Shown here: one piece after another, positions 1 to 64,000 of the stretch
Position numbering within the stretch: position 1 is the first letter of the stretch
Layout of the letters: each line of letters starts with the position of its first letter
NCBI GenBank assembly: GCA_964459075.1
Contig: CAYWKE010000001.1
Location: forward strand, 4,626-68,625
DNA length: 64,000 nucleotides
Direction: 5' to 3'
Source: an uncultured Candidatus Saccharibacteria bacterium
GTDB taxonomy: Bacteria > Patescibacteriota > Minisyncoccia > Phycocordibacterales > UBA12088
Program-made: the position numbers and the translations under genes
Notes under the pieces: model-generated
Database searches by the model: none
What the model was told of the DNA's origin: nothing
Seen by the model: only the letters and a program-made list of their open reading frames with translations

Positions 1-1426
1 CGCGTCTGATGTACGCACCCACCCCGACACAGGCGGCCATGGTAAGCACGAGCGCGAGCGCATCCCCATGAAGGACACCGCGCTCCCACGCAGGTGCCAC
101 GATGTGCCCCAGTGAAAGTACCCCAGGGACCAGAAAGAGGAGCGCAACGCCACGGGTCTCACCATGGGTGAGCAGCAGTCGGGTGAGCACGAGCGCCAGT
201 GTTGCCTCAGCAAGATAGAAAATGGTAAGGGTCGGTCCTTCGGTCTCAAGCGCCGCAGCGACCGACAACAAGACGAGCGCAACGCCTCCGTAGACGAAGA
301 ACGGTGTCCGTCGCCCAGCGAGGTGCACACACGCGAACGAACCCCACGCGAAAACGAGTGACCAGAACACAAAGAGGAGACTCATCCACTCACGCGGTAC
401 CAGGACCCCGATCGTCACGCAGAGGTAGACCGCCACGAGAAGCGCGGTCGTAAGGTAGACACCTCCCCGATTCTCGCGAGGCGCACGCAAGAGAGCCATC
501 GTGCTCGAAGTGACAAACAGCGCGGCACCCAGCGATGCCAACAGCAGGATGAGGTTCTGCTCCTCAGGGCGTGCCTGGGTAAAGGGTGCAATGCTCATGA
601 GCAAGAGGACACCGACCCCAACGGTGCTCAGGTACCCCCACCCAGTGAAGAAGACGATCCAGAGGGTGCCCACCATCACCCCTACGAGGTAAAGCACGTA
701 GAGTGTGGGTGAAGGGTCGGGGGCAGCGGTCAACAGAGGAGCAACGACCGCAAGCAGCATGCTTGCAAGGGCGAGCAGGTGTCGTCTATGGACGATGCTT
801 GCGAACGCGACGAACACGATAGAAGCGAGCATCATGAGAAGCGCTGTGGTGGGAGTAAAGAGGTCGTAGAGCCCACGCGCAACAGAGAGGGACATGATGA
901 TGGTCGTCGAACCAACGACCATGAGGATGCCGGCCTGCTGCTTGTGGGGTGTGGAAAAGCGCAGGTACCCACCCACCATCACGACCGAGCCCGCGACAAG
1001 ACCGATGAGGATGCGGCCGAATTCGCCGATCCAGTTGTTGGCGATGGCGTAGCTCAGGAACCACCCCATACCCAGCAAGAGGAAGAATGCACCCAACTTC
1101 ATGAGCCAGTCACGTTTCAGCCACGCGATGAAGCCGTTCTCGCTGTGGTCTCTCTGTTGTGGGGTATGGGGCACGGACGGCTCATATGCGACCATGCCTC
1201 CGATCGTTCCGGTCTGCGCAACGGGATACGGTGACCCTGTGGACTCACCACCCGCAGGGTATGCACCCTGAGCGGGTAGAGGAGTTGCGTGTTTGGATGC
1301 CTGCTCGTCCTCGCTTCGTACTCGTTGCTCCTCAAGGCGCGTCACACGTGCGGTCAACTCTCCCACGCGTTGGAAGAGTATGATGGTGACCACAATGAAG
1401 CCGATGAGAAGGAGGAATGAGAGCAT
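1..1426 (-). CDS. DUF2339-like polytopic membrane protein, 5' portion (gene continues beyond window start)
   Basis: Absent from the ORF track because it has no stop inside the window. Manual minus-strand translation from the ATG at 1424-1426 gives 'MLSFLLLIGFIVVTIILFQRVGELTARVTRLEEQRV...' followed by >10 hydrophobic helices ('LMKLGAFFLLLGMGWFLSYAIANNWIGEFGRILIGLVAGSVVMVGGYL...'), open to position 1. The ATG sits 2 nt after the TAG stop (1429-1431) of the upstream gene. Confidence 0.55.
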   Translation of the reverse strand, partial: MLSFLLLIGFIVVTIILFQRVGELTARVTRLEEQRVRSEDEQASKHATPLPAQGAYPAGGESTGSPYPVAQTGTIGGMVAYEPSVPHTPQQRDHSENGFIAWLKRDWLMKLGAFFLLLGMGWFLSYAIANNWIGEFGRILIGLVAGSVVMVGGYLRFSTPHKQQAGILMVVGSTTIIMSLSVARGLYDLFTPTTALLMMLASIVFVAFASIVHRRHLLALASMLLAVVAPLLTAAPDPSPTLYVLYLVGVMVGTLWIVFFTGWGYLSTVGVGVLLLMSIAPFTQARPEEQNLILLLASLGAALFVTSSTMALLRAPRENRGGVYLTTALLVAVYLCVTIGVLVPREWMSLLFVFWSLVFAWGSFACVHLAGRRTPFFVYGGVALVLLSVAAALETEGPTLTIFYLAEATLALVLTRLLLTHGETRGVALLFLVPGVLSLGHIVAPAWERGVLHGDALALVLTMAACVGVGAYIRR

Positions 1427-1428
1427 AG

Positions 1429-2478
1429 CTAACCGTCGTGCTGCTCTGCAGCGAATTCGATGTGCTTCTTAAATAAGATAGTATAGATGTCAGCAAGCCC
1501 ATAGAGGAGACTGAGGACAAGTGGCCCCAGCAAAAAGCCGGACGGTCCAAAGAAAGCAATACCCCCAAGTACAGAAACGAGAATCAACAGCGGGTGAATA
1601 CGCGCTCGTGCCCCCAAGAGCTTGGGCATGAGAATGTTGTCGACGAGCCCGACCACAAAACTCCCCCAGAGCGCGAGCCCAATGGCAGCTCCGAGTGCAC
1701 CAGAGAGAAGGAGGAAGAGCACTGCGGGAAAGATGACCGCCGCGGTACCGACACCAGGAACGAGCGCAGCGATCGCCGCTATCGAACCCCAGAGGATAGG
1801 ATTGGGGAGACCGAAGATGAGGAACCCGACCGAGGTGAGCACGCCCTGGATGAGTGCTATGAGGAGCGAGCCACGGATGACCGAGTGGATCGTGTTTCCC
1901 AGTTTATCGAGAATGGTACGATCGTAGCGGTCATCGAGCGGTGAGAGGTTGACGAGGGTACGGATGAAGTGCGGTCCGTCCTTGAGAAAGTAGAAGAAGG
2001 CGATCGAGCCAACGATGAGCGAAAGCACCAACTGGGCAGTACCACTGAAGGCAGTCCCGATGTGGCTCGTGATCCACCGCGCCACATCCCCGGTCACTCC
2101 TTCGACATCGAGCTGAAAGCCGGGAACGTGCACCTGGATGGCTCGTTCGATAGGGATCACGATGGTCGAAACGATATCCTGTCCCTCGCTGGTGAGTGCC
2201 CCCCGCAGCTGCTGCGCTTCCTCAATGAGGAGGCCGGCGATCACCGATAGGGGGATGACCACGACCAGGAGAGCTACCAGCGACGTAGCTAGCGCTGAGA
2301 GCACCTCGTGCTTTAGTCGCATGTGGATCCGCTCGTGGAGTGGGTCGGCCAGCACCGCGAACACCGCAGCGACCGCCAACGTGGGGAGAAATGGTGCGAG
2401 TATCAGGGTCGCGAGTGTGAGGACCCCAATGAATATCGAGATGAAAAAGATCAGTTGAATGCGCGAGTGCTGTTCCAT
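1429..2478 (-). CDS. AI-2E family transporter (PerM/UPF0118-like permease)
   Basis: ORF 1429..2577. The protein is polytopic ('...IQLIFFISIFIGVLTLATLILAPFLPTLAVAAVFAVLADPLHERI...', C-terminal 'LLILVSVLGGIAFFGPSGFLLGPLVLSLLYGLADIYTILFKK'), typical of the AI-2E family. The start was moved to the ATG at 2478 ('MEQHSRIQLIFF') because the ORF-track start overlaps the upstream gene. Confidence 0.75.
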   Translation of the reverse strand: MEQHSRIQLIFFISIFIGVLTLATLILAPFLPTLAVAAVFAVLADPLHERIHMRLKHEVLSALATSLVALLVVVIPLSVIAGLLIEEAQQLRGALTSEGQDIVSTIVIPIERAIQVHVPGFQLDVEGVTGDVARWITSHIGTAFSGTAQLVLSLIVGSIAFFYFLKDGPHFIRTLVNLSPLDDRYDRTILDKLGNTIHSVIRGSLLIALIQGVLTSVGFLIFGLPNPILWGSIAAIAALVPGVGTAAVIFPAVLFLLLSGALGAAIGLALWGSFVVGLVDNILMPKLLGARARIHPLLILVSVLGGIAFFGPSGFLLGPLVLSLLYGLADIYTILFKKHIEFAAEQHDG

Positions 2479-2497
2479 ACCCCGCTCAAAAAGAGCC

Positions 2498-2899
2498 CTA
2501 GCGGAGCGTTTTCTTGGTACGTGCCGCTGCCTTCTTTGCAACCTTCTTAGTAGAGGACGCAGGAGCATCCACCACATCCTTCTTTATCTTACTCCAGTGT
2601 CGCTTCAATTCTGTGCGTAGCTCATCGAGTTCGCTTGTCGTCGTCTTCTTCGCCTTGCCGTACTTGTCGACAACCTGGTCGACCGCCTCTTCGTAGGTAT
2701 CCTTGCTCACCTCACGCATGCCGTCGATCTTCTCCAGCACGTCTGCACGAGCTTTGAGGGTCCAGGTCTTGAGCTCGGTGCGACGCTTCTTTGCCTGTGT
2801 GCCGAGAAAGAAGTAGCTCATCGCTGCTCCTGCTGCGACCGCGCCGAGGATGGTCAACGGGCCTGCGCCTTGCTTCTTTGGTTGTTTCTGTGATGCCAT
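2498..2899 (-). CDS. YtxH-like small membrane-anchored protein (Lys-rich coiled-coil tail)
   Basis: 133 aa with an N-terminal hydrophobic helix ('GAGPLTILGAVAAGAAMSYFFLG') followed by a Lys/Glu-rich helical region ('ARADVLEKIDGMREVSKDTYEEAVDQVVDKYGKAKK...'). ATG at 2897-2899. Confidence 0.55.
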   Translation of the reverse strand: MASQKQPKKQGAGPLTILGAVAAGAAMSYFFLGTQAKKRRTELKTWTLKARADVLEKIDGMREVSKDTYEEAVDQVVDKYGKAKKTTTSELDELRTELKRHWSKIKKDVVDAPASSTKKVAKKAAARTKKTLR

Positions 2900-2926
2900 A
2901 TGTTTTGGTTTTAGTAAGTACTACGT

Positions 2927-3274
2927 CTATTCATCGTCCTCACTCTGGCGCTTCTTGCGACGGGTACGCTTCTCCCCCATTGCTTCCCGCACAGAAGAGA
3001 CCAAAAAGGAAAGCGCTTCGCGCATACCAACACTCGCCACGAATGCTTTGGTTGCGCGGGAGGTGGCGTGCACGGTCGCCTTCACATCTGAGCGCATCTC
3101 ACCGAGATCCTCCACCAGCTCCTCGACCTCGCGCCGAGCTGTGGCTGCTACGTGCGCTATGTCACGCAAGATCTTGATGACGAACGCGAGTACCACGATC
3201 CCTAGCACCGTAAGGATGACGAGCGCAATGGAACTAATGAAAAAGAAGATGTCTGCTTTGATGAGTGAGTCCAT
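2927..3274 (-). CDS. DUF948-like small membrane-anchored coiled-coil protein
   Basis: ORF 2927..3376. The likely true start is the ATG at 3272-3274 ('MDSLIKADIFFFISSIALVILTVLGIVVLAFVIKILRDIAHVAATARREVEELVEDL...'), with a TATACT -10-like hexamer 7 nt upstream. There is one N-terminal TM helix and then a helical domain. Confidence 0.5.
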   Translation of the reverse strand: MDSLIKADIFFFISSIALVILTVLGIVVLAFVIKILRDIAHVAATARREVEELVEDLGEMRSDVKATVHATSRATKAFVASVGMREALSFLVSSVREAMGEKRTRRKKRQSEDDE

Positions 3275-3281
3275 GAACACC

Positions 3282-3287
3282 AGTATA
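3282..3287 (-). promoter_or_regulatory. TATACT -10-like hexamer ('GGGGTATACTGG') 7 nt upstream of ATG 3274
   Basis: The same 'GGGGTATACTGG' string recurs at 11238-11249, about 90 nt upstream of ppsA. Confidence 0.35.
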
Positions 3288-3381
3288 CCCCGGTGTGCCT
3301 CCTGGTCTAGTGTTCGAACACCCCAACGATGAGGAACGCGCCACCCCACAGCATATCCCAGCGTGCTATACTCCACTCACT

Positions 3382-4200
3382 ATGCACGATCGTCGGCCAC
3401 TCCTTATCGTCGTCGCGCTGGTGGGGCTGCTGGTTACCTTCCTGGTGCTGCGACGACTCATCCTCGGTCCGCCTGCCGAGATGCTCGTGGGGCTCACGCT
3501 GCGCGGTGCTGATGCGGTGGCATGGGAAGAGGTCACCCTCGTTATCGATGACGTATGGCTCTCCCAACACGATGGTCGGTGGGTGCGTCTCTCCCGACAC
3601 CCCACTACAGTCACCGCGGGCGAGGTGGCAGAGAACCGGTTTCTACCCATCAGCGAGTCGTGGCGTGGTGCAGGTCGATACGACCGCATCCGCCTTCATG
3701 TTGCTGAGGCCTACGCACGAGAAGGTGGCGGACGCAAAGAGGTACGTCTGCTCTCTGACGAGATCGCACTCTCGCTTCCGATCGAACTCGTACGCGGTGA
3801 GACCTCCTCGGTCACACTAGCGCTGTCCCTCGCTGCATCACTCCGCACCGTCCCCGGAGGTGAGGTAGCCCTCTTGCCGCAGATCAGCGTCGAGAGCAGG
3901 CGCGGCATATCCTACACAAAGAGCGAGAGCGGGCTGCTCGACCTCTCGGGCGGTTCCCTCCTGTTCTCCGGCGTGTTCGGCGTGACTGAGTCGGCTGGTA
4001 TGCGACTGAACTACCGCCTCCCCGATGAGCGCGTGCTGTCGTACGAGAGCAACATACTGTCTGTTATTCCCGAACCACGTACCCGTATCGAGCCCTCTTC
4101 CCTGCGCCCGCGAGCAACCTCGACCCCGCCTGAGGTATCGAGGCCGCCTGAGTCGATCGCACCCACGAGCAGTGCTACTACCACGGCGACCTCTAGCTAG
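3382..4200 (+). CDS. hypothetical signal-anchored protein with Ser/Thr/Pro-rich C-terminus
   Basis: ORF 3295..4200, one of only two supported plus-strand genes. It fills a gap between minus-strand genes. The start is placed at 'MHDRRPLLIVVALVGLLVTFLVLRRLILG' (TM helix), and the C-terminus reads 'RATSTPPEVSRPPESIAPTSSATTTATSS'. No family recognised. Confidence 0.45.
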   Translation: MHDRRPLLIVVALVGLLVTFLVLRRLILGPPAEMLVGLTLRGADAVAWEEVTLVIDDVWLSQHDGRWVRLSRHPTTVTAGEVAENRFLPISESWRGAGRYDRIRLHVAEAYAREGGGRKEVRLLSDEIALSLPIELVRGETSSVTLALSLAASLRTVPGGEVALLPQISVESRRGISYTKSESGLLDLSGGSLLFSGVFGVTESAGMRLNYRLPDERVLSYESNILSVIPEPRTRIEPSSLRPRATSTPPEVSRPPESIAPTSSATTTATSS

Positions 4201-5170
4201 CCACCTCAGCGAGACACTCGTTGTACGCGTGCGCCTCATCATTGTACTCCTCAACGTGTGCACGCTGGCGCGCCAGGAGCTCATTGTAGTTTGCGACGAG
4301 GGTGTTGTACTCCTCGACCTTTGCAATATACGCTTCTCCTGAGGGCTGTGCTGCCTCAAGATCCTCCCGACGCGTGGCGAGCTCTGCTTGCTGTACTTCC
4401 AGAAGAGCGTCCTGTTCCTCAATATCCTCTTTGAGCCCTTGATCGGGTGCGGGACAGACAGAGCGAGGTAACCCAAAGCTCTGTACGGCAACCCAGTTGA
4501 CCTCCCCTTGGAAGGTCGCGCGACGCGCGGCGATACCGATCTCACTGTACTTTTCGTGCAGGATATTTGCTCGGTGTCCCGGACTCTCCATCCATGCTTC
4601 CACTACGTGAGCATCGTCTCGGAAGCCACCATAGGCAAGGTTCTCACCCACCAGAATGTACTGGTACCCTGCTGCCGCGGCTAGTTCCTGGATCCCGTCC
4701 CCCGTCGGGGATTCGTGCTGGAAGTAGTCTCGCGCGATCATGTCAGCGAGCTTGCGCTCTGCCATCTCGGTGAGCTGCGGGTCGACCGAAAACGCGGACA
4801 TCCCGCGTGTGGTTCGCTCGAGGTTCGTCTCACTGAGTATACCTTGGGGCGAAAGTGCAGCCGCACTCTCTGCGTACTCCTCTTGCTGAGGCAGGATCTC
4901 AGAGACGACCGGCACGTCGCGAACACGCTCGACCACGCGCGTGAGGGGACCAGGTGTAGTCGCCGGGGCAGGTACCGACCCCTGCTGCTCCTGAGCTGGC
5001 TCCGCTTCTTCAAAGGTAACAGCGTCCCACAGTCGGACAGCCGGAGCACGTTCTTCTTGTGGCGGCGCGAGCGCGACAGCCCCCTCAGCCGTTGGGGCAG
5101 TCGCCGACTGCGGCAGAGCACCCGAGGAGAACAGGAACGCGAACCCTAACAGGTAGAAGAACACGTGCAT
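4193..5170 (-). CDS. secreted CAP/SCP (PR-1-like) domain protein with coiled-coil C-terminal region
   Basis: Signal peptide 'MHVFFYLLGFAFLFSSGALPQSATA'. CAP-domain motifs are present: 'DYFQHESPTGDGIQELAAAAGYQYILVGENLAYGGFRDDAHVVEAWMESPGHRANILHEKYSEIGIAA'. The C-terminal ~100 aa are helical and Glu/Ala-rich. ATG at 5168-5170 with a TATACT hexamer 8 nt upstream. Confidence 0.75.
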   Translation of the reverse strand: MHVFFYLLGFAFLFSSGALPQSATAPTAEGAVALAPPQEERAPAVRLWDAVTFEEAEPAQEQQGSVPAPATTPGPLTRVVERVRDVPVVSEILPQQEEYAESAAALSPQGILSETNLERTTRGMSAFSVDPQLTEMAERKLADMIARDYFQHESPTGDGIQELAAAAGYQYILVGENLAYGGFRDDAHVVEAWMESPGHRANILHEKYSEIGIAARRATFQGEVNWVAVQSFGLPRSVCPAPDQGLKEDIEEQDALLEVQQAELATRREDLEAAQPSGEAYIAKVEEYNTLVANYNELLARQRAHVEEYNDEAHAYNECLAEVAS

Positions 5171-5178
5171 ACGTCTCT

Positions 5179-5184
5179 AGTATA
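5179..5184 (-). promoter_or_regulatory. TATACT -10-like hexamer (within 'TGGTATACTAG') 8 nt upstream of ATG of CAP-domain gene
   Basis: Minus-strand reading 'TGGTATACTAGAGACGT ATG'. It belongs to a recurrent motif family (see findings). Confidence 0.4.
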
Positions 5185-5211
5185 CCAGAGTCATCTGAGA
5201 TGTGGCGGACG

Positions 5212-5727
5212 TCAGATGATCGAGTCGATGAGCCATCCCACGCTGTAGGCGATCGTGGAAGCTATACCACCCACGAGGAGCATTTCAAGGCCTGAGGTGA
5301 AGAACGAGCGTCGGGTGACCCAGGAACGAGCACCTCCTACCAGAAAGAACGCGAGAAAGGTTGCAGCAATGGAGGCAAGGTAGGGCTCCGGACACCACGT
5401 GGCAGGCAGCATGAACGGGATGAGCGGGATGACACCGATGACGACGAACGCAACGAAGGTGGTCAAGCCGCTATTGAGCGGTGCGTCGTCGGTGGTATCG
5501 CCCCCTGTCACCCGGTCCACGTCGCGCTCTGAGGAGACCGCGAGGTAGCTCGACGAACCCATGGAGAAGCCATCAGCAAAGAGGTTTGCGAACCCGAGAA
5601 TGAGGAAGACCGATACCTCAAGAGAAGCACCCGCAGCGCTCGCTACGATCGCGAATGTGGTGATGAGACCGTCGTTCGCTCCGTAAATGAGATCGGGTAG
5701 GTAGGCAGTGACGAATCGCTTGATCAT
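5212..5727 (-). CDS. VIT1/CCC1-family (vacuolar iron transporter-like) membrane protein
   Basis: 171 aa containing the 'YGANDGLITTFAIVASAAGASL' motif typical of the VIT family, and multiple TM helices. Confidence 0.7.
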   Translation of the reverse strand: MIKRFVTAYLPDLIYGANDGLITTFAIVASAAGASLEVSVFLILGFANLFADGFSMGSSSYLAVSSERDVDRVTGGDTTDDAPLNSGLTTFVAFVVIGVIPLIPFMLPATWCPEPYLASIAATFLAFFLVGGARSWVTRRSFFTSGLEMLLVGGIASTIAYSVGWLIDSII

Positions 5728-6470
5728 GGATCTTCAGGAAGTGCTTCGGGTTCAGGCTGTGGAGAGGGCTCTATCAGCACGTACCCACGTGGGCCGTAGT
5801 CAGGTCGCGGTACCTCTTCTTGGGTGAACCACGCGTCCGGCACTTCGATATCGGCAGCGTACACGTCGCCCACTCGTTCACGTGCTTCGCCGCGGGTAAG
5901 CCCACTTTTGGGCAGTGCTATTGCTAAGATCGCACTTGCTCGTATCGAAGGCCCGACCACGCCCTCGTTCGCATCTATACCTGAAGGAAGATCGAGAGAG
6001 AGAACAGGTCGGCCGCTGTCATTGACCAGACCAATGAGCCGCGCTACTTCACCCCGCACCGCGCCCGCAACCCCATAGCCAAGGAGCGCATCAACAACGA
6101 GATCCGTGCCTCGCAGGAGGTCACGCAGCTCTGCATCGCTCGCCTCTTCTGAGAGACCGACCATGACCGTATCAGGGAGCTGCTCGAACTTGACCTTTGC
6201 GACCGGTTTGAGGAAGAGCTCTGCGCGGGAGAGTACGATGCGCACGTCGTGCCCCTCGTGCGCGAGGATGCGCGCCGCCACCAACCCTGCACCTCCGGTG
6301 TTCCCAGAGCCAATGAGGAGGAGAACGCGGTTGGTCTGTGGGAACTGGTCGTGCACGAGCGCTGCGGTCGCGCGGCCCAGCCGCTCGTGCATGCGCGCGA
6401 GCGGCACTTTGTACTGGTGCACCATGCGCTCATCAAGATCCTGCATGGCAAGCTTAGAAAGAGTGTACAT
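5724..6470 (-). CDS. NAD(P)H-hydrate epimerase (YjeF N-terminal domain)
   Basis: Contains 'VLLLIGSGNTGGAGLVAARILAHEGHDVRIVL...' matching the YjeF_N fold. The ORF-track start (6476) is a GTG, and the ATG at 6468-6470 ('MYTLSKL') is preferred. The TGA stop overlaps the downstream start by 4 nt. Confidence 0.75.
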   Translation of the reverse strand: MYTLSKLAMQDLDERMVHQYKVPLARMHERLGRATAALVHDQFPQTNRVLLLIGSGNTGGAGLVAARILAHEGHDVRIVLSRAELFLKPVAKVKFEQLPDTVMVGLSEEASDAELRDLLRGTDLVVDALLGYGVAGAVRGEVARLIGLVNDSGRPVLSLDLPSGIDANEGVVGPSIRASAILAIALPKSGLTRGEARERVGDVYAADIEVPDAWFTQEEVPRPDYGPRGYVLIEPSPQPEPEALPEDP

Positions 6471-6481
6471 GCTCACACACT

Positions 6482-6487
6482 AGTATA
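6482..6487 (-). promoter_or_regulatory. TATACT -10-like hexamer ('CCGTATACTAGTG') 11 nt upstream of ATG 6470
   Basis: Minus-strand reading 'CCGTATACTAGTGTGTGAGC ATG'. The identical core 'CCGTATACTAG' occurs at 20601-20611. Confidence 0.4.
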
Positions 6488-6544
6488 CGGCTCTGCAGCG
6501 CACGCTGTACAGCGCTTTGTCACCACCACAGTTCAGTTCAAACG

Positions 6545-7726
6545 TTACGAGCGCACCGGCTGTCGCTCTTCAACGATCTCAAGAAGACGATTATACTTGG
6601 CAATGCGTTCTCCGCGCGCAGGTGCGCCCAACTTGAATGCGTCAGCGGCGACCGCAACCGCAAGGTCGGCAATGAACGGATCGTTGGTTTCCCCACTGCG
6701 GTGTGAGACCGCGACGAACCACTTGTACTCACGTGCACGCGCGATCGCATGCAGCGTGTCGGTCACGGTTCCGATCTGGTTGGGTTTGATGATGAGACCC
6801 GTGAGCGCACCGGCCTCTTGGGCTGTGACCATGCGGTGCACGTTCGTCGTGGTGACATCGTCACCAATGACCCGGGTCGTCTCCGGAAGCGCGCTCGTGA
6901 GCGCAGCGTGGTTCGCAAGATCGTCTTCAGTGAACGGATCCTCGAGGTAGCACAGTGGGAACCGCTCAGCAAGACCGCGGTAGGTCTCAACCGAGAGGAG
7001 TGAGGTGTCAGCTACCTCATTCGCTGCAGCGTCCATGCCGTAGCCCATGAACGTGGGCTCAAGCTGCAGTCGGTCGCGCACCTCGTCAAAGAGCGTGAAG
7101 GGCTCGGCGGGGTCCTGGCAGGCGGGTGTGTAGCCGCCTTCGTCACCGAGTGAGGTCGCGTGTGAGCCGAAGCGTTCAACCAGGAGTGTGCCTAACTCGT
7201 GATAGAATCGCGCGGTCATGTGAATGCCGTACTCAGGATGCGCAACCTGCGGTACGATCATGTACTCTTGGAAGGGCAAGCCGGAACCCGCGTGGACACC
7301 ACCGTTGATGAGGTTCGCGAGGAGTTTGGGGTAGCCCGGCGTGGTCCCCGCGAGCTGAGCAAGGTAGCGCCACACCGGCATTCCCTCGCGCGCTGCGAAC
7401 GCCTTCACAACTGCGATCGATACGCCGAGCGTTGTGTTGCCACCCAGCTTCGAGAGGTCGTCCGTGCCGTCAAGCTCGTGCAGGATAGTATCGACACGCT
7501 GGGGATTGTCGAGTACGACCCCCAGGAGCGCATCCTCAATGGTACTCTCGATGTACTGAATGGCCTCGGTGACCGATACACTCTTCACCTCGTGGGAACC
7601 AGCACTCTTCCCTTCAGGCACGGCAGCGCAACCAACCGAACCATCAGAGAGATGGACCGAGACCTCGAGGGTCCACGTGCCGCGACTCGTGAGAATGGGG
7701 CGAGCTGTGAGCTTTGCAATGGTCAT
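6545..7726 (-). CDS. eno: enolase (phosphopyruvate hydratase), divergent
   Basis: 393 aa. Enolase signature elements are present ('SHRSGETNDPFIADLAVAV', 'GAPARGERIAKYNRLLEIEE', N-terminal 'LTARPILTSRGTWTLEVSV'). ATG at 7724-7726. Confidence 0.85.
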   Translation of the reverse strand: MTIAKLTARPILTSRGTWTLEVSVHLSDGSVGCAAVPEGKSAGSHEVKSVSVTEAIQYIESTIEDALLGVVLDNPQRVDTILHELDGTDDLSKLGGNTTLGVSIAVVKAFAAREGMPVWRYLAQLAGTTPGYPKLLANLINGGVHAGSGLPFQEYMIVPQVAHPEYGIHMTARFYHELGTLLVERFGSHATSLGDEGGYTPACQDPAEPFTLFDEVRDRLQLEPTFMGYGMDAAANEVADTSLLSVETYRGLAERFPLCYLEDPFTEDDLANHAALTSALPETTRVIGDDVTTTNVHRMVTAQEAGALTGLIIKPNQIGTVTDTLHAIARAREYKWFVAVSHRSGETNDPFIADLAVAVAADAFKLGAPARGERIAKYNRLLEIVEERQPVRS

Positions 7727-8736
7727 GCACCTACCGCATTCTGTGGTTCACCTGCAAGCACGCTCGCAATGTTGTCGATCGTGGTTTGCATAATGCGCTT
7801 GAGGGCCTCTTCAGTATTGAATGCGCTATGTGGGGTAACAATGACCGACGGGTGGTCGATGAGGATGTGGTTCGCCAATAGGGTTCGCATGTGTTCGGTC
7901 TCGTGCAGGTGGTGCGCCAGGAACGACAACTCATCTTTGACGATACCCTCTTCCTCAAACACGTCGAGTCCTGCGCCTTTCAGCCGCCCTTGGGAGAGTC
8001 CCTCCACGAGCGCCTCCGTCTGGATGATGGGGCCGCGGGACGTGTTGATGATGACCGCACCCTCCTTGACCTGGGTGATGTTCTCGCAGTTGAGCATGTG
8101 GTGGGTCGCCTCCATGTAGGGCACGTGGAAGGTGATGACGTCCGAACTCGAGATCAGTTCCTCGAACGAGGCGTAGCGCATCCCCTGTTCATTCGCAAAC
8201 TCCTCATTTGGGTACGGATCGTAGCCGATGACCTCCATGCTAAAGCCCCTCCCGATCATGACCGCATGCCGCCCGATGTTGCCCGTACCCACGACTCCCA
8301 ACGTGCGGCCCATGAGGTCGAACCCGCGTAACTGGTGAGGGTTGAAACCTCGTCCCTCACGGACCTGCTCGTACCCATCGGTGATACGTTTGGAAAGCGA
8401 GAGGAGAAGTGCGAAGGCGTGCTCGGCGACCGTGTTCGATCCGTACGTCGGCACGTTCATGACAGTGATGGTACGCTCCTTTGCCGCCTCTAAGTCGATG
8501 TGGTCAAAGCCGGTCGAGCGGGTGGTGACGAATTGCAGTCGAGGGAACAGCTCCATCGTCTTTCGGTCGACGACCGAGTCGATAAAGACCGAGATACCTT
8601 CGACCGAGCGATCATCAGGGAGTGCGTCGTGCAGCAGCGGCCCCTTGATGAAGGTCAGTTCATTCCCATCTGCGATAGGCGAGGAGCGTACGAAGTCCTC
8701 TTCCCAGTCCTCAGCAATGAAGAAGGCAATGTGCAT
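7723..8736 (-). CDS. D-isomer-specific 2-hydroxyacid dehydrogenase (D-lactate/hydroxypyruvate reductase-like)
   Basis: 337 aa. NAD-binding 'GRTLGVVGTGNIGRHAVMIGRGFSMEVIGYDPY' and catalytic region '...VIVTPHSAFNTEEA'. The 4-nt overlap with eno suggests an operon. Confidence 0.8.
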   Translation of the reverse strand: MHIAFFIAEDWEEDFVRSSPIADGNELTFIKGPLLHDALPDDRSVEGISVFIDSVVDRKTMELFPRLQFVTTRSTGFDHIDLEAAKERTITVMNVPTYGSNTVAEHAFALLLSLSKRITDGYEQVREGRGFNPHQLRGFDLMGRTLGVVGTGNIGRHAVMIGRGFSMEVIGYDPYPNEEFANEQGMRYASFEELISSSDVITFHVPYMEATHHMLNCENITQVKEGAVIINTSRGPIIQTEALVEGLSQGRLKGAGLDVFEEEGIVKDELSFLAHHLHETEHMRTLLANHILIDHPSVIVTPHSAFNTEEALKRIMQTTIDNIASVLAGEPQNAVGA

Positions 8737-8738
8737 GG

Positions 8739-11147
8739 CTAGTGTGATTTTGCTTCGGTCTCGGCAAAGAGCGGGAGCGACTTGATGACCGTATCGGGTG
8801 AGAGTGAGATACTCTCGATCCCGCGCTCAATGAGGAATGCGGCGATGTCTGGGAAGTCTGAAGGTGCCTGTCCGCAGATGCCGATGTATTTGCCACGATC
8901 CTTGCAGGCAGCGATCGCGACCTCCATCATCTCGAGGACCGCGTGGTTCTGCTCGTTCCCGACCGAAGCAATGGTCGCCGAATCGCGGTCGAGCCCCAGG
9001 ACAAGTTGCGTGAGGTCGTTCGAGCCGATCGACATGCCGTCGAAGCGATCGAGGAATTCGTTCGCCAGGATGACGTTACTCGGGACCTCGCACATGACGT
9101 ACACCTTAAGCTTGTCATCCTTCATGCGATCGAGTCCGTGCTCACTCATGACGAAGAGCACCTTGTCGGCCTCATCCAGGGTGCGGCAGAACGGCACCAT
9201 CGGGACCGCGTTGTCGAGGCCCATCTCGTAGCGCACCTTTGCCATTGCCTTACATTCGAGTCCGAACGCATCCTTGAACGAGTCACTGTAGTAGCGGCTC
9301 GCCCCGCGCCACCCGATCATCGGGTTCGCTTCCTCGGGCTCGTAGAGATCGCCGCCGATGAGCGTGCGGTACTCGTTGGTCTTGAAATCTGAGAAGCGAA
9401 TGATGACGTCGTGGGGGTAGAACGCTGCCGCGATCATGGCGATACCTTCAGCAAGTTCATCCACGTAGTACTGGGTCTTGTCCTCGTAGCCCGGGGTCAG
9501 CCGGTCGATCGTCTCCGCGAGGCGTCGCTGCGCACTGTCCTCTGCGTTCTTCAGTTCTTGGTAGTGGAAGAGTGCATTGGGGTGGATACGGATGTGCGAG
9601 TTGATGATGAACTCCAAGCGCCCCAGACCCACGCCCTTGACGGGAAGGTAGTGGTTCTTGAATGCCTCGTGTGGTGAGCCAACGTTGACCATCATCTTGG
9701 TCTTCAGCTCTGGCACCTCGTCGAGTCGGTGTTCTTCGGTCTCGTACGAGAGGAGGCCGCGCAGGACGCGTCCCTCTTTGCCGGACGAGCAGTCGATCGT
9801 CACCTCGTCGCCATCTTTGAGTGCTGATGTCGCATTGCCACAGCCCACGATGCACGGTATTCCGAGCTCGCGAGAGACAATCGCGGCGTGGCTCGTGCGG
9901 CCACCTTTGTCGGTGACGATGGCGCTCGCGATCTTCATGATGGGCTCCCAGTCGGGATCGGTGATCTCAGTGACCAACACCTCACCTTCGTTGAACGAGC
10001 CGATATCCTTGACGTCGCGAATGACGTTGACCTTCCCTGAGGCGATCTTGGTGCCGACCGCGGTCCCCGACACCATCTGCGGACCCTCTTCCTTGAGCTT
10101 GTACTCAATGACGGTCTTCTTGTCGCCGACGGAGTGGATGGTCTCAGGTCGCGCCTGAACGATGTAGAGCTGACCGGTCTTCCCATCCTTGGCCCACTCC
10201 ATGTCCATCGGTTGGTAGTGCCCATGGTGCTCGGAGAAGTGCTTCTCGATGACCACGGCCCACCGCGCAAGCTGGCTTGCGTCCTCATCCGTGATGCAGT
10301 ACTGGTCGCGCTCTTCCTCGAGCACCCCCACGATGATGCCGCCCTTCTCACCATAGATCATCTTGACCTCTTTGCTGCCTAGGTCCTTGGCGATGAGACC
10401 TGAGAGACCCTTCTCGAGGGAGGGTTTGAAGAGCGTGAATGCGTCCGGGTTGACCTTTCCTTGCACGACCATCTCACCGAGGCCGTAGGAGCCCTCGATG
10501 ATGACGACCTTATCAAAGCCGGTCTCGGTGTCGAGTGAGAACATCACGCCGGAGGCGGCGAGGTCCGAGCGCACCATGATCTGAATGCCGACCGAGAGCG
10601 CGGCATCAGTGTGTGAGAAGCCCTTATCGGCGCGGTAGGAGATAGCACGGTTGGTGAAGAGTGAGGCAATGCACATCTTTGCATGCGCGACGACCGCTTC
10701 CTCGCCAACGACGTTGAGGTAGGTCTCCTGCTGGCCCGCGAAAGAGGCACCAGGCAGGTCTTCCGCGGTCGCACTTGAGCGCACGGCAACATCCTTAGTG
10801 CCGTACTCCTCGGTCAGCTGCGCGTACGCATCCCCGATCTCTCGCTTGAGATCGTCGGGTAGCTTCGCCTCTAGGATCATGGAGCGCACCGCTTGGCCAC
10901 GATCGGAGAGGTCCTGCATGTCGTGGGTGTTGAGCCCAGCCAAGGTCTCGTTGATGCGGTCGCGCAGACCTGCGGAATCGAGGAAGTAATTATACGCGTG
11001 TGCGGTAACCGCGAATCCATCGGGCACGTTGACCCCCAGTTGCTTGAGCCGGGAGACCATCTCTCCCAACGCCGCGTTCTTGCCTCCGACCAACGGAACA
11101 TCCTTGATCGAGAGGTCTGCAAATCGAATGATATGTCGCTCGTCCAT
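8739..11147 (-). CDS. ppsA: phosphoenolpyruvate synthase (pyruvate, water dikinase)
   Basis: ORF 8739..11174; the track start is a TTG, and the ATG at 11145-11147 ('MDERHIIRFADLSIKDVPLVGGKNAALGEM') is preferred. It carries the PEP-utilizing-enzyme motif 'GGRTSHAAIVSRELGIPCIVGCG'. At about 800 aa it has the size of PpsA. Confidence 0.88.
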   Translation of the reverse strand: MDERHIIRFADLSIKDVPLVGGKNAALGEMVSRLKQLGVNVPDGFAVTAHAYNYFLDSAGLRDRINETLAGLNTHDMQDLSDRGQAVRSMILEAKLPDDLKREIGDAYAQLTEEYGTKDVAVRSSATAEDLPGASFAGQQETYLNVVGEEAVVAHAKMCIASLFTNRAISYRADKGFSHTDAALSVGIQIMVRSDLAASGVMFSLDTETGFDKVVIIEGSYGLGEMVVQGKVNPDAFTLFKPSLEKGLSGLIAKDLGSKEVKMIYGEKGGIIVGVLEEERDQYCITDEDASQLARWAVVIEKHFSEHHGHYQPMDMEWAKDGKTGQLYIVQARPETIHSVGDKKTVIEYKLKEEGPQMVSGTAVGTKIASGKVNVIRDVKDIGSFNEGEVLVTEITDPDWEPIMKIASAIVTDKGGRTSHAAIVSRELGIPCIVGCGNATSALKDGDEVTIDCSSGKEGRVLRGLLSYETEEHRLDEVPELKTKMMVNVGSPHEAFKNHYLPVKGVGLGRLEFIINSHIRIHPNALFHYQELKNAEDSAQRRLAETIDRLTPGYEDKTQYYVDELAEGIAMIAAAFYPHDVIIRFSDFKTNEYRTLIGGDLYEPEEANPMIGWRGASRYYSDSFKDAFGLECKAMAKVRYEMGLDNAVPMVPFCRTLDEADKVLFVMSEHGLDRMKDDKLKVYVMCEVPSNVILANEFLDRFDGMSIGSNDLTQLVLGLDRDSATIASVGNEQNHAVLEMMEVAIAACKDRGKYIGICGQAPSDFPDIAAFLIERGIESISLSPDTVIKSLPLFAETEAKSH

Positions 11148-11196
11148 GGTACGTAAAGAACTTAGGTTCCCCAATAAACACTACTACTAAAAGAAC

Positions 11197-12489
11197 TCAC
11201 TCCTTCAGCAACACGTACAGATCTGATACGTTGCTACCAGTATACCCCGTAACCACTCCTTGATGCACCCTGTGGAAGAATGTGAAGGAGTCACAGCGGG
11301 TAAGAAAGTCGTGCGGATCGAGTCCTGCTTCACGTGCTGCCTCCTGCGTCGTGGTATCAGCGATCGCACCTGCGTTATCGGACTTGTCGCGTCCGTCGGA
11401 GGCCACGGTCAATACGAGCTCACCCGCAGTAAGCGCTGGGAGCGCAGCAAGGGCGAGGTGTTGATTGCGTCCACCCTCTCCCTCGCCCGTGATCTCGACC
11501 GTCGTCTCGCCACCGTAGAGCCACACCTCGCCAGGGCCCATACGCTTGAGTTCATGCGCGAACCGCTGCGCGACCGCGTTCGCATCTCCCTCAAGGGTCG
11601 CCGAGACCACTCGCGGTGACAGACCACGTTCACGCGCAACGCGCTCCATAGCCGACAGGGCGGCCTGGTTCGTCAGTGCTAGGGTGTTGCGTGTGGTCGC
11701 AAAGCATGCCGGGTCTTTCGGGGTCTCGAACAGCACAGCGGGGTCGAACCCCTCAGGCGCACACGCGAACGTGGAGAGAACCGAACGCGCATCGGCGACT
11801 GTTGATGTATCAAGAATGGTCGGTCCTGAGGAGATCACGGAAAGGTCATCCCCAGGCACGTCCGAGAAGATGAGTGCCTCCAAGCGCGCAGGGTGGGCTG
11901 CCGCAGCGAGGTGTCCGCCGCGAGCGAGCGAGAGGTGCTTGCGTACGGTGTTCAGCTTGGCGATGGTTACGCCGCACGAAAAGAGTGCGCGGATCAGCTC
12001 TTCCTCAGCCACACAGGTGTGACTCTGCGGTTGGAACAGCAAGGTAGAGCCGCCACCTGAGATGATGAGAATGATCAGGTCGTCCTCGGTCGCGCTCTCA
12101 AGGAGGGTCAGAAGCTCCCTCGTGTGGAGCACGTTGGCATCTGAGGGGTAGGGGTGGGTACCCTCACACGAGCGGATGCGCTTCAGGATACCGCTGTCGC
12201 ACCGCACATCAACGACCACCCCATCGTCAATGCGCTCGCCCAAGATCTCTTCGAGCGCGTAGGCAGCATCGAGCGCACACTTCCCCACACCCCCGACGAG
12301 CAATCGTCGAAATGAGGTTGCTGGATAGCGCCTCCCAGCGATCACGAGCGTGCCGTCCGGCTCACGCGCGACCTGCGCGCGCATGACCGCTCGCGTATCG
12401 ATGGCGCTGAGCGCGGCTTCCACCAAAGCGAGCGCGTGTGCGCGCAGTGGCGTACATGCCAATTCCTCCGCATTCTGCACGTACCCCAT
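11197..12489 (-). CDS. glycerate 2-kinase (MOFRL family / DUF4147)
   Basis: 430 aa. 'GVGKCALDAAYALEEILGERIDDGVVV', 'IIISGGGSTLLF' and 'LSGGTDGIDG'-like regions are characteristic of the hydroxypyruvate reductase-like glycerate kinase family. Confidence 0.75.
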   Translation of the reverse strand: MGYVQNAEELACTPLRAHALALVEAALSAIDTRAVMRAQVAREPDGTLVIAGRRYPATSFRRLLVGGVGKCALDAAYALEEILGERIDDGVVVDVRCDSGILKRIRSCEGTHPYPSDANVLHTRELLTLLESATEDDLIILIISGGGSTLLFQPQSHTCVAEEELIRALFSCGVTIAKLNTVRKHLSLARGGHLAAAAHPARLEALIFSDVPGDDLSVISSGPTILDTSTVADARSVLSTFACAPEGFDPAVLFETPKDPACFATTRNTLALTNQAALSAMERVARERGLSPRVVSATLEGDANAVAQRFAHELKRMGPGEVWLYGGETTVEITGEGEGGRNQHLALAALPALTAGELVLTVASDGRDKSDNAGAIADTTTQEAAREAGLDPHDFLTRCDSFTFFHRVHQGVVTGYTGSNVSDLYVLLKE

Positions 12490-12576
12490 GGTACCGGTAT
12501 GGTACCCCGTGCTGCCTGGTCAATTCAATCGACCTATACACAGGCCCGCACACCAGCGACTGTTTCCTGGGGTAAA

Positions 12577-13257
12577 ATGGAGGTGATGCGCCACGTGATA
12601 TTTCGGCACCGCTACACGATACTGATCGGTGCACCCATTGTGGTGATGCTCGCCACATCGCTCGGGTTCACCACGCAGTTCGATACGCTCACCCTCGAAC
12701 CTTCCCAGCGCTTCATCGCCGTAGGCGCAACCACCTCGATCGCGGTCTCGATCACGACGACCGAACCGGTCAACGTCATTGGGGGCGAGATCACCCTCTC
12801 TGAGGAACTGCGCGTCATCTCGATCGACACCACCGAGACCATCGTCGACCTATGGAGCGATGAACCAGCAGCGAGAGCCCCACGGGTCATCACCTTCAGC
12901 GGCGGGATCATACCGACGGAGGCAGGAGGATTTGAGGGCTCAGGCACGCTCTTTCAGTTCACTGTTGCGGCCGCCAAAGCAGGTTCGGGTCGCATCGAGT
13001 TCACACAGGCTGAGGTACTCGCCCACGATGGGCGAGGCACCAACGTGCTCGACCGACGGGTCCCCTTACGCCTGGTCGTCCATCCCAGCTCACGCCCCTC
13101 CCCCGACCTCGATGCGGATGATCGTGTCTCGCTGCTTGACGTGGGAATGGTCTCACGTCGAATATTCACCTCCTACGATCCACGCTATGATCTCAATACC
13201 GACGGACGTATTTCCTTCAGCGATGTCCTCCTGGTGATGCGCTACCTCGCCAAGTAG
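12577..13257 (+). CDS. small secreted protein with cohesin-like domain and C-terminal dockerin-like segment
   Basis: ORF 12436..13257 trimmed to the ATG at 12577 because the track start overlaps the divergent gene. Signal/TM 'ILIGAPIVVMLATSLGF'. Cohesin-like core '...VNVIGGEITLSEELRVISIDTTETIVDLWSDEPAA...ITFSGGIIP...GSGRIEFTQAEVLAHDG'. The C-terminal 'DLDADDRVSLLDVGMV...YDLNTDGRISFSDVLLVMRYL' resembles a Ca-binding dockerin repeat pair. Confidence 0.5.
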   Translation: MEVMRHVIFRHRYTILIGAPIVVMLATSLGFTTQFDTLTLEPSQRFIAVGATTSIAVSITTTEPVNVIGGEITLSEELRVISIDTTETIVDLWSDEPAARAPRVITFSGGIIPTEAGGFEGSGTLFQFTVAAAKAGSGRIEFTQAEVLAHDGRGTNVLDRRVPLRLVVHPSSRPSPDLDADDRVSLLDVGMVSRRIFTSYDPRYDLNTDGRISFSDVLLVMRYLAK

Positions 13258-13350
13258 TCACGCACGCCGCGCGAAGGTGCGCAGGTGTCATCAGTGATTC
13301 TCAGCGAGTTGGCAGAGAAGCCTCGCGCTCCGCTCCTGCCCTTAGACACA

Positions 13351-15147
13351 CTAGGAGCGCATGCGGGTGATGCGAAGCGGCTGTGGCCTCGCGGCGCTCT
13401 CGATATCCTCGATCTCGTCAATGATGTGCTCCTCACTCTGGGTGAGCTGGCGTGAGAGGTCAAGCAGCACTTGCTCCTCCTCTCGGGTCAGAGGACGTTC
13501 CCTGCTTGCAGCAGTGAGGTTGGCAACGTGCTGAGAGAGCTTTTGTTCGAGTTCTCCGAATGAGGCGTGGACGATATCCTCGGCCTCTCGTGTCTCCACG
13601 CGCACCAAACCACGCGCGCGCCGAACCGCGAGCCAGCCTAACCACAGCACAAACGCCAGAAGGGATACGAGACCGATGAGCGACAACAGGATGGTGAGAT
13701 AGCTCACTGCTACCGAGCCGAACAGCAGCAGCGTCGGTTGCGCAACCGTGACCACAAGGGGCGCGGTGAACAAGCTCGTCGCCCCGCGCTCATCGCGCAC
13801 ACGTGCTCGTATCTCGTAATCCCCACTGCGCGCCAATTCGGTGATCGTCATCACGAAACTTCCTGCGCCATCTGCCTCGACCGTGCGTCGCTCCCACTCG
13901 CCGTCATTGAGGCTATACTCTACCTCGACCAGCGCACCCGGGGGCGCACTGCCGCGCACTGATAGCCGCTCTCCCACATTGACATCGGTCATCGATGCCA
14001 ACTCAGGCATAGGAAGCGGCTCGACCACGAACTGTACCGAACGCTCAATGGTGTTGTCCGCTGCGTCGAACGCGATGACCGTGAGGGTGTGCTCTCCCGG
14101 CTCAATGTCAGACGGAAGGAACGCTCCCTGCTGCGCGTCGTCCACACCCCAGCGCACCGAGCGACCACCGTTGAGCGCGATCTCGTAGTGCGTCACACCT
14201 GACCCCTCATCCACCGTTGAGAATGAGAACCCAACGCGTGGGTCGGTCCGATCTGAGCGGGGGGTCTCGGTGATGGTCAACTCCTCCGGCGGAGTGATAT
14301 CGACACGCAGCGGATAGCTGTACACAGGACCCCACGTGCCAGCCTCACGAAACTGCAGGTGCGCGACATTCTCCCCTTCCGGAAGATCGGGGATCGTCAG
14401 CTGCGGCACCGCGGGCTCGTAGAGTGTGGTTGGTCGTGCCTGAGGATCACGCGAGACGTCGAGCCGAAGGGCGTCAACACTCTCAGGGAGCTCCCAGAAC
14501 AAAAACGCGGTCGTGGTCGCGGCCCACCCGTCTGGATCGGGGTGGGTCGAGGAGCGCAGCGGGCTGTTCGCACTTCTCGCCGGGGTCGAGATGGTCGTGA
14601 TCTCAGGAACGATATCGCGCTGCGTCAGTGTGTAGGTACCAGAGCGAAGGCCCGAGAGGACGTTGCTTGCCTGGCCGTTCGCTGAGAATGCAGCGGCACC
14701 CTGAGAGAACCACACCTGACTTGCTGAAGGACGCAGTGCTCGCAGCGTCAGGGTGAGTACCTCTCCTGCCGCACCCTGGTAGCCCCCGACAGCGGTCGCA
14801 CCCGAGAAGGTCAATCGTCCCGTTGCAGGATCGAGTTGTGGACGTTCGATCCAGGAAGAGACGATGGAGTCATCGGTGTTGACGGCGATCAACTCGACAT
14901 CTTCTTGGGTGAGCGAGAGACTTCCTTCAATGGCGTTGACCAGTTCCCCACCGGTATCGATAAGGACCGCAAGCGTGAACTCCTCCCCGATGGGAATGAC
15001 CGCTGATGGTGGTGACAGGTACAGTGATGCGTCGGCGCTCGCCGTTACCGGAAGTCCCACGACGAGCGCGAGTAGGAGCGTGAAGCACGCGCAACGAACA
15101 CACGCGAGGTGGGTGAGCGAATGACGGATGGTGGTGCTGGTGCTCAT
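13351..15147 (-). CDS. membrane-anchored cohesin-like domain protein (paralog family A)
   Basis: 598 aa. Signal peptide, then a cohesin-like domain ('LYLSPPSAVIPIGEEFTLAVLIDTGGELVNAIEGSLSLTQEDVELIAV...SSWIERPQLDPATGRLTFSGATAVGG'). Next come Ig-like regions with 'RVDITPPEELTI', a TM helix 'LLLFGSVAVSYLTILLSLIGLVSLLAFVLWLGW', and a cytoplasmic coiled-coil tail. Confidence 0.6.
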   Translation of the reverse strand: MSTSTTIRHSLTHLACVRCACFTLLLALVVGLPVTASADASLYLSPPSAVIPIGEEFTLAVLIDTGGELVNAIEGSLSLTQEDVELIAVNTDDSIVSSWIERPQLDPATGRLTFSGATAVGGYQGAAGEVLTLTLRALRPSASQVWFSQGAAAFSANGQASNVLSGLRSGTYTLTQRDIVPEITTISTPARSANSPLRSSTHPDPDGWAATTTAFLFWELPESVDALRLDVSRDPQARPTTLYEPAVPQLTIPDLPEGENVAHLQFREAGTWGPVYSYPLRVDITPPEELTITETPRSDRTDPRVGFSFSTVDEGSGVTHYEIALNGGRSVRWGVDDAQQGAFLPSDIEPGEHTLTVIAFDAADNTIERSVQFVVEPLPMPELASMTDVNVGERLSVRGSAPPGALVEVEYSLNDGEWERRTVEADGAGSFVMTITELARSGDYEIRARVRDERGATSLFTAPLVVTVAQPTLLLFGSVAVSYLTILLSLIGLVSLLAFVLWLGWLAVRRARGLVRVETREAEDIVHASFGELEQKLSQHVANLTAASRERPLTREEEQVLLDLSRQLTQSEEHIIDEIEDIESAARPQPLRITRMRS

Positions 15148-16175
15148 GCTGATTCTCCTGGGTCCGATCGGAAGGGCTCCTGCTCAGCACGTGCTCCTTC
15201 CCTGCGGTAGGCGCGGACAAGTTTGAGTGCGATGAATCCACATGCGGTAAGGAGTACGAGGAGAATGAGCCACCCCACGAGATCGAGAAAGGTGAACACG
15301 CGTCGCAGCTCCTCAGGGGGCTGGAAAGAGACAACCCTCTCGTTCCCTGCTTTATCGACCGCTTTCACTTGAATGGTGCTGTTGAGGGATTGGTCACGCA
15401 GGACGTACGGACTCTTCGTGGTGATCCACTGCGCCTCTCGCGAGACGAACGAGAGGAACCCCCAGCGCTCCGGATCGGTCTCGCGTACCTCGTAGTACGC
15501 GATGCCGCTCTGTTTGTCGGTCGTATTGAAAGCAATGAAGTAGCGCCCGCGCGCGACGTAGGGTTCGGTGTCGAGAATGATCTCGAACAACTCGGGTGCG
15601 GTGATGTCTTGCTTGACCCGAGCGACCCACGCATCTTGCGGTGTCGTCGTGGCGAGACCATCGATAGGTACGGCCTGGCTCTCCAGACGCGCGGGTAGCA
15701 CCGTTCCCTGCCCGTCGTGCCCGTACACCTCAGCCTCATCGATGCGGATAGAGGTCGCGAGCTGTTCGGTCGTGGGCTGCACACGAAAGACAAGCTCGGC
15801 AATGATGTTGGTGAGGCCTGGATCACCTACGACGCGTCCACAGTACCCACCCGGGATACCGCCTGAAAAGGTCACCGATCCGGCCTCTCGGTCGAACTGC
15901 GGCTCCTCGGTCCAGAGTGTGAGAATGGAGCGTCCGCGCGCGACCTCCACGATATCAAGGTGGTCGGTGGTGTAGGAGAAATCCATACGCACCGTATTGA
16001 TACACGCACCTTCTGTGTCGATCCGGACCGGTACGATGAACACCTCGCCAGGCACCACGACCTCGTGAGGATCGATCGAGAGCACGAGCGCTGCAGCAGT
16101 GTGCGGAGCAACACACATAAGGGCGAGCGAGAGGGCTGGTAGTAGGCGGTGCATGGTACTCATTATAGCGTGCAT
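15144..16175 (-). CDS. membrane-anchored cohesin-like domain protein (paralog family A)
   Basis: ORF 15144..16325 trimmed to an internal ATG because the track start overlaps the upstream gene. Signal 'MHRLLPALSLALMCVAPHTAAA'. Cohesin-like 'LVLSIDPHEVVVPGEVFIVPVRIDTEGACINTVRMDFSYTTDHLDIVEV...LWTEEPQFDREAGSVTFSGGIPGG'. 'KQDITAPELFEII' Ig-like region, then C-terminal TM 'FLDLVGWLILLVLLTACGFIAL'. Confidence 0.6.
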   Translation of the reverse strand: MHAIMSTMHRLLPALSLALMCVAPHTAAALVLSIDPHEVVVPGEVFIVPVRIDTEGACINTVRMDFSYTTDHLDIVEVARGRSILTLWTEEPQFDREAGSVTFSGGIPGGYCGRVVGDPGLTNIIAELVFRVQPTTEQLATSIRIDEAEVYGHDGQGTVLPARLESQAVPIDGLATTTPQDAWVARVKQDITAPELFEIILDTEPYVARGRYFIAFNTTDKQSGIAYYEVRETDPERWGFLSFVSREAQWITTKSPYVLRDQSLNSTIQVKAVDKAGNERVVSFQPPEELRRVFTFLDLVGWLILLVLLTACGFIALKLVRAYRREGARAEQEPFRSDPGESA

Positions 16176-16206
16176 GCTGAGGGCGTGGGAGCAGTTATCC
16201 AGTCCA

Positions 16207-17385
16207 TTATCCGGTCCAGGCAAAGAGCATGATAGAGAAATCGGGCAGGCCGACCGTACCATCCTGGTTGAAGTCTGCGATCGCATTCGTGGTCTGCCAG
16301 TTGAAGAGAAAGATAGAGAAGTCAATCAGATCAACCCGACCATCCTGGTTAATATCAGGGGTGATTGATGTGTCAACATCCCGCACGCCGACGTAGAAGT
16401 TGACGAGCTGGCTGTACCCACTCTGTGCAGCGGCAGCTCGGTAGTTCGCCTTTGCGGTATGAAAACTCTCATTGGCAAGGGTCCTGGTCTCGAACGAGAG
16501 GAGCCACGCACCGTTGGCTGCTGAGGTCGTTGTTGCGGACAGATCACCATTGTCGATGAGGGTCGTGACTTGCCTCTCGGGAGGTGCCTCGCCCCGCACG
16601 GTGATCGAGGTACCCAAGGGGACTTGATCAGGTTCCACCGCAATAGTAGGAGGGATAAGGATGCCCGACACATTCGTGACCGCACTCTGGATGATCTCAA
16701 AAGTCGTCGAGAAGGTGATGGAGCGTCGACCCTCAGAGTCCTGGGCCCAGAATCCAAACGTCGTCGCCCCAGGCGTGAGACCGGAGTAGTCCAGGGAGAA
16801 CTCGCCGTCACTGTCCGCCTCAACGACCTCGTCTATCTCGCCATCGAGGAGGATATTGACCGTGGCGCCCGGGTAGGCAATACCGGAGATGAGTACCTCG
16901 GTCGGATCATCGAGGTTGACGGTGCCATCGTCGGTGCCATCTGGGTCGCCGCCTCCACCCGAACTGCCACCCCCTCCGCCTCCGCCACCGGAGCTCTCAC
17001 CCGTTCCTCCTGGGTCAGTTGTTGGGGCAACCTCGTTGTTGCACTCGAAGTCACACAGGTCGCCAGAGACATTGTTCCCGTCGTCGCACTCTTCACCAAA
17101 GAGAACCTGGAGGACACCGTCCCCACAGTACGGACCGAATGAGAGGCAATCACCAGCGCAATCCCGCGTGGAGCTAGACAGCGCGTACTCGCCGTCGTTG
17201 ATCCCATCGTCACAGATCTCGTTCGACTGCACGATAGCATCTCCGCACACGCTCACGTTAAGCGTGGTCGTCGCTTGCTCCGGGCCACCGGCACGCACCC
17301 CAGGCGCGAGGCCACCCAGAATGAGCACTCCTACAAACAGGAGCGTCGTAGGGCGTATGAGGTTGGCAGTCACGATAGGCATCAT
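16207..17385 (-). CDS. secreted protein: Cys-rich (Myxococcus-type) repeats + poly-Gly linker + Ig-like domains + C-terminal dockerin
   Basis: 392 aa. Repeats 'CGDAIVQSNEICDDGINDGE...DCAGDC' and 'CGDGVLQVLFGEECDDGNNVSGDLCDFEC'. Linker 'SSGGGGGGGGSSGGGG'. The C-terminus 'DINQDGRVDLIDFSIFLFNWQTT..ADFNQDGTVGLPDFSIMLFAWTG' is two DxNxDGxVxxxD Ca-loop dockerin repeats. Confidence 0.65.
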   Translation of the reverse strand: MMPIVTANLIRPTTLLFVGVLILGGLAPGVRAGGPEQATTTLNVSVCGDAIVQSNEICDDGINDGEYALSSSTRDCAGDCLSFGPYCGDGVLQVLFGEECDDGNNVSGDLCDFECNNEVAPTTDPGGTGESSGGGGGGGGSSGGGGDPDGTDDGTVNLDDPTEVLISGIAYPGATVNILLDGEIDEVVEADSDGEFSLDYSGLTPGATTFGFWAQDSEGRRSITFSTTFEIIQSAVTNVSGILIPPTIAVEPDQVPLGTSITVRGEAPPERQVTTLIDNGDLSATTTSAANGAWLLSFETRTLANESFHTAKANYRAAAAQSGYSQLVNFYVGVRDVDTSITPDINQDGRVDLIDFSIFLFNWQTTNAIADFNQDGTVGLPDFSIMLFAWTG

Positions 17386-18539
17386 GGACGTTCCCTTCGG
17401 CGCGACAGGTCAACCACCCCGTGTGGACGGGCTTGCTCTGGACGTGGTGGATGGTGTCTCGGCGGTGGCGCCTGTGGTCGCTGGGGCGCCGCGCGACGCA
17501 CGGGCGGGTGCCCACGTGGTGGGCCGTGGTCGTGAGGCATCGGTCTTCTTGGCGCGTGATGCTGTTCGTAGGGCGGTTCATCTCGGTCATCAGGAACAGC
17601 AGTTCTCGGAGGTCGACGGCGACGCGTGGTCAGCCGCAGCACGAGTAGCCCCGCACCAATGAGGATCAGGAGTACGATAGGCGGAAGGATAAGGGTGAGC
17701 TTGTCGCGCAGCGACAACCCTACGAACCCGTACCCACTGTACCCATCGATCGTCCCCTCGGGCAAGACCGAGAGGGTAAGCTCACCAGAGCGTTTGAGCT
17801 CATCATCAAGAAGGATCTTGTAGCGCACCAAGTACCCACTCGGGGGGAGCCAATTGGGCAACTCGGCAGTGACCTGGCTCAGTGCGAAGGGTTCCACGAG
17901 CTCCATGCGATTCGTACTCTCGATCGACGAGAGAAGCACCGACCCACGCTTGTCGTACACATCAAACACCACCGTTGTGGGCGCGACGGGGACGTTACCA
18001 GTGTTCTCAATGTTCATCGCAAAACGCGTCTTACCGGGGAAGGTGAGCCACCACCGTCTGCGTGGCTCCTCTACTTCAGAGAGGCGCACCCGCTGCACAA
18101 TGAAGTCACGGATCTCGTCGTCGACCCCTAGCTCGACATCGATCTGTGCACCGAGCGCGATCGAGACACCCGAGGTTGGATCTGCGGGAATGGTACGGAT
18201 ACGCATCGTTCCTCGGTACGTATCGAGCTCAGCATCTTCTGGGACACGCACGGTCACTTGGATGGGGACCTGTGCCTGCCCACGCGGCAATACGAACTCC
18301 GTACCCCGATCGATAGTTACCCACTCCGAGAACCCGGGGAGGTTGTAGGTGATCTCTGCGCGTAGGTCATCGACAGGGTCCCCTCGCACAATGGTGATGG
18401 TCTGTGTGTACTCTGACCCCGGTGTGAGTCGAGTATTCTGCACGTACGGAGGCGAGATACCGAACCCCGCACGTGCGATCTCAGCTGGTGCAACGAGCAA
18501 GATAAGTGCGACCAACAGTATGTACCAACCCCTAATCAT
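17382..18539 (-). CDS. DUF916/DUF3324-like cell-surface protein, C-terminal TM anchor, Pro/Arg-rich cytoplasmic tail (paralog family B)
   Basis: 385 aa. Signal 'MIRGWYILLVALILLVAPAEIARA'. Beta-rich ectodomain ('...AEITYNLPGFSEWVTIDRGTEFVLPRGQAQVPIQVTVRVPEDAELDTYRGTMRIRT'). TM 'LILPPIVLLILIGAGLLVLRL', then 'RRRRPPRTAVPDDRDEPPYEQHHAPRRP...'. Same architecture as 51057.., 53712.. and 55174... Confidence 0.55.
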   Translation of the reverse strand: MIRGWYILLVALILLVAPAEIARAGFGISPPYVQNTRLTPGSEYTQTITIVRGDPVDDLRAEITYNLPGFSEWVTIDRGTEFVLPRGQAQVPIQVTVRVPEDAELDTYRGTMRIRTIPADPTSGVSIALGAQIDVELGVDDEIRDFIVQRVRLSEVEEPRRRWWLTFPGKTRFAMNIENTGNVPVAPTTVVFDVYDKRGSVLLSSIESTNRMELVEPFALSQVTAELPNWLPPSGYLVRYKILLDDELKRSGELTLSVLPEGTIDGYSGYGFVGLSLRDKLTLILPPIVLLILIGAGLLVLRLTTRRRRPPRTAVPDDRDEPPYEQHHAPRRPMPHDHGPPRGHPPVRRAAPQRPQAPPPRHHPPRPEQARPHGVVDLSRRRERP

Positions 18540-18625
18540 GAAGATATACCGTGCGCCTGACGCACGTAATACTCGCCATTGTACCGCTAAACAAGCCTCT
18601 TGAGAAAACTCTCCTGAGGATAGAC

Positions 18626-18663
18626 CGGGGAAAACGAAAACACAGCTGCGAGTGCAGCTGTGT
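18626..18663 (-). terminator. rho-independent terminator candidate downstream of gene 18685..20571
   Basis: Perfect 10-bp inverted repeat ACACAGCTGC/GCAGCTGTGT (18640-18663) with loop GAGT. On the minus-strand transcript it is followed by 'UUUUCGUUUUCC' (plus 18626-18639). Confidence 0.5.
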
Positions 18664-18684
18664 TCTTGGCTATGGATCTAACGA

Positions 18685-20571
18685 TTACCAGGAGGATGAT
18701 TCACCGACAATTCCAGTGATGGTGTTCAGGCCCCTATAGGTACCAGCAAACGTCACACTCGAAGGAACGCGGATACCCCAGTACGTGGTTCCTTGCGAGA
18801 ACGTGGAAGTGGCGGTGGTTGAGGCGATGTTCACCTCGATGTCACCAGGCGATGAGGTTGAGAAGAGGGTAGTGCCTGTGCCGGTCAGGTAGTTGATGCC
18901 TGAATCCAGTGAGAACTTCTGGTTGAATACGAAGATGGTCGAAGTCGCAACCGGAATACCGTTCGAACAGTTCGGGTAATCCACACACATGTCAGAACCG
19001 GTGACATCCTGGTCAAGTCCTACATTCCCGGTCGCCTGGAGGACGGAGGTCGCATTGAGGGTGCCGGTATTTGCTCCCGGGGCAACCCCGCCATACGCGA
19101 TCTCAGCGTCGACGACATCGAACTGCAAGAACTGGTTGAGCTGGCGTTCAAATGTTGAGGTGGTTGCGGTTGAGGTCGCACCGTTGTCATCGATCACTTC
19201 GACACTAGCAACCCAATGCTCACCTTGGTAGAAGGATGGCTCTATACCCGTGGTCGGCTGCGCGAGGAACCACAAGGGGAATGTGCACTCTACGATCGCT
19301 GTGGAATCACCTGTACCTTGGCAGGTTCCTGCTTGCTGCGCACATGAGATGTTCCAGACCGCGGTTCCGACATCCTGGGGGTAGCAGAACGCTGGGTCGT
19401 ACTCACTCGCCTCGTCACAGTCACCCGGAAGCACCCCAGAGCGATGTACATTGACGATGTAGTTCGCGACCTCATTCCCATCAGATACGTCGTCGCCGTT
19501 CGTATCGATAGCACAACTATTGTCGTCGTTGACATCGAAGACAAGGTTGATACCTGGCGTTTCACCTGCTTCAACGGTCAAGGTTATATCGGTCGAACTA
19601 CCGAGGTCGATATCAGCCGCGGCAACGGTCGGGGTGGCGTTGAGAATATTGTAGAACGAGCTGTTTGCTGCTCCCGTCACCGCACCGGTTGCCAGAAGAC
19701 CAAACTGGTCGACGATGAATACGTACGCGGGCCGAGAGCCGTCGGGCGCTGGAAACGGTATGGAGGTCGATGCTTGCGGGTTGAGCGAGGTGAGAGTAGA
19801 TGTGCCCAATCCCTCACCTGACTCACAGAACCCATTGGAGGTCACGGTATCGGTCGCGCAGACCAACAGGCGGAATGAGGCAGTTCGCAGGACGTCAACA
19901 GTGTCGCTTGCGGTAGCACTCCACGTCACATCGTCATCCGGTAGTGCGCCTCCCGAGTTACTGATAGCGCCAAAGCTGACCGGGTTGTTCACCACGAACG
20001 GTGACTCCTGGCCGGCACCGGTCGAGGTGCCTGTTGAGTAGTCGCTGTTGCAGGATGGGGTGCCGGAATTGTTGTCACAGATGAATGCGAACCAGTTGTT
20101 CTGCTCGGCTTCTACGGGGGAGCCATTTCCTGCGCCGAGCGCAACACGTGAAGCAACTGCGACCGCACCACTGGAGGCTAGTGCCGAGCGTGCCCAGCGG
20201 TTGCTCGAGCCACCATCACACTCAGGAGGATTTCCTGATGTTATGGTCGGTGTGACGTCATTGGTACACACGATGAGGTAGTAATCCTCAAGGTTGGCAT
20301 CGTTCGCGGTGGCTTCCCAGACAGTTGACGTGCCGACGTTGGTCGGTGTCGTGGTCGCTGAAGCGAACCGTTCACGCCCTCGTACCGCCCAGCTTGGCGG
20401 CGTATTGAGTACCGTCACGCTCGTTGTCGCAGAATCAGCGTGAACTTCAGAGATTGAACCCCCTCGATCTACATTGAACAGGAAGGTGAGTGACGATGCG
20501 GCGACCAATGAGAGAATGGTTGCCAGTGTCACTCGCCCTGCTGTTGCCTGTGCTTTGTGTGCGCTATGCAT
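18685..20571 (-). CDS. large secreted Thr/Ser/Gly-rich surface protein (possible WxL-like C-terminus)
   Basis: 628 aa. ATG at 20569-20571. N-terminal hydrophobic helix 'VTLATILSLVAASSLTFLF'. Cys pairs suggest disulfide-stabilised beta domains. The C-terminus 'TTYWGIRVPSSVTFAGTYRGLNTITGIVGESSSW' loosely resembles the WGL-type motif of genes 52277.. and 56504... Confidence 0.5.
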   Translation of the reverse strand: MHSAHKAQATAGRVTLATILSLVAASSLTFLFNVDRGGSISEVHADSATTSVTVLNTPPSWAVRGRERFASATTTPTNVGTSTVWEATANDANLEDYYLIVCTNDVTPTITSGNPPECDGGSSNRWARSALASSGAVAVASRVALGAGNGSPVEAEQNNWFAFICDNNSGTPSCNSDYSTGTSTGAGQESPFVVNNPVSFGAISNSGGALPDDDVTWSATASDTVDVLRTASFRLLVCATDTVTSNGFCESGEGLGTSTLTSLNPQASTSIPFPAPDGSRPAYVFIVDQFGLLATGAVTGAANSSFYNILNATPTVAAADIDLGSSTDITLTVEAGETPGINLVFDVNDDNSCAIDTNGDDVSDGNEVANYIVNVHRSGVLPGDCDEASEYDPAFCYPQDVGTAVWNISCAQQAGTCQGTGDSTAIVECTFPLWFLAQPTTGIEPSFYQGEHWVASVEVIDDNGATSTATTSTFERQLNQFLQFDVVDAEIAYGGVAPGANTGTLNATSVLQATGNVGLDQDVTGSDMCVDYPNCSNGIPVATSTIFVFNQKFSLDSGINYLTGTGTTLFSTSSPGDIEVNIASTTATSTFSQGTTYWGIRVPSSVTFAGTYRGLNTITGIVGESSSW

Positions 20572-20603
20572 GACCCCAACAAAGTTTTTCTAATACATGT
20601 CCT

Positions 20604-20609
20604 AGTATA
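20604..20609 (-). promoter_or_regulatory. TATACT -10-like hexamer ('CCGTATACTAGG') 32 nt upstream of ATG 20571
   Basis: It lies in the 79-nt intergenic region between the permease gene and the 628-aa surface-protein gene. Confidence 0.35.
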
Positions 20610-20650
20610 CGGCGAAACGTGGTACGTGTGCAGGGTCGTTATGTGGAAAA

Positions 20651-21859
20651 CTACTTGTAGCGAATGGCGTCGAGTGGGTTGAGTGCAGCAGCGCGGCGCG
20701 CTGGGAAGACCCCGGTCAGGAACCCGACGACCGCCGAGAACGTCAAGATGAAGAGGAGGAACCACAACGGGAAGGCAAAGAGGGCCATGGCCGTACCGCC
20801 GAAGTTGGTTGCAGCAATATTGACAGCTAAGTTGAGACCTTTCCCAATACCCACCCCAATGAGAATACCAACAATACCTCCCATGAAGCCCACGATGATG
20901 GCCTCCGCGATGAAGAGGATCTTGATGTCGTTACTCGAGGCGCCCAGGGTACGCATGATACCGATCTCGCCTGTGCGCTCCAGGAGGGTGACGGTCATGG
21001 TGTTGAACATACCGATCGCCGAGACGGTGAGCGCGATACCGCCAAATACCGCGAGCACCGCCTGGATACCCTGGAAGATGGCGTTCGCCTGCTCGACGGT
21101 CTTGGAGAGCGCGGTCACCGAGAAGCCCCGCGCAACGATGGCATCCGTGACCTGATCGAGAAGCCCTGCCTCAAGGACACGCACCTGGATACGCTCGTAC
21201 GAGGCGATCGGAACGTGCGAGGAGAGCTCGTCGAGGCGAATGAAGCTCGCTATCTGGTTCTCCTCACTCGTCACCCCGAGAACCGTGTAGCTCTTCTTTA
21301 TCTCGACCTCGTCCGTCTCATCCGTGCCCGAGCGCGGCACGAAAACCCGGAACGTCACCCGTCGACCGATGGCATCCTCGGGGTCTTCAATGTCAAAGAG
21401 TTTGAGCATGGCCGCGGTCAGGATGACCCCATTGCGATCCTCAACCGCGCTCTCCTCGTCAAAGAGCCGCCCGGCAGCTTCCTTGGCACCCACGAACCGA
21501 AAGTACGCCGGGTCAAGCCCTTGCAGGAAGGTGTTACCTGTGAGGTCACCCAGGGTGATGAGTGCCGGGAACGATGCCATAGGCGCGACCTGACGCACCT
21601 CGGGAAATGCACTCAGCTCCTGAACCACCTGTGGGTCGAGCACGACCACGCGCGTGGGAGGATTGGTGACGTTGAGCGAGAGGAGCGTGTCCCCCAGGAC
21701 GATCTGCTCCAGGATGATACCCTGCAGACCAAAGCCCAGACCCACGAGGGTCACGACCGCGCCCGTTCCCACACCCATACCAAGGATGGTCAACCAGGTA
21801 CGCGTCGGGTTGGTCTTGAATGCGCGCGTCGATAGTGCTGCGATGTCTCGTACAAGCAT
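20651..21859 (-). CDS. ABC transporter permease, FtsX/MacB-type (4 TM with large extracytoplasmic loop)
   Basis: 402 aa. N-terminal 'TWLTILGMGVGTGAVVTLVGLGFG', large loop, then a C-terminal three-TM bundle ('...ILFIAEAIIVGFMGGIVGILIGVGIG...FPLWFLLFILTFSAVVGFLTGVFPARRAA'). The stop of the upstream ATPase gene is 6 nt away. Confidence 0.8.
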   Translation of the reverse strand: MLVRDIAALSTRAFKTNPTRTWLTILGMGVGTGAVVTLVGLGFGLQGIILEQIVLGDTLLSLNVTNPPTRVVVLDPQVVQELSAFPEVRQVAPMASFPALITLGDLTGNTFLQGLDPAYFRFVGAKEAAGRLFDEESAVEDRNGVILTAAMLKLFDIEDPEDAIGRRVTFRVFVPRSGTDETDEVEIKKSYTVLGVTSEENQIASFIRLDELSSHVPIASYERIQVRVLEAGLLDQVTDAIVARGFSVTALSKTVEQANAIFQGIQAVLAVFGGIALTVSAIGMFNTMTVTLLERTGEIGIMRTLGASSNDIKILFIAEAIIVGFMGGIVGILIGVGIGKGLNLAVNIAATNFGGTAMALFAFPLWFLLFILTFSAVVGFLTGVFPARRAAALNPLDAIRYK

Positions 21860-21865
21860 AGGCGA

Positions 21866-23356
21866 TTACGCTTCATCAGGTACTCCCTTCTTGTGATGCT
21901 TCTTGTGACGCCAGCGCCACAGAGCGCTGTGTGAGGCGAACTCTGCGGCGGCGGCCTCGGCATCGGCCTTCTTCTTCTCTTCATGCTCCAGCTCCGCCTT
22001 CATGATCTCGAGGTTGTGCTTGCGCTTCTCCTGTACCCGTATCTCAGCGACACCCTGGGCGATGAGCTTCTCGAGGTAGAGGGTGACCTCGTGCGTCAGG
22101 TAGATGTCAAGCCCGACACCTCCTTCTTCGGCTGCGAGGTGGAGCTGTCGCTTGAACTCATCTTTGTCGATGTAGCCCCCCACGCGCGACTCGACCGAGA
22201 CCCGGAGGTGCTTGAATTGCTCCTGGGAGAGCTCAGCCCCACGCTCGTGTACGAGGTGTACGGCGATATCGTCCGCAATGTCGAGCTTCTCCATATCGGT
22301 GACCCCGTGCTCTGAGCCGTGTGCCTTCCGGAAGCGAATGATATCCTTACTCTCCCTAAGGATACGCTCGAGACGCTCAGCAAGCTCGTCCGCGTACTCA
22401 GGGCGCAGCCCCACACCCCCTTCTTCCTGCGGCTTCTTGAGAAAGAGCTGGAACGCCTCGTGAGAGAGCTTTCCTTCAATAGCGTACTCGGCGACCTGCT
22501 GGATGCGAGTGATCTGGTCGAAGGAAACCGATTGGGTGAGGTAGTTGAGCAAGCTCTTCACGCGGATCATCGCCGGCGTATCGTAGGGGTAAATACGGGT
22601 TGCTTGCTCCAGCTCGGTCACGATCGAGGTGCCTGGCCGCAATTTGATGACCTGCTCCTTCTCCGGGTTGGCTACAATACGGTCCATACGTCCGTCCTTC
22701 AGGTAAAAGACCCGGTGCGCGTAGGGTAAGTGCTTCGCGTCGTGGGTCACCAGAAGAATGGTCTTGCGGTCCTGTTCGTTGATCGAGTCGAGCGTGTTCA
22801 TAACGGCCTCCGCAGAGACCGAGTCGAGGTTACCGACCGGCTCATCGGCGATGAGGATCTCGGGGTCGGTCACGAGAGAGCGGGCGACCGATACACGCTG
22901 CTGCTGCCCGCCCGAGAGGTTGGTGGGAAGCTTGTGTGCGACGTGCGAGATGTAGAAGCGGTCCAACAGCTCCATCGCTTTGCGCTCGCGCTTAGCTTGC
23001 GGCACGCCAGCAAAGATGAGGGGGAGTGCCACGTTGTCGAGAACCGTCAAGGATGGGATGAGGTTGAACTGCTGGTACATGATGCCCATCGTGTGGCGCT
23101 GGAACTCCACGAGCTCAAAGGGATCGTAGTCGTAGATACTGTCCCCCTTGACGTAGACCTTGCCCCCTGAGGGAGGCAGGACCCCGAAAATAGAGTACAA
23201 GAGGGTCGACTTGCCACACCCCGACGGACCGAAGAAAATGATGTACTCCCGCGCCGCGATCTCCACGTTCATGTTCCTGAGGGCCTTGAACTCGTTGGAC
23301 TTGCCCTTGTTGTAGGTGATCTCGACCTCTTGTGTGTTAATGATCGCTTTTGCCAT
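21866..23356 (-). CDS. ABC transporter ATP-binding protein (MacB/FtsE-like) with ~260-aa repeat-containing C-terminal extension
   Basis: 496 aa. Walker A 'GPSGCGKST', signature 'LSGGQQQRVSVARSL', Walker B 'ILIADEPVGNLD'. Residues ~240-496 are an extra helical domain with the duplicated motif 'EEGGVGL(R/D)'. Confidence 0.85.
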   Translation of the reverse strand: MAKAIINTQEVEITYNKGKSNEFKALRNMNVEIAAREYIIFFGPSGCGKSTLLYSIFGVLPPSGGKVYVKGDSIYDYDPFELVEFQRHTMGIMYQQFNLIPSLTVLDNVALPLIFAGVPQAKRERKAMELLDRFYISHVAHKLPTNLSGGQQQRVSVARSLVTDPEILIADEPVGNLDSVSAEAVMNTLDSINEQDRKTILLVTHDAKHLPYAHRVFYLKDGRMDRIVANPEKEQVIKLRPGTSIVTELEQATRIYPYDTPAMIRVKSLLNYLTQSVSFDQITRIQQVAEYAIEGKLSHEAFQLFLKKPQEEGGVGLRPEYADELAERLERILRESKDIIRFRKAHGSEHGVTDMEKLDIADDIAVHLVHERGAELSQEQFKHLRVSVESRVGGYIDKDEFKRQLHLAAEEGGVGLDIYLTHEVTLYLEKLIAQGVAEIRVQEKRKHNLEIMKAELEHEEKKKADAEAAAAEFASHSALWRWRHKKHHKKGVPDEA

Positions 23357-23361
23357 ATCGT

Positions 23362-23468
23362 TTTAGTATGAGGGTGAAGTATGAGTATGAGTCGTGGTTT
23401 GTGCTACGCACAACACACGTTCACAAGCGAAGCGTCCCACATACTCATACTGCATACCCATACTCATA
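23362..23468. repeat. imperfect long inverted repeat built from GTATGAG/CTCATAC units between the FN3 gene stop and the ABC ATPase start
   Basis: Left arm 'AGTATGAGGGTGAAGTATGAGTATGAGT' (23367-23394). Right arm 'CATACTCATACTGCATACCCATACTCATA' (23439-23467). A ~40-nt spacer separates them. The right arm abuts the TAA of gene 23469... Confidence 0.45.
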
Positions 23469-24920
23469 TTACCCGCCGATGTTATTGACCCATCCGAACG
23501 CTCCCTCGAAGTTCTCGAGAATGATGTCGATGATGTTCTTCTCTTGCTGTGGAGTGAAGAGGACGAAGTTCTCCGAGCGAGCGGTGTTGTCGGCGAGGTC
23601 AGTACACTCGATCCAAAACTGGTAGACGGTCGCCGGCTGGAACTCGACCACCACCTGCACGTGCTCGGTCGCTGGATCGTCCTTCATGTCAAGCGCGAAG
23701 GGCTCAATGCTCTCCTGAATACCCTGCCGGAAGAACATCTGGCAGAGCGAGAGCTCATCGGTCTCCCAGGTGACGATGGTCTGGATGCGTGCCTCGGCCC
23801 CTGGGAAGAGTGTCGACTCGTTGGTGACCTTGCTGATGAGCGGTGGCTCCTCGTCGATCACGGTCGTGAAGGTAATGGGCTCTGAGAGCGTGGAGTCACC
23901 CTGGTCGTTGGTTGCGCGCACCTGAGCCACGTACGTCGTTCCCAGCGTCAGATCAGAGAGTCGTACCGTGTGCGTCGTCAGCAGCTCGGGACTCCCCTCT
24001 GAGCGCACCTCACCGGTCGCGAGGTTCTCGTGCTCGACCGCACCCGAGGCCGGCAGGTCGGTCGACCACGCCAAGGTCGCTGAGGTCTCCTCGACCTTCA
24101 ACAACTGGATATCGAGGATCTGCGGCAAGCGCGACTTCGTCTCGAAGGTGTTGTCACTCGATACTCCCTCGAGGTCGAACTCATCCACGGACTGAACCTG
24201 GAAGTGGTAGACCGTCGCCGGTGTGAGCCCCGAGAGGCGTACCTCGTGTTCGGTCACCAGCTCATCGGGTATGCCCTGCGTGTCCGAGTAGGACTGATTT
24301 GCTGCGTAGTACGCCTCGCTCGCGTAGGCGACCTGGGAGCCAGCTGCTCGATTGGTGTTCCATGAAATGACCGCAAAGTCCATGCCTACCTCGGCAATGC
24401 GGGCTGCGCCAATGATCGCAGGTGGGCGCAGGATATCCTCCGCTGAGCTCTGTACCTCATCCTGGATGATACGAATGGCGTTGGGATCGGTCACCTGGCT
24501 CACGGCGGAGACCGCCTGGCCAACGAGCGCCTGCTGTTGCTCACTGGAGACGGTCTCGATGTTCTCGATGTTCTCAAACCCTCCCGTGGTAAAGGTGAAG
24601 TCGCCTGAGATGCCTTGGTTGCCAACATCGTCGGTGGCTGTGATACGGAAGTGGTAGGTCGTAGAGGGTTCTAGCGAATCGATGGTGACGGTATGGTCGG
24701 TCACGTTGAGCTGCGGGTTACGCACGATACCGTAGTCGCTGCGCTTGCCGTAGTTGAGCATGCCGATGGCTTCGACGTCGGTCACCCACGTGATCGTGGC
24801 CGCGTTCTCGCTCGTTGAGGCGATCTCAACGCTTGAGATGATGGGGGCCGCAGCACGCACACTACTCCCGCCGAGCGGCAGGATGAGTGAGAGAAGTAGG
24901 ATGACGAGGAACAGATGCAT
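23469..24920 (-). CDS. secreted protein with four fibronectin type III-like domains
   Basis: The ORF-track start (24929) is a GTG, and the ATG at 24918-24920 ('MHLFLVILLLSLILPLGGSSVRAAA', signal peptide) is preferred. Repeated FN3-like units end in '...TTYHFRITATDDVGNQGISGDFTFTT', '...TVYHFQVQSVDEFDLEGVSSDNTFETK', '...TTYVAQVRATNDQGDSTLSEPITFTT' and '...TVYQFWIECTDLADNTARSENFVLFT'. Confidence 0.7.
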   Translation of the reverse strand: MHLFLVILLLSLILPLGGSSVRAAAPIISSVEIASTSENAATITWVTDVEAIGMLNYGKRSDYGIVRNPQLNVTDHTVTIDSLEPSTTYHFRITATDDVGNQGISGDFTFTTGGFENIENIETVSSEQQQALVGQAVSAVSQVTDPNAIRIIQDEVQSSAEDILRPPAIIGAARIAEVGMDFAVISWNTNRAAGSQVAYASEAYYAANQSYSDTQGIPDELVTEHEVRLSGLTPATVYHFQVQSVDEFDLEGVSSDNTFETKSRLPQILDIQLLKVEETSATLAWSTDLPASGAVEHENLATGEVRSEGSPELLTTHTVRLSDLTLGTTYVAQVRATNDQGDSTLSEPITFTTVIDEEPPLISKVTNESTLFPGAEARIQTIVTWETDELSLCQMFFRQGIQESIEPFALDMKDDPATEHVQVVVEFQPATVYQFWIECTDLADNTARSENFVLFTPQQEKNIIDIILENFEGAFGWVNNIGG

Positions 24921-24938
24921 GAGCGACACTGGTGGGGT

Positions 24939-25280
24939 TCACGGCGAATCGTAGTCAAACACGCGACGCATGTACCACAGCAGGATGAGGAGCACGCCCA
25001 GCAGGATGATACCTATCGTCACCTCGTCGTAGTAGTAGTACGTAGCAGGACGGGTACACGCAAAGTGGTCCGAGAACGTTCCGTCACAGTACCGACCACT
25101 CTTGATCGAGAGCAGTCCACCGACCAGTAGGAGGGACCCTACCATCAGTCGGATGTTCTCCATGAAAATGAGGAGGTCGCGCATCACGCCACGACGCGTC
25201 ATCATGAAGAGGTAGCGAAGGGTGTTCCCCGCGCGTATGCGTCCGTGAGCTGGTTTCCCTGAAGTGTGTTCTGTGGACAT
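24939..25280 (-). CDS. small two-TM membrane protein (hypothetical)
   Basis: ORF 24939..25301. A TATACT -10-like hexamer lies inside the first codons of the track ORF, so the start is placed at the ATG at 25278-25280 ('MSTEHTSGK...'). Hydrophobic helices 'LMVGSLLLVGGLLSI' and 'VTIGIILLGVLLILLWY'. Confidence 0.35.
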   Translation of the reverse strand: MSTEHTSGKPAHGRIRAGNTLRYLFMMTRRGVMRDLLIFMENIRLMVGSLLLVGGLLSIKSGRYCDGTFSDHFACTRPATYYYYDEVTIGIILLGVLLILLWYMRRVFDYDSP

Positions 25281-25328
25281 ACGTTCTCTAGTATACGTCA
25301 TACGAGGATTTGCTGCGCGTGGATTTCC

Positions 25329-26000
25329 TCATCCGAGGGCGAGTGCGATGAATTCTGCCTCGATGCGGTCAATGTCCGCAGTGAGCGCTTCAAGCGTGGC
25401 GTAGTGCTCGGTTAGCGCGTCGAAACGCTCCTCAGCATCCCCTGTTTGCTGGTTGATCTCTCCAATGTGCTCGGAAGTGAGCACGCCCTCCTCCTCGATG
25501 ATGCGAGCGACGATCGCGGCGGTCTGGTCAAAGGTCGCCATGAGCTCGCTCGTGATCGCGGTCACGAGCGATCGACGTTCAGCGAGTGCCGCGAGGAGTT
25601 CATCCGCTTTCGGGCGCAGGGGAGCTGGCAGCTCGCGGGCCCGTGCTTCCATTGCTTCGCGCGCCGCAAGGACCTCGGGAGCGATCTCGGTGATCTGCAT
25701 GAGCGATGCCTCGCGCATCGCAAGGTCAGCTGCGGCACGTTGTGCCCTGTCGAGTCGCTCCGGAGCAGACACTTCCCCCACCAAGAGCACGGTGAGATGC
25801 TCGTGGATACGCGCTCGCACTGCCGTGTCCTCGCTCCCTGGCGCCGTGATCCGTACCAACTCCGTATCTGCCAACGCTCGGTACGCACCGTACGCCTCGA
25901 TGAACGGAAGCGAATCCGCCTGTTCGTATCCCCGCGTCAGGTACCACCCTAGCGGTGCGAGCGTGAGCAGAAGAACGGTTGCGATGAAGAGTGTGCGCAT
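25329..26000 (-). CDS. membrane-anchored all-helical protein translationally coupled to the giant ORF
   Basis: ORF 25329..26270 trimmed to the ATG at 25998-26000 ('MRTLFIATVLLLTLAPLGWYLTRGY...'). This ATG lies 1 nt downstream of the giant ORF's TAA (26002-26004). The rest is Ala/Glu/Leu-rich helical ('...LVTAITSELMATFDQTAAIVARIIEEEG...'). Confidence 0.5.
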   Translation of the reverse strand: MRTLFIATVLLLTLAPLGWYLTRGYEQADSLPFIEAYGAYRALADTELVRITAPGSEDTAVRARIHEHLTVLLVGEVSAPERLDRAQRAAADLAMREASLMQITEIAPEVLAAREAMEARARELPAPLRPKADELLAALAERRSLVTAITSELMATFDQTAAIVARIIEEEGVLTSEHIGEINQQTGDAEERFDALTEHYATLEALTADIDRIEAEFIALALG

Positions 26001-26001
26001 G

Positions 26002-29000
26002 TTAGTCCGAGACGGCAAAGAAGGTGTTAATCCCCTCGTGGGTGACCCCGCTGATCCCCGTGGGTATGGTGATGCCCCAGAAGATGTCATCGATGATGGG
26101 TACGGTCGAGGTGGGTTTCGGCAGGTCGAGCTCGAACTGGTTGGAGGTGGTCGCCAGGAAGTTGCAGATCGCGCACGACGCACTGGTGAAGGTCGAGGTG
26201 GCGTAGCGGATGTTGCTCGCGAGGATCTCGCTGCCTGGCGCGGTGAGATTCGAGCCGGCGAGATCGACATCGATAGCGGTGTTGCCAGTGTTGCGCAAGG
26301 TCGAGGAGGCGACCGAACCAGTGGTCGTCCCGAGGGTGAGCGTACCGAAGTCGATACCCTCCGTCGTCAGCGTGATGCCGAAGGTCGTGTCCAGCTCGGT
26401 CGCCAGCGAGGTGGCGGTCGCGACCTCGCCCGACCGATCCTCGACGATGACGTACGAGAGCCAGTGCTCGCCGGAGAACGCACCAATGTCGGTCGGTTCT
26501 GCAAAGAACTGTACGTCTGCGGTGCAGGTGATGTCACACGAGGTACCTGCACAATCGAGCGCACACGACTCATTTCCGAGGCGGTAGCAGCTGTTATCGT
26601 CTGCGGTACACGCTTCTCCTGAAGGCAAGCCCGAGCGGTAGAGCGTCGAGGTTGCCCCGATGATGTCTCCAGAGCCGTTGAGGTCGGTCACCGTACCGGT
26701 CGCGATGACCGCGGTCGTCGTCCCTTCGGTGAGCGTGATGGGGATTACACCATTGTAGTTCCCCGCAAGCGTCCAGTCGCCCAGTACCGGGATCTGCAGG
26801 ACGCGCACCTCGGGCACGCGCGGGTAGCTGTCTAACTCGAGTCCGCCGTCGGTAGTGCGCAGACAGTACGCGTTCTGGTTGGCATTAGCGGTGAACTCGA
26901 GCGCGTACTCGATCTCGGTGAACTCGTTCGCATCAAGGTCCATCGATGTCGACTGGTTGCTTGAGTCCTCTACAAGGTAGCCCGGCACGAACGTGCCCAT
27001 GAAATCAGTATCGAGGAGCTGTGTGGTCGGATCCTGATCAAAGAACTGAGGCGATGCGACCATACAGATCGGCGAGAGACCACATCCAGCGACCGCAGGC
27101 ACATCATCGTACTCGACCGAGGGTACGGCCTCACACGTGCCGAACGACCCCTTCTCCGCGTACTGGAGTCGGAACTGCTGGCCCGTGATCTGTGCCCCGC
27201 TGTTCTCGACAGAGATACGCAGACGGAAGTTCTGTTCGGCCTGCTGTCGCGCATTGACCGTATCCTGGGCAGCGCTCCAGCTTGCACCATCGTTGACCTG
27301 CTCCGTTCCGGTGATGGTCGTCGGCTCGGTTGCCGAGTAGGGGCGCACCGTCACGAAGTCGAACCCGCCGTTCTGGCCCCAGTGGCTGAAGCCAATACCA
27401 CCCTCGCTGGGTGAACCTGCGCTGTAGGAGAAGGAGGCGATCTCGGTATCGGTCGAGTCACGAACCACCGAGACGTTGAGTGTGTCGTTGAGGAGCCAGT
27501 CGATCTCGATGCGGTACCAATCGGTCGCAAAGCTGACCGAGGTCGAGGCTACGACCGTGCCCGAGTCATCGCTCCAATCGACATCCTGAGCCAGGGTGAC
27601 ACGATCACCATTGAAGAACTGATCAAGACACACGGCGTAGTTGTCGCCAAAGCCCTGAACCGCGAAGAGGAAGCACGGCTCATCGAATTCGGCTGTATCG
27701 ACGTACTGGTAGACGCGCAGCGTCTCTCCTGGACCAAACGCTGAGCCCGCAGCATCCTGGGTGATACCCCCGTTTTCGGTCTGCAGCCCTTCTTGGGTGC
27801 TGGCCGCAGCAAGTCCGTAGGCGCCCTGATAGTTGAAGGACGTGCTCAACCCGAAGCGGGTCTTATCGAGCCCCGAGGAGGGTGCGTACTCGTCGAGATC
27901 GTTGTCCTCGAAATCATCAATGAAACTGAATGTTTCTGAGCTGCTCGCGGCACTGCCGACGCCTGCATTCCCGTAGTACACATATATCGGCGTGGTGCCG
28001 CCTGCAGGAATAGTGGGGAGTGTCACCCACACGACAGCCTCGGCGTCATCAACTTTCGATTCGATGTAGTACGGAATAGAGGTCGTCCCGGTCGAGTCCG
28101 TAAAGCGTAGGTCATCGAAGTCAGGCTGCATCTTCCCTACCCCCGGGACGTGGTCGATCGTGACCTGTATGGGATAGTTTGTCAGTGCGCCACCACTATT
28201 TGAGACCGTGATGCGCTTACGGTATCCCCACGACGGATCGAACCACTCCTCGGCAGGCACCCCTTCCCCATCGTTATCCGCACGGAAGCGGTAGTGCGCC
28301 TGCGATACCTCAAGACACGTACTGTCGGCCCACCGAACCGCACCACACAGATCGGTGTCGTTCAGATCATAGTCTTCCCCAGCGAGCACACCGAACTCGT
28401 TGACGAACGTCCAGAAGTTCGCGGTCGTACCCGAGACCGTCACGTTGGAGCCTGTTGCAACCCCAGTTGAGGTCGAGAAGCCGACCTGTGCGAAGAGCTT
28501 GGTGGGGTTTTGATCGAAGGTGCTTGAGGCGACCGTGAGCATCGTACCTCCGTCAGCACTGAGAATGAACTCACCTTGGGTCAGCTGAGAGACAGTGGGG
28601 GCATCTGTGAAGGTGAGTCCCTGCGCATCGAGACCACTGACCGTAAAGCGCTGCATATTGAAGGTACCTCCCGCGATCTCCCACCCGAAGGCCCCACTGC
28701 CCCCTTGCACGTCGATCGTAGTGGTGGCCACGAAACCACTCGCCCCGATGATGTCGAGGGTGCCACCTGTGAAGAGGAGCTGTGAGCCCGAAGCCACACG
28801 CACATCGACCCCGCGTCGGTTCACCCCCGACAGAGCGGTTCCATCAAAATCGATCGAGTGGCGCCAGTACTCGTTCCCACTCGTCCGTTCATAGGTGCCC
28901 CAGATGTAGAGATCGCCGTCCTGATCGAGGTGATCCTGCGAGTAGAGTGATCCTGTTGTGGCCACATCGTAGACAGTCGCTGACGAGCGCCAGAGCGCAA

Positions 29001-32000
29001 CGTCGGTCGTCGAACCGACCTGGAGTGTCGCGTAGGTCTCGACCGCATCGGTTTTGGCACCCACCAGGAAGTTGAGGCCGGAATTGAGGTAGAGCGTTGA
29101 GCCGGCAGCCCACGTGGTCGCTCCACCGATACGGTTCTCAAAGACACCGCCGACCTCGAGTGTCGTCCCCGCGTTCTGGGTGAAGCCCCCCGCCGCCAGC
29201 AGGCGAACCGCGCCCGTGGTTGACGCATTGTCAGTGAGACTCCACGAGCCCGTGCCGTTGACGATGACCTCGTTGAGCAGCGCGCTGTTGGTAGTAATGG
29301 TGTTACCCCCGCCCGCACCGACGAACCGCATCCCTCCTGCCCCAGCGCTGAAGGTCGTCGAGCTTGCGGCAAAGAACGAACCACCTATTGAGAGAGTCGA
29401 AGCAGGTGCGGTGAGCGAGCCACCTAACGCGCGAAGTGAGCCAGTCGTCGTCGCCGCGCTCTCGGCAAAGCTCCACGAGCCGTCACCTGCTGTCGTTAGG
29501 GACGCAAGCGATTGTCCAGCGAGTGTGATCGTCTCTCCTAGATCGCTGCCCACGAGACGCAGCTCCCCCGGCGCGGTCATAGTGCCACCCGACACATCGA
29601 AGGAACCGCCGACCGCGAAGGTGCCCGAGGGGAAGACGGCAGCGCCTGCGCTGAGTGACACATCGCCGGTTGACGTGGCCTGACTCTCGGGGAAGGTGAA
29701 GGTTGACGAACCGACGAAGGTCATGGACGGGGCAGCTGAACCAGCGAGACGGACGTTCTCTGCTCCACTATCTGAGATGAAGCGCCAGGTACTCGTCGTC
29801 GCCGCACTGAAGCTACCTCCCGTGACCTCGAACGAGCCGTTGATCGCGAGGTTCGCACTGGGGAAGGTCACCGCGCCCGCGGCTTGTTCGATATCTCCCG
29901 TCGTGGTCGCTGCGCTCTCAGCGAAGCTCCATCCACCACCCGCGCCGATGAAGCGCACGGTATTGAGTGGTGAGCTGTTGAGGTCGAGGCTCTTGCCTGT
30001 TGTTGTTGCCGTGAACTCAAGGGTCGAGGAAGCCGCCGCGAACGATGCACCACCGTTAACCAGGAAGCTACCACCGATCTGGTAGGTCTCTGTTCCCTGG
30101 GCGGTCAAAAGCGCATCCGCATAGAGGTGGAGTGAGCCGTCCTCGGGCGCTCCTGAGCCCAATGGAGTGAGGGTCATAGTGCCTCCCGGCGCGAATTCCT
30201 TCGACCCCCACACGATGAGCTTGGTCCCCGCAGCAAGGGTGAGCGTATCGGTCGCCGCGTCCTCGGCATCAAAGGGAATGTTCGCGTCATCATCGCTGTC
30301 GTGGTTGGCCATGTTGACGATGGTGATGGGATTCACATCCTCGTGGCGAACGATGACCCTATCCTGGTAGAGGTCCATATCGAGGATGTTGGTCACTGGG
30401 TCAACGGTCACCGTTGCGGCTTGGATGCCACTCGCTCCTTCCAGGTAGACAATGAGGGGATCCCCTTCCGTAAAGCCGATGCCGGTGAAGGTGAAGACTG
30501 CCGGTCCATCCGAGCACGAGGTCGATGTCGCTGGCGCGCCACCCACCACGAGGGTGACGTTCAGTGCTGAGCCGTCGCACACGCTCGAGCCCACAAGTGT
30601 CGTCCCCTCGTCAAGGTACACTCGACCTTGCACAGTAATGAGGGCGTCGCTGTCATCCCAAATGAGGTAGCCAGGGTCACCGCCCGGATCGATGTCGAAG
30701 TCTTCACCCTCGAGTACGCCGACCGCCTGCGGGAAACGCCAGGTCGCGATCGAGGTGCCGGTCGCGATGATGTTGGTACCTGTAGCGACGCCGGTTGAGG
30801 TACCGAAGCGATTGCTGCGGAAGGTTTTGAGCGGGTTGGCATCGATGACCGTACCGCCCACGGTCATGATGGTTCCTGCGTCGATCTCAAGCTCGAGGTC
30901 GTTGTTCTCAAACACGCCGATCGTCGGCGCGCCGGTGAAGGTAAGTCCTGCGGCATCAACACCTCGCAGCGAGGCAAAGCGCATTGAGAAGCTTCCTCCC
31001 GCGACCGAAAGCGCATAGGTGCCTGCACCATCACCCTCGATCGTCGTGGTCGCGGTCGTTGAGCCCAGGACCGAAAGCGACGCGCCTCGCACCACGATAT
31101 CGCTTCCCGAGGCGATCACGACCGAGACCGGGCGACTTGAGGTGGCATCGAGCAGCGTACCGTCAAAGTCGGTCGCGTAGCTCCAGTGGTCGCTCCCCAT
31201 CGTCGGTTGGTACGCGCCCCATATGTAGAGGTCCCCATCATTCCTATCGTGGTCTTGCGAGTAGAGGGATGAGGTCGACCCGACATCGTAGGTAGCGGCT
31301 ACACTATTCCACAGACGCACATCCGTGCCCCCCGATACTTCAAGCTCGTCGTAGACATCACCATCTGAAGAGGAGGCGTTCACGGAGAAGCTCGCCCCGC
31401 CGTAGAGTGCAAGGGTTGACGTACTCCAGTCGGTCGCCGCATCAAGGAGCTCATTCTCGAAGGGCCCCCCGACCGCAATGCGCGTACCCGAGGCAACCGC
31501 GAAGGACGCTGCGTCGGAGAGGTACCAGCCCGCGGTCGCGGTCGCACTCGCAAGCACCGCCCACCCGCCACTTGCTGAGAGGAAGCGAACATTCGCGAAG
31601 GGAGAATCACCCGGCTCGATGGTCTCGCCCGTGTCGGCCGAGTCGAACACGAACGTACTGGTGATCGGTGCCGTGAGCGTTCCTGTGTTGCGGTACGAAC
31701 CGGCGATGCGGGTGTCATTCGCACTCGCAGCGATGTAGGTCGCCGAAGTGGCGATCAGGAAGTCTCCTGCGACGTCGAGGATGGGGTCGTTGGTATTTGC
31801 GGTCACGCTCACGCTTGTTGAGCCATTCCCCACGTAGAGGTCGCGCCCGACGCTGATCGTCGAGGCAGCAAGCGTGTACGTAGGGCTGCCCGCTCCCTCA
31901 GGCGCAAGGACCAGGTCGTGGTAGATGCGCGCGGCAATGACCACCCCGCTCGTGCCTGCATACGTGGTTGTCGCGGTCTGTGCGTTGAAGGTACCGGCAC

Positions 32001-35000
32001 CGGTCAGTACGTTGCCTGAGCCCGTGAGGCGAAGGAGGTCATCGCCCGCATTGAACGTGTGATTCCCCAGAATGGTGAAGGTGCCCGAGATCGTGGTCGT
32101 TCCCGCACCGACCTTGGAGGTCGACGCCGAGGAGCCGTTCCCTAGGGTGAGGTCATGGACGTACCAGTCACTATCGCCACCGAAAGGCCCCTCACCCTCA
32201 AGGTCGAGTGACCCGTCGGTGAGGTTGAGGACACCGTTCCCTGAGAGCGAGCCTACCTCAAGAGTGATGGTCGTTGTGCCGAGAACCGTGCCATCCGTGA
32301 GGGCGATCGACTGGTTCACGGTGAGCGGATCTTGGATGGTCCACTCGCCTCCCGCGCCCTCAAAGGTCATCGTGTAGAGATCATCCGGTGAGGAGATGCG
32401 CTTGCCGGTCGTGGTCGCCACGAAGCGCAGATCGGCGGTCGCGGTCGTGAAGGTCGAGGCGCCATCAGCGATCCAGCTGCCGCCTACGGTGACGGTCTCA
32501 CCTCCGAGCATGGTGAGCGTAGCACTGCCGGCCAGGCGCAGCGTACCATCCTCAAAGAGTCCAGAGCCGCTACTCAAAAGCGTCACGTCACCTTCTGGGG
32601 TGAAGGTCTTTCCGCTCCACACCAACAGCGCAGTATCGTGAGCGATGGTGAGATCGGTAGGGAGGGTGGTCGCCGTGAAGGGAATGTCCGCATCATCAGA
32701 GGAGTCGTAGGTAGCGAGGTTCGCGGTCGTCAGCGCTGCAACATCCTCGTGACGCAGGATGACGTAGCTCTCGTAGAGATCGAAGTCTGCGATCGCGCCC
32801 GTCGGGGTGCGCGATACCGTCGCGGCTCGCTCACCTCCACCTGCGTTGTCGAGGTACGCCATGATGTCGGCGTCGCCTGAGAACTGCACTCCACCGACCG
32901 AGTAGGCACCGGTGACCGGATCACACGAGCCGGTGTACGACGAGCCCCCATCCACCACGACACGTACGACATTCGCGGTCGCACATGCTGAGCTGCCCGC
33001 ACCCGCACCCTCATCTTCGTACACGGTGCCCGATATCGTGACCGTAAAGCCAGAGTCATCCCAGCGAATGTTCCCGGGGTTGCCTCCGGGATCATCATCG
33101 AATGCCTCACCTGCGAACGAACCAGTGGTGTCGCGGAACCACCAGTAGCTTGCGGGTGAACCCGTTGCCGAGACGTTGCTGCCCGTTGCCACGCCTGAGG
33201 AGGTCGCGAAAGACAGGCCGAACCACTGCGAATCCGGGTTCTCATCGATGGTTGTCGCGTCAAGCGAGAGTGAGGTCGCTCCGTCTGTGGAGAGTACGAA
33301 CGCGATCGGCTCAAAGTTCGTGACGGTCGTCGAGGCGAGAAGCTCAAGGCCTGAGGTCGCGGTGTCCGTGAAGGATGCGTATGCCGCGCTCAAGCTCGCA
33401 CCCGATAGAGTGAGGTCGTAGGTACCACTTCCCTGCGCGGCGACCGAGGTCGTTGCGGTCGAGGTGCCGACGATCGAGAGTGCTGCGCTCCCCTGGTACG
33501 TTGCAGACGCGCCGTCAGCAAAGCGCACCGAGACCGGCCTCGCTGCAGGGCCCGCAAGTGGTGTGAAGTCGAAGTCCGTTCCCGCACTCCAGTAGTCGCC
33601 ACCCGATGAGCGCCCGTACGAACCCCAGATGTACAGCTCGCCATCGTTGCCCGAGTGATCCTGCGAGTAGATAGAGCCCGAGGGATCAACGGCGTAGCTC
33701 TGTGCGTCACTGTTCCAGAGACGAATGTCGGTGTTCGGGCCGATGCGTAGAGTACCGTACGATTCGTCCGCAGCCGCCTTGGCGCCTAGCGTGTAGTTCG
33801 TGGCTGAGGTGAGCGCGAGGGTCGAACCACTCCAGACGGTTGCCGCGCCGATGGTGTTCACCAACTCGCCCGCGACCTCAATGCGCGTGCCCGTGGCTGC
33901 CACGAAGGATGCTGCTGCCGCGAGGGTCCAGTCGTTCGTTGAGGTCGCATTGGCAATGACCTCCCAGCCACCCGCGCCGCTGTTGACGGTCACGTCATAG
34001 AAGGGGTTGTCGCCCGGATCGATCGTAAAGCCGGTCGTGGTCGCATCGAACTCAACCTCACCGAAGCCCGCCGTGAACTCACCTCCTGCAGCATCGAAGT
34101 CGCCGCCAACGGTAAGCGTATCGGTCGGGAAGTTCACGAGACCGCTCTCAATGGTGAAGTGGCGGGCCACCTCAGCATCAAGATCAACAAAGGTGCGACC
34201 TGGACGACTCTCTTGGCTGGAGGTAGCCATGAAGGTTGCCGGGGCGTCCTGGTTGTTGTACTCAGTCGCGTACCAGCCTGCAGCGCGCGAGCTTGTTGAG
34301 AAGCGTAGCTCATCGAGAAGCCCTTGGAGTGCCTGACCAGGATCGAAGTTGTACTGCCCAACATCCTGCTCTTGGCCGATGACGAGGTCGTTCGCGGTGA
34401 TCGAGAGGGTGTCGTGGGTCACTCCAGGGTTCTCGGTCTCCTGTACACCGTTGTAGAAGACATTGGAGTCATCTGGATTGTCGAGACGTTCTGAGACGAA
34501 ATAGTTCCACACCCCGCCGTTAGCTGGAGGAGCGATTGGGTAGTTCGCACTGGTACCCACCCCAGCCCCTGTGTACTGCCGATATTCGGATGCACCGTTG
34601 AAGAAGAGCAAGTACTCGTTGTTGTTCCCCGCATTGATACCCGAGACGATCGCGAAGGAGTCTGATTGTGTCGTGTTGACCCACCAGGACGCGATGAGGT
34701 CATCACGTCCATCGACGAGCGAGATGGGGAGGTTGATGAAGTCGCCAGCGTTGCCATCGAACTCCTGACCGCTCCCCAGCTTTCCGCTCTTGCCGGTGGC
34801 ACCTATCCTATCGTCACCATCAAAGCCGTTACCCGTCGAGTCGGTGTAGAGATCGTTGGTCGTGATACCACTCGCATCCTCTTGTAAGTGGAAGACCGCG
34901 AGGTACTCCGCCCACACAGCGTTGCGGCCGTTTTGGTCCGCATCGGCAACCCCGGTGTCATCTGGATTCCCATAGTAGACGTAGAAGCTCGTATCGACCG

Positions 35001-38000
35001 TGCTCGAGAGTGACGGCGCGAGGAAGTGCACCTCACCGGTCCCTGAGGAGGTCGCGATCGCGACAACCTCACGCGGTACGAGGGTGGTACCGTCGTCGGT
35101 CGTGATGCGGATATCATCGCCGTCACCCTGCACGCTATCGAAGAACTCAGCCCCCAGGATGGAGAGGTCGAGGTAGACCGGGAAGTCCGTGACGTTCGTA
35201 TCTACCTGGCTCGCCTGAATGGTGATCTCAGTGCGGTTGAGCCACGCTGTGTCGAGCCAGTCGGCGCCACCCACACCCAATCCAGTGAAGGTGACATCGT
35301 AGAACTCGGAGCCGCCTGCACGCACCGTTTGGGGACCAGCGAGTGTACGAAGGATGACCTCGCCATCGTTGGCATCGAACGAGCCCCCCGCATCGATCGT
35401 GAAGTCGCCCCCGACCGAGAGTGTGTCCGAGGGAAGAATGACGTTCCCTTGCGAGACGAGGAAATCGTCTGACGTGGTCGCGGCACTATCGAGGAAGGTC
35501 CACTCACCCGTGGGGTTATTGAAGCGCAGTTGGTAAAAGTCGGAACCACCAGCCTCAACCTGTTGGCCTACGGTCGCGCTGGTGAGGGTCACCTGTCCAT
35601 TGTTGTGTTGGAATGTGCCCCCCGTATTGCGGAAGGAACCGCCCACGGTCGTGACGCCGGTCGCAAGGGTGACGGTGCCGGTCGCGATGGTGTAGTCGCG
35701 CAGCGCGGTCACGTCTGGCTGTGAGAACGCCCAGTTGCCGCCCACACCATCGAAGGTGACGTCGTAGAATGAGGAGACCCCGGGCGTGATGGTGCGCCCG
35801 GTCGTCGTTGCCGAGAAGAGCACTTCCCCGGTGCGCGGCGTGAAGATACCGCTGTTGAGGAAGTCTCCCTGGACCTCGAGCTGGTTGCCTGCGCCACCTG
35901 CATCCAAAGTCGCTCCCGAGAGAATGCGCACATCGGTGAGGCGAATGTCAGAGCCCATGACCGCAACGCGCCCCGTTCCGGTGATGTCGATAGCGCCGAG
36001 GTCCTGCTTGGGCGTGGAGAAGTCGTTGAACGCGTAGGAGCCAGTGCCATCAAGGGTGGTCGTCGCACTTCCCTTTTGGAAACTGCCGGTACTACTGATC
36101 TGGAATGCGCGCGCGACCGTGGTCGAGGCACTGCCGGGCGAGAAGGTGCCATACGCTATCGCCAGGTTCCCGTTGACATCGAGCGGGGTTGCGAGCGTAA
36201 AGGTCGCATTACCCGAAGCGTTCCCGAACGTGAGGTTGTAGAACGATGAGGTCGCAGCACCGGTGGAGTCGATGCTTTCGGTCGTCGAAGTGGCATCGAA
36301 GCGCACGAGCGAGGTACCCGCGGCAAATCGGCCCTGGTTCTGCCACGATCCGGTGAGCGCAATCGTGTTGCCGTCAGCGATGAGCTCCCCGTCAACAACG
36401 ACGTCGTGGGTCGCGACGTTCCCCGAGCCCGCGCTGTCCGGGCGGTACGTGGTCGAGGCGAGAACGTAGAGGTTCGCATCGACGCAGCCCCCGACCGCGC
36501 AGGTATCCAGATCATTGTTCACATCAACATCGAAGAAGAGGTCGGGATCGCCCGCAACCGAGTTATCGTACTGCTGGAGATCCGCGTTGGTGAAGGTCAT
36601 CAGCTTGTTCGATCCCAGCGTCAGGTGGCGCTGGTAGAGTTCCATGCCCTCCTCGTCCCCGATACCGTCGTAGACCGACACCGCAACCGCACGCGAGGTC
36701 GTTGCCCCACCGTCGACAAAGACGGTCATGACGGTACCAGGCAGCGCGTTGACGTTGGTGAGGGTCCACGTACCATCCGGCTGGATGGTCGCGGTCGAGG
36801 GTTGGATGACCCCGTCGAGTGCTACTCGCACGGTGCCCGAGGTCACGAGCGCGGAGCGATCGTAGGCACGCGCGATACCCGACACCTCGATACCCTCAGA
36901 CCAGGTCACGCTCCAGTCCTCAACGACCGGACAGTCACCCGAATCGGTGCAGGTGAAGGCGGCCACTAGACGGATCTCACTGTACGTTAGGAAGTCGAGG
37001 TCCCCGAGGTCGATGGGTGAGGTGGTCGCCCCGGTTGCGTTGGTAGGAATGTCAGCAGGAGGGATGAGGAACCAGTCAGTACCGGTCGCGTACTCGACGT
37101 AGTAGCGAATGGTACTCGTCGCTGGCGTGACATCCCTCCACGTAACCTCACCCCACTTCGGCCCCGTGCCGTCGGAGAACGTGATGGTCTCTGATGTTGC
37201 GGTACCGGTCAGCGCTTCGTTGATACGCGTGAGCGTGCCCGTCGCCAGCTCGAACGCCAGCACGCCTACCGACTCAGTTCGGTGACCACGAGATCCCCCA
37301 TCACCGTTCTCTTCATCGATCGTTGCATAGATGAGAGCGGATGTTGCGGGAACACTATCGTTATACACTGCCCAACCTCCATCTCCTCCCTTTTCACCGA
37401 GTTGCTGCACAAGGGCCACGAGAGGTGGTCCGTTGGTGAACGGTGCAGTGAAGTTGATCGCGTCAGGATCGCTACCGTCAACACTATCGATGGTCACCAC
37501 GGCGTCGAATTCTCCACCGCTGTTCGTCCCTGTTCCTACGTCGATCGCGATCCAATCGATATCCTCGATCATCGGCGGCGGTGTCTGGAAGCTCGCACCG
37601 AGCGCGACACCGAACTGCGAGTTGGTTGGTTCATTGGCTAGTGCTGCGCCGTCATTGACGAACGTCGTCACCCAGGCTGAGTTGTTCTCGGTCGCGACCG
37701 TCGCCAGCACCACCGGGCTCCCATCGAACGAGATCGGGAACGCGATCGTGCGATACCCATCTGAATCGGAGTACCCATTGCTCTGAATGTCGGTGACGTC
37801 TTCTGCGGTGTCCGCGACGAGCTTCACCGAGCCCGTTTCATTCTCCACACTCCACGTTCCTGACTCCATTGCAATCCAGTCGATCGTGGTCGTGCCTGTG
37901 GGATCGGTCGTACCGTCGTCATTGTCGACCTTGATCTCAAAGCTGTTGGTCGTCTTGTTCCTCACGCGCGCGGTGCGCTGCCGCACGTCAGGTGCGTCGT

Positions 38001-41000
38001 AGCGAACCGAGGCGACCACAACGAGGTCGGAGAAGTCTTGTGAGAGTGTTACCGGTGTCCAGTCAGAGCCGTTCACGTCGATGGTACCGTACTCACCGAT
38101 CACACTCTGTATCTCGAGGTTGTCATTCACACCCGTGATACCAGTGAGCGAGTTTCGCAAGAACTGCTCGTTGGTGGTCTGGTGCCAGGTGGAGACCGCT
38201 GTCGTGCTGGCGATCGTGAAGCTTCGCTCGTCACTCCAGAACGAGAAGAGGTTGTCACCTGCAAGATCACGTGCGCGCACCCGCCACCAGTACGTGTCAC
38301 CGTCGATGAGGTTGATGCTTGAACTTGCGGTGAAGACGATCTCTTCGCCTGAGGTGAAAGGCGAGGTCTCTGGGTTGCCATCAGCACGCGTAAAGGCACC
38401 GAACGGGTCACTGTCTGACGTGAACGAGAGAGTTCCAGACGCAAATGCGGTTGAGGAGGATATCTGGATCTCGTACACCAGCGATTCATTCTGCGGGTCT
38501 ATTGTCTCGAAGAAGAACTGCGTGGTGGACGATGCTACCTGCTCGTAAGGGAAGGGCGACGTTGTGGTTGGTGTCAGCACACCTTCGCGCCACTGTACGG
38601 TCCAGTCGTAGAGGATGGGGCCAGTCGTTGTCGAGGGTGAGGAGAATATGGCCACAGGCCGAATAACATTGTATGTCTCAGTATCCAGATCAATGAGATC
38701 GAACGGTCCTGTCGTGGTACCTGCTTCGTTGCCCGGCAAGTCCTCGTCGGGGATTGGGAGCCATGAAGAGGAGAGGTACTGGAGCTGGTAGGTGATCGAG
38801 CCCGTGGTCTGATCGTCATTCCACGAGAAACTTCCCCACTTGTTGCCGATCGCACCGTCATCAAAGTCTATGGCTGTGCCTTCAAGTGTTCCATCAAATG
38901 CATTCTCAATGGTCCCAGATGCAGCGGAGAACCCAATGACGCTACCCTCCTCATCTGCGTGGCCATTTCGCGTGTTATCAGGTCCGTCCTCATCAACTGA
39001 TCCGTAGAAATCGGTCACCGTCACCGCAACCTCAGTGTCACGGAGCGCCCACGACCCGTTGCCGCCATTCTCACCACCTTGCGCTACGATGTAGACCACC
39101 GGCAGACTCAGGAACTGCCGCGTCCAGGGAATGTTGTGCGTCGGATCATCGAAGATACCATCAAGACCCAGATTGCCGCCGGTGGTCTGGAAGGCGGCAT
39201 CCATCTCGACGCCGGCACTGGTCGTCCCGTGGAACTCCTCGAATGCCACATAGTCGATCTCCTCAGCTGCGGTGTGGTCGTTGTTGGCATAGCTCGTCAA
39301 AATTTGGAGACGCAAATTGGTATCGCTGGGCGGGTCCCCACTGTCGCCATCATCTGCTTTGGTTGCGGCCCACGTGGGGTCGTTATCGGAGGCAAGCGTG
39401 TGGAGTACAACTGGCGTGCCCGAGAAAGCGGGTGCGAAGACCACATTCGCAGGAGTTCCTACTTCTACGGAAGCTCCACCATCCCACCCAAATTGCCCAT
39501 CGGTCGTCTCACTTCCCGCGACCACCCGCACACCACTTCCTCCGTCATTGATGGTCCAGTCCCCTGCTTCCACAGCGAGCCAGTCGACCACGGTCACACC
39601 CGAGGGGGTAGGCGTTTGCGCGTGGTTATCGACCTTGATCTCAAAGCTTGTCTGCCCTTTGTTGCGTACACGGGGACTCCGTGGGTCAACGGTCTCGTCG
39701 TAGCGCGGACTTGCCACGACGACGAGGTCATCGTAGCTACCGGACAGGTTCACGGTCGTCCATTCGTTGTTGTTGAGATCGACGGTTCCAAACTCAGCCA
39801 CGACACCGCCCAGCCGCACTTCATCTGATGTTGAGGCAAACACGCCCCGGAGCGAGTCGGTCACGAATTGCTCCTCGGTCGTCTGGAACCACGTCGAGAC
39901 GTCAATGGTCGTATCGGTCGTGAACGATAACGGAGGATCGGACCACGGTCCCCACTGGTCAGAGCCGCCCGGGTCGCGTGCGCGAATGCGCCAGTAGTGG
40001 GTCACATCGTTGTCCAATGCACTTGCTCCCGGAACAGTGAAGCGGATCGTCTGACCAGCAGAGAATGGCGCCTTGTCACTCGTGTTTGAGATGTTCGTGA
40101 ATGAGAGAGGTGAACCGGTGACCGTCGAATTCACATCAACGAGTGTCGAGGAGAAATCAGTGGTCGTCGCGAGCTGCACCTGGTAGTGCAGGTCGTCGCC
40201 GGCAAGATCGGACGCGGTGAAGGTCAACTCTGGGGTGAGATCTCCGGTCTTTGCATTGTCAAAGGGCGTACGCGCGATCGGCTCATCCGGAGCCGAATTA
40301 GTATCGAGCTGCGGGTAGTTGGCGGGCGAGATCACCGCGGTTCCCCCGACGCCCACCATGCGGAAGCAGTACGAGCTGTTGGTCTCAGGTGCATTCGCTT
40401 CGAGTACCCAGTCAAACTCAAGGATATCGCCTGGAGCATAGTCAACACTCAGTGCAGCTGAGTTGTTCTCTTCTTCATACGTTCCAGCATCTGTAGTACT
40501 GGCTAGCACTGTTGCGGAAATGGCTGACTGTTCTGCGACCGACGCGTTGTCGAATCCTCGCCACGGAGCACTCGACGAGCTTTGCTGCTCGACCGGGTTC
40601 CACGCAAGCGATGATAGGTCACACGAATCACCAATATTTGCTTGGGCAACCTCAAGCGTGAACGCATCGTCGAGGGCTGTGGACGTTGCGTTATTGAGCT
40701 GCATCGAAACACGCAGACGGAGTACATCGCCAGCCGTGATGGCCGCATCACTCCCGATCGAAGCGTTCTCATCCAAGTCTTCTGACCCCAACGGCCATGG
40801 ATCGGTCGGGGTCTGAGCGTCCTCATTGAGGTACCAACGGAAATCCTGCATGTTCCACGCGGGCACGTTGGAGGTCTCCTGCGCACCAAATGCAACAGTA
40901 GGGTGTGGGAAGGCGTACTGCCTGGACTGCGGCGCTGCGATGAAGTTCTGCTCGTCATCATCCGTTTGATCTTCCCATATAGCGTAGAACGGCTTGGGTG

Positions 41001-44000
41001 GCGTGTCGGTGGAGATGATGCGCCAGCCGGGATCGAAGTTCGCACTGTTATCGTCCCCAAAGTACGCTTTTCCTGGGTTCGCACCAGCTGGGGTACAGAC
41101 CCCCGTCGCTTGAACACTTCCGGTTGCGGTGACGATCGCGAGGTTTACCTCACCCGAATCCGGCTCACACGCGACCGCAATGTACGAGCCCGTATCGGTG
41201 AGCATGAACTCGGTCGCAAACTCTTTCTCGGGCCAGTACGAGGTCGCTTCGATTCCGTCACCATCTCGCGACTGCGTACTCATGATGGGCGCAGAGGACG
41301 AAGAGATACGCACAGCGGCGCCATTCCCGTCACCTCCCGACGTACAGTTTCCACTTGCGTCGTACATGGCGGTGACATCCTGACCTGAAACTGAGGCACC
41401 CGTGCCTCCTGAGCAGGTGATCTCGTAGCTCGTGCCCGCCTGCGTCTGGCCCACGCGCGTATCCAGCGAGTTGATACCGTAGAGCTCACGCGTCGTTGCG
41501 GGGTAGAGTGTGATCGCATCACCCGTGTTGAACTCGTACGCGAGGAGGATCGGGGTCGTTGCGATCACCCGAGCAATATCTCCATCAACGATATCCTCGA
41601 CCGGGGAGGCGCCGGTCGAGGTCGCCAAGACCTGCGTCGTAGCAAGCGTGGTGTCGTTGTAGAGCTGTACCGTCGAAGAACCGAATGGTGAGAAGAGGTG
41701 GAACTCGTCGTTCGCGGAACTACCGGTTCGCACGGCGATGGTGAATAGGTCCGTGGCAAAGCTGATCGGCACAAGCGAATCTTGGTTCCCACCACCCTCG
41801 AGCTTTGTCGCGATGGGTCCAAGTGCGCGCACCACCGAGGTCGCGGTGAACGTACCCCCACCATAGGAAATGCTCTCTCCCAGATCGAGAGAGGAGGTTG
41901 CGCCAGTATCAAGCTGGACGACGTTACCATCGATGAGGCTGTACACCTCGATAGTATCGCCGCCGCCGAAGTCGTCGCGCACCACGTGGTGCATATCAAC
42001 AAGTGACGTGTGGGTGAATGGAGCAAACGCATCACTCAATGACGTGGCGAGGCCATTCCCGTAGTAGAGGTACATGGTCGAGGTGCTGTTGGCGGGTATC
42101 TCATCTACCTGGACCCAAATAGCTGTCGTTGAGCCGTTGTAGTCAAAGTACTGCACCCAGTGATCGAGCTCGGTGACCGTGTAGGGATCGTTCACCTCGG
42201 GGGTCGAGGTTGCGTAGAAGTCGGTTGCGGTGGCCATGTTCCGATAGGTCGCCGAGAGCCACCCGTCCGAACGCACGACGCTCGAAACACGCACCATATC
42301 AAGGCGACCATCGAGGGTCAGCTGGCGACCCGGCCGCAGGTCGCCCAGCGTGAACGTGTTCCCAAAGTTCTCATCTCCCGCATTCGTGTAGCTCAAAACC
42401 TGATTGTCGTTCACCTTCACGATCGTGCTCCCTCCCTGAACGGCGGTCGCACTCATGTAGTACCACTGTCCAGTGACCAAATTTGCGGCCGACGACTGAT
42501 TACACGTTGCACTGCTCTGGTAGGCACAGTAGCGCAGCTCATCAGCAGCTCCTCCCGTACCTCCCAGCGTGAACCACGGCGCGTACACACCCCCGCTGCC
42601 CGGAGCAGACGCGAGGATCGTATAGCCATACTGATCCGTACGTCGATCGCCACCACCGTTGAAGCCGATAAGTGCATCGGGATTCACCCACACTTCAACT
42701 GTGTGAGTAGTGGATATACCCAGATCACCGTGACTCACATCATCCTCGAAAAAGTCTTGAGCGTTCCCGAAGCGTCCGTTCGTTTCCGCAGGATTATCGG
42801 AGGACTGCTTGGTACCGTCGTTACTTGACCCGGCACTGTTCTCGATCGTGGAGCTCGTCAGGTCTTCCATGTGGGTCACGAGGGCAAAGTTACTATCCCA
42901 CACATTCACCGCCCCGTTCGCGTCAGTGTCCGCGACCAGTGGTGCTGCGGCGTTGCCGTAGTACACGTAGTAGGTCGTATCGGTCGTGGAGGAAAGCGAG
43001 GTCGCACGGAAGTAGAGCTCACCGGTTTGAGCGGTCGTGGACGCAGACACGATCTCCCGCGGGACCTGGTTTCCGTCTGCGTCTGCAACACGGATGTCCG
43101 CATCGACCGAGGTAGCAATGCCACTAAAGAACGTCGGGCCCAGATCGGCAAGATCAACGTACACAGGGAAATTCGACAACTCCTCGTCTACCTGACTCGC
43201 TTGGATCGTGATCGGAATGCGGTTGGGCCATGCGTCATCGAACCAGTCCGCTTGATCTTCTCCCTGTTCACTCGTGAAGCGAATGTCACCACCATCCTCG
43301 CGCACACTTGCCCAGAAATCTGAGAGGGATTCATCGATCTCGACGTAGATCTGGTACTCAGAGAGATCGTTCGCGTTGCCAAGGTTGTCGATCTCGATCG
43401 GGATGCGGTACTGCCAGAAGCCGTCCCACCACGGGTCGAGGAGGCCGTAGCTTCCCTTCTTGCCGATCGCCTCGATCCAGAACTCGCCCAACGTGCGCGC
43501 AGGGTAGCTGATCTCCATCTCGAAGTAGAGCGTCTGCCCCGGCTCGATGCGGTAGGTATTTTCCGAGCTGTTCTTTACATCAAAGTACTCGGGGACCGGC
43601 TTGCGCGGCAGGCCGCCGCCGAAAAAGTTGGCGAGCCGGCGGAAGTTGCCGATCTCCATGTTGCGCTCACCGGGTGCGACCGAGTGCGCCATCCAGGTGT
43701 CGCGGTAAACCGTCTCTTCACGTGAACCGATACGAGCACGATCATCGACACAGGTGACCCCATCCTCAGAAAGCTCGTCACACCAACGCTCCTCTTCACT
43801 CGAGGCACAGCTGTAGCGTTGGCGCTGCGTGCTGGCTGTGCTGGTCGCCTCGGACTCAGCGCGCTCGGCAAGAAGTGCCTGAAGCAACTCCTCATTCGTG
43901 AGGTCGGGATCGGTGAAGTCGATACTCTCCTCAGGACGCTCGTCTACAGTAGCGGTCTCTTGCGACTCAACACTCGTTGTACTGGTTGCTGGAGTGGGCT

Positions 44001-46299
44001 CCACTGCCACATCTGTCACTTCCGCTTCGAGTTGCGCCCCGTCCGCATCCTCCTGCGCACCTGGTATTGGCGCATCCAATGCGTCGGTCTGCTCGGGTTC
44101 ACCCACAGACTCCGCACCATCGCCTGCAACTGCTACACTCTCCTCTTCTGCAGCCTCCTGCTCAGCAAGGAGTGCTGCCATCTCTTCGTCACTCTCAACT
44201 CCACTCTCACGCGTTCCTCCTTGCTCGCCCAGGGTAGTGGTTGCGGCGGGAGACGTCTCGTCTTGTTCTTCCACGTCTTCGGTATCATCAGCATCGCCAG
44301 GGGCTGTTTGAGGTGTCGTCGTCGGTATCGTGGACTCGGCGTCGGGCGCAGGTGTTTCAGTATCAGCTCCACTCAGTTCTTCTTCATCTTGTGCGTCGGC
44401 AGGTTCGGGCGTGGGTGCTGGCTCAGATGGTGCATCCGTTTCTTCGGAAGACCGCGTGTCAGATGCTTCGATCTCCTCAGACCCATCTGCATCATCGACA
44501 AGCTCCCACCCCGCCTCACAGAAGTAGCCGGTCTGCGCATACTCAGGTATGCGCAGGGTCTTGGGGACGTTGCGCGTCCACTGCTTCAGCGAGGTCACCT
44601 CCCCTTTTGCGTCCGGTAGGTGCAGCATGAGTCGGAAGTCATCCTGCCGTTCGCTCTCATTGGTGACGTTGAAGTACACCGTGGCTTTCGTGAGGCCATG
44701 GTAGGTCCTTCGGTCGCTCTTGATGATGAGGTTCTCGTTGTCATTGCTGTCGGTGAAGGTGAAGTCGATGCGCTCTTCTCCGGTAAGCAAGATGTCTGGG
44801 TGACGCGACGCGTCCTCAGCACGAAGCTCAGGAACGACGTTCTCACCGTCGATGGTCTGATCATCCTGCCATCGCGGCGCATCGTAGGTTGCATCGATCC
44901 ACAGACTCTCGAGGTACACGTTGGTCTCAACGTCACTGTTGCGAACGAACTCGAGCTGCACCACCAACTCATCGAGCTCATCCCACGCATCGATCTCGGG
45001 AAGTGCAAAGAGGAAGTGGCCGCCGTTCTGACTGTTCGAGAGCTCGTTCGTTATCGCGATCTCACCAGCGAGGTACCAGTGGTCGCGGTAGCGATAGCGG
45101 ACGAAGACCTTATCATCCTGGAACGCCTCACCAACACGCTCCGCACCAAGAGAGAGGCGCAGGGCGAGCGTGCGAATATCCTCATCCGGCACGAACGAGC
45201 CGATGGAGAATCCTTCGAACTCGAGGATGTTGCAGGGGGTACCACGCACCTCACAGATGGTTGCGGCCTCATCAGCATGCTCGGGGCGCGCTGGCGTCGT
45301 TTCATCATCGCTCGTATCGGCACCACCACCACCTTCATCGGTGCCAGCATCGTCGTGTGAGTCGCCCGCGGACTCGTCTTGAGAAGCGCCGGATCCAGAG
45401 CTCGCTCCCCCTGCAGATCCCTCAGTCGCCTCCTCAGTACCCTCTCGTGGTGAGGTGGTCGCCGTTGTCGTCGCACGTACTTCTTCCTGCAGGTCTGTTT
45501 CGGGAGCCACTTCCGCGCTTGAGGTCGCCTCGGTGTCCACCGCCACGTCGTCACCCTCATCTACTTCGACCTCATCCGCTACCTGCTCTTCTTCCAACTC
45601 CTCCTCGTTGGATCCACGTGCGGTATCCTCTTCGATAGCTTCGGCTTGATCCTCGACCGGTGACCCCTCGGATGGTGCCTGTGGTGACGACTCGTCCGGT
45701 GTGACGTTCGTATCTGTGTCGGGGTCGAGTGTGTCGGTCTCTTCGATCTCTGGCTCGGGTTCTGGGATGGACTCGGGATCTGGCGTTGGCTCGGGTTCTG
45801 GTTCTGGCTCTTGGGTGGGTTCGGGGTCTGGTGTAGGTTCAGGGTCTGGTGCCGGCTCCTCAGATACGACCGGCTCTGCTGCTGGCTCCTGTGCTCGCGC
45901 GGTGAGGGGCACGAACCGATGCGAGAGTCCCCGCACCACGTGCGGCAGGTACTCGATGAGCGCGGTCGTTGTTCCCTGTACGTCCGATGCTGTTGTGGTC
46001 GGCGTCGAGGTAGGGGTCAATTCAGGTATGTCGTCGATCTCACCTTGGGAGAAACCGATAAATGCCGAGTTCTCTTTCGAGAAATCGCTCAGAATGGCCT
46101 GGCCTGAGAGTTCCTGCGAACGAGCTGCGTCCACGTTCTCCCATCCCGCACCGCGCACATCGCTTGGAAAAATGTGGATGGTCTCTTCTTCGATCGATGC
46201 CCACCCGTACGCACTCCACAATAGGACAGAGCCCACCACGCCTACCAATAAAAGCGCGGCTCTCCAAGCAGCGTTCCTCCTTGAAACGGAAAACCTCAT
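26002..46299 (-). CDS. giant modular cell-surface protein (~6765 aa): signal peptide, acidic Pro/Glu tracts, four DUF2341-like domains (three followed by a LamG-like domain), FN3-like domains, beta-solenoid-like repeats, large internal duplications
   Basis: Single uninterrupted ORF 26002..46347 (20.3 kb). The track start is a GTG, and the ATG at 46297-46299 gives a classical signal peptide 'MRFSVSRRNAAWRAALLLVGVVGSVLLWSAYGWA'. DUF2341-like motifs occur four times ('WQYRIPIEIDNLGN...', 'WPNRIPITIQASQVDEELSNFPVYVDL...YYVYYGN', 'WLNRTEITIQASQVDTNVTDFPVYLDL...FYVYYGN', 'WGYRKRITVSNSGGALTNYPIQVTIDH...IYVYYGN'). Three of them (the second, third and fourth) are followed by a LamG/ConA-like region ('...TVEVWVNPDA...LTLDGRLDMVRVSS', '...LIASWWVNTT...LDELRFS'). 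Codon usage and composition are coding-like throughout. Confidence 0.85.
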   Translation of the reverse strand: MRFSVSRRNAAWRAALLLVGVVGSVLLWSAYGWASIEEETIHIFPSDVRGAGWENVDAARSQELSGQAILSDFSKENSAFIGFSQGEIDDIPELTPTSTPTTTASDVQGTTTALIEYLPHVVRGLSHRFVPLTARAQEPAAEPVVSEEPAPDPEPTPDPEPTQEPEPEPEPTPDPESIPEPEPEIEETDTLDPDTDTNVTPDESSPQAPSEGSPVEDQAEAIEEDTARGSNEEELEEEQVADEVEVDEGDDVAVDTEATSSAEVAPETDLQEEVRATTTATTSPREGTEEATEGSAGGASSGSGASQDESAGDSHDDAGTDEGGGGADTSDDETTPARPEHADEAATICEVRGTPCNILEFEGFSIGSFVPDEDIRTLALRLSLGAERVGEAFQDDKVFVRYRYRDHWYLAGEIAITNELSNSQNGGHFLFALPEIDAWDELDELVVQLEFVRNSDVETNVYLESLWIDATYDAPRWQDDQTIDGENVVPELRAEDASRHPDILLTGEERIDFTFTDSNDNENLIIKSDRRTYHGLTKATVYFNVTNESERQDDFRLMLHLPDAKGEVTSLKQWTRNVPKTLRIPEYAQTGYFCEAGWELVDDADGSEEIEASDTRSSEETDAPSEPAPTPEPADAQDEEELSGADTETPAPDAESTIPTTTPQTAPGDADDTEDVEEQDETSPAATTTLGEQGGTRESGVESDEEMAALLAEQEAAEEESVAVAGDGAESVGEPEQTDALDAPIPGAQEDADGAQLEAEVTDVAVEPTPATSTTSVESQETATVDERPEESIDFTDPDLTNEELLQALLAERAESEATSTASTQRQRYSCASSEEERWCDELSEDGVTCVDDRARIGSREETVYRDTWMAHSVAPGERNMEIGNFRRLANFFGGGLPRKPVPEYFDVKNSSENTYRIEPGQTLYFEMEISYPARTLGEFWIEAIGKKGSYGLLDPWWDGFWQYRIPIEIDNLGNANDLSEYQIYVEIDESLSDFWASVREDGGDIRFTSEQGEDQADWFDDAWPNRIPITIQASQVDEELSNFPVYVDLADLGPTFFSGIATSVDADIRVADADGNQVPREIVSASTTAQTGELYFRATSLSSTTDTTYYVYYGNAAAPLVADTDANGAVNVWDSNFALVTHMEDLTSSTIENSAGSSNDGTKQSSDNPAETNGRFGNAQDFFEDDVSHGDLGISTTHTVEVWVNPDALIGFNGGGDRRTDQYGYTILASAPGSGGVYAPWFTLGGTGGAADELRYCAYQSSATCNQSSAANLVTGQWYYMSATAVQGGSTIVKVNDNQVLSYTNAGDENFGNTFTLGDLRPGRQLTLDGRLDMVRVSSVVRSDGWLSATYRNMATATDFYATSTPEVNDPYTVTELDHWVQYFDYNGSTTAIWVQVDEIPANSTSTMYLYYGNGLATSLSDAFAPFTHTSLVDMHHVVRDDFGGGDTIEVYSLIDGNVVQLDTGATSSLDLGESISYGGGTFTATSVVRALGPIATKLEGGGNQDSLVPISFATDLFTIAVRTGSSANDEFHLFSPFGSSTVQLYNDTTLATTQVLATSTGASPVEDIVDGDIARVIATTPILLAYEFNTGDAITLYPATTRELYGINSLDTRVGQTQAGTSYEITCSGGTGASVSGQDVTAMYDASGNCTSGGDGNGAAVRISSSSAPIMSTQSRDGDGIEATSYWPEKEFATEFMLTDTGSYIAVACEPDSGEVNLAIVTATGSVQATGVCTPAGANPGKAYFGDDNSANFDPGWRIISTDTPPKPFYAIWEDQTDDDEQNFIAAPQSRQYAFPHPTVAFGAQETSNVPAWNMQDFRWYLNEDAQTPTDPWPLGSEDLDENASIGSDAAITAGDVLRLRVSMQLNNATSTALDDAFTLEVAQANIGDSCDLSSLAWNPVEQQSSSSAPWRGFDNASVAEQSAISATVLASTTDAGTYEEENNSAALSVDYAPGDILEFDWVLEANAPETNSSYCFRMVGVGGTAVISPANYPQLDTNSAPDEPIARTPFDNAKTGDLTPELTFTASDLAGDDLHYQVQLATTTDFSSTLVDVNSTVTGSPLSFTNISNTSDKAPFSAGQTIRFTVPGASALDNDVTHYWRIRARDPGGSDQWGPWSDPPLSFTTDTTIDVSTWFQTTEEQFVTDSLRGVFASTSDEVRLGGVVAEFGTVDLNNNEWTTVNLSGSYDDLVVVASPRYDETVDPRSPRVRNKGQTSFEIKVDNHAQTPTPSGVTVVDWLAVEAGDWTINDGGSGVRVVAGSETTDGQFGWDGGASVEVGTPANVVFAPAFSGTPVVLHTLASDNDPTWAATKADDGDSGDPPSDTNLRLQILTSYANNDHTAAEEIDYVAFEEFHGTTSAGVEMDAAFQTTGGNLGLDGIFDDPTHNIPWTRQFLSLPVVYIVAQGGENGGNGSWALRDTEVAVTVTDFYGSVDEDGPDNTRNGHADEEGSVIGFSAASGTIENAFDGTLEGTAIDFDDGAIGNKWGSFSWNDDQTTGSITYQLQYLSSSWLPIPDEDLPGNEAGTTTGPFDLIDLDTETYNVIRPVAIFSSPSTTTGPILYDWTVQWREGVLTPTTTSPFPYEQVASSTTQFFFETIDPQNESLVYEIQISSSTAFASGTLSFTSDSDPFGAFTRADGNPETSPFTSGEEIVFTASSSINLIDGDTYWWRVRARDLAGDNLFSFWSDERSFTIASTTAVSTWHQTTNEQFLRNSLTGITGVNDNLEIQSVIGEYGTIDVNGSDWTPVTLSQDFSDLVVVASVRYDAPDVRQRTARVRNKTTNSFEIKVDNDDGTTDPTGTTTIDWIAMESGTWSVENETGSVKLVADTAEDVTDIQSNGYSDSDGYRTIAFPISFDGSPVVLATVATENNSAWVTTFVNDGAALANEPTNSQFGVALGASFQTPPPMIEDIDWIAIDVGTGTNSGGEFDAVVTIDSVDGSDPDAINFTAPFTNGPPLVALVQQLGEKGGDGGWAVYNDSVPATSALIYATIDEENGDGGSRGHRTESVGVLAFELATGTLTRINEALTGTATSETITFSDGTGPKWGEVTWRDVTPATSTIRYYVEYATGTDWFLIPPADIPTNATGATTSPIDLGDLDFLTYSEIRLVAAFTCTDSGDCPVVEDWSVTWSEGIEVSGIARAYDRSALVTSGTVRVALDGVIQPSTATIQPDGTWTLTNVNALPGTVMTVFVDGGATTSRAVAVSVYDGIGDEEGMELYQRHLTLGSNKLMTFTNADLQQYDNSVAGDPDLFFDVDVNNDLDTCAVGGCVDANLYVLASTTYRPDSAGSGNVATHDVVVDGELIADGNTIALTGSWQNQGRFAAGTSLVRFDATSTTESIDSTGAATSSFYNLTFGNASGNATFTLATPLDVNGNLAIAYGTFSPGSASTTVARAFQISSTGSFQKGSATTTLDGTGSYAFNDFSTPKQDLGAIDITGTGRVAVMGSDIRLTDVRILSGATLDAGGAGNQLEVQGDFLNSGIFTPRTGEVLFSATTTGRTITPGVSSFYDVTFDGVGGNWAFSQPDVTALRDYTIATGTVTLATGVTTVGGSFRNTGGTFQHNNGQVTLTSATVGQQVEAGGSDFYQLRFNNPTGEWTFLDSAATTSDDFLVSQGNVILPSDTLSVGGDFTIDAGGSFDANDGEVILRTLAGPQTVRAGGSEFYDVTFTGLGVGGADWLDTAWLNRTEITIQASQVDTNVTDFPVYLDLSILGAEFFDSVQGDGDDIRITTDDGTTLVPREVVAIATSSGTGEVHFLAPSLSSTVDTSFYVYYGNPDDTGVADADQNGRNAVWAEYLAVFHLQEDASGITTNDLYTDSTGNGFDGDDRIGATGKSGKLGSGQEFDGNAGDFINLPISLVDGRDDLIASWWVNTTQSDSFAIVSGINAGNNNEYLLFFNGASEYRQYTGAGVGTSANYPIAPPANGGVWNYFVSERLDNPDDSNVFYNGVQETENPGVTHDTLSITANDLVIGQEQDVGQYNFDPGQALQGLLDELRFSTSSRAAGWYATEYNNQDAPATFMATSSQESRPGRTFVDLDAEVARHFTIESGLVNFPTDTLTVGGDFDAAGGEFTAGFGEVEFDATTTGFTIDPGDNPFYDVTVNSGAGGWEVIANATSTNDWTLAAAASFVAATGTRIEVAGELVNTIGAATVWSGSTLALTSATNYTLGAKAAADESYGTLRIGPNTDIRLWNSDAQSYAVDPSGSIYSQDHSGNDGELYIWGSYGRSSGGDYWSAGTDFDFTPLAGPAARPVSVRFADGASATYQGSAALSIVGTSTATTSVAAQGSGTYDLTLSGASLSAAYASFTDTATSGLELLASTTVTNFEPIAFVLSTDGATSLSLDATTIDENPDSQWFGLSFATSSGVATGSNVSATGSPASYWWFRDTTGSFAGEAFDDDPGGNPGNIRWDDSGFTVTISGTVYEDEGAGAGSSACATANVVRVVVDGGSSYTGSCDPVTGAYSVGGVQFSGDADIMAYLDNAGGGERAATVSRTPTGAIADFDLYESYVILRHEDVAALTTANLATYDSSDDADIPFTATTLPTDLTIAHDTALLVWSGKTFTPEGDVTLLSSGSGLFEDGTLRLAGSATLTMLGGETVTVGGSWIADGASTFTTATADLRFVATTTGKRISSPDDLYTMTFEGAGGEWTIQDPLTVNQSIALTDGTVLGTTTITLEVGSLSGNGVLNLTDGSLDLEGEGPFGGDSDWYVHDLTLGNGSSASTSKVGAGTTTISGTFTILGNHTFNAGDDLLRLTGSGNVLTGAGTFNAQTATTTYAGTSGVVIAARIYHDLVLAPEGAGSPTYTLAASTISVGRDLYVGNGSTSVSVTANTNDPILDVAGDFLIATSATYIAASANDTRIAGSYRNTGTLTAPITSTFVFDSADTGETIEPGDSPFANVRFLSASGGWAVLASATATAGWYLSDAASFAVASGTRIAVGGPFENELLDAATDWSTSTLALYGGASFSVNASSSDGDVYDELEVSGGTDVRLWNSVAATYDVGSTSSLYSQDHDRNDGDLYIWGAYQPTMGSDHWSYATDFDGTLLDATSSRPVSVVIASGSDIVVRGASLSVLGSTTATTTIEGDGAGTYALSVAGGSFSMRFASLRGVDAAGLTFTGAPTIGVFENNDLELEIDAGTIMTVGGTVIDANPLKTFRSNRFGTSTGVATGTNIIATGTSIATWRFPQAVGVLEGEDFDIDPGGDPGYLIWDDSDALITVQGRVYLDEGTTLVGSSVCDGSALNVTLVVGGAPATSTSCSDGPAVFTFTGIGFTEGDPLIVYLEGASGIQAATVTVDPVTNILDMDLYQDRVIVRHEDVNPITIVNMANHDSDDDANIPFDAEDAATDTLTLAAGTKLIVWGSKEFAPGGTMTLTPLGSGAPEDGSLHLYADALLTAQGTETYQIGGSFLVNGGASFAAASSTLEFTATTTGKSLDLNSSPLNTVRFIGAGGGWSFAESAATTTGDIEQAAGAVTFPSANLAINGSFEVTGGSFSAATTSTWRFISDSGAENVRLAGSAAPSMTFVGSSTFTFPESQATSTGDVSLSAGAAVFPSGTFAVGGSFDVSGGTMTAPGELRLVGSDLGETITLAGQSLASLTTAGDGSWSFAESAATTTGSLRALGGSLTAPASTLSIGGSFFAASSTTFSAGAGGMRFVGAGGGNTITTNSALLNEVIVNGTGSWSLTDNASTTGAVRLLAAGGFTQNAGTTLEVGGVFENRIGGATTWAAGSTLYLNSGLNFLVGAKTDAVETYATLQVGSTTDVALWRSSATVYDVATTGSLYSQDHLDQDGDLYIWGTYERTSGNEYWRHSIDFDGTALSGVNRRGVDVRVASGSQLLFTGGTLDIIGASGFVATTTIDVQGGSGAFGWEIAGGTFNMQRFTVSGLDAQGLTFTDAPTVSQLTQGEFILSADGGTMLTVASSTFDQNPTKLFAQVGFSTSTGVATGSNVTVSGTTANFWTFVNEFGVLAGEDYDLNDTDLCGAVRWADSTCLEVSQAHYRFRADNDGEGVPAEEWFDPSWGYRKRITVSNSGGALTNYPIQVTIDHVPGVGKMQPDFDDLRFTDSTGTTSIPYYIESKVDDAEAVVWVTLPTIPAGGTTPIYVYYGNAGVGSAASSSETFSFIDDFEDNDLDEYAPSSGLDKTRFGLSTSFNYQGAYGLAAASTQEGLQTENGGITQDAAGSAFGPGETLRVYQYVDTAEFDEPCFLFAVQGFGDNYAVCLDQFFNGDRVTLAQDVDWSDDSGTVVASTSVSFATDWYRIEIDWLLNDTLNVSVVRDSTDTEIASFSYSAGSPSEGGIGFSHWGQNGGFDFVTVRPYSATEPTTITGTEQVNDGASWSAAQDTVNARQQAEQNFRLRISVENSGAQITGQQFRLQYAEKGSFGTCEAVPSVEYDDVPAVAGCGLSPICMVASPQFFDQDPTTQLLDTDFMGTFVPGYLVEDSSNQSTSMDLDANEFTEIEYALEFTANANQNAYCLRTTDGGLELDSYPRVPEVRVLQIPVLGDWTLAGNYNGVIPITLTEGTTTAVIATGTVTDLNGSGDIIGATSTLYRSGLPSGEACTADDNSCYRLGNESCALDCAGTSCDITCTADVQFFAEPTDIGAFSGEHWLSYVIVEDRSGEVATATSLATELDTTFGITLTTEGIDFGTLTLGTTTGSVASSTLRNTGNTAIDVDLAGSNLTAPGSEILASNIRYATSTFTSASCAICNFLATTSNQFELDLPKPTSTVPIIDDIFWGITIPTGISGVTHEGINTFFAVSD

Positions 46300-46463
46300 T
46301 GAGTTGTCCACACAGACCGATAGGGTCTTGCGAAACAGACACCCCACAACCCCCGATCTGTACTCTCAGTATCTCACGAAGGGTACCTGCCAACCAGCAA
46401 AAACGTTGCCAAAACTGTGTATTTCTGATTGCTTTTGCGTCCGAGTGCGTACCCGACAACATA

Positions 46464-46491
46464 CACCCCGCACCAGCAAGGGCGCGGGGTG
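46464..46491 (-). terminator. hairpin between the cohesin gene 46511..48007 and the giant ORF (weak terminator or attenuator candidate)
   Basis: 8-bp inverted repeat CACCCCGC/GCGGGGTG with a 12-nt loop. The downstream U-tract on the minus strand is poor ('GUAUGUUGUCGG'). Confidence 0.3.
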
Positions 46492-46510
46492 TATGGTGGC
46501 GTGTGGGTGA

Positions 46511-48007
46511 TTACTTCACGAGCTTGCGCACGTCCTCGATCTCCTTGTCGAGGAGCTCCTCCGAGATCGAAAGCGCGTCTTTCAACCCTTCCAAGAGCTG
46601 TCGTTCGTTGTCGGTCATATTCGGTTTGTGGGCCAGGGTAAGGACCTTCTCCTCTATCTCCTCGCGCAGGACATCGAAGATGCTGACTAGTCGCTCAGAG
46701 GCTTCGATGGCCTCGACCTTGATGCGGTCGTACTCATCGGCGCGTTTTCGACGCTCTATGATGATGATGCCGATCGCGATGGCAAGCAGGATGATGAAGA
46801 TCATGGAAACCCAGTAGACCGGTCCGAAGATGCCCGGACCTTCCTCCTCTTCCTCATCCCCTGGCAGGGTTCCAGTGATGGTGACCGGCGCCTCAACCTC
46901 CGTGGTATTCCCCGCAAAGTCGGTCGCCACGACCGTCACCGTCTTCTCACCCGGTGTCATGTTGCCGACGGTCACGGAACCGCTCTCATCGAGCGCATTC
47001 GGGCTCACCCGATCGACCTCGAGACCATCGAGGAGTATCGCAAAGGTGTCGATGCCGGAGGTGAGATCGGTCGCGCCGGTGATGGTGACGGTGAACTCAA
47101 GATCGCCGCCGACGACGTCGATCTCAAAAGGCTCAGGCGGCGTCGTGTCGATGCGGATGGTCTTCTGTGTCGGGTCGCTCCACCCGTTGCGATTTTGGAA
47201 CGCGAGGAAGAAGTGCCAGACACCGTCAGCAAGGTCTTCGTAGACCGCATTGACCGTCGGCGGCTCGTGATCGGTGTACTCAATGTCTGATGAGGTCGAG
47301 CTCGTACCGATACCCATGCGGGTCGAACCGATGCCGGGGAGGATCTCCCAGTTGAACTCTGCATTGTTGATGGCGTACCACGTATCCTCCTCCTCGTGCG
47401 TCTCCGAATCGATACGTCGAGGCGGCTGCGGTGGTATGCCCCCGCCGCCAGAGCCGATCGCCGAGACGGGCTCCGGCTCGGGCGTTGGCGCGGGTGCCGC
47501 TGCGGTGATGGTGTAGGAAGCACTACCCGAGTCGCCGGTCACATCTTGTCCCGCGCCCGCAAGGATGGTTACCTCGTCGACCGAGACCGCTCCGGTACCG
47601 ATGGCCGTGCCGCGAAAGGTGATGGTCGCAATGTTGCTCGTGCGCGCAAGCGGTGTCGTACCGCCACCGCTGAAGGAAATGGTTCCCGCGCTTGCAGAGA
47701 ACGAAGGTTCTTCGACCCATAGGTTGAAGGCGCTCCCGTTCGTCGACACACTCGTGACCGACAGTACCGACGTATCGTAGCGGAGGGTTCCTTGCGCGGA
47801 GTTGACCGGGTCTCCCTCAGGATTGATGGCGATGTTGACCTGGAACGTACTCCCCTGTGCGTGGGAGCCACTCGATGGTGAGAACTGCAGCGATGCCGCA
47901 AGCGCCGGGTGGGCCCACGCGCCGACGATGCCGAAAGCGAGTACGACCCAAACGAGAGCGACGTACCTGCGGATAGATGAAGTGATCGATAGGTGCGGGG
48001 GGAGCAT
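46511..48007 (-). CDS. membrane-anchored cohesin-like domain protein (paralog family A)
   Basis: 498 aa. Signal 'RYVALVWVVLAFGIVGAWAHPALA'. Cohesin-like 'LQFSPSSGSHAQGSTFQVNIAINPEGDPVNSAQGTLRYDTSVLSVTSV...LWVEEPSFSASAGTISFSGGGTTP'. 'RIDTTPPEPFEIDVV' Ig-like region. TM 'VYWVSMIFIILLAIAIGIIII', then a cytoplasmic coiled coil ('...EAIEASERLVSIFDVLREEIEEKVLTLAHKP...'). Confidence 0.6.
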   Translation of the reverse strand: MLPPHLSITSSIRRYVALVWVVLAFGIVGAWAHPALAASLQFSPSSGSHAQGSTFQVNIAINPEGDPVNSAQGTLRYDTSVLSVTSVSTNGSAFNLWVEEPSFSASAGTISFSGGGTTPLARTSNIATITFRGTAIGTGAVSVDEVTILAGAGQDVTGDSGSASYTITAAAPAPTPEPEPVSAIGSGGGGIPPQPPRRIDSETHEEEDTWYAINNAEFNWEILPGIGSTRMGIGTSSTSSDIEYTDHEPPTVNAVYEDLADGVWHFFLAFQNRNGWSDPTQKTIRIDTTPPEPFEIDVVGGDLEFTVTITGATDLTSGIDTFAILLDGLEVDRVSPNALDESGSVTVGNMTPGEKTVTVVATDFAGNTTEVEAPVTITGTLPGDEEEEEGPGIFGPVYWVSMIFIILLAIAIGIIIIERRKRADEYDRIKVEAIEASERLVSIFDVLREEIEEKVLTLAHKPNMTDNERQLLEGLKDALSISEELLDKEIEDVRKLVK

Positions 48008-48025
48008 GCTAAAACGTGTCGCGGA

Positions 48026-48502
48026 CTACTCGACCCGAACGACGTTCATCTTGAACGCGTTCTTTGAGTGACCCTTCAGGGGAAGCGTCAGTACGAGAAC
48101 CCCGTCTTTCTCTTTCGCATCTGCTTCTTCGGGTTCGATCTCCTCAGGCAGGATGATCTGGCGGTAGAAGTCGCCCCAGCTGCACTCCTCGAGTGAGAAG
48201 TCGCCATGCGCGTTACCAATGAGATCCTCAGGGCGCACCGACGAACCACTGATCGTGATCACATCGTTCTGTCCTCCGATAGAAACATCGAGGGATGCGA
48301 GGTCAACCCCGGCGATCTGGGCGAACACCACGACCTCGTTGTCGGTCTGGAAGACATCGACCGGCAGCTGCAGCGCGTTGTGCACGGGCACCTCGCTCGG
48401 TGCCGCATTCGGCGCTTTGGGATGTGGTGCGGCCTGCTCTTCGCTCGCCGCATCTCCCTTCACTACCCCTTTCCCTTTAAGCTTCTCCATGAACGTCGCC
48501 AT
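48026..48502 (-). CDS. Hsp20/alpha-crystallin family small heat-shock protein
   Basis: 158 aa. ACD-like core 'LQLPVDVFQTDNEVVVFAQIAGVDLASLDVSIGGQNDVITISGSS...KDGVLVLTLPLK'. ATG at 48500-48502. Confidence 0.8.
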   Translation of the reverse strand: MATFMEKLKGKGVVKGDAASEEQAAPHPKAPNAAPSEVPVHNALQLPVDVFQTDNEVVVFAQIAGVDLASLDVSIGGQNDVITISGSSVRPEDLIGNAHGDFSLEECSWGDFYRQIILPEEIEPEEADAKEKDGVLVLTLPLKGHSKNAFKMNVVRVE

Positions 48503-48659
48503 AGCTGGGTCCCTTGGTTACGCGTTGCTAATGTACTCATCCCCCGATACGGTAGCGTGTTCGCCCCCACGGCGTCTGCACGCTGCATCAGACCTATATA
48601 GTATACCGAACAATCGAGTGCTCTGGTGAGTTCGTTTTGTGGATAAAACGTGTACAACG

Positions 48660-50564
48660 CTATCCGCTCCAGCAGAAGAGCATGATGGAAAAATCGGCGA
48701 GCTCGACGAGGCCTGAGAGATTGATGTCAGCAGCGAGGTCAGTCGTGTTCCAGTTGAAGAGGAGAATTGAGAAGTCGGTGAGATCGACGAGGGTGTCCTG
48801 ATTGATGTCAGCACGCTGACACTGATCCCCAACCGGGGCTTGTCCGACACCAATGGGTACTGGTGCGCTCTTGGCACTCTCAAGACCCTCTGCAGGCAAG
48901 CGCGCTCGCGCGAGCAGGTTGTAGGCACCCAGCGAAAGACCGTCGGTTGCGTACGTGAGCGTGTAGGCGCCCGTTCCCGCCGCGGTCGTCGTTGCGGTCG
49001 ATGCGCCTACGATGCGCCTCCCCTCTTGCTCGACGAACACCTCAAGGAGCGATTCGGCAGGAGCGTACCCCGACACACTGATCACGTCACCCGGATCGAT
49101 CTCGTCTTGATCGACCGATATCGTCGGGGGGATGACCACACCTGCGATCGCGTTCTCTGTGTCAGCGCGTAGCGTGATGGTGGTGTTGTAGGTACCGGAG
49201 CGCACTCCACTCGCGTCTTCTGCGTATACAGCGAAGGTGTACGTGCCGCGCTCAAGGCCTGTGACCTCGGTCGAGAAGGTCCCATCACTGCGCGCGGTGA
49301 GCGAACCCACCGAGTCCCCATCTTGCAGAACCGTGACGCGCGAACTGGGGTACGCCCACCCCGATAACGAGACCGATGCCTGTCTGAGGAATTCTCCACC
49401 GTCATCGCTGCCGCCACTACCGCTTCCACCGCCACCACCTCCCGAAGAGCTCCCTCCCGAGCCGCTCGTACCTGGGCCTGAGCCCGAACCACTAGTACCC
49501 CCGCCGGTTCCCGTGCCCGTGCCAGGACCATCCCCATCTCCGGTTCCACCACCGTCGCCACCCCCCGTACCACCGGTCGTTGAGCTGGTCGTTGAGGAGA
49601 ACGTCGTTGAACCGACCGAGCCGGTGGGCCCAGGCCCGATCGGCACAGCACCAATGGTGAAGCGAATAGGAAACTCGGACGTCTCGTTACCATTGAAGTC
49701 ACGACAGATACCAAAGAACTCGTACGTCGTTGTTGCAGCGACGATGAACGGGGGTGAACGGTGGTTGGGCGTGGTCGAAGCATTGTCCGCGATCATTGTG
49801 TAGGTCATGCTCGCGTAGGCGGTCGAGGATGCCTCATCGTACTTACAGATCGCGACATCGTCGGTCAAGAGTGAGAACTCGACCTCCTCGTTGATACCTG
49901 CGACCAGCTCATCAAGTGCCGGGCGCAGACCAAATACCACCGGCGGCTCATTGTCGATGAACCGCGCACCAGCCGTGACCTGCTCGATGATGTAGATCGC
50001 GGCAAGGGTCGTATCGATGGTCACGTCGCTTGCGTTTCTGGTCGCAACCGTCACCAAGACCGGCCCAGTACCCGGATTCACGAGCTGATCGCGTCCGGTG
50101 CCTCCGAAGGTTGCCGTTGTCCCCAACTCGATGCGCACCGTCTCACCTGCATTGAGGCCGAGCGTGGAGCCGAGGTTGAAGATGAGTCGGGTCGAGGAGC
50201 CGTACGTGAGATCTACCCCAACGGTCGATGTGCCCGGGGTCGAGGTAGCCAACACGCGGTCGGTGTAGTTGAGGAGCGAGGACGTGCCGGTGGTCGCTGT
50301 CGAGAAGTCGATGTCCGTGATATCGAACTCGCTCGGCATGAAGAGCCCGTTGCGAAAATCCACCACCACGTCGCCGCCCGGAGGAACCGCAGCGACCGTC
50401 GTAAACAGGATGCGGTGGTTTGCAGGGGTCTCGGGCGCTGAGGTGGAAATGAGGTCACTGACGAACTGGAGCCGGTCAGCGAGCGCCTGCGGCACCGCCC
50501 CGAAGAGTGTCAGCAACACGCAAAGCGTCACGCACGCCAGAACCAGACCCAGGAATGGTCGCAT
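48660..50564 (-). CDS. secreted protein: N-terminal beta domains + long Gly/Ser/Thr linker + Ig-like domains + C-terminal dockerin (paralog of 16207..17385 in its C-terminal half)
   Basis: ORF 48660..50693 trimmed to the ATG at 50562-50564 ('MRPFLGLVLACVTLCVLLTLFGAVPQALA', signal peptide). Linker 'TGGTGGGDGGGTGDGDGPGTGTGTGGGTSGSGSGPGTSGSGGSSSGGGGGGSGSGG'. C-terminus 'DINQDTLVDLTDFSILLFNWNTTDLAADINLSGLVELADFSIMLFCWSG'. Confidence 0.65.
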   Translation of the reverse strand: MRPFLGLVLACVTLCVLLTLFGAVPQALADRLQFVSDLISTSAPETPANHRILFTTVAAVPPGGDVVVDFRNGLFMPSEFDITDIDFSTATTGTSSLLNYTDRVLATSTPGTSTVGVDLTYGSSTRLIFNLGSTLGLNAGETVRIELGTTATFGGTGRDQLVNPGTGPVLVTVATRNASDVTIDTTLAAIYIIEQVTAGARFIDNEPPVVFGLRPALDELVAGINEEVEFSLLTDDVAICKYDEASSTAYASMTYTMIADNASTTPNHRSPPFIVAATTTYEFFGICRDFNGNETSEFPIRFTIGAVPIGPGPTGSVGSTTFSSTTSSTTGGTGGGDGGGTGDGDGPGTGTGTGGGTSGSGSGPGTSGSGGSSSGGGGGGSGSGGSDDGGEFLRQASVSLSGWAYPSSRVTVLQDGDSVGSLTARSDGTFSTEVTGLERGTYTFAVYAEDASGVRSGTYNTTITLRADTENAIAGVVIPPTISVDQDEIDPGDVISVSGYAPAESLLEVFVEQEGRRIVGASTATTTAAGTGAYTLTYATDGLSLGAYNLLARARLPAEGLESAKSAPVPIGVGQAPVGDQCQRADINQDTLVDLTDFSILLFNWNTTDLAADINLSGLVELADFSIMLFCWSG

Positions 50565-50571
50565 GTTCCCG

Positions 50572-51042
50572 TTATACCACGACCTTCCGCTCGCTCGCAG
50601 GGGAGCGCTGTGCAATACGTACGCGCATGTCCCGCCGGGTGCGACGCGCATCGAGGCGGAAGTTGAGCAGAATGAGCGAGAGCAGTGCCACACTCACCAG
50701 CGTGGTATAGAGGAGCGCGAAGGTGTTCCCTGCGTTGCCCGCCCGCGCCGGGAGTGGTGCAGGAGCATCGCGGGTCAGGGTCTGGAGCTCTGCCTCAGCT
50801 GCTGCGACCGCGCGCTCGCGCTCAGCAAGCTCACCCTCGCGGCGGGTGAGCTCAGCCGTGATCTGGTTGAGCTCGGTAGGAGCGACCGCGGCAGAGGTAC
50901 CGATCCCCGCTTGCTGCAGAGAGAGAGTCGAACGGGTAAGGGTCGTCCACGAGAAGGTGAGCGCGAGAGCGCACACGAGAGCGCCGACGAGAGCTAGCTC
51001 CCATCCACCCCGATTGTGCTGTACTCCGTGGTGGCGACGCAT
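50572..51042 (-). CDS. small two-TM protein with central coiled coil (hypothetical)
   Basis: ORF 50572..51288 trimmed to the ATG at 51040-51042 ('MRRHHGVQHNRGGWELALVGALVCALALTFSW...'), because the track start overlaps the upstream gene. Second TM 'FALLYTTLVSVALLSLILLNF'. Confidence 0.4.
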   Translation of the reverse strand: MRRHHGVQHNRGGWELALVGALVCALALTFSWTTLTRSTLSLQQAGIGTSAAVAPTELNQITAELTRREGELAERERAVAAAEAELQTLTRDAPAPLPARAGNAGNTFALLYTTLVSVALLSLILLNFRLDARRTRRDMRVRIAQRSPASERKVVV

Positions 51043-51056
51043 AGTATCACTATACC

Positions 51057-52160
51057 TCAGGAGAAGAAGAGGAAGATCCCCACGAGGACGAGAATGGTCA
51101 GTGACAGGAAGACGAGCATGACCGATGAGAGTCGTGAGGCGAAGGAGACCGGCGCAGGACCCTTCGCGCGGTAGCCGGCTTGCTTGAGCTGTGCACGCAC
51201 GTAGAGACGCGCACCACCCCACACGATGAGGAAGAACAGGAGCAGTCCGCCAAACGCGATACCGAGCTCCTTGGTCGGAATGACCCAAAAGCTGGTCTCA
51301 CGGGTGATGCTCTGCTTGCGGTCGACCCCGTAGGAGACGGTGATGCGTGCATCATAGCGTCCCAGGAAGAAGCCCTCCTCAGGTTCCCACGTTGTTTGGT
51401 AGCGACGCTCCCCGCCGGGCGAGGCCCCACCGCGCCCGCCTGGATTGACCTCGAGCTTGGCGACCTCATTGCCGAGCATGTCCTCAATGGTGAGGATGCC
51501 GACAGGCCGCTGGAGGACCGAGCCGGTGTTCTCCACGACCGTGGTGAAGATCGCAGGTGGGTACTGGTAGAGTGAGCGGTCAGTGGAGAACTGGGTGATC
51601 TTGAGATCCTCAACGATGTCACCATTGATCTGAATGTTCATGAGGGAGGCAACCTGGAACCCTATCCCAGCCCCCGAGCTCTGCACCCGATCGGCTTGAC
51701 GGTCGAGCACAATAGCTCCGAAGTGCCCTCCAGGGGGTGAATTTGCTGGCGGCGAGATCACGTACCCGATACTGTCGCTTTGCCCGGGTGCGAGGGTAAC
51801 CTGGGAGCGCGTGAGCGTCACCCACGAGGCGAGCGTGAGTCCCGTCTCATCATCGCCCGTGGCGAAGCGGGGCTTGCCATCGATGTCGGTCGACTCGACG
51901 TTGCGCGAGAAGAGGTAGTAGGTCTGGGTCTCATCACTGACGTTCGTGACCGTCACCTCGCCCGACAGCGTCTCCCCCGGATCGATACGTTCCTCGATCA
52001 GGGTCGGTTGCATCTGTGCACCGATCTGCTGGGCTTCTACTCGCTCAACACACGCCACGCCGAACGTGCACAGCGCAAGCAGGGCGATAGCGCCAACGCG
52101 CCAAGCCCACGCATGGGCGACGGTGCGAAACGCAAAGGGGGATTCGATCATACCTTCCAT
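51057..52160 (-). CDS. DUF916/DUF3324-like cell-surface protein with C-terminal TM anchor (paralog family B)
   Basis: The ORF-track start (52214) is a TTG. ATGs at 52158-52160 ('MEGMIESPF') and 52149-52151 are preferred. Signal 'AWAWRVGAIALLALCTFGVACVERVEA'. Ectodomain '...VTVTNVSDETQTYYLFSRNVESTDIDGKPRFATGDD...LAPGQSDSIGYVISPPANSPPGGHFGAIVL'. C-terminal TM 'FGGLLLFFLIVWGGARLYV' plus a second hydrophobic segment. Confidence 0.55.
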   Translation of the reverse strand: MEGMIESPFAFRTVAHAWAWRVGAIALLALCTFGVACVERVEAQQIGAQMQPTLIEERIDPGETLSGEVTVTNVSDETQTYYLFSRNVESTDIDGKPRFATGDDETGLTLASWVTLTRSQVTLAPGQSDSIGYVISPPANSPPGGHFGAIVLDRQADRVQSSGAGIGFQVASLMNIQINGDIVEDLKITQFSTDRSLYQYPPAIFTTVVENTGSVLQRPVGILTIEDMLGNEVAKLEVNPGGRGGASPGGERRYQTTWEPEEGFFLGRYDARITVSYGVDRKQSITRETSFWVIPTKELGIAFGGLLLFFLIVWGGARLYVRAQLKQAGYRAKGPAPVSFASRLSSVMLVFLSLTILVLVGIFLFFS

Positions 52161-52276
52161 ATAGTTAGGGACAATATGCTCGCCAGTGTACCCCAGGTCA
52201 ACAACTCGTACCAAGTGGCGCTATACACAAAGACCCGCACGTGTGCGGGTCTGTGTGTCATAAGCGCCAAGCGTCT

Positions 52277-53470
52277 CTAGAAGACCGGAGTTGCAACGTA
52301 CGTAAGTGTTGCAGTGTAGTCGTCTGCTGCTTCCTGCAGCGTTCCGATCTCGATCTTGTAGCCAACGCGTGTGAAGCTCTCCCCTGAGACAGGTGCCGAC
52401 GTGTAGCTGACCGCTTCACTGTTATAGAACACCTCTACCGGGTTGTTCACGAAGTTACCGACGTAACTCGAGGTTCCAACACCGCCAAAGTCAAGCGCGG
52501 TGCCCACATCGTCGTCATCCGAGGTCAAACCCCAGTGACCATACGTGTTGGGTACACCAAAGTTGTTGAGGGGATTCGCCCAGGGCGTACCTACCGGGAC
52601 CTCAGAGCCGTTGTTGAACGGATCGATGGTCGCTGTGTTACCTGCCGTCAGCGTTTGATCCGCCTCGACCGTCACCGTGAAGCCGTTGAGGGCATTGGTG
52701 TCGATCCTGAGCTCCTGCGCGAGGAACCTCGGCTGATTCGTTTGCAAGATGCCGAAGGCAACCGAAGTTGCTGTTGTGGATGCGTACGTCGCGAGAGGCT
52801 CATCGTTGACCGTTGTGCCTGAGGCAACACCAGCGATGGTGAAGGTGAGAATGGTCTCGACCTCTGCGGTCACAGTAACGTCGTCGATGACCGCAACGCG
52901 GGTATCGCCCGAGTCTGCCATGGTCCCAGCGACCTCGATGACGTACGAGTCTGCGACGTTGGGATTGGCGATATAATTGCCGTTCCCTCCGACCACGATC
53001 TGTACGACCGTGCCGGTCGCGATCTCGTCAGGTGGCGTATCTGAGGGACACACCGTGAGTTCAACGGTGTCTGTGACGTTATCAACATCGCTCACGTACA
53101 TCTGGTTCGTTACGCCGTTGTTACACGCAAGGTCGTTCGCGATCTGCGTGATACCTCCTCCCGGTACAGATGCTACCGTCACATCTGAGGTCGAAAGAGA
53201 CCCGAAGTCGAAGTCGAGGTCTCCGTCGACGGGATCGAAGGTGATCACTATCGTCTCACCTGCGTTGATCGCGCTCGAAAGCTCGAACTGGATCGTGTGC
53301 GTTGCCGTCGCGCCCAGATCGGAATCTGAGATCGTGTCGGTCACGTCAATGAGCGCTGCGGCGTCTGCCGTGTGGATCCAGTTGGGCAGGCCAAGCGACC
53401 AAGCGAGTAATGCCGCAATGACCGCAAGGACCAATGCCTTGGAGCGGAACTGCGAAAGATCTGTCGTCAT
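52277..53470 (-). CDS. secreted surface protein with WxL-like C-terminal domain
   Basis: 397 aa. Signal 'ALVLAVIAALLAWSLGLPNWIHTADAAA'. C-terminal ~110 aa: 'TYGHWGLTSDDDD...DYTATLTYVATPVF'. Gene 56504.. has the same arrangement (a W-G-L/Y motif about 70 aa before a '(D/Q)Y(T/S)xx(L/I)xY(V/I)xxP(V/T)F' end). Confidence 0.5.
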   Translation of the reverse strand: MTTDLSQFRSKALVLAVIAALLAWSLGLPNWIHTADAAALIDVTDTISDSDLGATATHTIQFELSSAINAGETIVITFDPVDGDLDFDFGSLSTSDVTVASVPGGGITQIANDLACNNGVTNQMYVSDVDNVTDTVELTVCPSDTPPDEIATGTVVQIVVGGNGNYIANPNVADSYVIEVAGTMADSGDTRVAVIDDVTVTAEVETILTFTIAGVASGTTVNDEPLATYASTTATSVAFGILQTNQPRFLAQELRIDTNALNGFTVTVEADQTLTAGNTATIDPFNNGSEVPVGTPWANPLNNFGVPNTYGHWGLTSDDDDVGTALDFGGVGTSSYVGNFVNNPVEVFYNSEAVSYTSAPVSGESFTRVGYKIEIGTLQEAADDYTATLTYVATPVF

Positions 53471-53506
53471 GCGTAAAATGCTAGCTAGCGTTTCACTTGT
53501 AATAGC

Positions 53507-53526
53507 GAGTTCGCAGCGGCGAACTC
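53507..53526 (-). promoter_or_regulatory. hairpin in the putative 5' leader of gene 52277..53470
   Basis: 8-bp inverted repeat GAGTTCGC/GCGAACTC with loop AGCG, 37 nt upstream of the ATG at 53470. A TATACT element lies further upstream at 53652-53657. Confidence 0.3.
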
Positions 53527-53711
53527 ATGACGAGCGTGATCGACCTCCCAGCGAGGTACGCACCACCGATTACTGAGCAAAGCCCGTTGGGATATCGAGG
53601 TTTGCTTGATGGGGCGCGGGTTCAATCGCTGAAGTATCAAGCTCACAAATTAGTATACGTCCACATGACGCTGTGTGAGAACACGCGCTTGTGGATAACG
53701 CAACTCTGTGG

Positions 53712-55211
53712 TCAGGGGAGGTCGCCCGCCGCTGCAGGCACGAAGCGTCCATCGGGTTCTTGGATCTCTATCTCAAAGTCACGCGAGGGTGCGAAGACCT
53801 CACTGAAAAAGTGTACGCCTGCGATGAAGGTGATCCCGAGGAGAATGAGGAAGAGGAAGAAGTAGCGATACGTCACGAGGAACGTCGCGAAGGAGAGGTC
53901 GGGCTCGTGCGTGTGCTGCGCTTGGTGCTGTGCCGCGCGCTGCGCCCGTGTCGAGCTCGGTTCGCTCCTGATGCCTTCGTGCTTCTTGTAAGGCGCGTGC
54001 TCCACCCTCGCCGCTTCCCCATCTTGGTGCACATCACGTGCACCGAGTGAGCGCCTGAGGTCGACCGCGCCTTGGGTCAAGGGGCGCACGAGGGTTCCCA
54101 GCCGCAGCGATGGCTTGGTGTGCGGCTCCGCGTGCTCCGGTGTGTGTGGTGCCGGTTGTGCTACTCCTGCACGCTCTTCGTGCGTAGGCTTTTTCTCATC
54201 CTGCCGAGGAAGCGTAGGAATACCCAGCCGCTGTGCCTCAAGCCGCAGAGCTCGCCGCACGTACATCCGCACCAGCCACACCAACAGCACGAGTGCGAGA
54301 AGTATGCCACCTCCCACACGCACGATGTCCCATACCGGGACGATCCAGAAGATCGCCTCGCGCGTGACGCTGTGCTTCTCTCCCGAGCCGTAGGAGATGG
54401 TTGCAATGGCTCGGTAGCGCCCGAAATCGTACGTGCTGTCACTTCCCTGCCACGAGAAGGTGAACCGGCGGGTCTGCTCAGGGAGGACGTTGCCGAAGTT
54501 CGTCGCCTGGTTTATGGCTATCTGGCCTCGCTCTTGCCCCCACATGTTCTCAATGGTGATGATGCCTTGAGGACGCAGGTGGACATTCCCCGTATTCTGG
54601 AAGCGCATGGTGAATGACGCAGCTGCTTCGGGAGCAATGAAGGGCTCGGCAAAGAAATCGCGAATGAGGCCGCGCTCCTCGACCTCGCCCGCAACGCGCA
54701 TGAGGATGAGTGACGCGACCGAGCTCGTGATGGTGACCTCCCCGCCTTGGGTGGGCTCAGGGGGCTCGGTCGCGACCAGCAGTGAGGCATAGTGGCCACC
54801 CGGCGAGGCGTCCTCGGGAACCACGATGGAGAACGGTATCCGCTCGGTCGAACCGGGCGGCACCGTGATCTGGCCACTCCCGATGAGGATCCACTCTGGG
54901 AGCGTGAGCCCCCCAGAGCTCTCAGGAGCCGGCACGAGCCGGGGCCGACCGAACTCGTCCTGAGCCTCGAACCCCACTGGCGTGACGTAGAGCGTGAGGG
55001 GGTAATTGTTGCTGTTGACGATAGCAAGCGAGCTCGACCAGGTCTCTCCGGGCGAAACTGACACTTGGTAGAGCGGTGGCGTGACCGTCAGCGCGAGGGT
55101 CTCTCCACTTGTCTGCGCCCCTCCCCAGAGAGGTACCAGCAGACTAAGCGCGAGCAGTGCGGTGAGAGCGAGCCTACGAACGCTTGGAAAGGTGTACGAC
55201 ATGGTGGGCAT
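53712..55211 (-). CDS. DUF916/DUF3324-like cell-surface protein, C-terminal TM anchor with long His/Arg/Pro-rich cytoplasmic tail (paralog family B)
   Basis: ORF 53712..55379 trimmed to the ATG at 55209-55211 ('MPTMSYTFPSVRRLALTALLALSLLVPLWGGAQT', signal peptide). Ectodomain 'LYQVSVSPGETWSSSLAIVNSNNYPLTLYVTPVGFEAQDEFGRPRLVPAP...ITVPPGSTERIPFSIVVPEDASPGGHYASLLVATEPP'. TM 'GGGILLALVLLVWLV'. A second hydrophobic helix 'YFFLFLILLGITFIAGVHFF' lies near the C-terminus. Confidence 0.55.
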   Translation of the reverse strand: MPTMSYTFPSVRRLALTALLALSLLVPLWGGAQTSGETLALTVTPPLYQVSVSPGETWSSSLAIVNSNNYPLTLYVTPVGFEAQDEFGRPRLVPAPESSGGLTLPEWILIGSGQITVPPGSTERIPFSIVVPEDASPGGHYASLLVATEPPEPTQGGEVTITSSVASLILMRVAGEVEERGLIRDFFAEPFIAPEAAASFTMRFQNTGNVHLRPQGIITIENMWGQERGQIAINQATNFGNVLPEQTRRFTFSWQGSDSTYDFGRYRAIATISYGSGEKHSVTREAIFWIVPVWDIVRVGGGILLALVLLVWLVRMYVRRALRLEAQRLGIPTLPRQDEKKPTHEERAGVAQPAPHTPEHAEPHTKPSLRLGTLVRPLTQGAVDLRRSLGARDVHQDGEAARVEHAPYKKHEGIRSEPSSTRAQRAAQHQAQHTHEPDLSFATFLVTYRYFFLFLILLGITFIAGVHFFSEVFAPSRDFEIEIQEPDGRFVPAAAGDLP

Positions 55212-56433
55212 CTGATGGTGGCGCGGACCTGCCCAGAGCGACGGTGTGTACACCGTCAGCGGGTCCCGTACGCTTGTTCGTTTCTGTGCGGCGGACAAGG
55301 TGTTCAGGCGTCGAGGCGCGCACTGGTGTGCGTCCCGTGAGTGCAACGGGCGGGGGTGCAGCAGGTGTCTGTGGTGCACGAGTTGGCGAGAGCGCTACGT
55401 GATGTTCACGGGGTAGTGGCGCAGGAGCCACCGACGCGCCATCCTCCCAGGGTGAAGCGTACTCACCCCCCGCATCCTGCTCGTCATCCTCATCGTACCC
55501 GTAGGAGCGCGGAGACGCTGCCCCAGCGTAGGCAAAGCGGTACGTCAGCTTGAGGTGAACGAGGTAGGTGACCGAACCGATCAGGACCAGCAAGAGGAAG
55601 AATCCGATCATGACCTCGCGCCACGGGAAGACCCAGAAGTACACCGTGTCCTGTACGGTGCCGGTCTGTCCGTACTCGACATCGAGGAACGCCTTGTACT
55701 TCCCGAAGCGACCAGAGGCATCCCAGGCGCTTGCAAGGTGCTGCCGTGAATTGGGCGCGATCGAGGAACCTTGCTCATTCGCTGAGAGGGTGGCCACCTC
55801 CTGGCCACGGCGATTGTAGATACGGATCTCCCCACGAGGGATGAGGGTGCGGTTGCCAACGTTCTCAAGGTTGTAGGTGAATGTCGCGGTGGTGCCCGAG
55901 AAGATCTGCTCGTCGGGGAGGAACATGGAGAGCTGTAGGCGCTCCCGCGCATCGTCCTCGACCTCGACCGTCAGCACGATCTCCTCAAGATCCTTACTCC
56001 CTTGAGCAAGGACGCGATTACTACCGGCGCCAAAGGTCAGGAGTGCGTGGTAGATGCCGGGGCGTGCTTTGAGGTTGATGTGGATGAGGTAGGGCACCTG
56101 CACGCTCTCTTGCGGCTCGAGCTCGATCACACCGCGCGATATCTCGAACCAGTTCGCGAGTGATCCCTCCTTGTTCGCGCCTGGGGGAAGCTGCTCTGAG
56201 TCCGGCCCTGCGGCGGGATCAAAATCGTAGACACTTGCGTACAGACCGATCTTGCGCTCGGTCGTGTTCGTGATGGTGAGCGTGCCCTTGATGATGTCAC
56301 GAGGCTTCCCCTTCTCGTTGAGAATGAGAGGTGCCACGGTGAAGCTGGTCGCTGCCACGGCGGCATGGGGAGCGGACAGGCCCACAAGCACGCCCGCCAG
56401 TACGAGGGTCGCCAGAAAACGCATACTGCTCAT
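55174..56433 (-). CDS. DUF916/DUF3324-like cell-surface protein with C-terminal TM anchor and Pro-rich tail (paralog family B)
   Basis: ORF 55174..56697 trimmed to the ATG at 56431-56433 ('MSSMRFLATLVLAGVLVGLSAPHAAVAATSF', signal peptide). Ectodomain '...GTLTITNTTERKIGLYASVYDFDPAAGPDSEQLPPGAN...LEPQESVQVPYLIHINLKARPGIYHALLTF'. TM 'VMIGFFLLLVLIGSVTYLV'. The 3' end overlaps the next gene by ~37 nt. Confidence 0.55.
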   Translation of the reverse strand: MSSMRFLATLVLAGVLVGLSAPHAAVAATSFTVAPLILNEKGKPRDIIKGTLTITNTTERKIGLYASVYDFDPAAGPDSEQLPPGANKEGSLANWFEISRGVIELEPQESVQVPYLIHINLKARPGIYHALLTFGAGSNRVLAQGSKDLEEIVLTVEVEDDARERLQLSMFLPDEQIFSGTTATFTYNLENVGNRTLIPRGEIRIYNRRGQEVATLSANEQGSSIAPNSRQHLASAWDASGRFGKYKAFLDVEYGQTGTVQDTVYFWVFPWREVMIGFFLLLVLIGSVTYLVHLKLTYRFAYAGAASPRSYGYDEDDEQDAGGEYASPWEDGASVAPAPLPREHHVALSPTRAPQTPAAPPPVALTGRTPVRASTPEHLVRRTETNKRTGPADGVHTVALGRSAPPSDAHHVVHLSKRS

Positions 56434-56503
56434 TGTACGGGTGATACAGGTGGCGCGAAAGGGATGGTCGTGCATAACGGTAAGAACAAAAAGGAACAAA
56501 AAG

Positions 56504-59500
56504 CTAGAACGTAGGGATGATGATGTACTGGATGCTCGTCGAGTACTGACCGGGGGGCTGATCGTCCGACACCTCGACACGGTACACGATGTCGTGGGAC
56601 TCCCCTTCGACCGGCGTTCCGCTGTAGACGACCTCCTCAAGTTCAAGCGAGAACGCTGCGTAGGAGTCGTCGAGCAAGAATCGAGTAGACCCGCCACCGA
56701 GAGTGTTGTCCCCAGCGTGGTACCCCCAGCACCCCGTGAACGCAGTAAGGTCGCACGCGCTGCTCCAGGAAAGTGGCGCAGTGTTGCTTGCGGCCACGGT
56801 CGGGATGACCCCTCCGAGATCGCTCATGAACTGCATGCGCTTGCCGAGGAGGATCTGGTAGCCCCGGGGCGCATTCGTCGAGACCGTGAGGCGCTGCGCA
56901 GCGCGCGACGAGGTGCCGAAGTTGAGGTTCCCGAAGGGCACTGAGGTGGCGCTCGTTTGCACATCGGTCACGATACCCTCGGTCGAGCTACCCGCTGACA
57001 CGCCTGCGATCGAGAATGAGAGAGACGCTCCTTCGGTCGTGAGCGACGGGTAGCTCGAGCTGCCATTGGGAGGAATGGGGGTATTCTGCAGCGTATCGTA
57101 CAGGCGGAAGAAGTACGTGCGGTTCCCCGGCGCACCAGCGTGACGGACGGTGAACTCGTGCTCGGCAGCGGCGTTGGCTTGGATCTCAAAGGTGATAGGG
57201 CCTTCCGCCGAGAGCACGCCTACGTCCGAGGTGGCGAGGTAGCCAACGCGCTCGTTGGTGTGGGTGCGCTCCCCATCGTCGCGCTCGTCGATCGCAAAGC
57301 TCGTTGAGGTAGGAGCCGCGACCTCGTAGCGCACCCAGCCGCCTTCAGCGCCGTTGCGCGTCTGCTTACTCGCGAGAATGAGCGGGTCGCCCATGAACGT
57401 ATCGAAATCGAACGCTTCTGCGTACCACGGAATATCCGTCCACCCGGTGACCAGGGTCGACGTGGTCGCCGCAACGAGGTCGAGGTCGTTATTCCCGAAC
57501 ATCCCCGCATCGAGTGCGACCCACCCGAACACTTCAGGCGCAGCGGGTTCGCGGGTCTCACCATCAGGCACCTCGATGGCGCAGGTGAACTGACCTGCGG
57601 TGACCCCGTACTGGCTCGCGGTCAAAAAGTCGGGGAGAGAGGTGTTGTTGTCACTCTGGAGCGCCGTGAGGAGGACGGGCGGAGCCGTGAAGGCCTGTGC
57701 GAAGGTACAGGTCGCATCACTCGTGCTTACGACCGCATTCCCATAGTACTCACTCAACTCCGCAAGCCCCGCGTCGACCAGCACACCTCCGGGCAAGACG
57801 TAGTCGCCCGCTTCCATGACGAGGTAGCTCACGCGCTCGAGTCCGTGGTCATCGAGCTCGTTGTCGGGCTCTGCGACCCGCACCGTAAAGGAGGTCGCGG
57901 AGGTCGCAGTGATGATCGCGGCAGCGGGGTCATTCGCAGGAGCACCGGTCGAGTCACCGGTGATGGCCTCGGCAATGACGACCGGGTTCTCGTAGGTGCC
58001 GGTGAGGTTTATGAGAACGGGGGTCGCCCCTACGAGCGCCGTGCCGACCTCACCCACGGTCTGGGGCACGAACGAGCGTTCGTTATGGGTGCCGCACCCG
58101 TCGCCTACCCCCGCAACACACGCGTCGGCCTCAGCGAAGATCGCACTCGGGATCGTTTCGTGCTCAACACCCCCGCCGTCTGCGTAGCAGAAGAGCGACT
58201 GCCCCTCAACACACTGGTCGGCATCAACAACATCGAACACCTCGCCCGAGAAGTCCGAGGTCTCCGAGAACTGGAGGCGCGATTTGAGGAACCCAGAAGA
58301 GCCCGAGGTCTCCGCGACCATGATGCGCAACTTGATCTCGTTGTTGTACGTAAGGTCGGTCGGCGCGGTGTTACTCGCCGCAAGCGCAACGGTAGGCGTT
58401 GTGGAGGTCGCATCATCGAACCACTGCCACGACCCTGACTCCAGCGAGAAGCCGCTAGTGTAGAGCGTCGGGTAGTACACGTAGTCGTCGAGTGTCGTTT
58501 GATCCGCACGCACCATGCGGAAGCAGTAGTACGTGGATTCCGTCGCCCCGTTGTTCTGCACGACCCAGTCGTAGACGACGTCCTCACCGATAGCCACCCG
58601 GTATGGATTGACGACCGAGAGTCCATCCTCCTCGTACGTTCCCGCTCGATCACCGACCGAGAGAATGAGGTCCCCTACGGTGGGAGGGTCCCCCGAGAGC
58701 GCCGCGCCATCTGCGGGGCTCGCATTGAAGCCGCGCCAAGGAGCTGATGAAGAGCCGGGAAGCCCAAGGTTCTTCCAGCCCGTTGATGCTGAACACGAGC
58801 CCGCGCGCTCGACCCACTGCAGCCGAAACTGCGCCCCAGCTGCGGTCAGCACACCCCCTGCCACCTGCACGCTCATGCGAATGCGAAGCGTCTGTCCAGG
58901 ACCTGGCGGCTCATCAACGGGCGTGATCGCGGTGAACTCACCCAGGCTCGCCAACCCTTCCGGCCACGCGTCGGTGGGCAGAAGTGCGTCATTGTTCACG
59001 AAGAACTGGTAGTAGTTCTGCGTGAGGGTACGCTGAGCGGTGGGCCACTCAACCACCTCTACGCGGTAGGTGCGCGTCTGGCTGACCGCATCTGAGACGA
59101 AGAACTCGAACTGCGTCGTTGAGATGATGGAGTAGCTGATCATCGGGCGCGGGAAGCGCGATCCTGTTCCCGAGACGCGATTGTTCATGAACATCGACGC
59201 AGCAGTGACCTCGTCAAGGGTCGTGTTGAGCGCACGTGCTTCTTGCGTCGGTGACGTTGGTTCATTGTGGGTATCCTGGAACCGGGTGACCTCCATCACA
59301 TCACCTGAGGCCTGGAGGTTCTCGATGACCCACGCGACCCCCGTGTGCAAACCGGGGTTATCGGCACCCGGCTCCAAGCGAAAGAGTATCTCGGTCGTAC
59401 TGGCGATCCATACTTCTTGCCCGAACTCCTCGAGGTTGGCATCAGTGCCCGAGCGTTTCTGGGTATGGATGAAGGCGCGTGAGGTATCAGTGAGCGAAAT

Positions 59501-62500
59501 CGGCTCGGGCTCATCGACGATATCCGATACGTACGCGTGCTCGATGCGCTGTACACTCCAGTTCGATCCACGAAACTCAACGACCGCAACTGAAACGGCC
59601 GCTGTGTCGCCGCCCGTGAGATCGCGCACCAGCGTTGCTTGGTCCGTTGAGGAAGAGTAGCTCGCGGTGGTCTGCGTGGTGTTGTACGCCGTTCCGGTAT
59701 CATCCCCTGCTGCTGCCGTGATGAAGACAGCTACGTTGTCCTTGTTCGTGATGCTGGTAAGGGGCGGGGTCGAGGTCGAGGTTTGCACTGAGTTCATGGT
59801 CATCGGTGCCGCGTAGTGGACCACTATCTCGTTGTCACCCCCCGTGGGACCGATGTACTCGATGATCTCCCACGCGAGGTAGGTATCATCCACCGTCCCG
59901 AATCGCGCGAACTCGATCCCCGAGGCGAAGTCATTTGGGTTGGTAATGTAGACCGTCACATCATCCACGTTCTGGTTCCCCGTCCCGCCCGTCGAGAGAC
60001 CTGCGCCGGTCTCGTGGGTGACGGTGAGGCGTACGTAGGCGCGCGATGGTGTGCGCGGTACGACGTAGTCGACCCCGGCCACGAGCTGCTTCGTCGTACT
60101 CCCCACATCGATCGTGGTGGTGCCGCGCTGCACGAAGAAGTCTTGGTTAGGCCGAATGGACCCTTGTGCGTACGTGCTATATCCCTCAAGTGGCGAGCCG
60201 GCGTCCGTCAGGCGGAAGCAGTAGTCGGTGTCGAGGTCTGCCTGCGAGGTCGCCTCGATCGAGTACTCAAGCTCAACGAACTCACCCGGCGAGAGTGTGA
60301 GGGCTCCCGTCTCGCTCGTTGACTCACGCACACCTCCGTTGCTCACCTCGAAGTCACCTGAGGGTGGATTGGTGAGTCCGCCGTCCGCCTCGGGGATGTC
60401 GGTCGTGTTCGTTGCCTCAACGATATTGTCGGAGAGCGCCATGTCCCAGTCCCCGCCGGTGTCACCGACATCACTCCACCCCGAGGCCGCTCCACAGCTT
60501 CCCGGATTCTCCGCGTACTCGAGCCGCAGCTGCTTGGGGGCTGACGTGGCAAGCCCGGTGTTGTGTACCCCCACCCGCAGACGGTGCGGCTCGGCGCGCA
60601 CGACGTTGGTGAAGGGCGTGTCTTCGACCCCACCGGTCATCGACGTCGCTCCGGTCTCATTCCCGTCGTCATTGCGCCAGTGGAAACCGAACTGGTCAAG
60701 CGTCTCGCCCTGGATCGTGGTCGCGCCGGGTATCTCGACCGCAACGTTCGGAGCGACCGCGGCACCTCCAGCGTCAACGTCGGTCTGCGGATTCGTGATC
60801 TCAAGCTCGATGGTCTCACCGTTACTCGCCAAGGTGGTGATGTCCATGACCGGGTAGAGACAGATGGCCTGCGTCGAGGATGCTTCGAGCGAATCCGTGA
60901 AGGTCGACACGCCGTTCGGGCCAGAGAAGCCGTTGCCGTCGGTCGCGCCGAACTGCGCTTCGCCCCCACCAAAGCTCTCGCCGGTGCAGTCGTGGGGTGC
61001 AGTGGTATCGAGGTCGTAGTACAGCTCGATGTTCTCCAAACCCGTCGAACCATCGACCGTCCCCGCCTCAGCAAGCGTGATCTCGGTGATGAGATGGCTG
61101 TCACCCGGGGTGGTATCGGTGATGACGAACCCACCGCCTAGGTAGTTCCCGCTCATGCTCTTGTCGAGCGCAGCCACCTGCGTCCCCGTCGCACTAACCA
61201 GAAGGTCGGCGATGATGGTGACCTCGGGGTACGCGTCGTAGACATCAAGCGGCGTACCTCCGCGAGACGCACGGAAGCAGTAGGTCGTTCCCTCGATCGC
61301 GCTTGGGGTCGAGCGTAGCGAGAACTCGAATTCTGCTTGATCATTCGCAGCGAGCGCGAGTGAGCCGGTCTGCGAGGTCTCGTCACGCACGCCGCCGTTC
61401 GCCACCAGGAAGGTTCGGCCATCATCGGAGACGCCGCCAGTCGACGTGCCGATGTTGGTGGTGTTGGTGCCTTCGGTGAGATTGGTGCTCGTCGCGATGT
61501 CCCAGTCGCCGCCGACCGCGCCCACGTCGACCCATCCGATCGATGTTGAGCAGAGGCCGGTATTTGCCGCGTACTCGATGCGGTACGTCGAGGCAGGCGC
61601 GGCCGCGCCACCGGTGTTACCGATCCCCAAGCGCAGTCGCCGCGCACTTCCCTTGGCCAGGGTTGTAAGGGGCGTGTCCTCGACCCCACCCGTGGCTGAA
61701 GAGGCGGTGGTCTCCGTGCCGTTGTCGAGCCGCCAGTGGTAGTGCGCCTGCCTGAGGACTGAGCGCGTGAGAGTGGTCACGCCATCGATAGCGACCGGAT
61801 CGTCCGGATCGACCGCGCCCGCAAGTACACTAACCTCGGTCGAGGGATCGTCGATCGACAGCTCGATTGTTTGGCCATTGCTCGCATTCGACAGAACATC
61901 CACGACCACGTAGACACACATCGTCGAGGTAGTGCTGATGTTCACTGAACCGGTGAAGCTTGAAACACCATCAGGCCCCGAGAAGCCGTTGGTGTCGAGC
62001 GCGCCGAACTGACTGTCGAGCGCGCTGTAGCTCTCACTTGCGCAGTCGTACGGTGCCGAGGTATCGAGATCGTACCGCAACCGAATGTTGTCGAGTGCGT
62101 TCTGACCGTTGACCGTTCCTGACTCCGTGACCGTGATGCCCGTGATCGTCTCGGTGTCGCGACTTGCCGATAGGGCAAAGGCGCCGCCGACGTGGGTTTG
62201 GGTCGATGGAATGGTGATCGAGGTTGTCTGGGTGCCACGCGATCTCACGACGACATCTTCGGGAATGAGCGTGTCGAGTCGGACACCCTGTACCGCGTAG
62301 CGCTCTCCCACGAAGATGGAATTGGGGTCGTTATCCGATGAGAGGTTCGTATTCCTGAGCGAGACCGCGCTTCCCATCGTCAGGCCGTTGAGGAGGATAC
62401 CGTGAGAAGCACCCGCGTCGTTGTCACCAAAGCCGCGTTTGTACTTTCCGAACGAGCCGTACTGGTAGGGCCCTCCATCAACATGCCACGCCCACGAAGG

Positions 62501-63733
62501 ATACTGGCGCACGTTGTTCGTGGTACCGCCGTTGCCCCAGAACGAGCCCAAAAAGAGATAGTCGCCATCGCGCTCGATGGTGACGTTCTCACTATTGCTC
62601 GAGGTGCTGTGCGAGAAGGCTGTCGCGTCGACCTGCTGCTGCGTGTCCCAGGTGATGGGTTCGTTAACCGTGTCAGTGCGCAGTCCTCCGCCCGCTTCGT
62701 AGAGCTGCACGTACTCAGCGGTGTCGGGGAGTTTGGCGATCGAGATCGCTGCCTGGTCTGCCACTGTTGTTATCGCGCCGCACGCCGCACTGCCACACCC
62801 CACCTCAAGCGTGACTACCTGCCCGCTTGAGGTAGCCTCAATGATGCCCACGTAGGTCGCTGCGTGATCCTGTGTGCTGTCGGTCCCGCGAATGTAAGCC
62901 GAGGTCCGCACGCCCGGCAGCTCTACCCCATCTAGAGCGAGTCGCATGTTGTAGATGCGCCTACCCGTACCACTGTTGCGAAACATGACGTTTGCGGTGA
63001 CGAGGTAGTGCCCGGGGTCGGTCAGGGTGATGGCACTCCCCGAGCGAGAGAAGCTTGCAGGATCAAGCTCATCATTCGTGGTCCATACGAGCGGGGTGAA
63101 TGCCGTGGGAACCGTAAGCGAATCGGTCTTGCGAATGCGCGCGTAGTCCCACACCGTATCGAGTCGCAGAATGGTGAGTCCGGCCTCATTTGCGCGACGA
63201 CGCACGGTAGCGGTGTTGGCATCTGTTCGCTGCGCCTGTATGGAGATGGTCTCATTAGCGCCGGTCGTCTCAATGATCGCGGAGGCAGAGACGAGACACT
63301 CGTCTGTACCGTCTGTGCGGCGAATGTAACAAGTGCCCCGCCCATAGGCGATGGGTGAGCCGTTCTGGAGAATGCGACCCTGTATCTCGCTTCGATTGCT
63401 CCCACCGGTCGACTCCACACCGAAGTTGTATAAGACAAGGTAGTGCCCCGGATCAGCGAGCGTCACCGTGTTGTTCGCACCATTGATGGAGAAGCCCGCA
63501 CTCTCAGTGACCGGCGTATCGAAATCGAGAGTGACGTTGCTGGTCCCGATGGTCTCAAGGCCGGTCGCCTCGCGGTAGATGGCGTAGTCACCCACTGCAG
63601 CACGCCCCTCTCCACCCCACACGAAGAGGAGTGCTCCTACAGCAACGAGTGAAACAACGAGAAGACCCACGCCGCTACGGCGTGCTGCATGGGTTGCTTG
63701 GTATCTGCTTATGATCGCCCACGCCCTCCGCAT
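56504..63733 (-). CDS. giant (2409 aa) secreted surface protein with tandemly duplicated beta-domain modules and WxL-like C-terminal domain
   Basis: ATG at 63731-63733. N-terminal hydrophobic segment 'SGVGLLVVSLVAVGALLFVWGG'. Tandem ~350-aa modules each contain '...NI(R/E)L(R/Y)YDLDT(S/T)AP(Y/H)DC...', 'HWR(L/N)D(N/D)G(T/N)ET' and 'YCFR'. The C-terminus is 'GCWGYHAGDNTLGG...QYSTSIQYIIIPTF'. Confidence 0.75.
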   Translation of the reverse strand: MRRAWAIISRYQATHAARRSGVGLLVVSLVAVGALLFVWGGEGRAAVGDYAIYREATGLETIGTSNVTLDFDTPVTESAGFSINGANNTVTLADPGHYLVLYNFGVESTGGSNRSEIQGRILQNGSPIAYGRGTCYIRRTDGTDECLVSASAIIETTGANETISIQAQRTDANTATVRRRANEAGLTILRLDTVWDYARIRKTDSLTVPTAFTPLVWTTNDELDPASFSRSGSAITLTDPGHYLVTANVMFRNSGTGRRIYNMRLALDGVELPGVRTSAYIRGTDSTQDHAATYVGIIEATSSGQVVTLEVGCGSAACGAITTVADQAAISIAKLPDTAEYVQLYEAGGGLRTDTVNEPITWDTQQQVDATAFSHSTSSNSENVTIERDGDYLFLGSFWGNGGTTNNVRQYPSWAWHVDGGPYQYGSFGKYKRGFGDNDAGASHGILLNGLTMGSAVSLRNTNLSSDNDPNSIFVGERYAVQGVRLDTLIPEDVVVRSRGTQTTSITIPSTQTHVGGAFALSASRDTETITGITVTESGTVNGQNALDNIRLRYDLDTSAPYDCASESYSALDSQFGALDTNGFSGPDGVSSFTGSVNISTTSTMCVYVVVDVLSNASNGQTIELSIDDPSTEVSVLAGAVDPDDPVAIDGVTTLTRSVLRQAHYHWRLDNGTETTASSATGGVEDTPLTTLAKGSARRLRLGIGNTGGAAAPASTYRIEYAANTGLCSTSIGWVDVGAVGGDWDIATSTNLTEGTNTTNIGTSTGGVSDDGRTFLVANGGVRDETSQTGSLALAANDQAEFEFSLRSTPSAIEGTTYCFRASRGGTPLDVYDAYPEVTIIADLLVSATGTQVAALDKSMSGNYLGGGFVITDTTPGDSHLITEITLAEAGTVDGSTGLENIELYYDLDTTAPHDCTGESFGGGEAQFGATDGNGFSGPNGVSTFTDSLEASSTQAICLYPVMDITTLASNGETIELEITNPQTDVDAGGAAVAPNVAVEIPGATTIQGETLDQFGFHWRNDDGNETGATSMTGGVEDTPFTNVVRAEPHRLRVGVHNTGLATSAPKQLRLEYAENPGSCGAASGWSDVGDTGGDWDMALSDNIVEATNTTDIPEADGGLTNPPSGDFEVSNGGVRESTSETGALTLSPGEFVELEYSIEATSQADLDTDYCFRLTDAGSPLEGYSTYAQGSIRPNQDFFVQRGTTTIDVGSTTKQLVAGVDYVVPRTPSRAYVRLTVTHETGAGLSTGGTGNQNVDDVTVYITNPNDFASGIEFARFGTVDDTYLAWEIIEYIGPTGGDNEIVVHYAAPMTMNSVQTSTSTPPLTSITNKDNVAVFITAAAGDDTGTAYNTTQTTASYSSSTDQATLVRDLTGGDTAAVSVAVVEFRGSNWSVQRIEHAYVSDIVDEPEPISLTDTSRAFIHTQKRSGTDANLEEFGQEVWIASTTEILFRLEPGADNPGLHTGVAWVIENLQASGDVMEVTRFQDTHNEPTSPTQEARALNTTLDEVTAASMFMNNRVSGTGSRFPRPMISYSIISTTQFEFFVSDAVSQTRTYRVEVVEWPTAQRTLTQNYYQFFVNNDALLPTDAWPEGLASLGEFTAITPVDEPPGPGQTLRIRMSVQVAGGVLTAAGAQFRLQWVERAGSCSASTGWKNLGLPGSSSAPWRGFNASPADGAALSGDPPTVGDLILSVGDRAGTYEEDGLSVVNPYRVAIGEDVVYDWVVQNNGATESTYYCFRMVRADQTTLDDYVYYPTLYTSGFSLESGSWQWFDDATSTTPTVALAASNTAPTDLTYNNEIKLRIMVAETSGSSGFLKSRLQFSETSDFSGEVFDVVDADQCVEGQSLFCYADGGGVEHETIPSAIFAEADACVAGVGDGCGTHNERSFVPQTVGEVGTALVGATPVLINLTGTYENPVVIAEAITGDSTGAPANDPAAAIITATSATSFTVRVAEPDNELDDHGLERVSYLVMEAGDYVLPGGVLVDAGLAELSEYYGNAVVSTSDATCTFAQAFTAPPVLLTALQSDNNTSLPDFLTASQYGVTAGQFTCAIEVPDGETREPAAPEVFGWVALDAGMFGNNDLDLVAATTSTLVTGWTDIPWYAEAFDFDTFMGDPLILASKQTRNGAEGGWVRYEVAAPTSTSFAIDERDDGERTHTNERVGYLATSDVGVLSAEGPITFEIQANAAAEHEFTVRHAGAPGNRTYFFRLYDTLQNTPIPPNGSSSYPSLTTEGASLSFSIAGVSAGSSTEGIVTDVQTSATSVPFGNLNFGTSSRAAQRLTVSTNAPRGYQILLGKRMQFMSDLGGVIPTVAASNTAPLSWSSACDLTAFTGCWGYHAGDNTLGGGSTRFLLDDSYAAFSLELEEVVYSGTPVEGESHDIVYRVEVSDDQPPGQYSTSIQYIIIPTF

Positions 63734-63735
63734 AT

Positions 63736-63981
63736 CTACCCCTCGTTAGGTTCCCCCTCTTCAAGCTTCGTACTGCTTGCGGTTCCGGGGAGCACGGCTG
63801 CACCGGTGTCATCGACCGGCGTGACCGGATCGGGCGCTGGCATGGGGATGGGGGTCAGCGGTATCTCTTCATCGTTCGCCACATCGTAGCCGATGGTCTC
63901 TATGGCACCATCCTCACTGCGGTTATCGATGAGGAGTGCGAAGCGAGGGTTCTCGTACTTCCCGTCCCCACGCTTCTTCAC
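63736..63981 (-). CDS. acidic hypothetical protein (possibly 5'-truncated by window end)
   Basis: ORF 63736..63981 ('MKKRGDGKYENPRFALLIDNRSEDGAIETIGYDVANDEEIPLTPIPMPAPDPVTPVDDTG...'). Its TAG stop (63736-63738) lies 2 nt upstream of the start of gene 56504..63733. The upstream extent is unknown. Confidence 0.3.
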   Translation of the reverse strand: MKKRGDGKYENPRFALLIDNRSEDGAIETIGYDVANDEEIPLTPIPMPAPDPVTPVDDTGAAVLPGTASSTKLEEGEPNEG

Positions 63982-64000
63982 CAGGGAGAAGCGCTCGGTC

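Follow-up and report, generated by a model that had tools for sequence, protein, structure and literature searches.

Minimal mycobacterial promoters reportedly consist of a -10 element and a G at position -14 or -13 (Zhu et al. 2017, J Bacteriol 199:e00385-17, cited in PMC12641261), and M. tuberculosis is said to have a leaderless transcriptome (Cortes et al. 2013, cited in PMC12641261). At promoters lacking a -35 element, sigma-70-type holoenzymes contact position -13 and the -6/-5 region, and a -10 signal near start codons is used by gene finders. Terrabacteria promoters generally have a stretch rich in G immediately before the -10 element and a discriminator rich in A and G, and transcription starts about 7 bp past the -10 element (PMC12641261). 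Among Parcubacteria, no more than 48% had a detectable anti-Shine-Dalgarno motif (PMC9297842).

Here we describe a recurrent box with the sequence GTATACT(A/G)G in a DNA stretch of 64,000 nt (the window) from an uncultured member of the Patescibacteria (CPR; Parcubacteria/Paceibacteria-like) with about 60% GC. We conclude that it is very probably the best-matching form of the general housekeeping promoter, a sigma-70-type -10 promoter without a -35 element. This would be an ordinary mechanism, seen in a little-studied lineage.

Recurrence and orientation of the GTATACT box

The original prediction listed eight minus-strand hexamers, and the coordinates of all eight were correct. Their re-measured distances to the ATG are 7, 8, 11, 9, 91, 32, 97 and 181 nt (hexamers starting at 3282, 5179, 6482, 25290, 11239, 20604, 48600 and 53652, respectively). 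A ninth copy, at 4836-4842, was missing from this list. All nine GTATACT copies in the window are on the minus strand, which is the gene-sense strand (1.65 expected according to dinucleotide shuffles), and a count of nine was reached by none of 100 such shuffles. The longer form GTATACTRG occurs six times against 0.15 expected in the shuffle control. The trailing (A/G)G, described as part of the element, belongs to six of the nine copies and is lacking in the other three.

To the window we added flanks from L003 and L004, resulting in an extended contig of 74,279 nt, of which 3.7% is intergenic. Eight of its ten GTATACT copies are intergenic, those eight are gene-sense, and no antisense copy was found in the 74,279 nt. 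The density in the intergenic 3.7% is roughly 100-fold above the coding density. In an unbiased word count of the intergenic gaps, TATACT was the top 6-mer (10 observed vs 0.64 expected) and GTATACT the top 7-mer (8 observed vs 0.12 expected). The strand specificity which the original prediction asked about was confirmed, every copy in the window being gene-sense, and with eight of ten copies intergenic and none antisense, the motif is not equally frequent in coding regions or on the wrong strand. Indeed, it behaves as the -10 hexamer that had been proposed: it is oriented, intergenic, located upstream of genes and keeps T-12, A-11 and T-7.

It is extremely improbable that the box has no function and recurs just as a consequence of composition, codon usage or a dispersed repeat. 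Such a reading could draw on the two of the nine window copies that lie inside coding sequence, at 11239 and at 4836 (4836..4842, minus strand, inside the CAP-domain gene 4193-5170), the latter being absent from the CAP ortholog of the related genome L010 (7865-8884). However, the observed count is beyond all 100 shuffles, the intergenic excess is roughly 100-fold, and the sites are kept in relatives with diverged flanks. Since there is no similarity among the sites outside positions -16..-5, they do not constitute a repeat family. If any site lacks function, it is the one at 4836, which is probably a chance occurrence.

Location of the boxes relative to start codons

Several boxes on the minus strand are located immediately upstream of start codons. 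Promoters of leaderless type are predicted at 3280..3288 (GTATACTGG, hexamer 3282-3287; 7 nt from ATG 3274 of a 115-aa membrane protein, a start also called by a public pipeline), at 5177..5185 (GTATACTAG; 8 nt from ATG 5170 of a CAP-domain secreted protein) and at 25288..25296 (GTATACTAG; 9 nt from ATG 25280 of a 113-aa hypothetical protein). The box at 6480..6488 (GTATACTAG), 11 nt from ATG 6470 of a YjeF_N protein, implies an mRNA leader of about 4-5 nt. The N-terminal extension starting at 6470 is common to the YjeF_N homolog of L001, at which the box is not conserved; L001 also has a GTATACT 7 nt before an ATG. Further minus-strand boxes at short distance are GTACCAT at 12499..12505 (9 nt from ATG 12489, glycerate kinase), GTATAGT at 51049..51055 (6 nt from ATG 51042) and GTACAAT at 56432..56438 (7 nt from ATG 56424, the product of which begins with the signal peptide MRFLATL...). 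Both plus-strand genes, 3382 and 12586, are preceded by the same kind of box on the plus strand: a canonical TGn extended -10 at 3364..3372 (TGCTATACT; 9 nt from ATG 3382 of the divergent gene 3382-4200) and GTAAAAT at 12572..12578 (GGGGTAAAATGG, hexamer 12573-12578; 7 nt from ATG 12586 of a dockerin protein).

Of the 46 gene starts in the extended contig, 14 have a strong box that ends 6-11 nt ahead of the ATG. The background for this geometry is 1.6-2.8%, which gives a p of about 2e-11, a value which is inflated, since the starts 6470, 56424 and 12586 were chosen with the motif in view. The original prediction of leaderless mRNAs is supported in its geometry at the four genes named there and at about ten more, while leaderlessness as such is read from position. 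Leaderless or near-leaderless mRNAs are likely at these 14 starts. A box so near to start codons would mean transcripts with almost no leader, and about half of the transcripts should be of this kind. No part of the contig shows an enrichment of Shine-Dalgarno-like motifs.

Other minus-strand boxes are found at larger distances: GTATACTGG at 11237..11245 (91 nt from the ppsA ATG 11147, within the end of the glycerate-kinase gene), GTACAAT at 18578..18584 (38 nt from ATG 18539), GTATACTAG at 20602..20610 (hexamer 20604-20609; 32 nt from ATG 20571 of a 628-aa secreted protein), GTATACT of the Hsp20 promoter at 48600..48606 (97 nt from ATG 48502), GTACACT (GGGGTACACTGG) at 52185..52191 (24 nt from ATG 52160) and GTATACT at 53652..53658 (hexamer 53652-53657; 181 nt from ATG 53470 of a 397-aa surface protein).

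The site at 11239, listed as upstream of ppsA, is not intergenic but inside the glycerate-kinase gene 11197-12489, in its last codons (G-Y-T-G). The sequence CGGGGTATACTGG is the longest invariant block of a three-genome alignment (A2); even the third bases of the codons GGG, TAT and ACT, where a change would be synonymous, are invariant, also in the relative L005 with 66% GC. This invariance at synonymous sites fits an embedded promoter, and the box is a probable internal promoter for ppsA.

Conservation in related genomes

In promoters of related genomes, the box is found at the same position with the hexamer swapped among TATACT, TATAAT, TACAAT and TAGAAT. The L005 ortholog of the dockerin gene shares the N-terminus MRHVIFRH and carries GGTAGAATGG at 6 nt ahead of the ATG (TAGAAT vs TAAAAT here), and the glycerate-kinase ortholog of the same genome has GCGTACAATGG 8 nt before the ATG (TACAAT vs TACCAT here). 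In L010, GGTATACT is located 4 and 7 nt before the ATGATG of the ortholog of the 3274 gene, and TGCTATACTGG 57 nt upstream of the ATG of the CAP ortholog, compared to 8 nt here. The orthologous promoters of the 52160 gene in L007 and L008 contain GTATGATAG, with TATGAT instead of TACACT. The 53652 box corresponds to GTATAAT in L007, ATATACT in L008 and GTATACT in L134. Upstream of Hsp20, eight related genomes of 45-66% GC all have the box, as GTATA[C/A]T or xTATACT, the hexamer being TATACT in seven genomes vs TATAAT in L007; in the same eight genomes, spacer and -35 region show no conservation.

Architecture of the putative promoter

A box with a score >=12 is present in 17 of 24 promoter-bearing gap directions, and in 21 of 24 at a score >=11 (about 70-85%), with a chance expectation of about 8% per 100 nt. 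These counts include the close variants GTACAAT, GTAAAAT, GTATAGT and GTACACT. Exact GTATACT accounts for about one third of all boxes, more uniform than the usual degenerate -10, and GTATACT promoters may represent a preferred high-affinity class.

Position counts of 19 promoters revealed G-13 (19/19), T-12 (18/19), A-11 (19/19), A-9 (17/19), T-7 (19/19), a purine at -6 (18/19) and G-5 (13/19). G-16, a position outside the selection score, is present in 13 of the 19. The information is confined to -13..-5 plus G-16, and the counts gave no signal in the -35 region; a scan for canonical -35/-10 pairs yielded 6 sites vs 5.6 expected. The conserved G at -13 directly abuts the hexamer, whereas the TG of the classical extended -10 occupies -15/-14. 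TGn is present at few sites only, namely at 3364-3372, in the CAP ortholog of L010, and at Hsp20 in L131 and L132. The flanks are asymmetric, with G/C and never A before the G.

In the original prediction, a site for one particular sigma factor or regulator was preferred to a generic -10. A dedicated alternative sigma factor or transcription factor with its own regulon would be in line with the conservation beyond the hexamer (G-13 in 19/19, purine-G downstream) and with the six exact copies of the 9-mer where 0.15 were expected, but we consider it very unlikely. The box or near variants occur in most promoter-bearing gaps (17-21 of 24), and the downstream genes, which encode a small membrane protein, CAP-domain and YjeF_N proteins, ppsA, Hsp20, surface proteins, a dockerin protein and a glycogen debranching enzyme, have no common function. 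Further, orthologous sites swap to TATAAT, TACAAT and TAGAAT, the conserved -35 partner that alternative sigma factors need is missing, and T-12, A-11 and T-7 are the signature of group-1 sigma factors. The additional conserved bases, G-13 and the purine-G at -6/-5, coincide with the known contacts of sigma-70-type holoenzymes at promoters lacking a -35.

The palindrome GTATAC pointed out in the original prediction does exist in the core, but it is incidental, because the motif is strictly oriented and its flanks are asymmetric. It could be seen as the operator of a dimeric regulator, or as a restriction-modification or methylation target tolerated only between genes: it is a perfect 6-bp palindrome, nine of its ten occurrences in the window are GTATACT sites, and only two of the ten GTATACT copies of the extended contig are coding. 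To this idea we give hardly any weight, since all functional-looking copies have the same orientation to the downstream gene and are followed by T, and since orthologous sites (GTATAAT, GTACAAT, GTAGAAT) have lost the palindrome yet keep TAnnnT. Moreover, a constant distance of 6-11 nt to the ATG would make no sense if the palindrome served as operator or methylation target.

According to the preferred explanation, a general housekeeping promoter, the primary sigma factor would recognise a compact block of G-16, G-13, the hexamer T-A-Y-A-M-T (mostly TATACT), a purine at -6 and G-5 via its regions 3.0, 2.4/2.3 and 1.2, by analogy to other bacteria; the gene of this sigma factor is located outside the window. 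Transcription would start about 6-8 nt past the hexamer. With the hexamer 6-11 nt before the ATG, the mRNA would be leaderless or have a leader no longer than about 5 nt, lacking a Shine-Dalgarno sequence, while the same box at ppsA, Hsp20, the surface proteins and others would give transcripts with leaders of 24-181 nt. A subset of the promoters has an additional upstream TTATCCACA box, to which an accessory protein probably binds.

A DnaA-box-like element upstream of three promoters

Three promoters (20604, 48600 and 53652) have a perfect DnaA-box-like element 31-33 nt upstream of the hexamer. These are TTTTCCACA at 20642..20650, 32 nt upstream of the hexamer 20604-20609, and TTATCCACA at 48638..48646, likewise 32 nt ahead of the -10 hexamer of Hsp20, and at 53690..53698, 32 nt upstream of the hexamer 53652-53657, all on the minus strand. 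Of the window's four exact TTWTCCACA copies, three precede a TATACT hexamer by exactly 32 nt (0.37 copies expected). The 9-mer at Hsp20 is invariant in 8/8 related genomes, 31-32 or 41-43 nt from the hexamer, and that of the surface-protein gene is kept in L007 (5033), L008 (4094) and L134 (4648), 31-33 nt from the hexamer.

In E. coli, DnaA represses rpoH, a known link between DnaA and heat shock. Complementary to the housekeeping promoter, we see an even chance that the three promoters are a separate class, in which a box-binding protein (DnaA or another factor), positioned on one helix face near -49 or -59, would recruit or restrain RNA polymerase, taking the role of a -35 contact. In favour of this, the 9-mer does not vary in front of Hsp20 (8 genomes) and the surface-protein gene (4 genomes) while the spacers cannot be aligned, and the two spacing classes, 31-33 and 41-43 nt, both found in L134, are one helical turn apart. 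Among the matches listed in a metagenome scan, the intergenic-like ones peak at 28-31 nt (21/49, p = 5e-4; the data are noisy), and the coding-like ones show no peak at this distance. Further, TTATCCACA is identical to the DnaA-box consensus, and DnaA is known to act as a transcription factor (PMC8203912). On the other hand, the window lacks dnaA, the independent promoter families with the box number only two or three, and the DnaA-regulated promoters described so far show no fixed spacing. Alternatively, TTATCCACA could function as an UP-like element or be recognised by some unrelated factor.

Comparison with known systems

With the DnaA boxes described as transcription-factor sites (PMC8203912), the upstream element shares a single oriented consensus box in the promoter region. 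It differs in its fixed, helix-phased distance of 31-33 or 41-43 nt from the -35-less -10 box of the Hsp20 and surface-protein genes, and it is a putative DnaA site.

As in the classical extended -10 of E. coli and Firmicutes (TGnTATAAT), contacts just upstream of the -10 would offset the missing -35; here, however, most sites lack the TG, and the G has moved to -13. The leaderless promoters of Actinobacteria and Deinococcus-Thermus are similar in that the -10 is located about 6-11 nt before the ATG, without Shine-Dalgarno sequence, and in that a large share of operon-first genes is affected. Transcription starts were mapped in those bacteria, whereas leaderlessness is deduced here from the geometry, and in the present contig Shine-Dalgarno motifs appear weak at leadered genes too.

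Minimal mycobacterial promoters have in common with those described here TAnnnT with an adjacent upstream G, no usable -35, and a GC-rich Terrabacteria genome. The latter, in a Patescibacteria host and as seen at the sequence level, differ by a G at -13 in essentially all sites, a preference for TATACT, a frequent G-16 and the purine-G at -6/-5.

The GTATACT element is enriched between genes

The heptamer GTATACT is present in nine copies in the window, all of them on the minus strand and all containing the hexamer TATACT, while 1.65 copies were expected; the longer form GTATACTRG occurs six times (0.15 expected). Upon recheck of the coordinates, every hexamer and every distance in the original prediction was found to be correct. 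The window has a GC content of approximately 60%, and its genes are nearly all located on the minus strand. The encoded proteins match those of uncultured Patescibacteria: the YjeF_N gene has a match with 58% identity in a MAG designated "Patescibacteria group bacterium" (L001), and the nearest relatives of the enolase are found in Patescibacteria/Paceibacteria MAGs, the closest with 75% identity. A 77-kb NCBI contig carries the identical sequence, as do Logan assemblies of SRR7048223. With 6.8 kb of upstream flank (L004) and 3.5 kb of downstream flank (L003), in the gene-sense orientation, we obtained an extended contig of 74,279 nt. Syntenic loci of relatives (L005, L006, L007, L008/L009, L010 and L131 to L135) were retrieved via enolase and Hsp20 homologs, and the GC content of the compared genomes ranges from 45 to 66%.

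According to our curated gene map, intergenic DNA makes up only 3.7% of the extended contig, and yet it harbors eight of the ten GTATACT copies, all in the sense direction. A word count blind to the motif revealed TATACT as the top 6-mer and GTATACT as the top 7-mer of the intergenic gaps. The element is strand-specific with respect to downstream genes, since all its copies are gene-sense oriented. The copy at 4836, which was omitted from the original prediction, is located within a CAP-domain gene and is missing from the L010 ortholog of this gene; it is therefore probably a chance occurrence. The copy at 11239 lies within the final codons of the glycerate-kinase gene and not between genes. 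A dispersed repeat or MITE was considered as a source of the copies and rejected, because the sites have nothing in common outside positions -16 to -5 (in a numbering in which the hexamer spans -12 to -7).

A probable -10 box lacking a conserved -35 region

Inspection of all gaps revealed that exact GTATACT is the commonest form of a broader family of boxes. Further members are GTACAAT at 56438 and 18584, GTATAGT at 51055, GTACACT at 52191, GTACCAT at 12505, GTACATT at 48536 and, on the plus strand, GTAAAAT at 12572 and TGCTATACT at 3364; GCTATAAT, GTAAGAT and one more GTATACT are located outside the window. At a score of at least 12, a box was found in 17 of the 24 gap directions in which a promoter is expected, and at a score of at least 11 in 21 of them. 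When 19 promoters were aligned on the hexamer, information was present solely at positions -13 to -5 and in a G at -16, which lay outside the selection score used to pick these promoters. The TAnnnT pattern of hexamers read by sigma-70-type (group 1) sigma factors is strongly kept, with T at -12 in 18, A at -11 in all 19 and T at -7 in all 19 sequences. The orientation relative to the genes, the upstream location and the intergenic enrichment are also those of a sigma-70-type -10 element. The G two bases 3' of the hexamer is known from work in E. coli and Thermus to contact sigma region 1.2. This anatomy is observed directly, and the block would be read by the primary sigma factor.

No canonical -35 box was detected: the 19 aligned promoters carry zero information at -36 to -30, a scan with a TTGACA-like -35/-10 consensus gave 6 sites with 5.6 expected, and the Hsp20 orthologs do not share a conserved -35 region. 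A classical extended -10 element, with TG at -15/-14, does not fit either, because most sites have G at -13 and G or C at -14; TGn is confined to 3364-3372 and a few sites of the relatives. The genes downstream of the boxes have unrelated functions. This, together with the missing -35 element, argues against promoters of an alternative or ECF sigma factor. The search of the whole window against Rfam returned no family above threshold.

Box position is conserved in relatives while the inner bases drift

In orthologs with the same N-termini, the distance between box and ATG is kept and the hexamer differs. Upstream of the glycerate-kinase gene, GGGGTACCAT is located 9 nt before the ATG in the window, and GCGTACAATGG 8 nt before it in L005. 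For the dockerin gene these are GGGGTAAAATGG at 7 nt and, again in L005, GGTAGAATGG at 6 nt, and for the gene of a small membrane protein GGGGTATACTGG at 7 nt and, in L010, GGTATACT at 4 and 7 nt. The hexamer upstream of Hsp20 reads TATACT in seven genomes, and in L007 (45% GC) it reads TATAAT.

The ppsA box overlaps the T-G-Y-T-G codons at the 3' end of the glycerate-kinase gene (11197-11300), which correspond to a conserved protein motif and spell GGGGTATACTGG in three genomes. At this box, no invariant stretch of the three-genome alignment is longer than CGGGGTATACTGG. Within it, the third bases of the codons GGG, TAT and ACT are unchanged even in the relative with 66% GC, and the glycine codon that follows varies freely. 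The coding 3' end of the glycerate-kinase gene appears to contain the ppsA promoter.

The core GTATAC is a palindrome and could thus be regarded as the operator of a dimeric regulator. Against this stand the constant orientation, the asymmetric flanks and the orthologous sites, which read GTATAAT, GTACAAT or GTAGAAT. In view of the first two points, we regard the palindrome as incidental. A conserved position combined with TAnnnT and drifting inner bases is the behavior to be expected of a -10 element, unlike that of a palindromic operator. Thus, the original prediction holds for the -10 element, while the proposed specific site for a sigma factor or regulator does not, the box being a generic promoter of functionally unrelated genes.

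Predicted leaderless starts and Shine-Dalgarno use

Transcription typically starts approximately 7 bp past the -10 element (PMC12641261). A strong box ending 6 to 11 nt before the start codon was found at 14 of the 46 gene starts in the contig, against a background of 1.6-2.8%, a statistic that is partly circular because a few starts (6470, 56424 and 12586) were chosen with the motif known. The starts 3274, 5170, 3382, 51042 and 50564 were placed by the public pipeline itself. The distance between box and start codon has its mode at 6-9 nt. By their geometry, with a box within approximately 6-12 nt of the start and no Shine-Dalgarno sequence, such genes are of the leaderless type: seven of the 14 lack a Shine-Dalgarno-like match and the others have only short matches at chance level, the start codon is ATG throughout, and in several of the products a signal peptide or a transmembrane helix comes right at the N-terminus. 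The leaderless mRNAs proposed originally are therefore probable, as predicted from geometry, and around half of the transcription units likely give rise to leaderless or near-leaderless transcripts.

Genes with leaders and internal genes were intended to serve as a contrasting class with Shine-Dalgarno sequences. This failed, because no gene class in the whole extended contig, these genes included, shows an upstream enrichment of Shine-Dalgarno-like motifs. The motif is missing in 18 of the 32 non-leaderless genes and at 55% of random positions, and a strong GGAGG-type site is present at only two genes, one of them the gene at position 4745 of the extended contig, which is preceded by GGGGAGGTGAT. 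The organism appears to make little use of Shine-Dalgarno pairing. The lack of enrichment and the leaderless-type starts fit the report that an anti-Shine-Dalgarno motif was detected in only 48% of Parcubacteria (PMC9297842).

Public gene calls misplace several starts, two of them at 6446 instead of 6470 and at 56475 instead of 56424, where the starts implied by the boxes are backed by N-terminal conservation or a signal peptide. Standard pipelines seem to mis-call leaderless starts. Gene-start calling in such MAGs would benefit from the compact -10-only consensus (G-TAYAMT-RG) and from the high proportion of leaderless-type starts.

Leaders and other sequence blocks

The Hsp20 leader does not fold better than shuffled sequences (z = 0.13), which speaks against an RNA thermometer. 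For the surface-protein gene 52277-53470, the fold of the 181-nt leader (53471-53651) is more stable than those of shuffles (z = -2.1), and this leader matched no Rfam family. Approximately 15-30 nt before the Hsp20 ATG, at 48503-48540, there is a conserved block containing ACGCGT, which is CATTAGCAACGCGTAAC in the window and CACGCGTTCTTTAG in distant relatives, and was also found in L006 and L131 to L133; its role may be that of a second operator or of an RNA element. None of the CRP/FNR, CIRCE, HAIR and sigma-32 consensus sequences, compared by eye, fitted the Hsp20 upstream region.

Four gaps between genes of the extended contig contain the sequence TGTGTATA (12535-12542, 52222-52229 and the regions around 2750 and 4470 in coordinates of the extended contig). 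This sequence was rejected as a second motif, having only two copies in the window and an inconsistent placement relative to the -10 boxes. The gap 23357-23468 upstream of an ABC-transporter gene contains a 25-nt inverted repeat (arms 23365-23389 and 23440-23464, 84% complementary) composed of CATACT/AGTATG units. Its proximal arm harbors three -10-like CATACT hexamers, the last of which lies 8 nt ahead of the ATG at 23356; L010 lacks this gap.

The window also harbors two giant genes, 26002-46299 (approximately 6,765 aa) and 56504-63733 (approximately 2,409 aa), accompanied by several genes for cohesin, dockerin and fn3 surface proteins. The synteny of the block Hsp20-cohesin-giant DUF2341 protein is kept in all relatives examined.

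A DnaA-box-like element upstream of a subset of promoters

At the promoters with hexamers at 20604, 48600 and 53652, the sequence TTWTCCACA is located exactly 32 nt before the hexamer, a feature not seen in the original prediction. The exact nonamer has four copies in the window (0.37 expected), three of them at these promoters: TTATCCACA, a perfect match to the DnaA box, at 48638-48646 and 53690-53698, and TTTTCCACA at 20642-20650, all on the minus strand. The fourth copy, at 950-958, is in coding sequence and was treated as chance. With one mismatch allowed, 12 copies were found and 10.9 expected, so the enrichment is limited to the exact form. TCTTCCACA near 11239 was left out of the count, because it has another spacing and lies within conserved coding sequence.

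The TTATCCACA match to the DnaA box is perfect in all orthologs. Upstream of Hsp20, TTATCCACA and the T-rich GTATAxT box are the sole invariant non-coding blocks in five genomes, in which the intervening 30 nt are not alignable. Three more distant genomes have a perfect box 41-43 nt from the Hsp20 hexamer, one helical turn further. At the surface-protein gene, a box at 31-33 nt is kept in L007, L008 and L134. Since L134 has the box at both spacings, two spacing classes exist within one genome. At both promoters the box is invariant over genomes with 45-66% GC, and the spacer is not conserved. In the relatives, TTATCCACA is located at position 908 of L006, 5033 and 9872 of L007, 4094 and 9852 of L008, 1079 of L010, 35 of L131, 2883 of L132, 2889 of L133, and 4648 and 9889 of L134.

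A metagenome scan for TTATCCACA-N22-40-GTATACT returned at least 120 loci with a noisy gap histogram, which is no census. Among the matches listed, 21 of the 49 intergenic-like hits have a gap of 28-31 nt (p = 5e-4), while the coding-like hits show no peak there. Of seven strong -10 matches at other boxes in the same loci, again among the matches listed, three lie at 29-31 nt (p = 0.006), and several of the listed hits contain a TTGACA-like -35 sequence between box and -10. Going by the hits among the matches listed, this two-part arrangement may extend far outside this family of Patescibacteria.

The 9-mer TTATCCACA is identical to the consensus DnaA box, and a role of DnaA as a transcription factor is known (PMC8203912); no dnaA gene lies in the window. 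It is possible that the box is bound by DnaA or by another factor, or that it is an UP-like element. We put forward, as a rather improbable proposal, that a subset of strong -35-less promoters (those of Hsp20 and abundant surface proteins) depends on a protein that occupies one TTATCCACA box, held on a single helix face and centered near -49 or -59, and that this protein could be DnaA. If this is true and the protein is the replication initiator DnaA, these ultra-small cells with few regulators would couple the expression of chaperone and envelope genes to their replication cycle. The conserved box offers a concrete, testable handle on regulation where transcription factors are very few, and this helix-phased box is the part that merits follow-up.

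A reverse-oriented DnaA-box variant with one mismatch, TTGTCCACA, was found on the plus strand at 46304-46312, 5 nt before the ATG (46299) of the giant gene. The variant boxes ATATCCACA and CTATCCACA are located upstream of the giant-gene orthologs in L134 and L135.

Relation to known promoters

A G just 5' of the hexamer and a purine-rich discriminator are general features of Terrabacteria promoters, and the motif described here matches them (PMC12641261). Our literature search retrieved no report linking leaderless transcription with CPR/Patescibacteria. To our knowledge, promoters and modes of translation start in this group are almost undescribed. Sigma-A promoters without a -35 box and leaderless genes are known biology, and it is the lineage that is new within the literature searched. 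In mycobacteria, a -10 element with a G at -14 or -13 reportedly constitutes a minimal promoter (Zhu et al., 2017, cited in PMC12641261), and this minimal promoter is the closest described class to the box in the window.

What the first reader, a model, noticed from the sequence alone, without database searches (positions are those of the whole stretch)
12577..17385. Cohesin-like / dockerin-like protein set outside any cellulolytic context (locus 1)
Three adjacent genes encode proteins with a cohesin-like beta-sandwich signature ('L.(I/V)...(I/V).IDT....NA..G.L.YD...L..V.V......W.EEP.......G.I.FSGG'). Two of them (13351.., 15144..) are anchored by a C-terminal TM helix and a cytoplasmic tail. 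The next gene (16207..) encodes a secreted protein ending in a canonical two-loop dockerin (DxNxDGxVxxxD twice) plus Myxococcus-type Cys-rich repeats. The divergent small gene 12577.. combines a cohesin-like core with a dockerin-like tail, which would suit an adaptor. There are no glycoside hydrolases or CBMs nearby. This looks like a cellulosome-style plug-and-socket system repurposed to display cargo on membrane-anchored scaffolds. I score this 0.8.
Basis: partly seen in the sequence, partly recalled or inferred. Interest (0 to 1): 0.8.

Follow-up and report, generated by a model that had tools for sequence, protein, structure and literature searches.

The report
Cohesin–dockerin surface operon in Parcubacteria
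Real but divergent cohesin and dockerin modules lie in a nine-gene cell-surface operon with an ABC transporter that is kept in the same order across dozens of Parcubacteria-type ultra-small bacteria, most likely to fasten secreted non-enzymatic surface proteins to the membrane; no binding has been tested.

Summary
Genes A (12577..13257, +), B (13351..15147, −) and C (15144..16175, −) share one domain. By family-level Pfam hits, PDB profile hits and an AlphaFold2 model (pLDDT 90; top 19 PDB matches are all cohesins), it is a divergent cohesin. A and D (16207..17385, −) end in two-loop dockerins. A passes Pfam's threshold. D does not, but 28 of 29 orthologs match Dockerin_1 at E ≤ 0.01. B and C have C-terminal membrane helices, and D has only a signal peptide.

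These genes are the end of a colinear nine-gene cluster: FN3 protein, MacB-type ABC ATPase and permease, two unknown Ig-like proteins, then D, C, B and A. It recurs in about 80 Patescibacteria species genomes, mostly labelled Parcubacteria/Paceibacteria. A second cohesin/dockerin pair lies at 46511..50564, next to giant genes and Pam-pilus-like genes.

No glycoside hydrolase or CBM was found, and 43 carriers of this dockerin type have only Ig-like or repeat domains. The best reading is a non-cellulosomal cohesin–dockerin anchoring system for surface or adhesion proteins. Binding, partner pairs and the ABC transporter's role are inferred, not shown. It is a new variant of a known kind, of moderate interest.

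The parts
12577..13257 (+). Gene A (226 aa): N-terminal hydrophobic anchor or signal sequence, one cohesin-like domain (about 12688..13086), and a C-terminal type-I-like dockerin (13105..13248)
   Evidence: Pfam Dockerin_1 scores 31.9 bits against GA 22.9. The C-family cohesin HMM hits it at E 6.9e-9. Among 26 family members, 24 match Dockerin_1 and 9 match Cohesin at E ≤ 0.01. Hydrophobic segment at residues 14-32.
13351..15147 (-). Gene B (598 aa): signal peptide, cohesin-like domain (about 14608..15030), Ig-like domains (Big_13), TM helix, and a conserved ~90-aa helical cytoplasmic tail
   Evidence: Cohesin HMM E 1.7e-14. Big_13 scores 32.5 bits. TM at 486-504. Orthologs carry a precomputed weak PF00963 hit. 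The tail motif is conserved.
15144..16175 (-). Gene C (343 aa): signal peptide, cohesin domain (about 15651..16091), Ig-like domain, TM helix, and a short tail
   Evidence: Pfam Cohesin scores 17.3-17.8 bits, below GA 24.1. 19 of 41 family members match Cohesin, best E 8.5e-8. The family profile hits only cohesins in the PDB. AF2 pLDDT 90, and Foldseek hits 1-19 are all cohesins.
16207..17385 (-). Gene D (392 aa): signal peptide, Cys-rich acidic repeats, Gly-rich linker, Ig domains, and a C-terminal two-loop dockerin (16210..16356) ending in WTG
   Evidence: DUF4215 and TIGR02232 are above threshold, Big_6 scores 33.9 bits, and Dockerin_1 scores 18 bits, below GA. 28 of 29 family members match Dockerin_1, best E 5.5e-10. 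Both Ca loops are kept in 70 of 72 family members.
17382..18539 (-). Gene E (385 aa): signal peptide, β-rich ectodomain, TM helix, and a Pro/Arg-rich tail. A distant paralog of p555, and through it of p385 and p507, at 51-57 kb
   Evidence: No curated family hit. BLAST to p555 gives E 9e-7. TM at 283-301. Present in 46 of 52 loci with enough flank.
18685..20571 (-). Gene F (628 aa): N-terminal signal or anchor followed by a string of Cys-rich Ig-like β-sandwich domains. Its C-terminal ~250 aa are shared with giant protein 1
   Evidence: AF2 pLDDT 82. Only generic Ig/FN3/PKD matches. No Pfam, NCBIfam or PDB sequence hit. BLAST to the C-terminus of giant1 gives E 1e-8.
20651..21859 (-). Gene G (402 aa): MacB-type (type VII ABC) permease with four TM helices and a large extracytoplasmic domain
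   Evidence: MacB_PCD 75.7 bits and FtsX 60.8 bits. Closest solved relatives are YtrF (2e-27), MacB and LolF/LolC.
21866..23356 (-). Gene H (496 aa): ABC ATPase of the MacB/LolD/FtsE group with a ~270-aa C-terminal extension
   Evidence: ABC_tran 107 bits. Best NCBIfam matches are DarD, FtsE and LolD. PDB matches.
23469..24929 (-). Gene I (486 aa): secreted protein made of FN3 / Pur_ac_phosph_N-type domains. First gene of the conserved cluster
   Evidence: Pfam. Signal sequence only. Syntenic in 39 loci.
46511..48007 (-). Second-locus cohesin protein (498 aa): signal peptide, cohesin, Ig-like domains, TM helix, and a B-like cytoplasmic tail
   Evidence: Pfam Cohesin scores 34.3 bits against GA 24.1, E 3.3e-8. 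Paralog of B, E 1e-18. TM at 399-417.
48660..50564 (-). Second-locus dockerin protein (634 aa): signal peptide, unknown N-terminal domain, Gly/Ser linker, Ig domains, and a D-type dockerin
   Evidence: D-family dockerin HMM E 1.6e-23. 41% identical to D over 237 aa. Big_6 above GA.

Best explanation
This is a non-cellulosomal cohesin–dockerin anchoring system that belongs to a conserved cell-envelope operon of Parcubacteria/Paceibacteria (CPR bacteria).

Proposed mechanism:
- B and C, and the paralog at 46511..48007, are type-I membrane proteins. Each holds a single N-terminal cohesin module away from the membrane on Ig-like stalks.
- D, and the paralog at 48660..50564, are Sec-secreted, non-enzymatic proteins built from Cys-rich repeats and Ig-like domains. 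Their only candidate retention signal is a C-terminal Ca-binding dockerin, which plugs into one of the cohesins.
- A carries both a cohesin and a dockerin behind an N-terminal anchor or signal sequence. It could bridge or extend the assembly.
- The co-transcribed MacB-type ABC pair (G/H), the Ig-like proteins E, F and I, and the nearby giant proteins are taken to belong to the same surface structure. That structure is probably an adhesion or attachment layer or fibre of an episymbiotic cell.

Shown here: module homology, predicted cohesin fold, membrane topology from hydropathy, conserved synteny, and the absence of enzymes.

Inferred: cohesin–dockerin binding, which dockerin fits which cohesin, the role of the ABC transporter, and the biological function.
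For: Cohesin:
- The AF2 model of C has pLDDT 90, and PDB Foldseek hits 1-19 are all cohesins (E down to 7.8e-8, TM 0.65-0.77).
- 19 of 41 C-family members match Pfam Cohesin.
- The C-family profile hits only cohesins in the PDB.
- The second-locus cohesin passes Pfam GA.
- B, A and the second-locus copy are significant hits of the C-family domain HMM.

Dockerin:
- A is above Pfam GA.
- 24 of 26 A-family members and 28 of 29 D-family members match Dockerin_1.
- Both 12-residue loops, with D/N/D/D at positions 1, 3, 5 and 12, are kept in 52 of 54 A-family and 70 of 72 D-family members.
- 105 of the 120 listed relatives of the D-type dockerin carry a precomputed PF00404 hit.

Topology:
- B, C and the second-locus cohesin have C-terminal TM helices. 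D, I and the second-locus dockerin protein have only N-terminal signals.

Synteny:
- The order I-H-G-F-E-D-C-B-A recurs in 75 of 83 loci from different species.
- D is present in 51 of 52 loci with enough flank, and B in 72 of 74.

Cargo:
- 43 carriers of the D-type dockerin have only Ig-like, Y_Y_Y, DUF4215 or FG-GAP domains.

Co-variation:
- D's dockerin co-varies with B after controlling for G, H, E and F distances (partial Mantel r 0.30, p 0.004). It does not co-vary with C or with A's cohesin.
Against:
- The window's own copies of C (17.3 bits) and D (18 bits) fall below Pfam gathering thresholds. B and A's cohesin get no Pfam Cohesin hit at all. The assignment therefore rests on family-level and fold evidence.
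- No dockerin structure was predicted.
- The co-variation signal is weak. It is stronger for the non-cohesin part of B (r 0.415) than for B's cohesin, so it may reflect shared evolutionary rates and not interface co-evolution.
- Dockerin-like EF-hand pairs also occur as plain Ca-stabilising modules without cohesin partners.
- The role given to the ABC transporter, E, F and I rests on synteny alone.
Confidence: 0.6

Rival explanations
1. The operon is a fibre or pilus assembly system related in principle to the CPR Pam pilus (donor-strand exchange). E would be a membrane-anchored PapD-like chaperone. F, and the giant protein that shares F's C-terminal domain, would be the polymerising or tip subunits. 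The cohesin–dockerin proteins would only form the base that ties the fibre to the membrane. The MacB-type ABC pair would supply mechanical energy.
For: - E is a distant paralog of p555 (E 9e-7). p555 groups with p385 and p507 (E 2e-40 to 9e-19). All have the layout signal peptide, β-rich ectodomain, TM helix. That is the architecture described for PamC/PamD (bioRxiv 10.64898/2026.03.03.709456).
- These paralogs flank p397, and giant2 lies in the same array. The C-termini of p397 and giant2 hit NCBIfam CPR_Pam_pilin_C (E 4e-7 and 3e-7).
- F and giant1 share a C-terminal domain.
- All these genes lie on one strand from 63.7 to 13.3 kb.
Against: - No protein of the nine-gene cluster hits CPR_Pam_pilin_C.
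- The two Pam hits score 30 bits, below the 55-bit cut-off.
- The F-family profile shows no relation to p397 (hhalign probability 0.9%).
- E's fold was not predicted, and E matches no PapD family.
- The Pam paper mentions no ABC transporter, cohesin or dockerin. It places Pam pilins mainly in Saccharimonadia and Microgenomatia.
Confidence: 0.2
2. The cohesin-like and dockerin-like modules do not pair with each other. The cohesin-fold domains are generic β-sandwich spacers or ligand-binding (for example host-glycan-binding) domains. The dockerin-like tails are Ca-stabilised EF-hand caps. The genes are neighbours because all encode envelope proteins.
For: - Sequence similarity to canonical cohesins is only 10-17%.
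- The window's copies of C and D are below Pfam thresholds.
- Dockerin-like sequences are very common: 2869 representatives at E ≤ 1e-3, some with up to 15 repeats in one protein.
Against: - Strict co-occurrence and fixed gene order of three cohesin genes and two dockerin genes across about 80 species.
- A second cohesin/dockerin pair lies two genes apart in the same window.
- The dockerin always sits at the extreme C-terminus of otherwise anchorless secreted proteins.
Confidence: 0.12
3. The cluster is an ABC export or import system, and the surface proteins are accessory substrate-capturing components. This would resemble ANME archaea, where dockerins are fused to ABC substrate-binding proteins.
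For: - G/H is a complete MacB-type ABC pair inside the operon.
- Dockerin-tagged solute-binding proteins are reported in ANME (PMC9012536).
Against: - No solute-binding-protein domain occurs in any cluster member.
- From established knowledge, MacB/Lol/FtsX-type transporters are not importers.
- Carriers of this dockerin type have only Ig-like or repeat domains.
Confidence: 0.05

Closest known systems
Non-cellulosomal cohesin–dockerin modules (Archaeoglobus fulgidus pair, ANME archaea, Clostridium perfringens cohesin 2vo8; surveyed by Peer et al. 2009 as cited in PMC9012536)
   Same: Single cohesin and dockerin modules occur in organisms with no cellulose metabolism. The dockerins are fused to non-cellulolytic proteins. 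There is no multi-cohesin scaffoldin. The C. perfringens non-cellulosomal cohesin 2vo8 is Foldseek hit 6 for C.
   Different: Here the cohesins sit on proteins with a C-terminal TM helix. The genes form a fixed nine-gene operon with a MacB-type ABC transporter that is conserved across a whole CPR class. The dockerin carriers are purely Ig-like or repeat proteins.
Cellulosome anchoring scaffoldins (for example R. flavefaciens ScaE, C. thermocellum SdbA/OlpB) with dockerin-bearing partners
   Same: A cell-bound cohesin captures the C-terminal dockerin of a secreted protein. The cohesin fold is predicted, and the dockerins have duplicated 12-residue Ca loops followed by helices.
   Different: There are no SLH or sortase anchors; a TM helix is used instead. 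There are no glycoside hydrolases, no CBMs and no multi-cohesin primary scaffoldin. Sequence identity to cellulosomal cohesins is only 10-17%.
Adaptor scaffoldins (cohesin plus dockerin in one chain, for example A. cellulolyticus ScaB, R. flavefaciens ScaA)
   Same: Gene A has one cohesin and one dockerin in a single polypeptide.
   Different: A is only 226 aa, has a single cohesin, and carries its own N-terminal hydrophobic anchor or signal sequence. Its partner specificity is unknown.
Pam pilus system of CPR bacteria (bioRxiv 10.64898/2026.03.03.709456)
   Same: A CPR-specific surface apparatus built of Ig-like proteins with membrane-anchored accessory proteins. Pam-pilin-like C-terminal domains and PamC/D-like architectures occur 35-50 kb into the same window.
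   Different: The nine-gene cluster itself has no detectable Pam pilin domain. The Pam operon as described has no ABC transporter, cohesin or dockerin.
Type VII (MacB-type) ABC mechanotransducers: MacB, LolCDE/LolF, FtsEX, B. subtilis YtrEF
   Same: G has the MacB periplasmic core domain plus an FtsX four-helix permease. H is a LolD/FtsE-like ATPase.
   Different: Scores are far below every equivalog cut-off, so this is a separate subfamily. H carries a ~215-270-aa C-terminal extension. The operon partners are cohesin/dockerin surface proteins, not a MacA adaptor, lipoproteins or a hydrolase activator.

Membership tests
Cohesin (Pfam PF00963) | Sequence match to the curated profile above the gathering score | tested here: inconclusive
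   C scores 17.3-17.8 bits against GA 24.1. B and A have no hit. The second-locus protein (46511..48007) passes with 34.3 bits. 19 of 41 C-family members and 9 of 26 A-family members match at E ≤ 0.01. B, A and the second-locus copy are significant hits of the C-family domain HMM.
Cohesin (Pfam PF00963) | Nine-stranded β-sandwich (jelly-roll) cohesin fold | tested here: met
   In the AF2 model of C (pLDDT 90), Foldseek PDB hits 1-19 are all cohesin modules, with E 7.8e-8 to 4.4e-5 and TM(target) 0.54-0.77. This is a prediction, and it was made for C only.
Cohesin (Pfam PF00963) | Binds a dockerin | not testable with these tools
   No complex modelling or experiment was available. There is only weak co-variation between D's dockerin and B.
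Dockerin type I (Pfam PF00404) | Sequence match to the curated profile above the gathering score | tested here: met
   A scores 31.9 bits against GA 22.9. D scores 18.0 and the second-locus dockerin 13.5, both below GA. However, 28 of 29 D-family members, 24 of 26 A-family members and 40 of 43 other carriers match Dockerin_1, best E 5.5e-10, 1.1e-7 and 1.5e-10.
Dockerin type I (Pfam PF00404) | Two tandem segments, each an EF-hand-like 12-residue Ca loop (D/N at positions 1, 3, 5; D/E at 12) followed by a helix | tested here: met
   D has DINQDGRVDLID and DFNQDGTVGLPD. A has DLDADDRVSLLD and DLNTDGRISFSD. Both loops are conserved in 70 of 72 D-family and 52 of 54 A-family members, at a spacing of 27-31 residues. 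Helices and Ca binding were not modelled.
Cellulosome | Dockerins on glycoside hydrolases or other CAZymes, a scaffoldin with several cohesins, and a CBM | tested here: not met
   No GH or CBM domain occurs in any scanned protein of the window or in 43 carriers of this dockerin type. Each protein has a single cohesin.
Pam pilus system (CPR) | Pilin with the CPR_Pam_pilin_C domain (NF058581) | tested here: not met
   No hit for A-F, for G-I, or for E and F at E ≤ 5. Only p397 (52277..53470) and the C-terminus of giant2 hit it, at 30 bits, below the 55-bit cut-off. The F family is unrelated to p397.
Pam pilus system (CPR) | Membrane-anchored PapD/FimC-like chaperone (PamC/PamD) | tested here: inconclusive
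   E, p385, p555 and p507 have the layout signal peptide, β-rich ectodomain, C-terminal TM helix. E's fold was not predicted, and no PapD profile matches.
MacB-type (type VII) ABC transporter | Permease with a MacB periplasmic core domain and an FtsX-type four-helix bundle, plus a cognate ATPase | tested here: met
   G: MacB_PCD 75.7 bits, FtsX 60.8 bits, four hydrophobic helices. H: ABC_tran 107 bits. PDB relatives are YtrF, MacB and LolF/C/E. No NCBIfam equivalog cut-off is reached.

The most novel reading that the evidence does not exclude
The nine-gene operon encodes a previously undescribed envelope machine that is near-universal in Parcubacteria/Paceibacteria. In this reading, a MacB-type mechanotransducing ABC pair (G/H) powers the assembly, extension or release of a host-attachment fibre. 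The ABC pair may communicate with the conserved cytoplasmic tails of the cohesin anchors. The fibre would be built from F, I, D and the giant proteins, with E acting as a membrane-anchored chaperone. It would be tied to the membrane by cohesin–dockerin joints instead of sortase, SLH or usher systems.
Probability: 0.2. Interest if true: 0.8.

Novelty: new variant of a known kind. Interest (0 to 1): 0.55.

Why it matters
Parcubacteria/Paceibacteria make up a very large, uncultivated part of bacterial diversity. They are thought to live attached to other cells, yet how they hold surface proteins, and how they hold their hosts, is almost unknown. They lack the usual Gram-positive anchoring systems.

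A cohesin–dockerin operon with a fixed gene order, kept at only 35-45% identity across about 80 species and coupled to an ATP-driven MacB-type transporter, is a concrete and testable candidate for their core surface-anchoring or attachment apparatus. It would extend cohesin–dockerin biology from enzyme scaffolding to general envelope architecture.

The small single-module pairs (3-4 cohesins and 3 dockerins in one genome) would also be a compact set of potentially orthogonal protein connectors for engineering.

Tried and rejected
- **Direct PDB sequence search with C alone:** nothing relevant.
- **Exact look-up of the window's own protein in the contig index:** not on record.
- **Essential dockerin protein SEML1_0315 of Saccharibacteria (Cell 2023):** checked as a possible ortholog. 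It is a stand-alone 927-aa protein in an unrelated neighbourhood, so it is not this system.
- **F as a Pam pilin relative:** rejected at the sequence-profile level.
- **Cellulosome membership:** rejected, because there are no GH or CBM domains and no multi-cohesin scaffoldin.
- **Word-index search with the dockerin profile:** returned only short gene fragments and said nothing about cargo. The exhaustive representative search was used instead.
- **Promoter and terminator scan of 12-26.5 kb:** no more sites than expected by chance.
- **Literature searches:** cohesin/dockerin with Parcubacteria, CPR or Patescibacteria found no description of this operon.

Full report
**What is in the sequence**

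The flagged interval holds one + strand gene, A (12577..13257, 226 aa), and three − strand genes:
- B: 13351..15147, 598 aa.
- C: 15144..16325 as an ORF. The real start is most likely MHAIM.. at 16175 (343 aa), or 12 nt further in, as in the 339-aa database entry.
- D: 16207..17385, 392 aa.

The window is about 60% G+C with no compositional break at the locus. It has no tRNA genes.

**The shared domain is real and is a cohesin**

- Pfam gives C only a sub-threshold Cohesin hit (17.3 bits against GA 24.1, E 0.006). It gives nothing for B or for A's N-terminal domain.
- The family evidence is stronger. C has more than 1,397 homologs of about 340 aa, and every organism name attached to them is Patescibacteria, Parcubacteria or Paceibacterota.
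- 19 of 41 aligned C-family members match Pfam Cohesin on their own, best E 8.5e-8.
- A profile of that alignment hits only cohesin modules in the PDB, best 5g5d at E 0.002.
- An AlphaFold2 model built on the alignment has mean pLDDT 90. Its N-terminal domain gives cohesins as Foldseek hits 1-19 (6kgf E 7.8e-8; the non-cellulosomal C. perfringens cohesin 2vo8 at TM 0.77).
- An HMM of the C-family cohesin domain finds B (E 1.7e-14), A (6.9e-9) and a fourth copy at 46511..48007 (8e-16) among the window's six-frame ORFs. That fourth copy passes Pfam's Cohesin threshold by itself (34.3 bits).

**The dockerins are real**

- A's C-terminus is above Pfam's Dockerin_1 threshold (31.9 against 22.9 bits).
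- D's C-terminus is below it (18 bits). However, it consists of two textbook loops, DINQDGRVDLID and DFNQDGTVGLPD, each followed by FSI(F/M)LF.W, and the protein ends in WTG.
- Across orthologs taken from syntenic loci, 28 of 29 D-family members and 24 of 26 A-family members match Dockerin_1.
- Both Ca loops, with D, N/D, D/N and D at positions 1, 3, 5 and 12, are kept in 70 of 72 D-family and 52 of 54 A-family members.
- D also carries Cys-rich acidic repeats above threshold (DUF4215, TIGR02232) and a Big_6 Ig domain.
- No dockerin structure was predicted.

**Topology**

Hydropathy analysis, together with the AF2 helix in C, gives:
- B: signal peptide, ectodomain, TM helix (486-504), ~90-aa cytoplasmic tail.
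- C: signal peptide, ectodomain, TM helix (299-317), 26-aa tail.
- D: signal peptide only.
- A: one N-terminal hydrophobic segment (14-32). It may be a signal anchor or a cleaved signal.

D is therefore a secreted protein whose only candidate retention device is its dockerin. The cohesins are held at the membrane.

- Contigs carrying C homologs show the same neighbours in the same order.
- A scan of one genome per species returned 80 loci. When their ORFs were assigned to the window's proteins, 75 of 83 loci were colinear with I-H-G-F-E-D-C-B, with A following on either strand.
- Where the flank is long enough, D is present in 51 of 52 loci, F in 47, E in 46, G in 40 and H in 39. B is present in 72 of 74 and A in 50 of 74.
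- Median identities to the window's proteins are 27-60%. The order has therefore been kept over long divergence.
- In the window the cluster spans 12577..24929:
  - I: secreted FN3 / Pur_ac_phosph_N protein.
  - H: ABC ATPase with a C-terminal extension.
  - G: MacB_PCD + FtsX permease. Closest solved relatives are YtrF, MacB and LolF/LolC.
  - F: 628 aa.
  - E: 385 aa.
  - Then D, C, B and A.
- F and E have no curated family.
- F's AF2 model (pLDDT 82) is an N-terminal helix followed by a string of Ig-like β-sandwiches. It gives only generic matches.
- Named loci include Nomurabacteria, Kaiserbacteria, Nealsonbacteria, Azambacteria, Adlerbacteria, Falkowbacteria, Spechtbacterales and Minisyncoccales. 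Many third-party MAG records are titled 'Saccharibacteria', and I did not verify those labels.

**Second locus and wider array**

All large genes from 63.7 kb down to 13.3 kb lie on the − strand. Upstream of the cluster lie, in order:
- Giant1 (26002..46347, 6,781 aa). It has DUF2341 domains only, and its last ~250 aa resemble F's C-terminus (E 1e-8).
- A B-like cohesin protein (46511..48007).
- An HSP20 gene.
- A D-like dockerin protein (48660..50564; 41% identical to D over 237 aa; dockerin HMM E 1.6e-23).
- Three paralogous proteins with the layout signal peptide, β-rich ectodomain, TM helix (p385, p555, p507). E is distantly related to p555 (E 9e-7).
- A 397-aa protein, p397, between p385 and p555.
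- Giant2 (2,409 aa), at the far end of the array.

The C-termini of p397 and giant2 hit NCBIfam CPR_Pam_pilin_C at 30 bits, below the 55-bit cut-off.

The Pam pilus is a donor-strand-exchange filament of CPR bacteria with membrane-anchored PapD-like chaperones. That preprint mentions no cohesin, dockerin or ABC component. No protein of the nine-gene cluster hits the Pam pilin model, and the F family is unrelated to p397 by profile comparison.

**What the dockerins carry**

- An exhaustive search with D's 57-residue dockerin found 2,869 representatives at E ≤ 1e-3 and 154 at E ≤ 1e-10.
- The close ones carry a single copy at the extreme C-terminus. They fall mainly into a ~380-aa class (D-like) and a ~540-650-aa class (like the second-locus protein).
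- Of 43 such carriers, 40 match Dockerin_1. Their other domains are Big_6, Big_13, Y_Y_Y, DUF4215 or FG-GAP. None is a glycoside hydrolase, CBM or other enzyme.
'Cargo' here should be read as structural or adhesin-like proteins.

**Who binds whom**

This could not be tested directly. A mirror-tree analysis over 34 loci controlled for G, H, E and F distances:
- D's dockerin co-varies with B's cohesin (partial r 0.30, p 0.004), and more strongly with the rest of B (r 0.415).
- D's dockerin does not co-vary with C (−0.09) or with A's cohesin (−0.03).
- A's dockerin co-varies about equally with all three cohesins (0.25-0.28).

This is a hint for a D–B pairing at most. The stronger signal outside the cohesin domain suggests shared evolutionary rate as much as interface co-evolution.

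**Most likely mechanism and rivals**

The best-supported reading (confidence about 0.6) is a non-cellulosomal cohesin–dockerin anchoring system. Membrane-anchored single cohesins (B, C and the second-locus copy) would retain secreted dockerin-tagged Ig-like or Cys-rich proteins (D and the second-locus copy). A would act as a bridging or extending element. All of this would be part of a larger surface assembly encoded by the operon.
- Shown: homology, predicted fold, predicted topology, synteny, absence of enzymes.
- Inferred: binding, pairing, and the roles of G/H, E, F and I.

The main rival (about 0.2) is that the operon is a Pam-like fibre system with E as chaperone, and that the cohesin–dockerin proteins only form its membrane base.

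Lesser rivals:
- The modules do not pair at all (about 0.12).
- The cluster serves transport (about 0.05).

**Comparison with what is known, and novelty**

- Cohesin and dockerin modules outside cellulosomes are established in archaea, ANME consortia and C. perfringens (and references there).
- Databases already tag some of these CPR proteins with PF00963 or PF00404, or name them 'dockerin type I domain-containing protein'.
- I found no paper describing cohesin–dockerin genes in Parcubacteria or this operon.
- The only CPR mention was an unrelated stand-alone dockerin protein that is essential in a Saccharibacterium.
- Three features are new relative to the known kind:
  - TM-helix-anchored single cohesins.
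  - A fixed nine-gene operon that couples them to a MacB-type ABC pair.
  - Conservation of that operon across a whole CPR class.
- I rate it a new variant of a known kind, with interest 0.55.

Noticed in passing
window 46511..50564 (−): A second cohesin/dockerin pair. It consists of a B-like TM-anchored cohesin protein (Pfam Cohesin above threshold) and a 634-aa D-like dockerin protein. An HSP20 small heat-shock gene (48026..48502) lies between them, which is an odd cytoplasmic gene inside an array of secreted-protein genes.
   Followed up: partly
window 26002..46347 (−): A giant ORF of 6,781 aa. Its only Pfam hits are DUF2341. Its last ~250 aa resemble the C-terminal domain of F (27% identity, E 1e-8). 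In several related loci an extra F-like gene sits upstream of gene I. The shared C-terminal domain may be a common attachment module.
   Followed up: partly
window 51057..63733 (−): A Pam-pilus-like region. The 397-aa protein (52277..53470) and the C-terminus of the 2,409-aa protein (56504..63733) hit NCBIfam CPR_Pam_pilin_C at 30 bits, below the cut-off. Three paralogs (51057..52214, 53712..55379, 55174..56697) have a PamC/D-like layout of signal peptide, β-rich ectodomain and TM helix. The Pam preprint places this system mainly in Saccharimonadia and Microgenomatia, so a Parcubacteria-type copy would extend its range.
   Followed up: partly
window 13351..13640 (B tail) and 46511..46810 (second-locus cohesin tail): The cytoplasmic tails of the cohesin anchors share a conserved helical motif (…KLT..E……VEKEI.DV..L). 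It is kept in B orthologs of distant species, which suggests a cytoplasmic binding partner and possible signalling or coupling across the membrane.
   Followed up: partly
window 21866..22680 (C-terminal half of H): The ABC ATPase carries a ~270-aa C-terminal extension (about 215 aa in orthologs). In this genome it contains a duplicated EEGGVGL-centred repeat. That exact motif occurs in only 1 of 42 orthologs.
   Followed up: partly
loci L001-L085, gene A: Gene A comes in two types. One is encoded on the opposite strand, as in the window, with dockerin D.NGD..VNL.DFGIVS…YDLN.DGKI. The other is encoded on the same strand directly after B, with DIDGDG.V.L.DIS.FM.AW…YDFN.DG.M.F.DFSIIL. The length of the linker between the two loops of D's dockerin (spacing 27 or 31) appears to follow the same split in the loci inspected by eye; this was not counted.
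   Followed up: no
window 8739..12489 and loci L001, L004-L006, L008, L011, L015: In the closest relatives the cluster is flanked by glycerate kinase (DUF4147/MOFRL), a PEP-utilising enzyme (PPDK/PEP synthase type) and enolase. Some loci also have a SET-domain protein. This is a conserved chromosomal position, not a mobile island.
   Followed up: no
P0361 (2,148 aa): One representative protein contains 15 separate matches to the D-type dockerin segment. Dockerin-like EF-hand pairs therefore also occur as long internal repeat arrays. This is a caution against reading every such motif as a cohesin ligand.
   Followed up: no
loci list: About half of the 80 related loci come from third-party MAG records titled 'uncultured Candidatus Saccharibacteria'. 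A few are titled Gammaproteobacteria, Aminicenantia or Humimicrobiaceae. All independently named ones are Parcubacteria/Paceibacteria lineages. The odd titles look like generic or mis-binned labels, but this was not checked.
   Followed up: no

Follow-up and report, generated by a model that had tools for sequence, protein, structure and literature searches.

A small gene adjoins the 3′ end of the giant gene in the 64-kb stretch of DNA analysed here (hereafter, the window), and at all of the approximately 48 distinct loci examined, which include family members down to about 22% identity, the homologues abut a giant gene at its 3′ end. We confirm that the small gene is a real gene, and we find that it is part of a giant-protein operon with the order giant, small, two-TM (two transmembrane segments), FN3, ABC, MacB. 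The explanation that best covers the results as a whole, and to which we would give about an even chance of being right, is that translation of this gene is coupled to that of the giant gene and that its product is anchored in the membrane and serves the giant specifically, as its tether or cofactor.

The small gene, here the founding member of a family without a name, is a 672-nt ORF on the minus strand (25329..26000). It comprises 223 codons and a stop, and its product is therefore one residue shorter than the 224 aa given in the first-pass annotation. Read on the sequence, the ORF starts at the ATG at 26000-25998; the frame is open further upstream, to an ATG at 26270 that would give 313 aa, and the extended part overlaps the giant ORF. 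The homologues begin at the residue that aligns with M1 (MR...) of the ATG-26000 product, which supports this codon as the true start, as had been assumed. When the window copy is compared with its 51%-identical homologue at another locus (L001), 79, 69 and 130 differences are found at codon positions 1, 2 and 3, respectively, with a pN/pS of about 0.5 and a dN/dS of about 0.27 (dS being near saturation), and the gene appears to be under purifying selection. A chance ORF is ruled out by the conservation of the family together with the third-position bias of these differences.

The family is not easily seen. A word-indexed homologue search returned only an identical protein and the 51% homologue, and the other members surfaced with exhaustive HMMER, which yielded 114 cluster representatives at E<=1e-3 and 55 at E<=1e-10. 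Nearly all members are 215-240 aa long, and the records that carry an organism name are all from Patescibacteria (CPR). Searches of Pfam, NCBIfam and the PDB sequences, whether with the window protein or with profiles of 2 and 61 sequences, gave nothing significant. On sequence grounds, the small protein thus belongs to an unannotated family and is no orphan.

The description of this protein as one N-terminal TM helix followed by an Ala/Leu/Glu-rich helical body is borne out by hydropathy, composition and the AF2 model. Alanine accounts for 18.4% of the residues, leucine for 13.5% and glutamate for 12.1%; the pI is 4.6, there is no Cys in the whole protein, and the N-terminus consists of a plain hydrophobic helix, MRTLFIATVLLLTLAPLGWYL. 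The only hydrophobic segment covers residues 1-24 (Kyte-Doolittle 19-mer maximum of 1.86), and hydropathy and the AF2 helix 2-22 place the TM anchor at residues 2-22 (25935..25997, minus strand). One N-terminal TM segment is present in 145 of the 151 full-length family members, and a second one in none of the 151. The mean net charge flanking this segment is +2.5 on the N-side versus -0.25 on the C-side, and this charge bias, together with the single N-terminal TM across the family, indicates an N-in/C-out topology with the bundle outside the cell. The AF2 model (pLDDT 92.2, pTM 0.82) is all-alpha, without strands. In it, residues 31-222 (25335..25910, minus strand) form an acidic, Cys-free, extracytoplasmic four-helix bundle about 65 Å long, the helices of which lie at residues 31-52/56-74, 79-121, 129-169 and 176-222.

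The linkage of the small gene to the giant gene is strict. The two genes lie on the same strand in 46 of the approximately 48 loci; at one further locus (L103, member P0064) the small gene is inverted and still adjoins the end of the giant, and one contig is too short to be scored, its few upstream bases encoding a giant C-terminus. Wherever the upstream DNA could be measured (42 of 42 loci), the small gene is directly preceded, on its own strand, by the C-terminal module of a giant. This extends to the distant members P0102, P0085 and P0110; for the last of these (L102), the database wrongly calls a gene on the opposite strand, the giant C-terminus being encoded in the + frame. No unlinked homologue of the small gene was found among the approximately 48 distinct loci, and this, with the adjacency itself, backs the proposal of the first-pass annotation that the giant could have a dedicated partner in this protein.

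The synteny holds, however, in one direction only: every small gene examined has a giant gene ending beside it, but the converse fails, as about 10 related giant operons are devoid of it, 9 of which also lack the gene for the 113-aa two-TM protein. Likewise, giants of similar size occur without the small gene, and shorter paralogues carry the same C-terminal module without an adjacent small gene. When the giant C-termini are grouped by neighbour joining, the operons devoid of the small gene fall in approximately three clades, the tree being too coarse to tell gain from loss. In these roughly 10 operons the giant can evidently function, or at least be kept, without the small protein.

How are the two genes expressed? 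In the window, the stop-start junction (25998..26004, minus strand) reads ...GTCTCGGAC TAA C ATG CGC ACA..., and the giant's TAA (26004-26002) is separated from the ATG by the single base 26001, exactly as first reported. No SD-like motif was found upstream of the small gene, SD use being rare in the genome as a whole, nor was any sigma-70-like promoter or terminator found in 24800-26400. The next promoter-like element comes after the small gene: GTATACTA, a -10-like element between this gene and the following one (25289..25296, minus strand), which is also conserved at the L001 locus. Six copies of GTATACTA occur in the window, where 0.3 would be expected by chance, all of them on the minus strand and shortly before start codons. 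The location of this element suggests that the giant and small genes form one unit and that the gene after them can have a transcript of its own as well. We propose that the small gene is co-transcribed with the giant gene. Moreover, because of the TAA-C-ATG junction, the lack of an SD or promoter of its own and the position of the next promoter-like element, the small ORF is probably translated, in this genome, by ribosomes directly after they finish the giant ORF.

This arrangement is not general. Across the family, the gap between the two genes can be as short as about -1 nt or exceed 500 nt; it is 5 nt or less in 15 of the 42 loci, 6-30 nt in another 15 and longer in the remaining 12, so that about 70% of these loci stay within 30 nt and about 30% are loosely coupled. 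As the gaps vary in this way and one locus is inverted, stoichiometric co-expression is not a conserved requirement, and the tight coupling from which it had been deduced is a feature of some loci rather than of the family.

The giant gene (26002..46299, minus strand) was delimited by ORF, Pfam and signal-peptide analysis. Its ORF would encode 6781 aa from a GTG and 6765 aa from the ATG at 46299, the latter start giving a normal signal peptide. After the signal peptide come an N-module of about 100 aa, an acidic disordered stalk of about 250 aa, a long beta-rich body with DUF2341 and a Cys-rich C-terminal module. DUF2341, the sole Pfam family detected in the protein, is matched in both of its halves. 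The only hydrophobic segment of the giant is residues 9-34; a conserved cleavage-like site, AY(G/S)WA, is found in the signal peptide, and the protein contains neither an LPXTG motif nor a C-terminal TM. The signal peptide looks cleavable, and the giant has no further anchor. The C-terminal module (about 450 aa; 26005..27354, minus strand) was defined from alignments of 13 loci and HMM matches, and the HMM matched it upstream of every small-family gene examined. It ends in ...YWGIxxPxGxxxxxxxGxNTFxAVxD*, with a mean column identity of 60% over the last 200 aa. A search with the N-terminal 135 aa of the giant found just one homologous fragment.

A plausible sequence of events can be drawn from these features. 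The giant would be exported by Sec and would lose its signal peptide, leaving it with no anchor of its own; the bundle of the small protein could then bind a segment of the giant, keeping the giant at the membrane or organising it there. The 113-aa two-TM protein probably acts together with the small protein. Within the reading that we prefer, the evidence, by analogy with the systems discussed below, appears to favour a membrane tether.

The downstream genes could suggest another partner. The small gene is followed, all on the minus strand, by the gene of the two-TM protein, which has a C-x12-C loop (24939..25280) and co-occurs with the small gene across loci, and then by those identified with Pfam and NCBIfam as encoding an FN3/PurAcPhosph_N protein (23469-24929), an ABC ATPase (21866-23356) and a MacB_PCD/FtsX permease (20651-21859). 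The order of this downstream core (20651..24929) is kept in about 45 loci, including loci without the small gene. MacB-type transporters normally work via extracytoplasmic partners with helical hairpins, as in FtsEX-EnvC and MacAB. The small and two-TM proteins could hence be an adaptor of the MacB-type ABC transporter, the periplasmic domain of MacB gripping the helical ectodomain and ATP-driven mechanotransmission acting on the giant or on the envelope. The model for this would be the coiled coils of EnvC and PcsB on FtsEX, or MacA on MacB. The likeness to these helical partners is that a MacB_PCD/FtsX permease and its ATPase share their operon with a helical protein located outside the cytoplasm, and helical regions of EmrA and LipC are among the fold matches of our model, weakly and far down the lists.

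We nevertheless consider such an adaptor role unlikely. Of the loci that extend far enough downstream, all but one have either both the small and the two-TM gene or neither, and FN3-ABC-MacB is retained where both are missing; indeed, about 9 loci without the small gene keep the FN3-ABC-MacB-p628 core, so the transporter does not need it. Furthermore, the small gene abuts the giant gene and never the ABC genes, other genes being inserted between them in several loci. Unlike EnvC, PcsB and MacA, the small protein has neither catalytic nor beta-barrel domains, and its gene is tied to the giant rather than to the transporter. Identity with an HlyD/MacA membrane fusion or adaptor protein was also considered and was rejected, as the model is all-alpha, without lipoyl or beta-barrel domains, and no HlyD-family Pfam match was found among 61 family members.

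The small protein might instead guard the emerging 6,765-aa chain against misfolding during export, as a membrane-anchored export or folding chaperone near the Sec translocon, in the manner of YfgM, a helical single-pass protein, with PpiD or of Spy, a helical chaperone of the periplasm. We regard this as improbable, to about the same degree as the adaptor role. The gene lies downstream of the giant gene and is probably translated later, which is poor timing for a first round of export, and giants of similar size exist without it; nothing was found, in sequence or as a specific structural likeness, to connect the protein with YfgM, PpiD or Spy. The timing inclines us towards a tether over a chaperone, since a protein made after completion of the giant would come late for a co-translocational function.

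In CDI and polymorphic toxin loci, a small immunity gene directly follows a giant toxin gene (CdiA-CdiI). The gene order and tight spacing seen in the window are of this kind, and the small gene always adjoins the sequence encoding the giant's C-terminus, so that the small protein could in principle confer immunity or self-protection against an activity of the giant. We hold this to be very improbable. Unlike what is found in polymorphic toxin/immunity pairs, the last 450 aa of the giant are, at all loci, a single conserved beta module rich in Cys, with no variable toxin tip, and the small proteins all form one family; the same module also ends shorter paralogues with no adjoining small gene, and Pfam detected no toxin domain in the giant. 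Just as improbable is a stand-alone sensor or regulator, a ligand-binding bundle resembling the 4HB chemoreceptor domain that would use its TM helix to pass signals to a second membrane protein: unlike the 4HB_MCP proteins (Tar, Tsr, TorS), the small protein has no second TM and no cytoplasmic signalling or output domain and simply ends with the bundle, none of 61 family members gave a 4HB_MCP Pfam match, and the strict linkage to a structural giant gene would be left unexplained.

A large part of bacterial diversity belongs to the Patescibacteria, which are believed to spend their lives attached to host cells. Giant surface proteins, although hard to study, are prime candidates for their means of attachment. 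A small, well-folded accessory protein encoded beside the giant's 3′ end could be expressed, used as a bait or deleted, or serve as a genomic marker of this class of giants, and the operon giant, small, two-TM, FN3, ABC, MacB now offers a defined handle. It also leads to a testable hypothesis for the surface retention of an anchorless giant protein. A much bolder proposal, which we regard as unlikely, is that the giant, the small bundle anchor, the two-TM and FN3 proteins, the MacB-type ABC transporter and p628/p385/p392 together make up an undescribed surface-appendage machine of Patescibacteria. The small protein would then serve as the socket, in the membrane, of a fibre of about 6,800 aa that reaches or holds host cells, and the ABC transporter would supply the mechanical work to assemble, release or remodel this fibre.

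With its DUF2341 domains and a length above 4,000 aa, the product of the upstream gene is one of the giant DUF2341/FhaB-type proteins of Patescibacteria, which have been proposed, in passages of a recent study, to act in adhesion or host interaction (ISME Commun 2024, PMC11809585). Those passages make no mention of a conserved small downstream partner or of a giant-small-2TM-FN3-ABC-MacB operon, and our literature search for DUF2341 or giant Patescibacteria operons with a small partner found no description of one.

The closest parallel to the small protein comes from its fold. The top structural match of the model is 2ap3, at 6% identity, a Staphylococcus aureus structure that we take to be a YkyA/PdcF-type protein and a solved member of PF10368. 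Both share a long four-helix bundle. At the sequence level, the window protein has no PF10368 match at E<=1, 5 of 61 family members give weak YkyA matches (best E of 0.0085, below the curated threshold), and the family profile matches no PDB chain significantly, 2ap3 not being listed even at E<=10. The YkyA/PdcF four-helix-bundle lipoproteins, of which B. anthracis PdcF is the characterised member, are reported to be membrane tethers and cofactors that assist or activate secreted enzymes, often encoded next to them (PMC12700454). The small gene, too, adjoins the gene of a secreted partner, at about 48 loci. In contrast to these proteins of Bacilli, our family comes from Patescibacteria, its anchor is a TM helix with no lipobox Cys, and the place of a polysaccharide deacetylase is taken by a giant partner of about 6,800 aa that is presumably an adhesin-like protein of the cell surface. 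If the small protein is indeed a tether, the recently proposed principle of four-helix-bundle tethering would extend from the lipoproteins of Bacilli to a sequence-unrelated, TM-anchored family elsewhere in the bacterial tree.

The small gene (25329-26000, minus strand) lies directly 3′ of the giant DUF2341 gene, and comparative genomics strongly supports the proposal of the first-pass annotation that its product is a dedicated partner of the giant. Around family members P0001, P0002, P0003, P0116 and P0119 the order is giant, small gene, a gene of about 113 aa, FN3, ABC ATPase, MacB/FtsX and a gene of about 620 aa. A scan of GTDB genomes, queried with an alignment of one small-protein subfamily, gave 10 small-gene loci in MAGs labelled Saccharibacteria, Kaiserbacteria or Paceibacteria; in 9 of the 9 having upstream DNA, the small gene is closely preceded by the end of a very long open frame. 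With the C-terminal module of the giant as query, a metagenome scan yielded 80 loci, of which about 31 carry the small gene downstream (family HMM), in essence the ones whose giant C-termini are closest. The pooled set holds 43 distinct small genes. The synteny test set in advance had two sides: the giant module is always immediately upstream on the same strand (42 of 42 genes having upstream DNA), whereas about 10 related giant operons lack the small gene. The 43rd gene has only 38 upstream bases, which encode ...FMATGD(stop), a giant C-terminus.

No unlinked small-gene homologue was found among the loci examined. Four distant family members were checked: two show the usual order, one lies by a spurious gene call and one is inverted, and hhalign identifies these last two as true members. 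The gene of L102 (JAKFZD010059083.1) only seemed unlinked: the opposite-strand 109-aa public gene call at 1-403 is spurious, and the plus frame encodes the C-terminal module of a giant (E 1e-45), whose end is 26 nt from the small gene. At L103 (1454-2491), the sole locus with an inverted small gene, the latter is convergent with the giant 3′ end, between the giant and FN3 genes, and is extended at the N-terminus by about 50 aa. A Sec-proximal chaperone is a possible alternative role for the small protein, although a gene 3′ of the giant would be poorly timed for it.

The next gene (24939-25280, minus strand) encodes 113 aa that include two TM helices and a C-x12-C loop of conserved sequence (CDGxxxxHFxCT). 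Its presence or absence tracks that of the small gene across about 45 loci with one exception, L058, where it occurs without the small gene, which suggests that the two proteins may act together. In 9 of the approximately 10 operons devoid of the small gene, the giant is directly followed by FN3 and the two-TM gene is also missing. Because of this joint absence, the two genes behave as an optional module, present or missing as a pair alongside a conserved giant-FN3-ABC-MacB core. A rough tree built from giant C-termini places the operons devoid of the small gene in about three clades. The persistence of the transporter genes in these operons weakens the case for the small protein as adaptor of the MacB-type transporter.

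The ORF is a genuine gene, since most of its differences from a homologue of 51% identity, from a Patescibacteria MAG, are at third codon positions (pN/pS about 0.5; dN/dS about 0.27, with dS near saturation), and it belongs to a family of 114 cluster representatives. A word-indexed search found this homologue as the single relative; the 114 representatives (E≤1e-3; 55 reach E≤1e-10) come from an exhaustive HMMER search with a profile of these two sequences, and nearly all measure 215-240 aa. The family, which is from Patescibacteria and unannotated, has no match by sequence in Pfam, NCBIfam or PDB, and we found no published description of it in the literature. Translation from ATG 26000 to 25329 gives 223 aa, not 224 as first annotated. 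The frame is open upstream to 26270 in the mechanical ORF list; the start at ATG 26000 is borne out by the homologues, whose first residue aligns with its methionine.

The single N-terminal TM segment and the Ala/Glu/Leu-rich body described at first pass were confirmed by the one hydrophobic segment, which is N-terminal, and the composition (Ala 18%, Leu 13.5%, Glu 12%; pI 4.6). Among 151 full-length family members, a single N-terminal TM segment is seen in 145 and a second one in none. Their mean net charge, +2.5 before and -0.25 after the TM, places the helical body, devoid of Cys in 143 members, outside the cell. An AlphaFold2 model (61 sequences; pLDDT 92.2, pTM 0.82) places helices at 2-22 (TM), 31-52/56-74, 79-121, 129-169 and 176-222. 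From these lengths we read the body as a long up-down four-helix bundle, its first helix kinked at a conserved PGxxxNxxR motif. L73, R82 and G172 are invariant or nearly so, followed in conservation by Y40, P54, R62, L69, I163, L174, N183, E190 and Y200.

The minus-strand junction reads ...TCGGAC TAA C ATG CGC..., with the giant stop at 26004-26002 and base 26001 as spacer, in agreement with the 1-nt spacing first noted. Such tight spacing, from which coupling was proposed, is common in the family (gap ≤30 nt in 30 of 42 loci) but not essential (>30 nt in 12 of 42). Of the gaps, 15 measure ≤5 nt, 15 measure 6-30 nt, 7 are of 31-150 nt and 5 exceed 150 nt, figures resting on approximate start picks (locus L007 gives -1, but 17 nt by the database start). 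An inserted type-IV-pilin-like gene, seen in one subfamily (N-terminal FTLIELLxVIAILGILA; L020 1937-2515, L023 6599-7126, L040/L041 6628-7191), occupies three of the longest gaps. No SD-like motif precedes ATG 26000, such motifs being rare throughout this genome, and no promoter-like or terminator-like site was found at the junction. We infer that giant and small gene may form a bicistron in this genome, with reinitiation at TAA-C-ATG. The element GTATACTA occurs six times in the window (0.3 expected by chance), always on the minus, coding strand and about 8-30 nt upstream of start codons (5178-5185, 6481-6488, 20603-20610, 25289-25296, 48599-48606, 53651-53658). It resembles a -10-type promoter element, from which leaderless or near-leaderless mRNAs would arise in this lineage; the copy at 25289-25296, between the small and 113-aa genes, is kept in L001, the locus of the 51%-identical homologue.

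Upstream of the giant gene lies a cohesin-domain gene (46511-48007, minus), and just past its end a GC-rich hairpin (46460-46500, minus; ACACCCCGCGCCC...GGTGCGGGGTGT) is probably a terminator, in which case the giant gene would be the first in its transcription unit. Two secreted proteins (16207-17385 and 48660-50693, minus) combine a dockerin-like C-terminus (DINQDGxVDLxDFSIxLFxW) with DUF4215/Big_6 domains, a hint of cohesin-dockerin assembly of surface proteins. A 628-aa protein (18685-20571, minus) has a C-terminus like that of the giant (...YWGIRVPSS...YRGLNTITG...); the gene after it (17382-18539, minus) encodes 385 aa with an FGISPPY motif at the N-terminus and is also seen in other metagenome loci, next to short paralogues (about 315 aa) that bear the giant's Cys-rich module. 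Together they look like a second, related module. A second large ORF (56504-63733, minus; 2409 aa) shows, close to the N-terminus, a weak BclA_C-like match and has a C-terminus resembling that of a 397-aa protein (52277-53470). Downstream of the surface-protein cluster, 5212-12489 (minus) carries common housekeeping genes, for glycerate kinase-like (DUF4147/MOFRL), PEP-utilising enzyme, 2-hydroxyacid dehydrogenase, enolase, YjeF_N and VIT1 proteins, consistent with a chromosomal, non-mobile context.

The giant measures 6781 aa from the listed GTG and 6765 aa from ATG 46299, which gives a normal signal peptide, its one hydrophobic segment, with a conserved AY(G/S)WA|S/R site. Next come a conserved N-module (about 100 aa), a disordered acidic stretch (about 250 aa) and beta-rich domains that span about 6,400 aa; DUF2341, matched in both halves, is the sole Pfam family detected. 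The acidic stretch (residues ~137-370; 45190-45890, minus), rich in Pro/Glu/Asp/Thr with PEPEPT-like repeats, has the look of a stalk or of a spacer across the wall. Common to the giants is a conserved, Cys-rich C-terminal module of at least 450 aa, ending ...YWGIxVPxGxxAxxxxGxNTFxAVxD(stop). An immunity protein is unlikely, as this C-terminus is conserved, not polymorphic, and so is a sensor, the small protein having no output domain. The giant sequence contains neither LPXTG nor a C-terminal TM and, if its signal peptide is cleaved, needs something holding it at the cell. That the small protein would serve as its tether or cofactor is the best-supported reading, at about even odds.

The closest comparison is with YkyA/PdcF, lipoprotein four-helix bundles (PF10368) reported to serve secreted enzymes as membrane tethers and cofactors, and whose genes often adjoin that of their partner, an unstructured segment of which packs on the bundle (PMC12700454). 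The small protein fits this working model by its position and topology as well as by its fold and gene neighbourhood, but falls outside YkyA/PdcF both by sequence and by lipobox. Four-helix bundles being generic, the analogy offers a lead, not proof. As far as the evidence goes, the small family would act as a counterpart of YkyA/PdcF that is anchored by a TM helix and unrelated in sequence.
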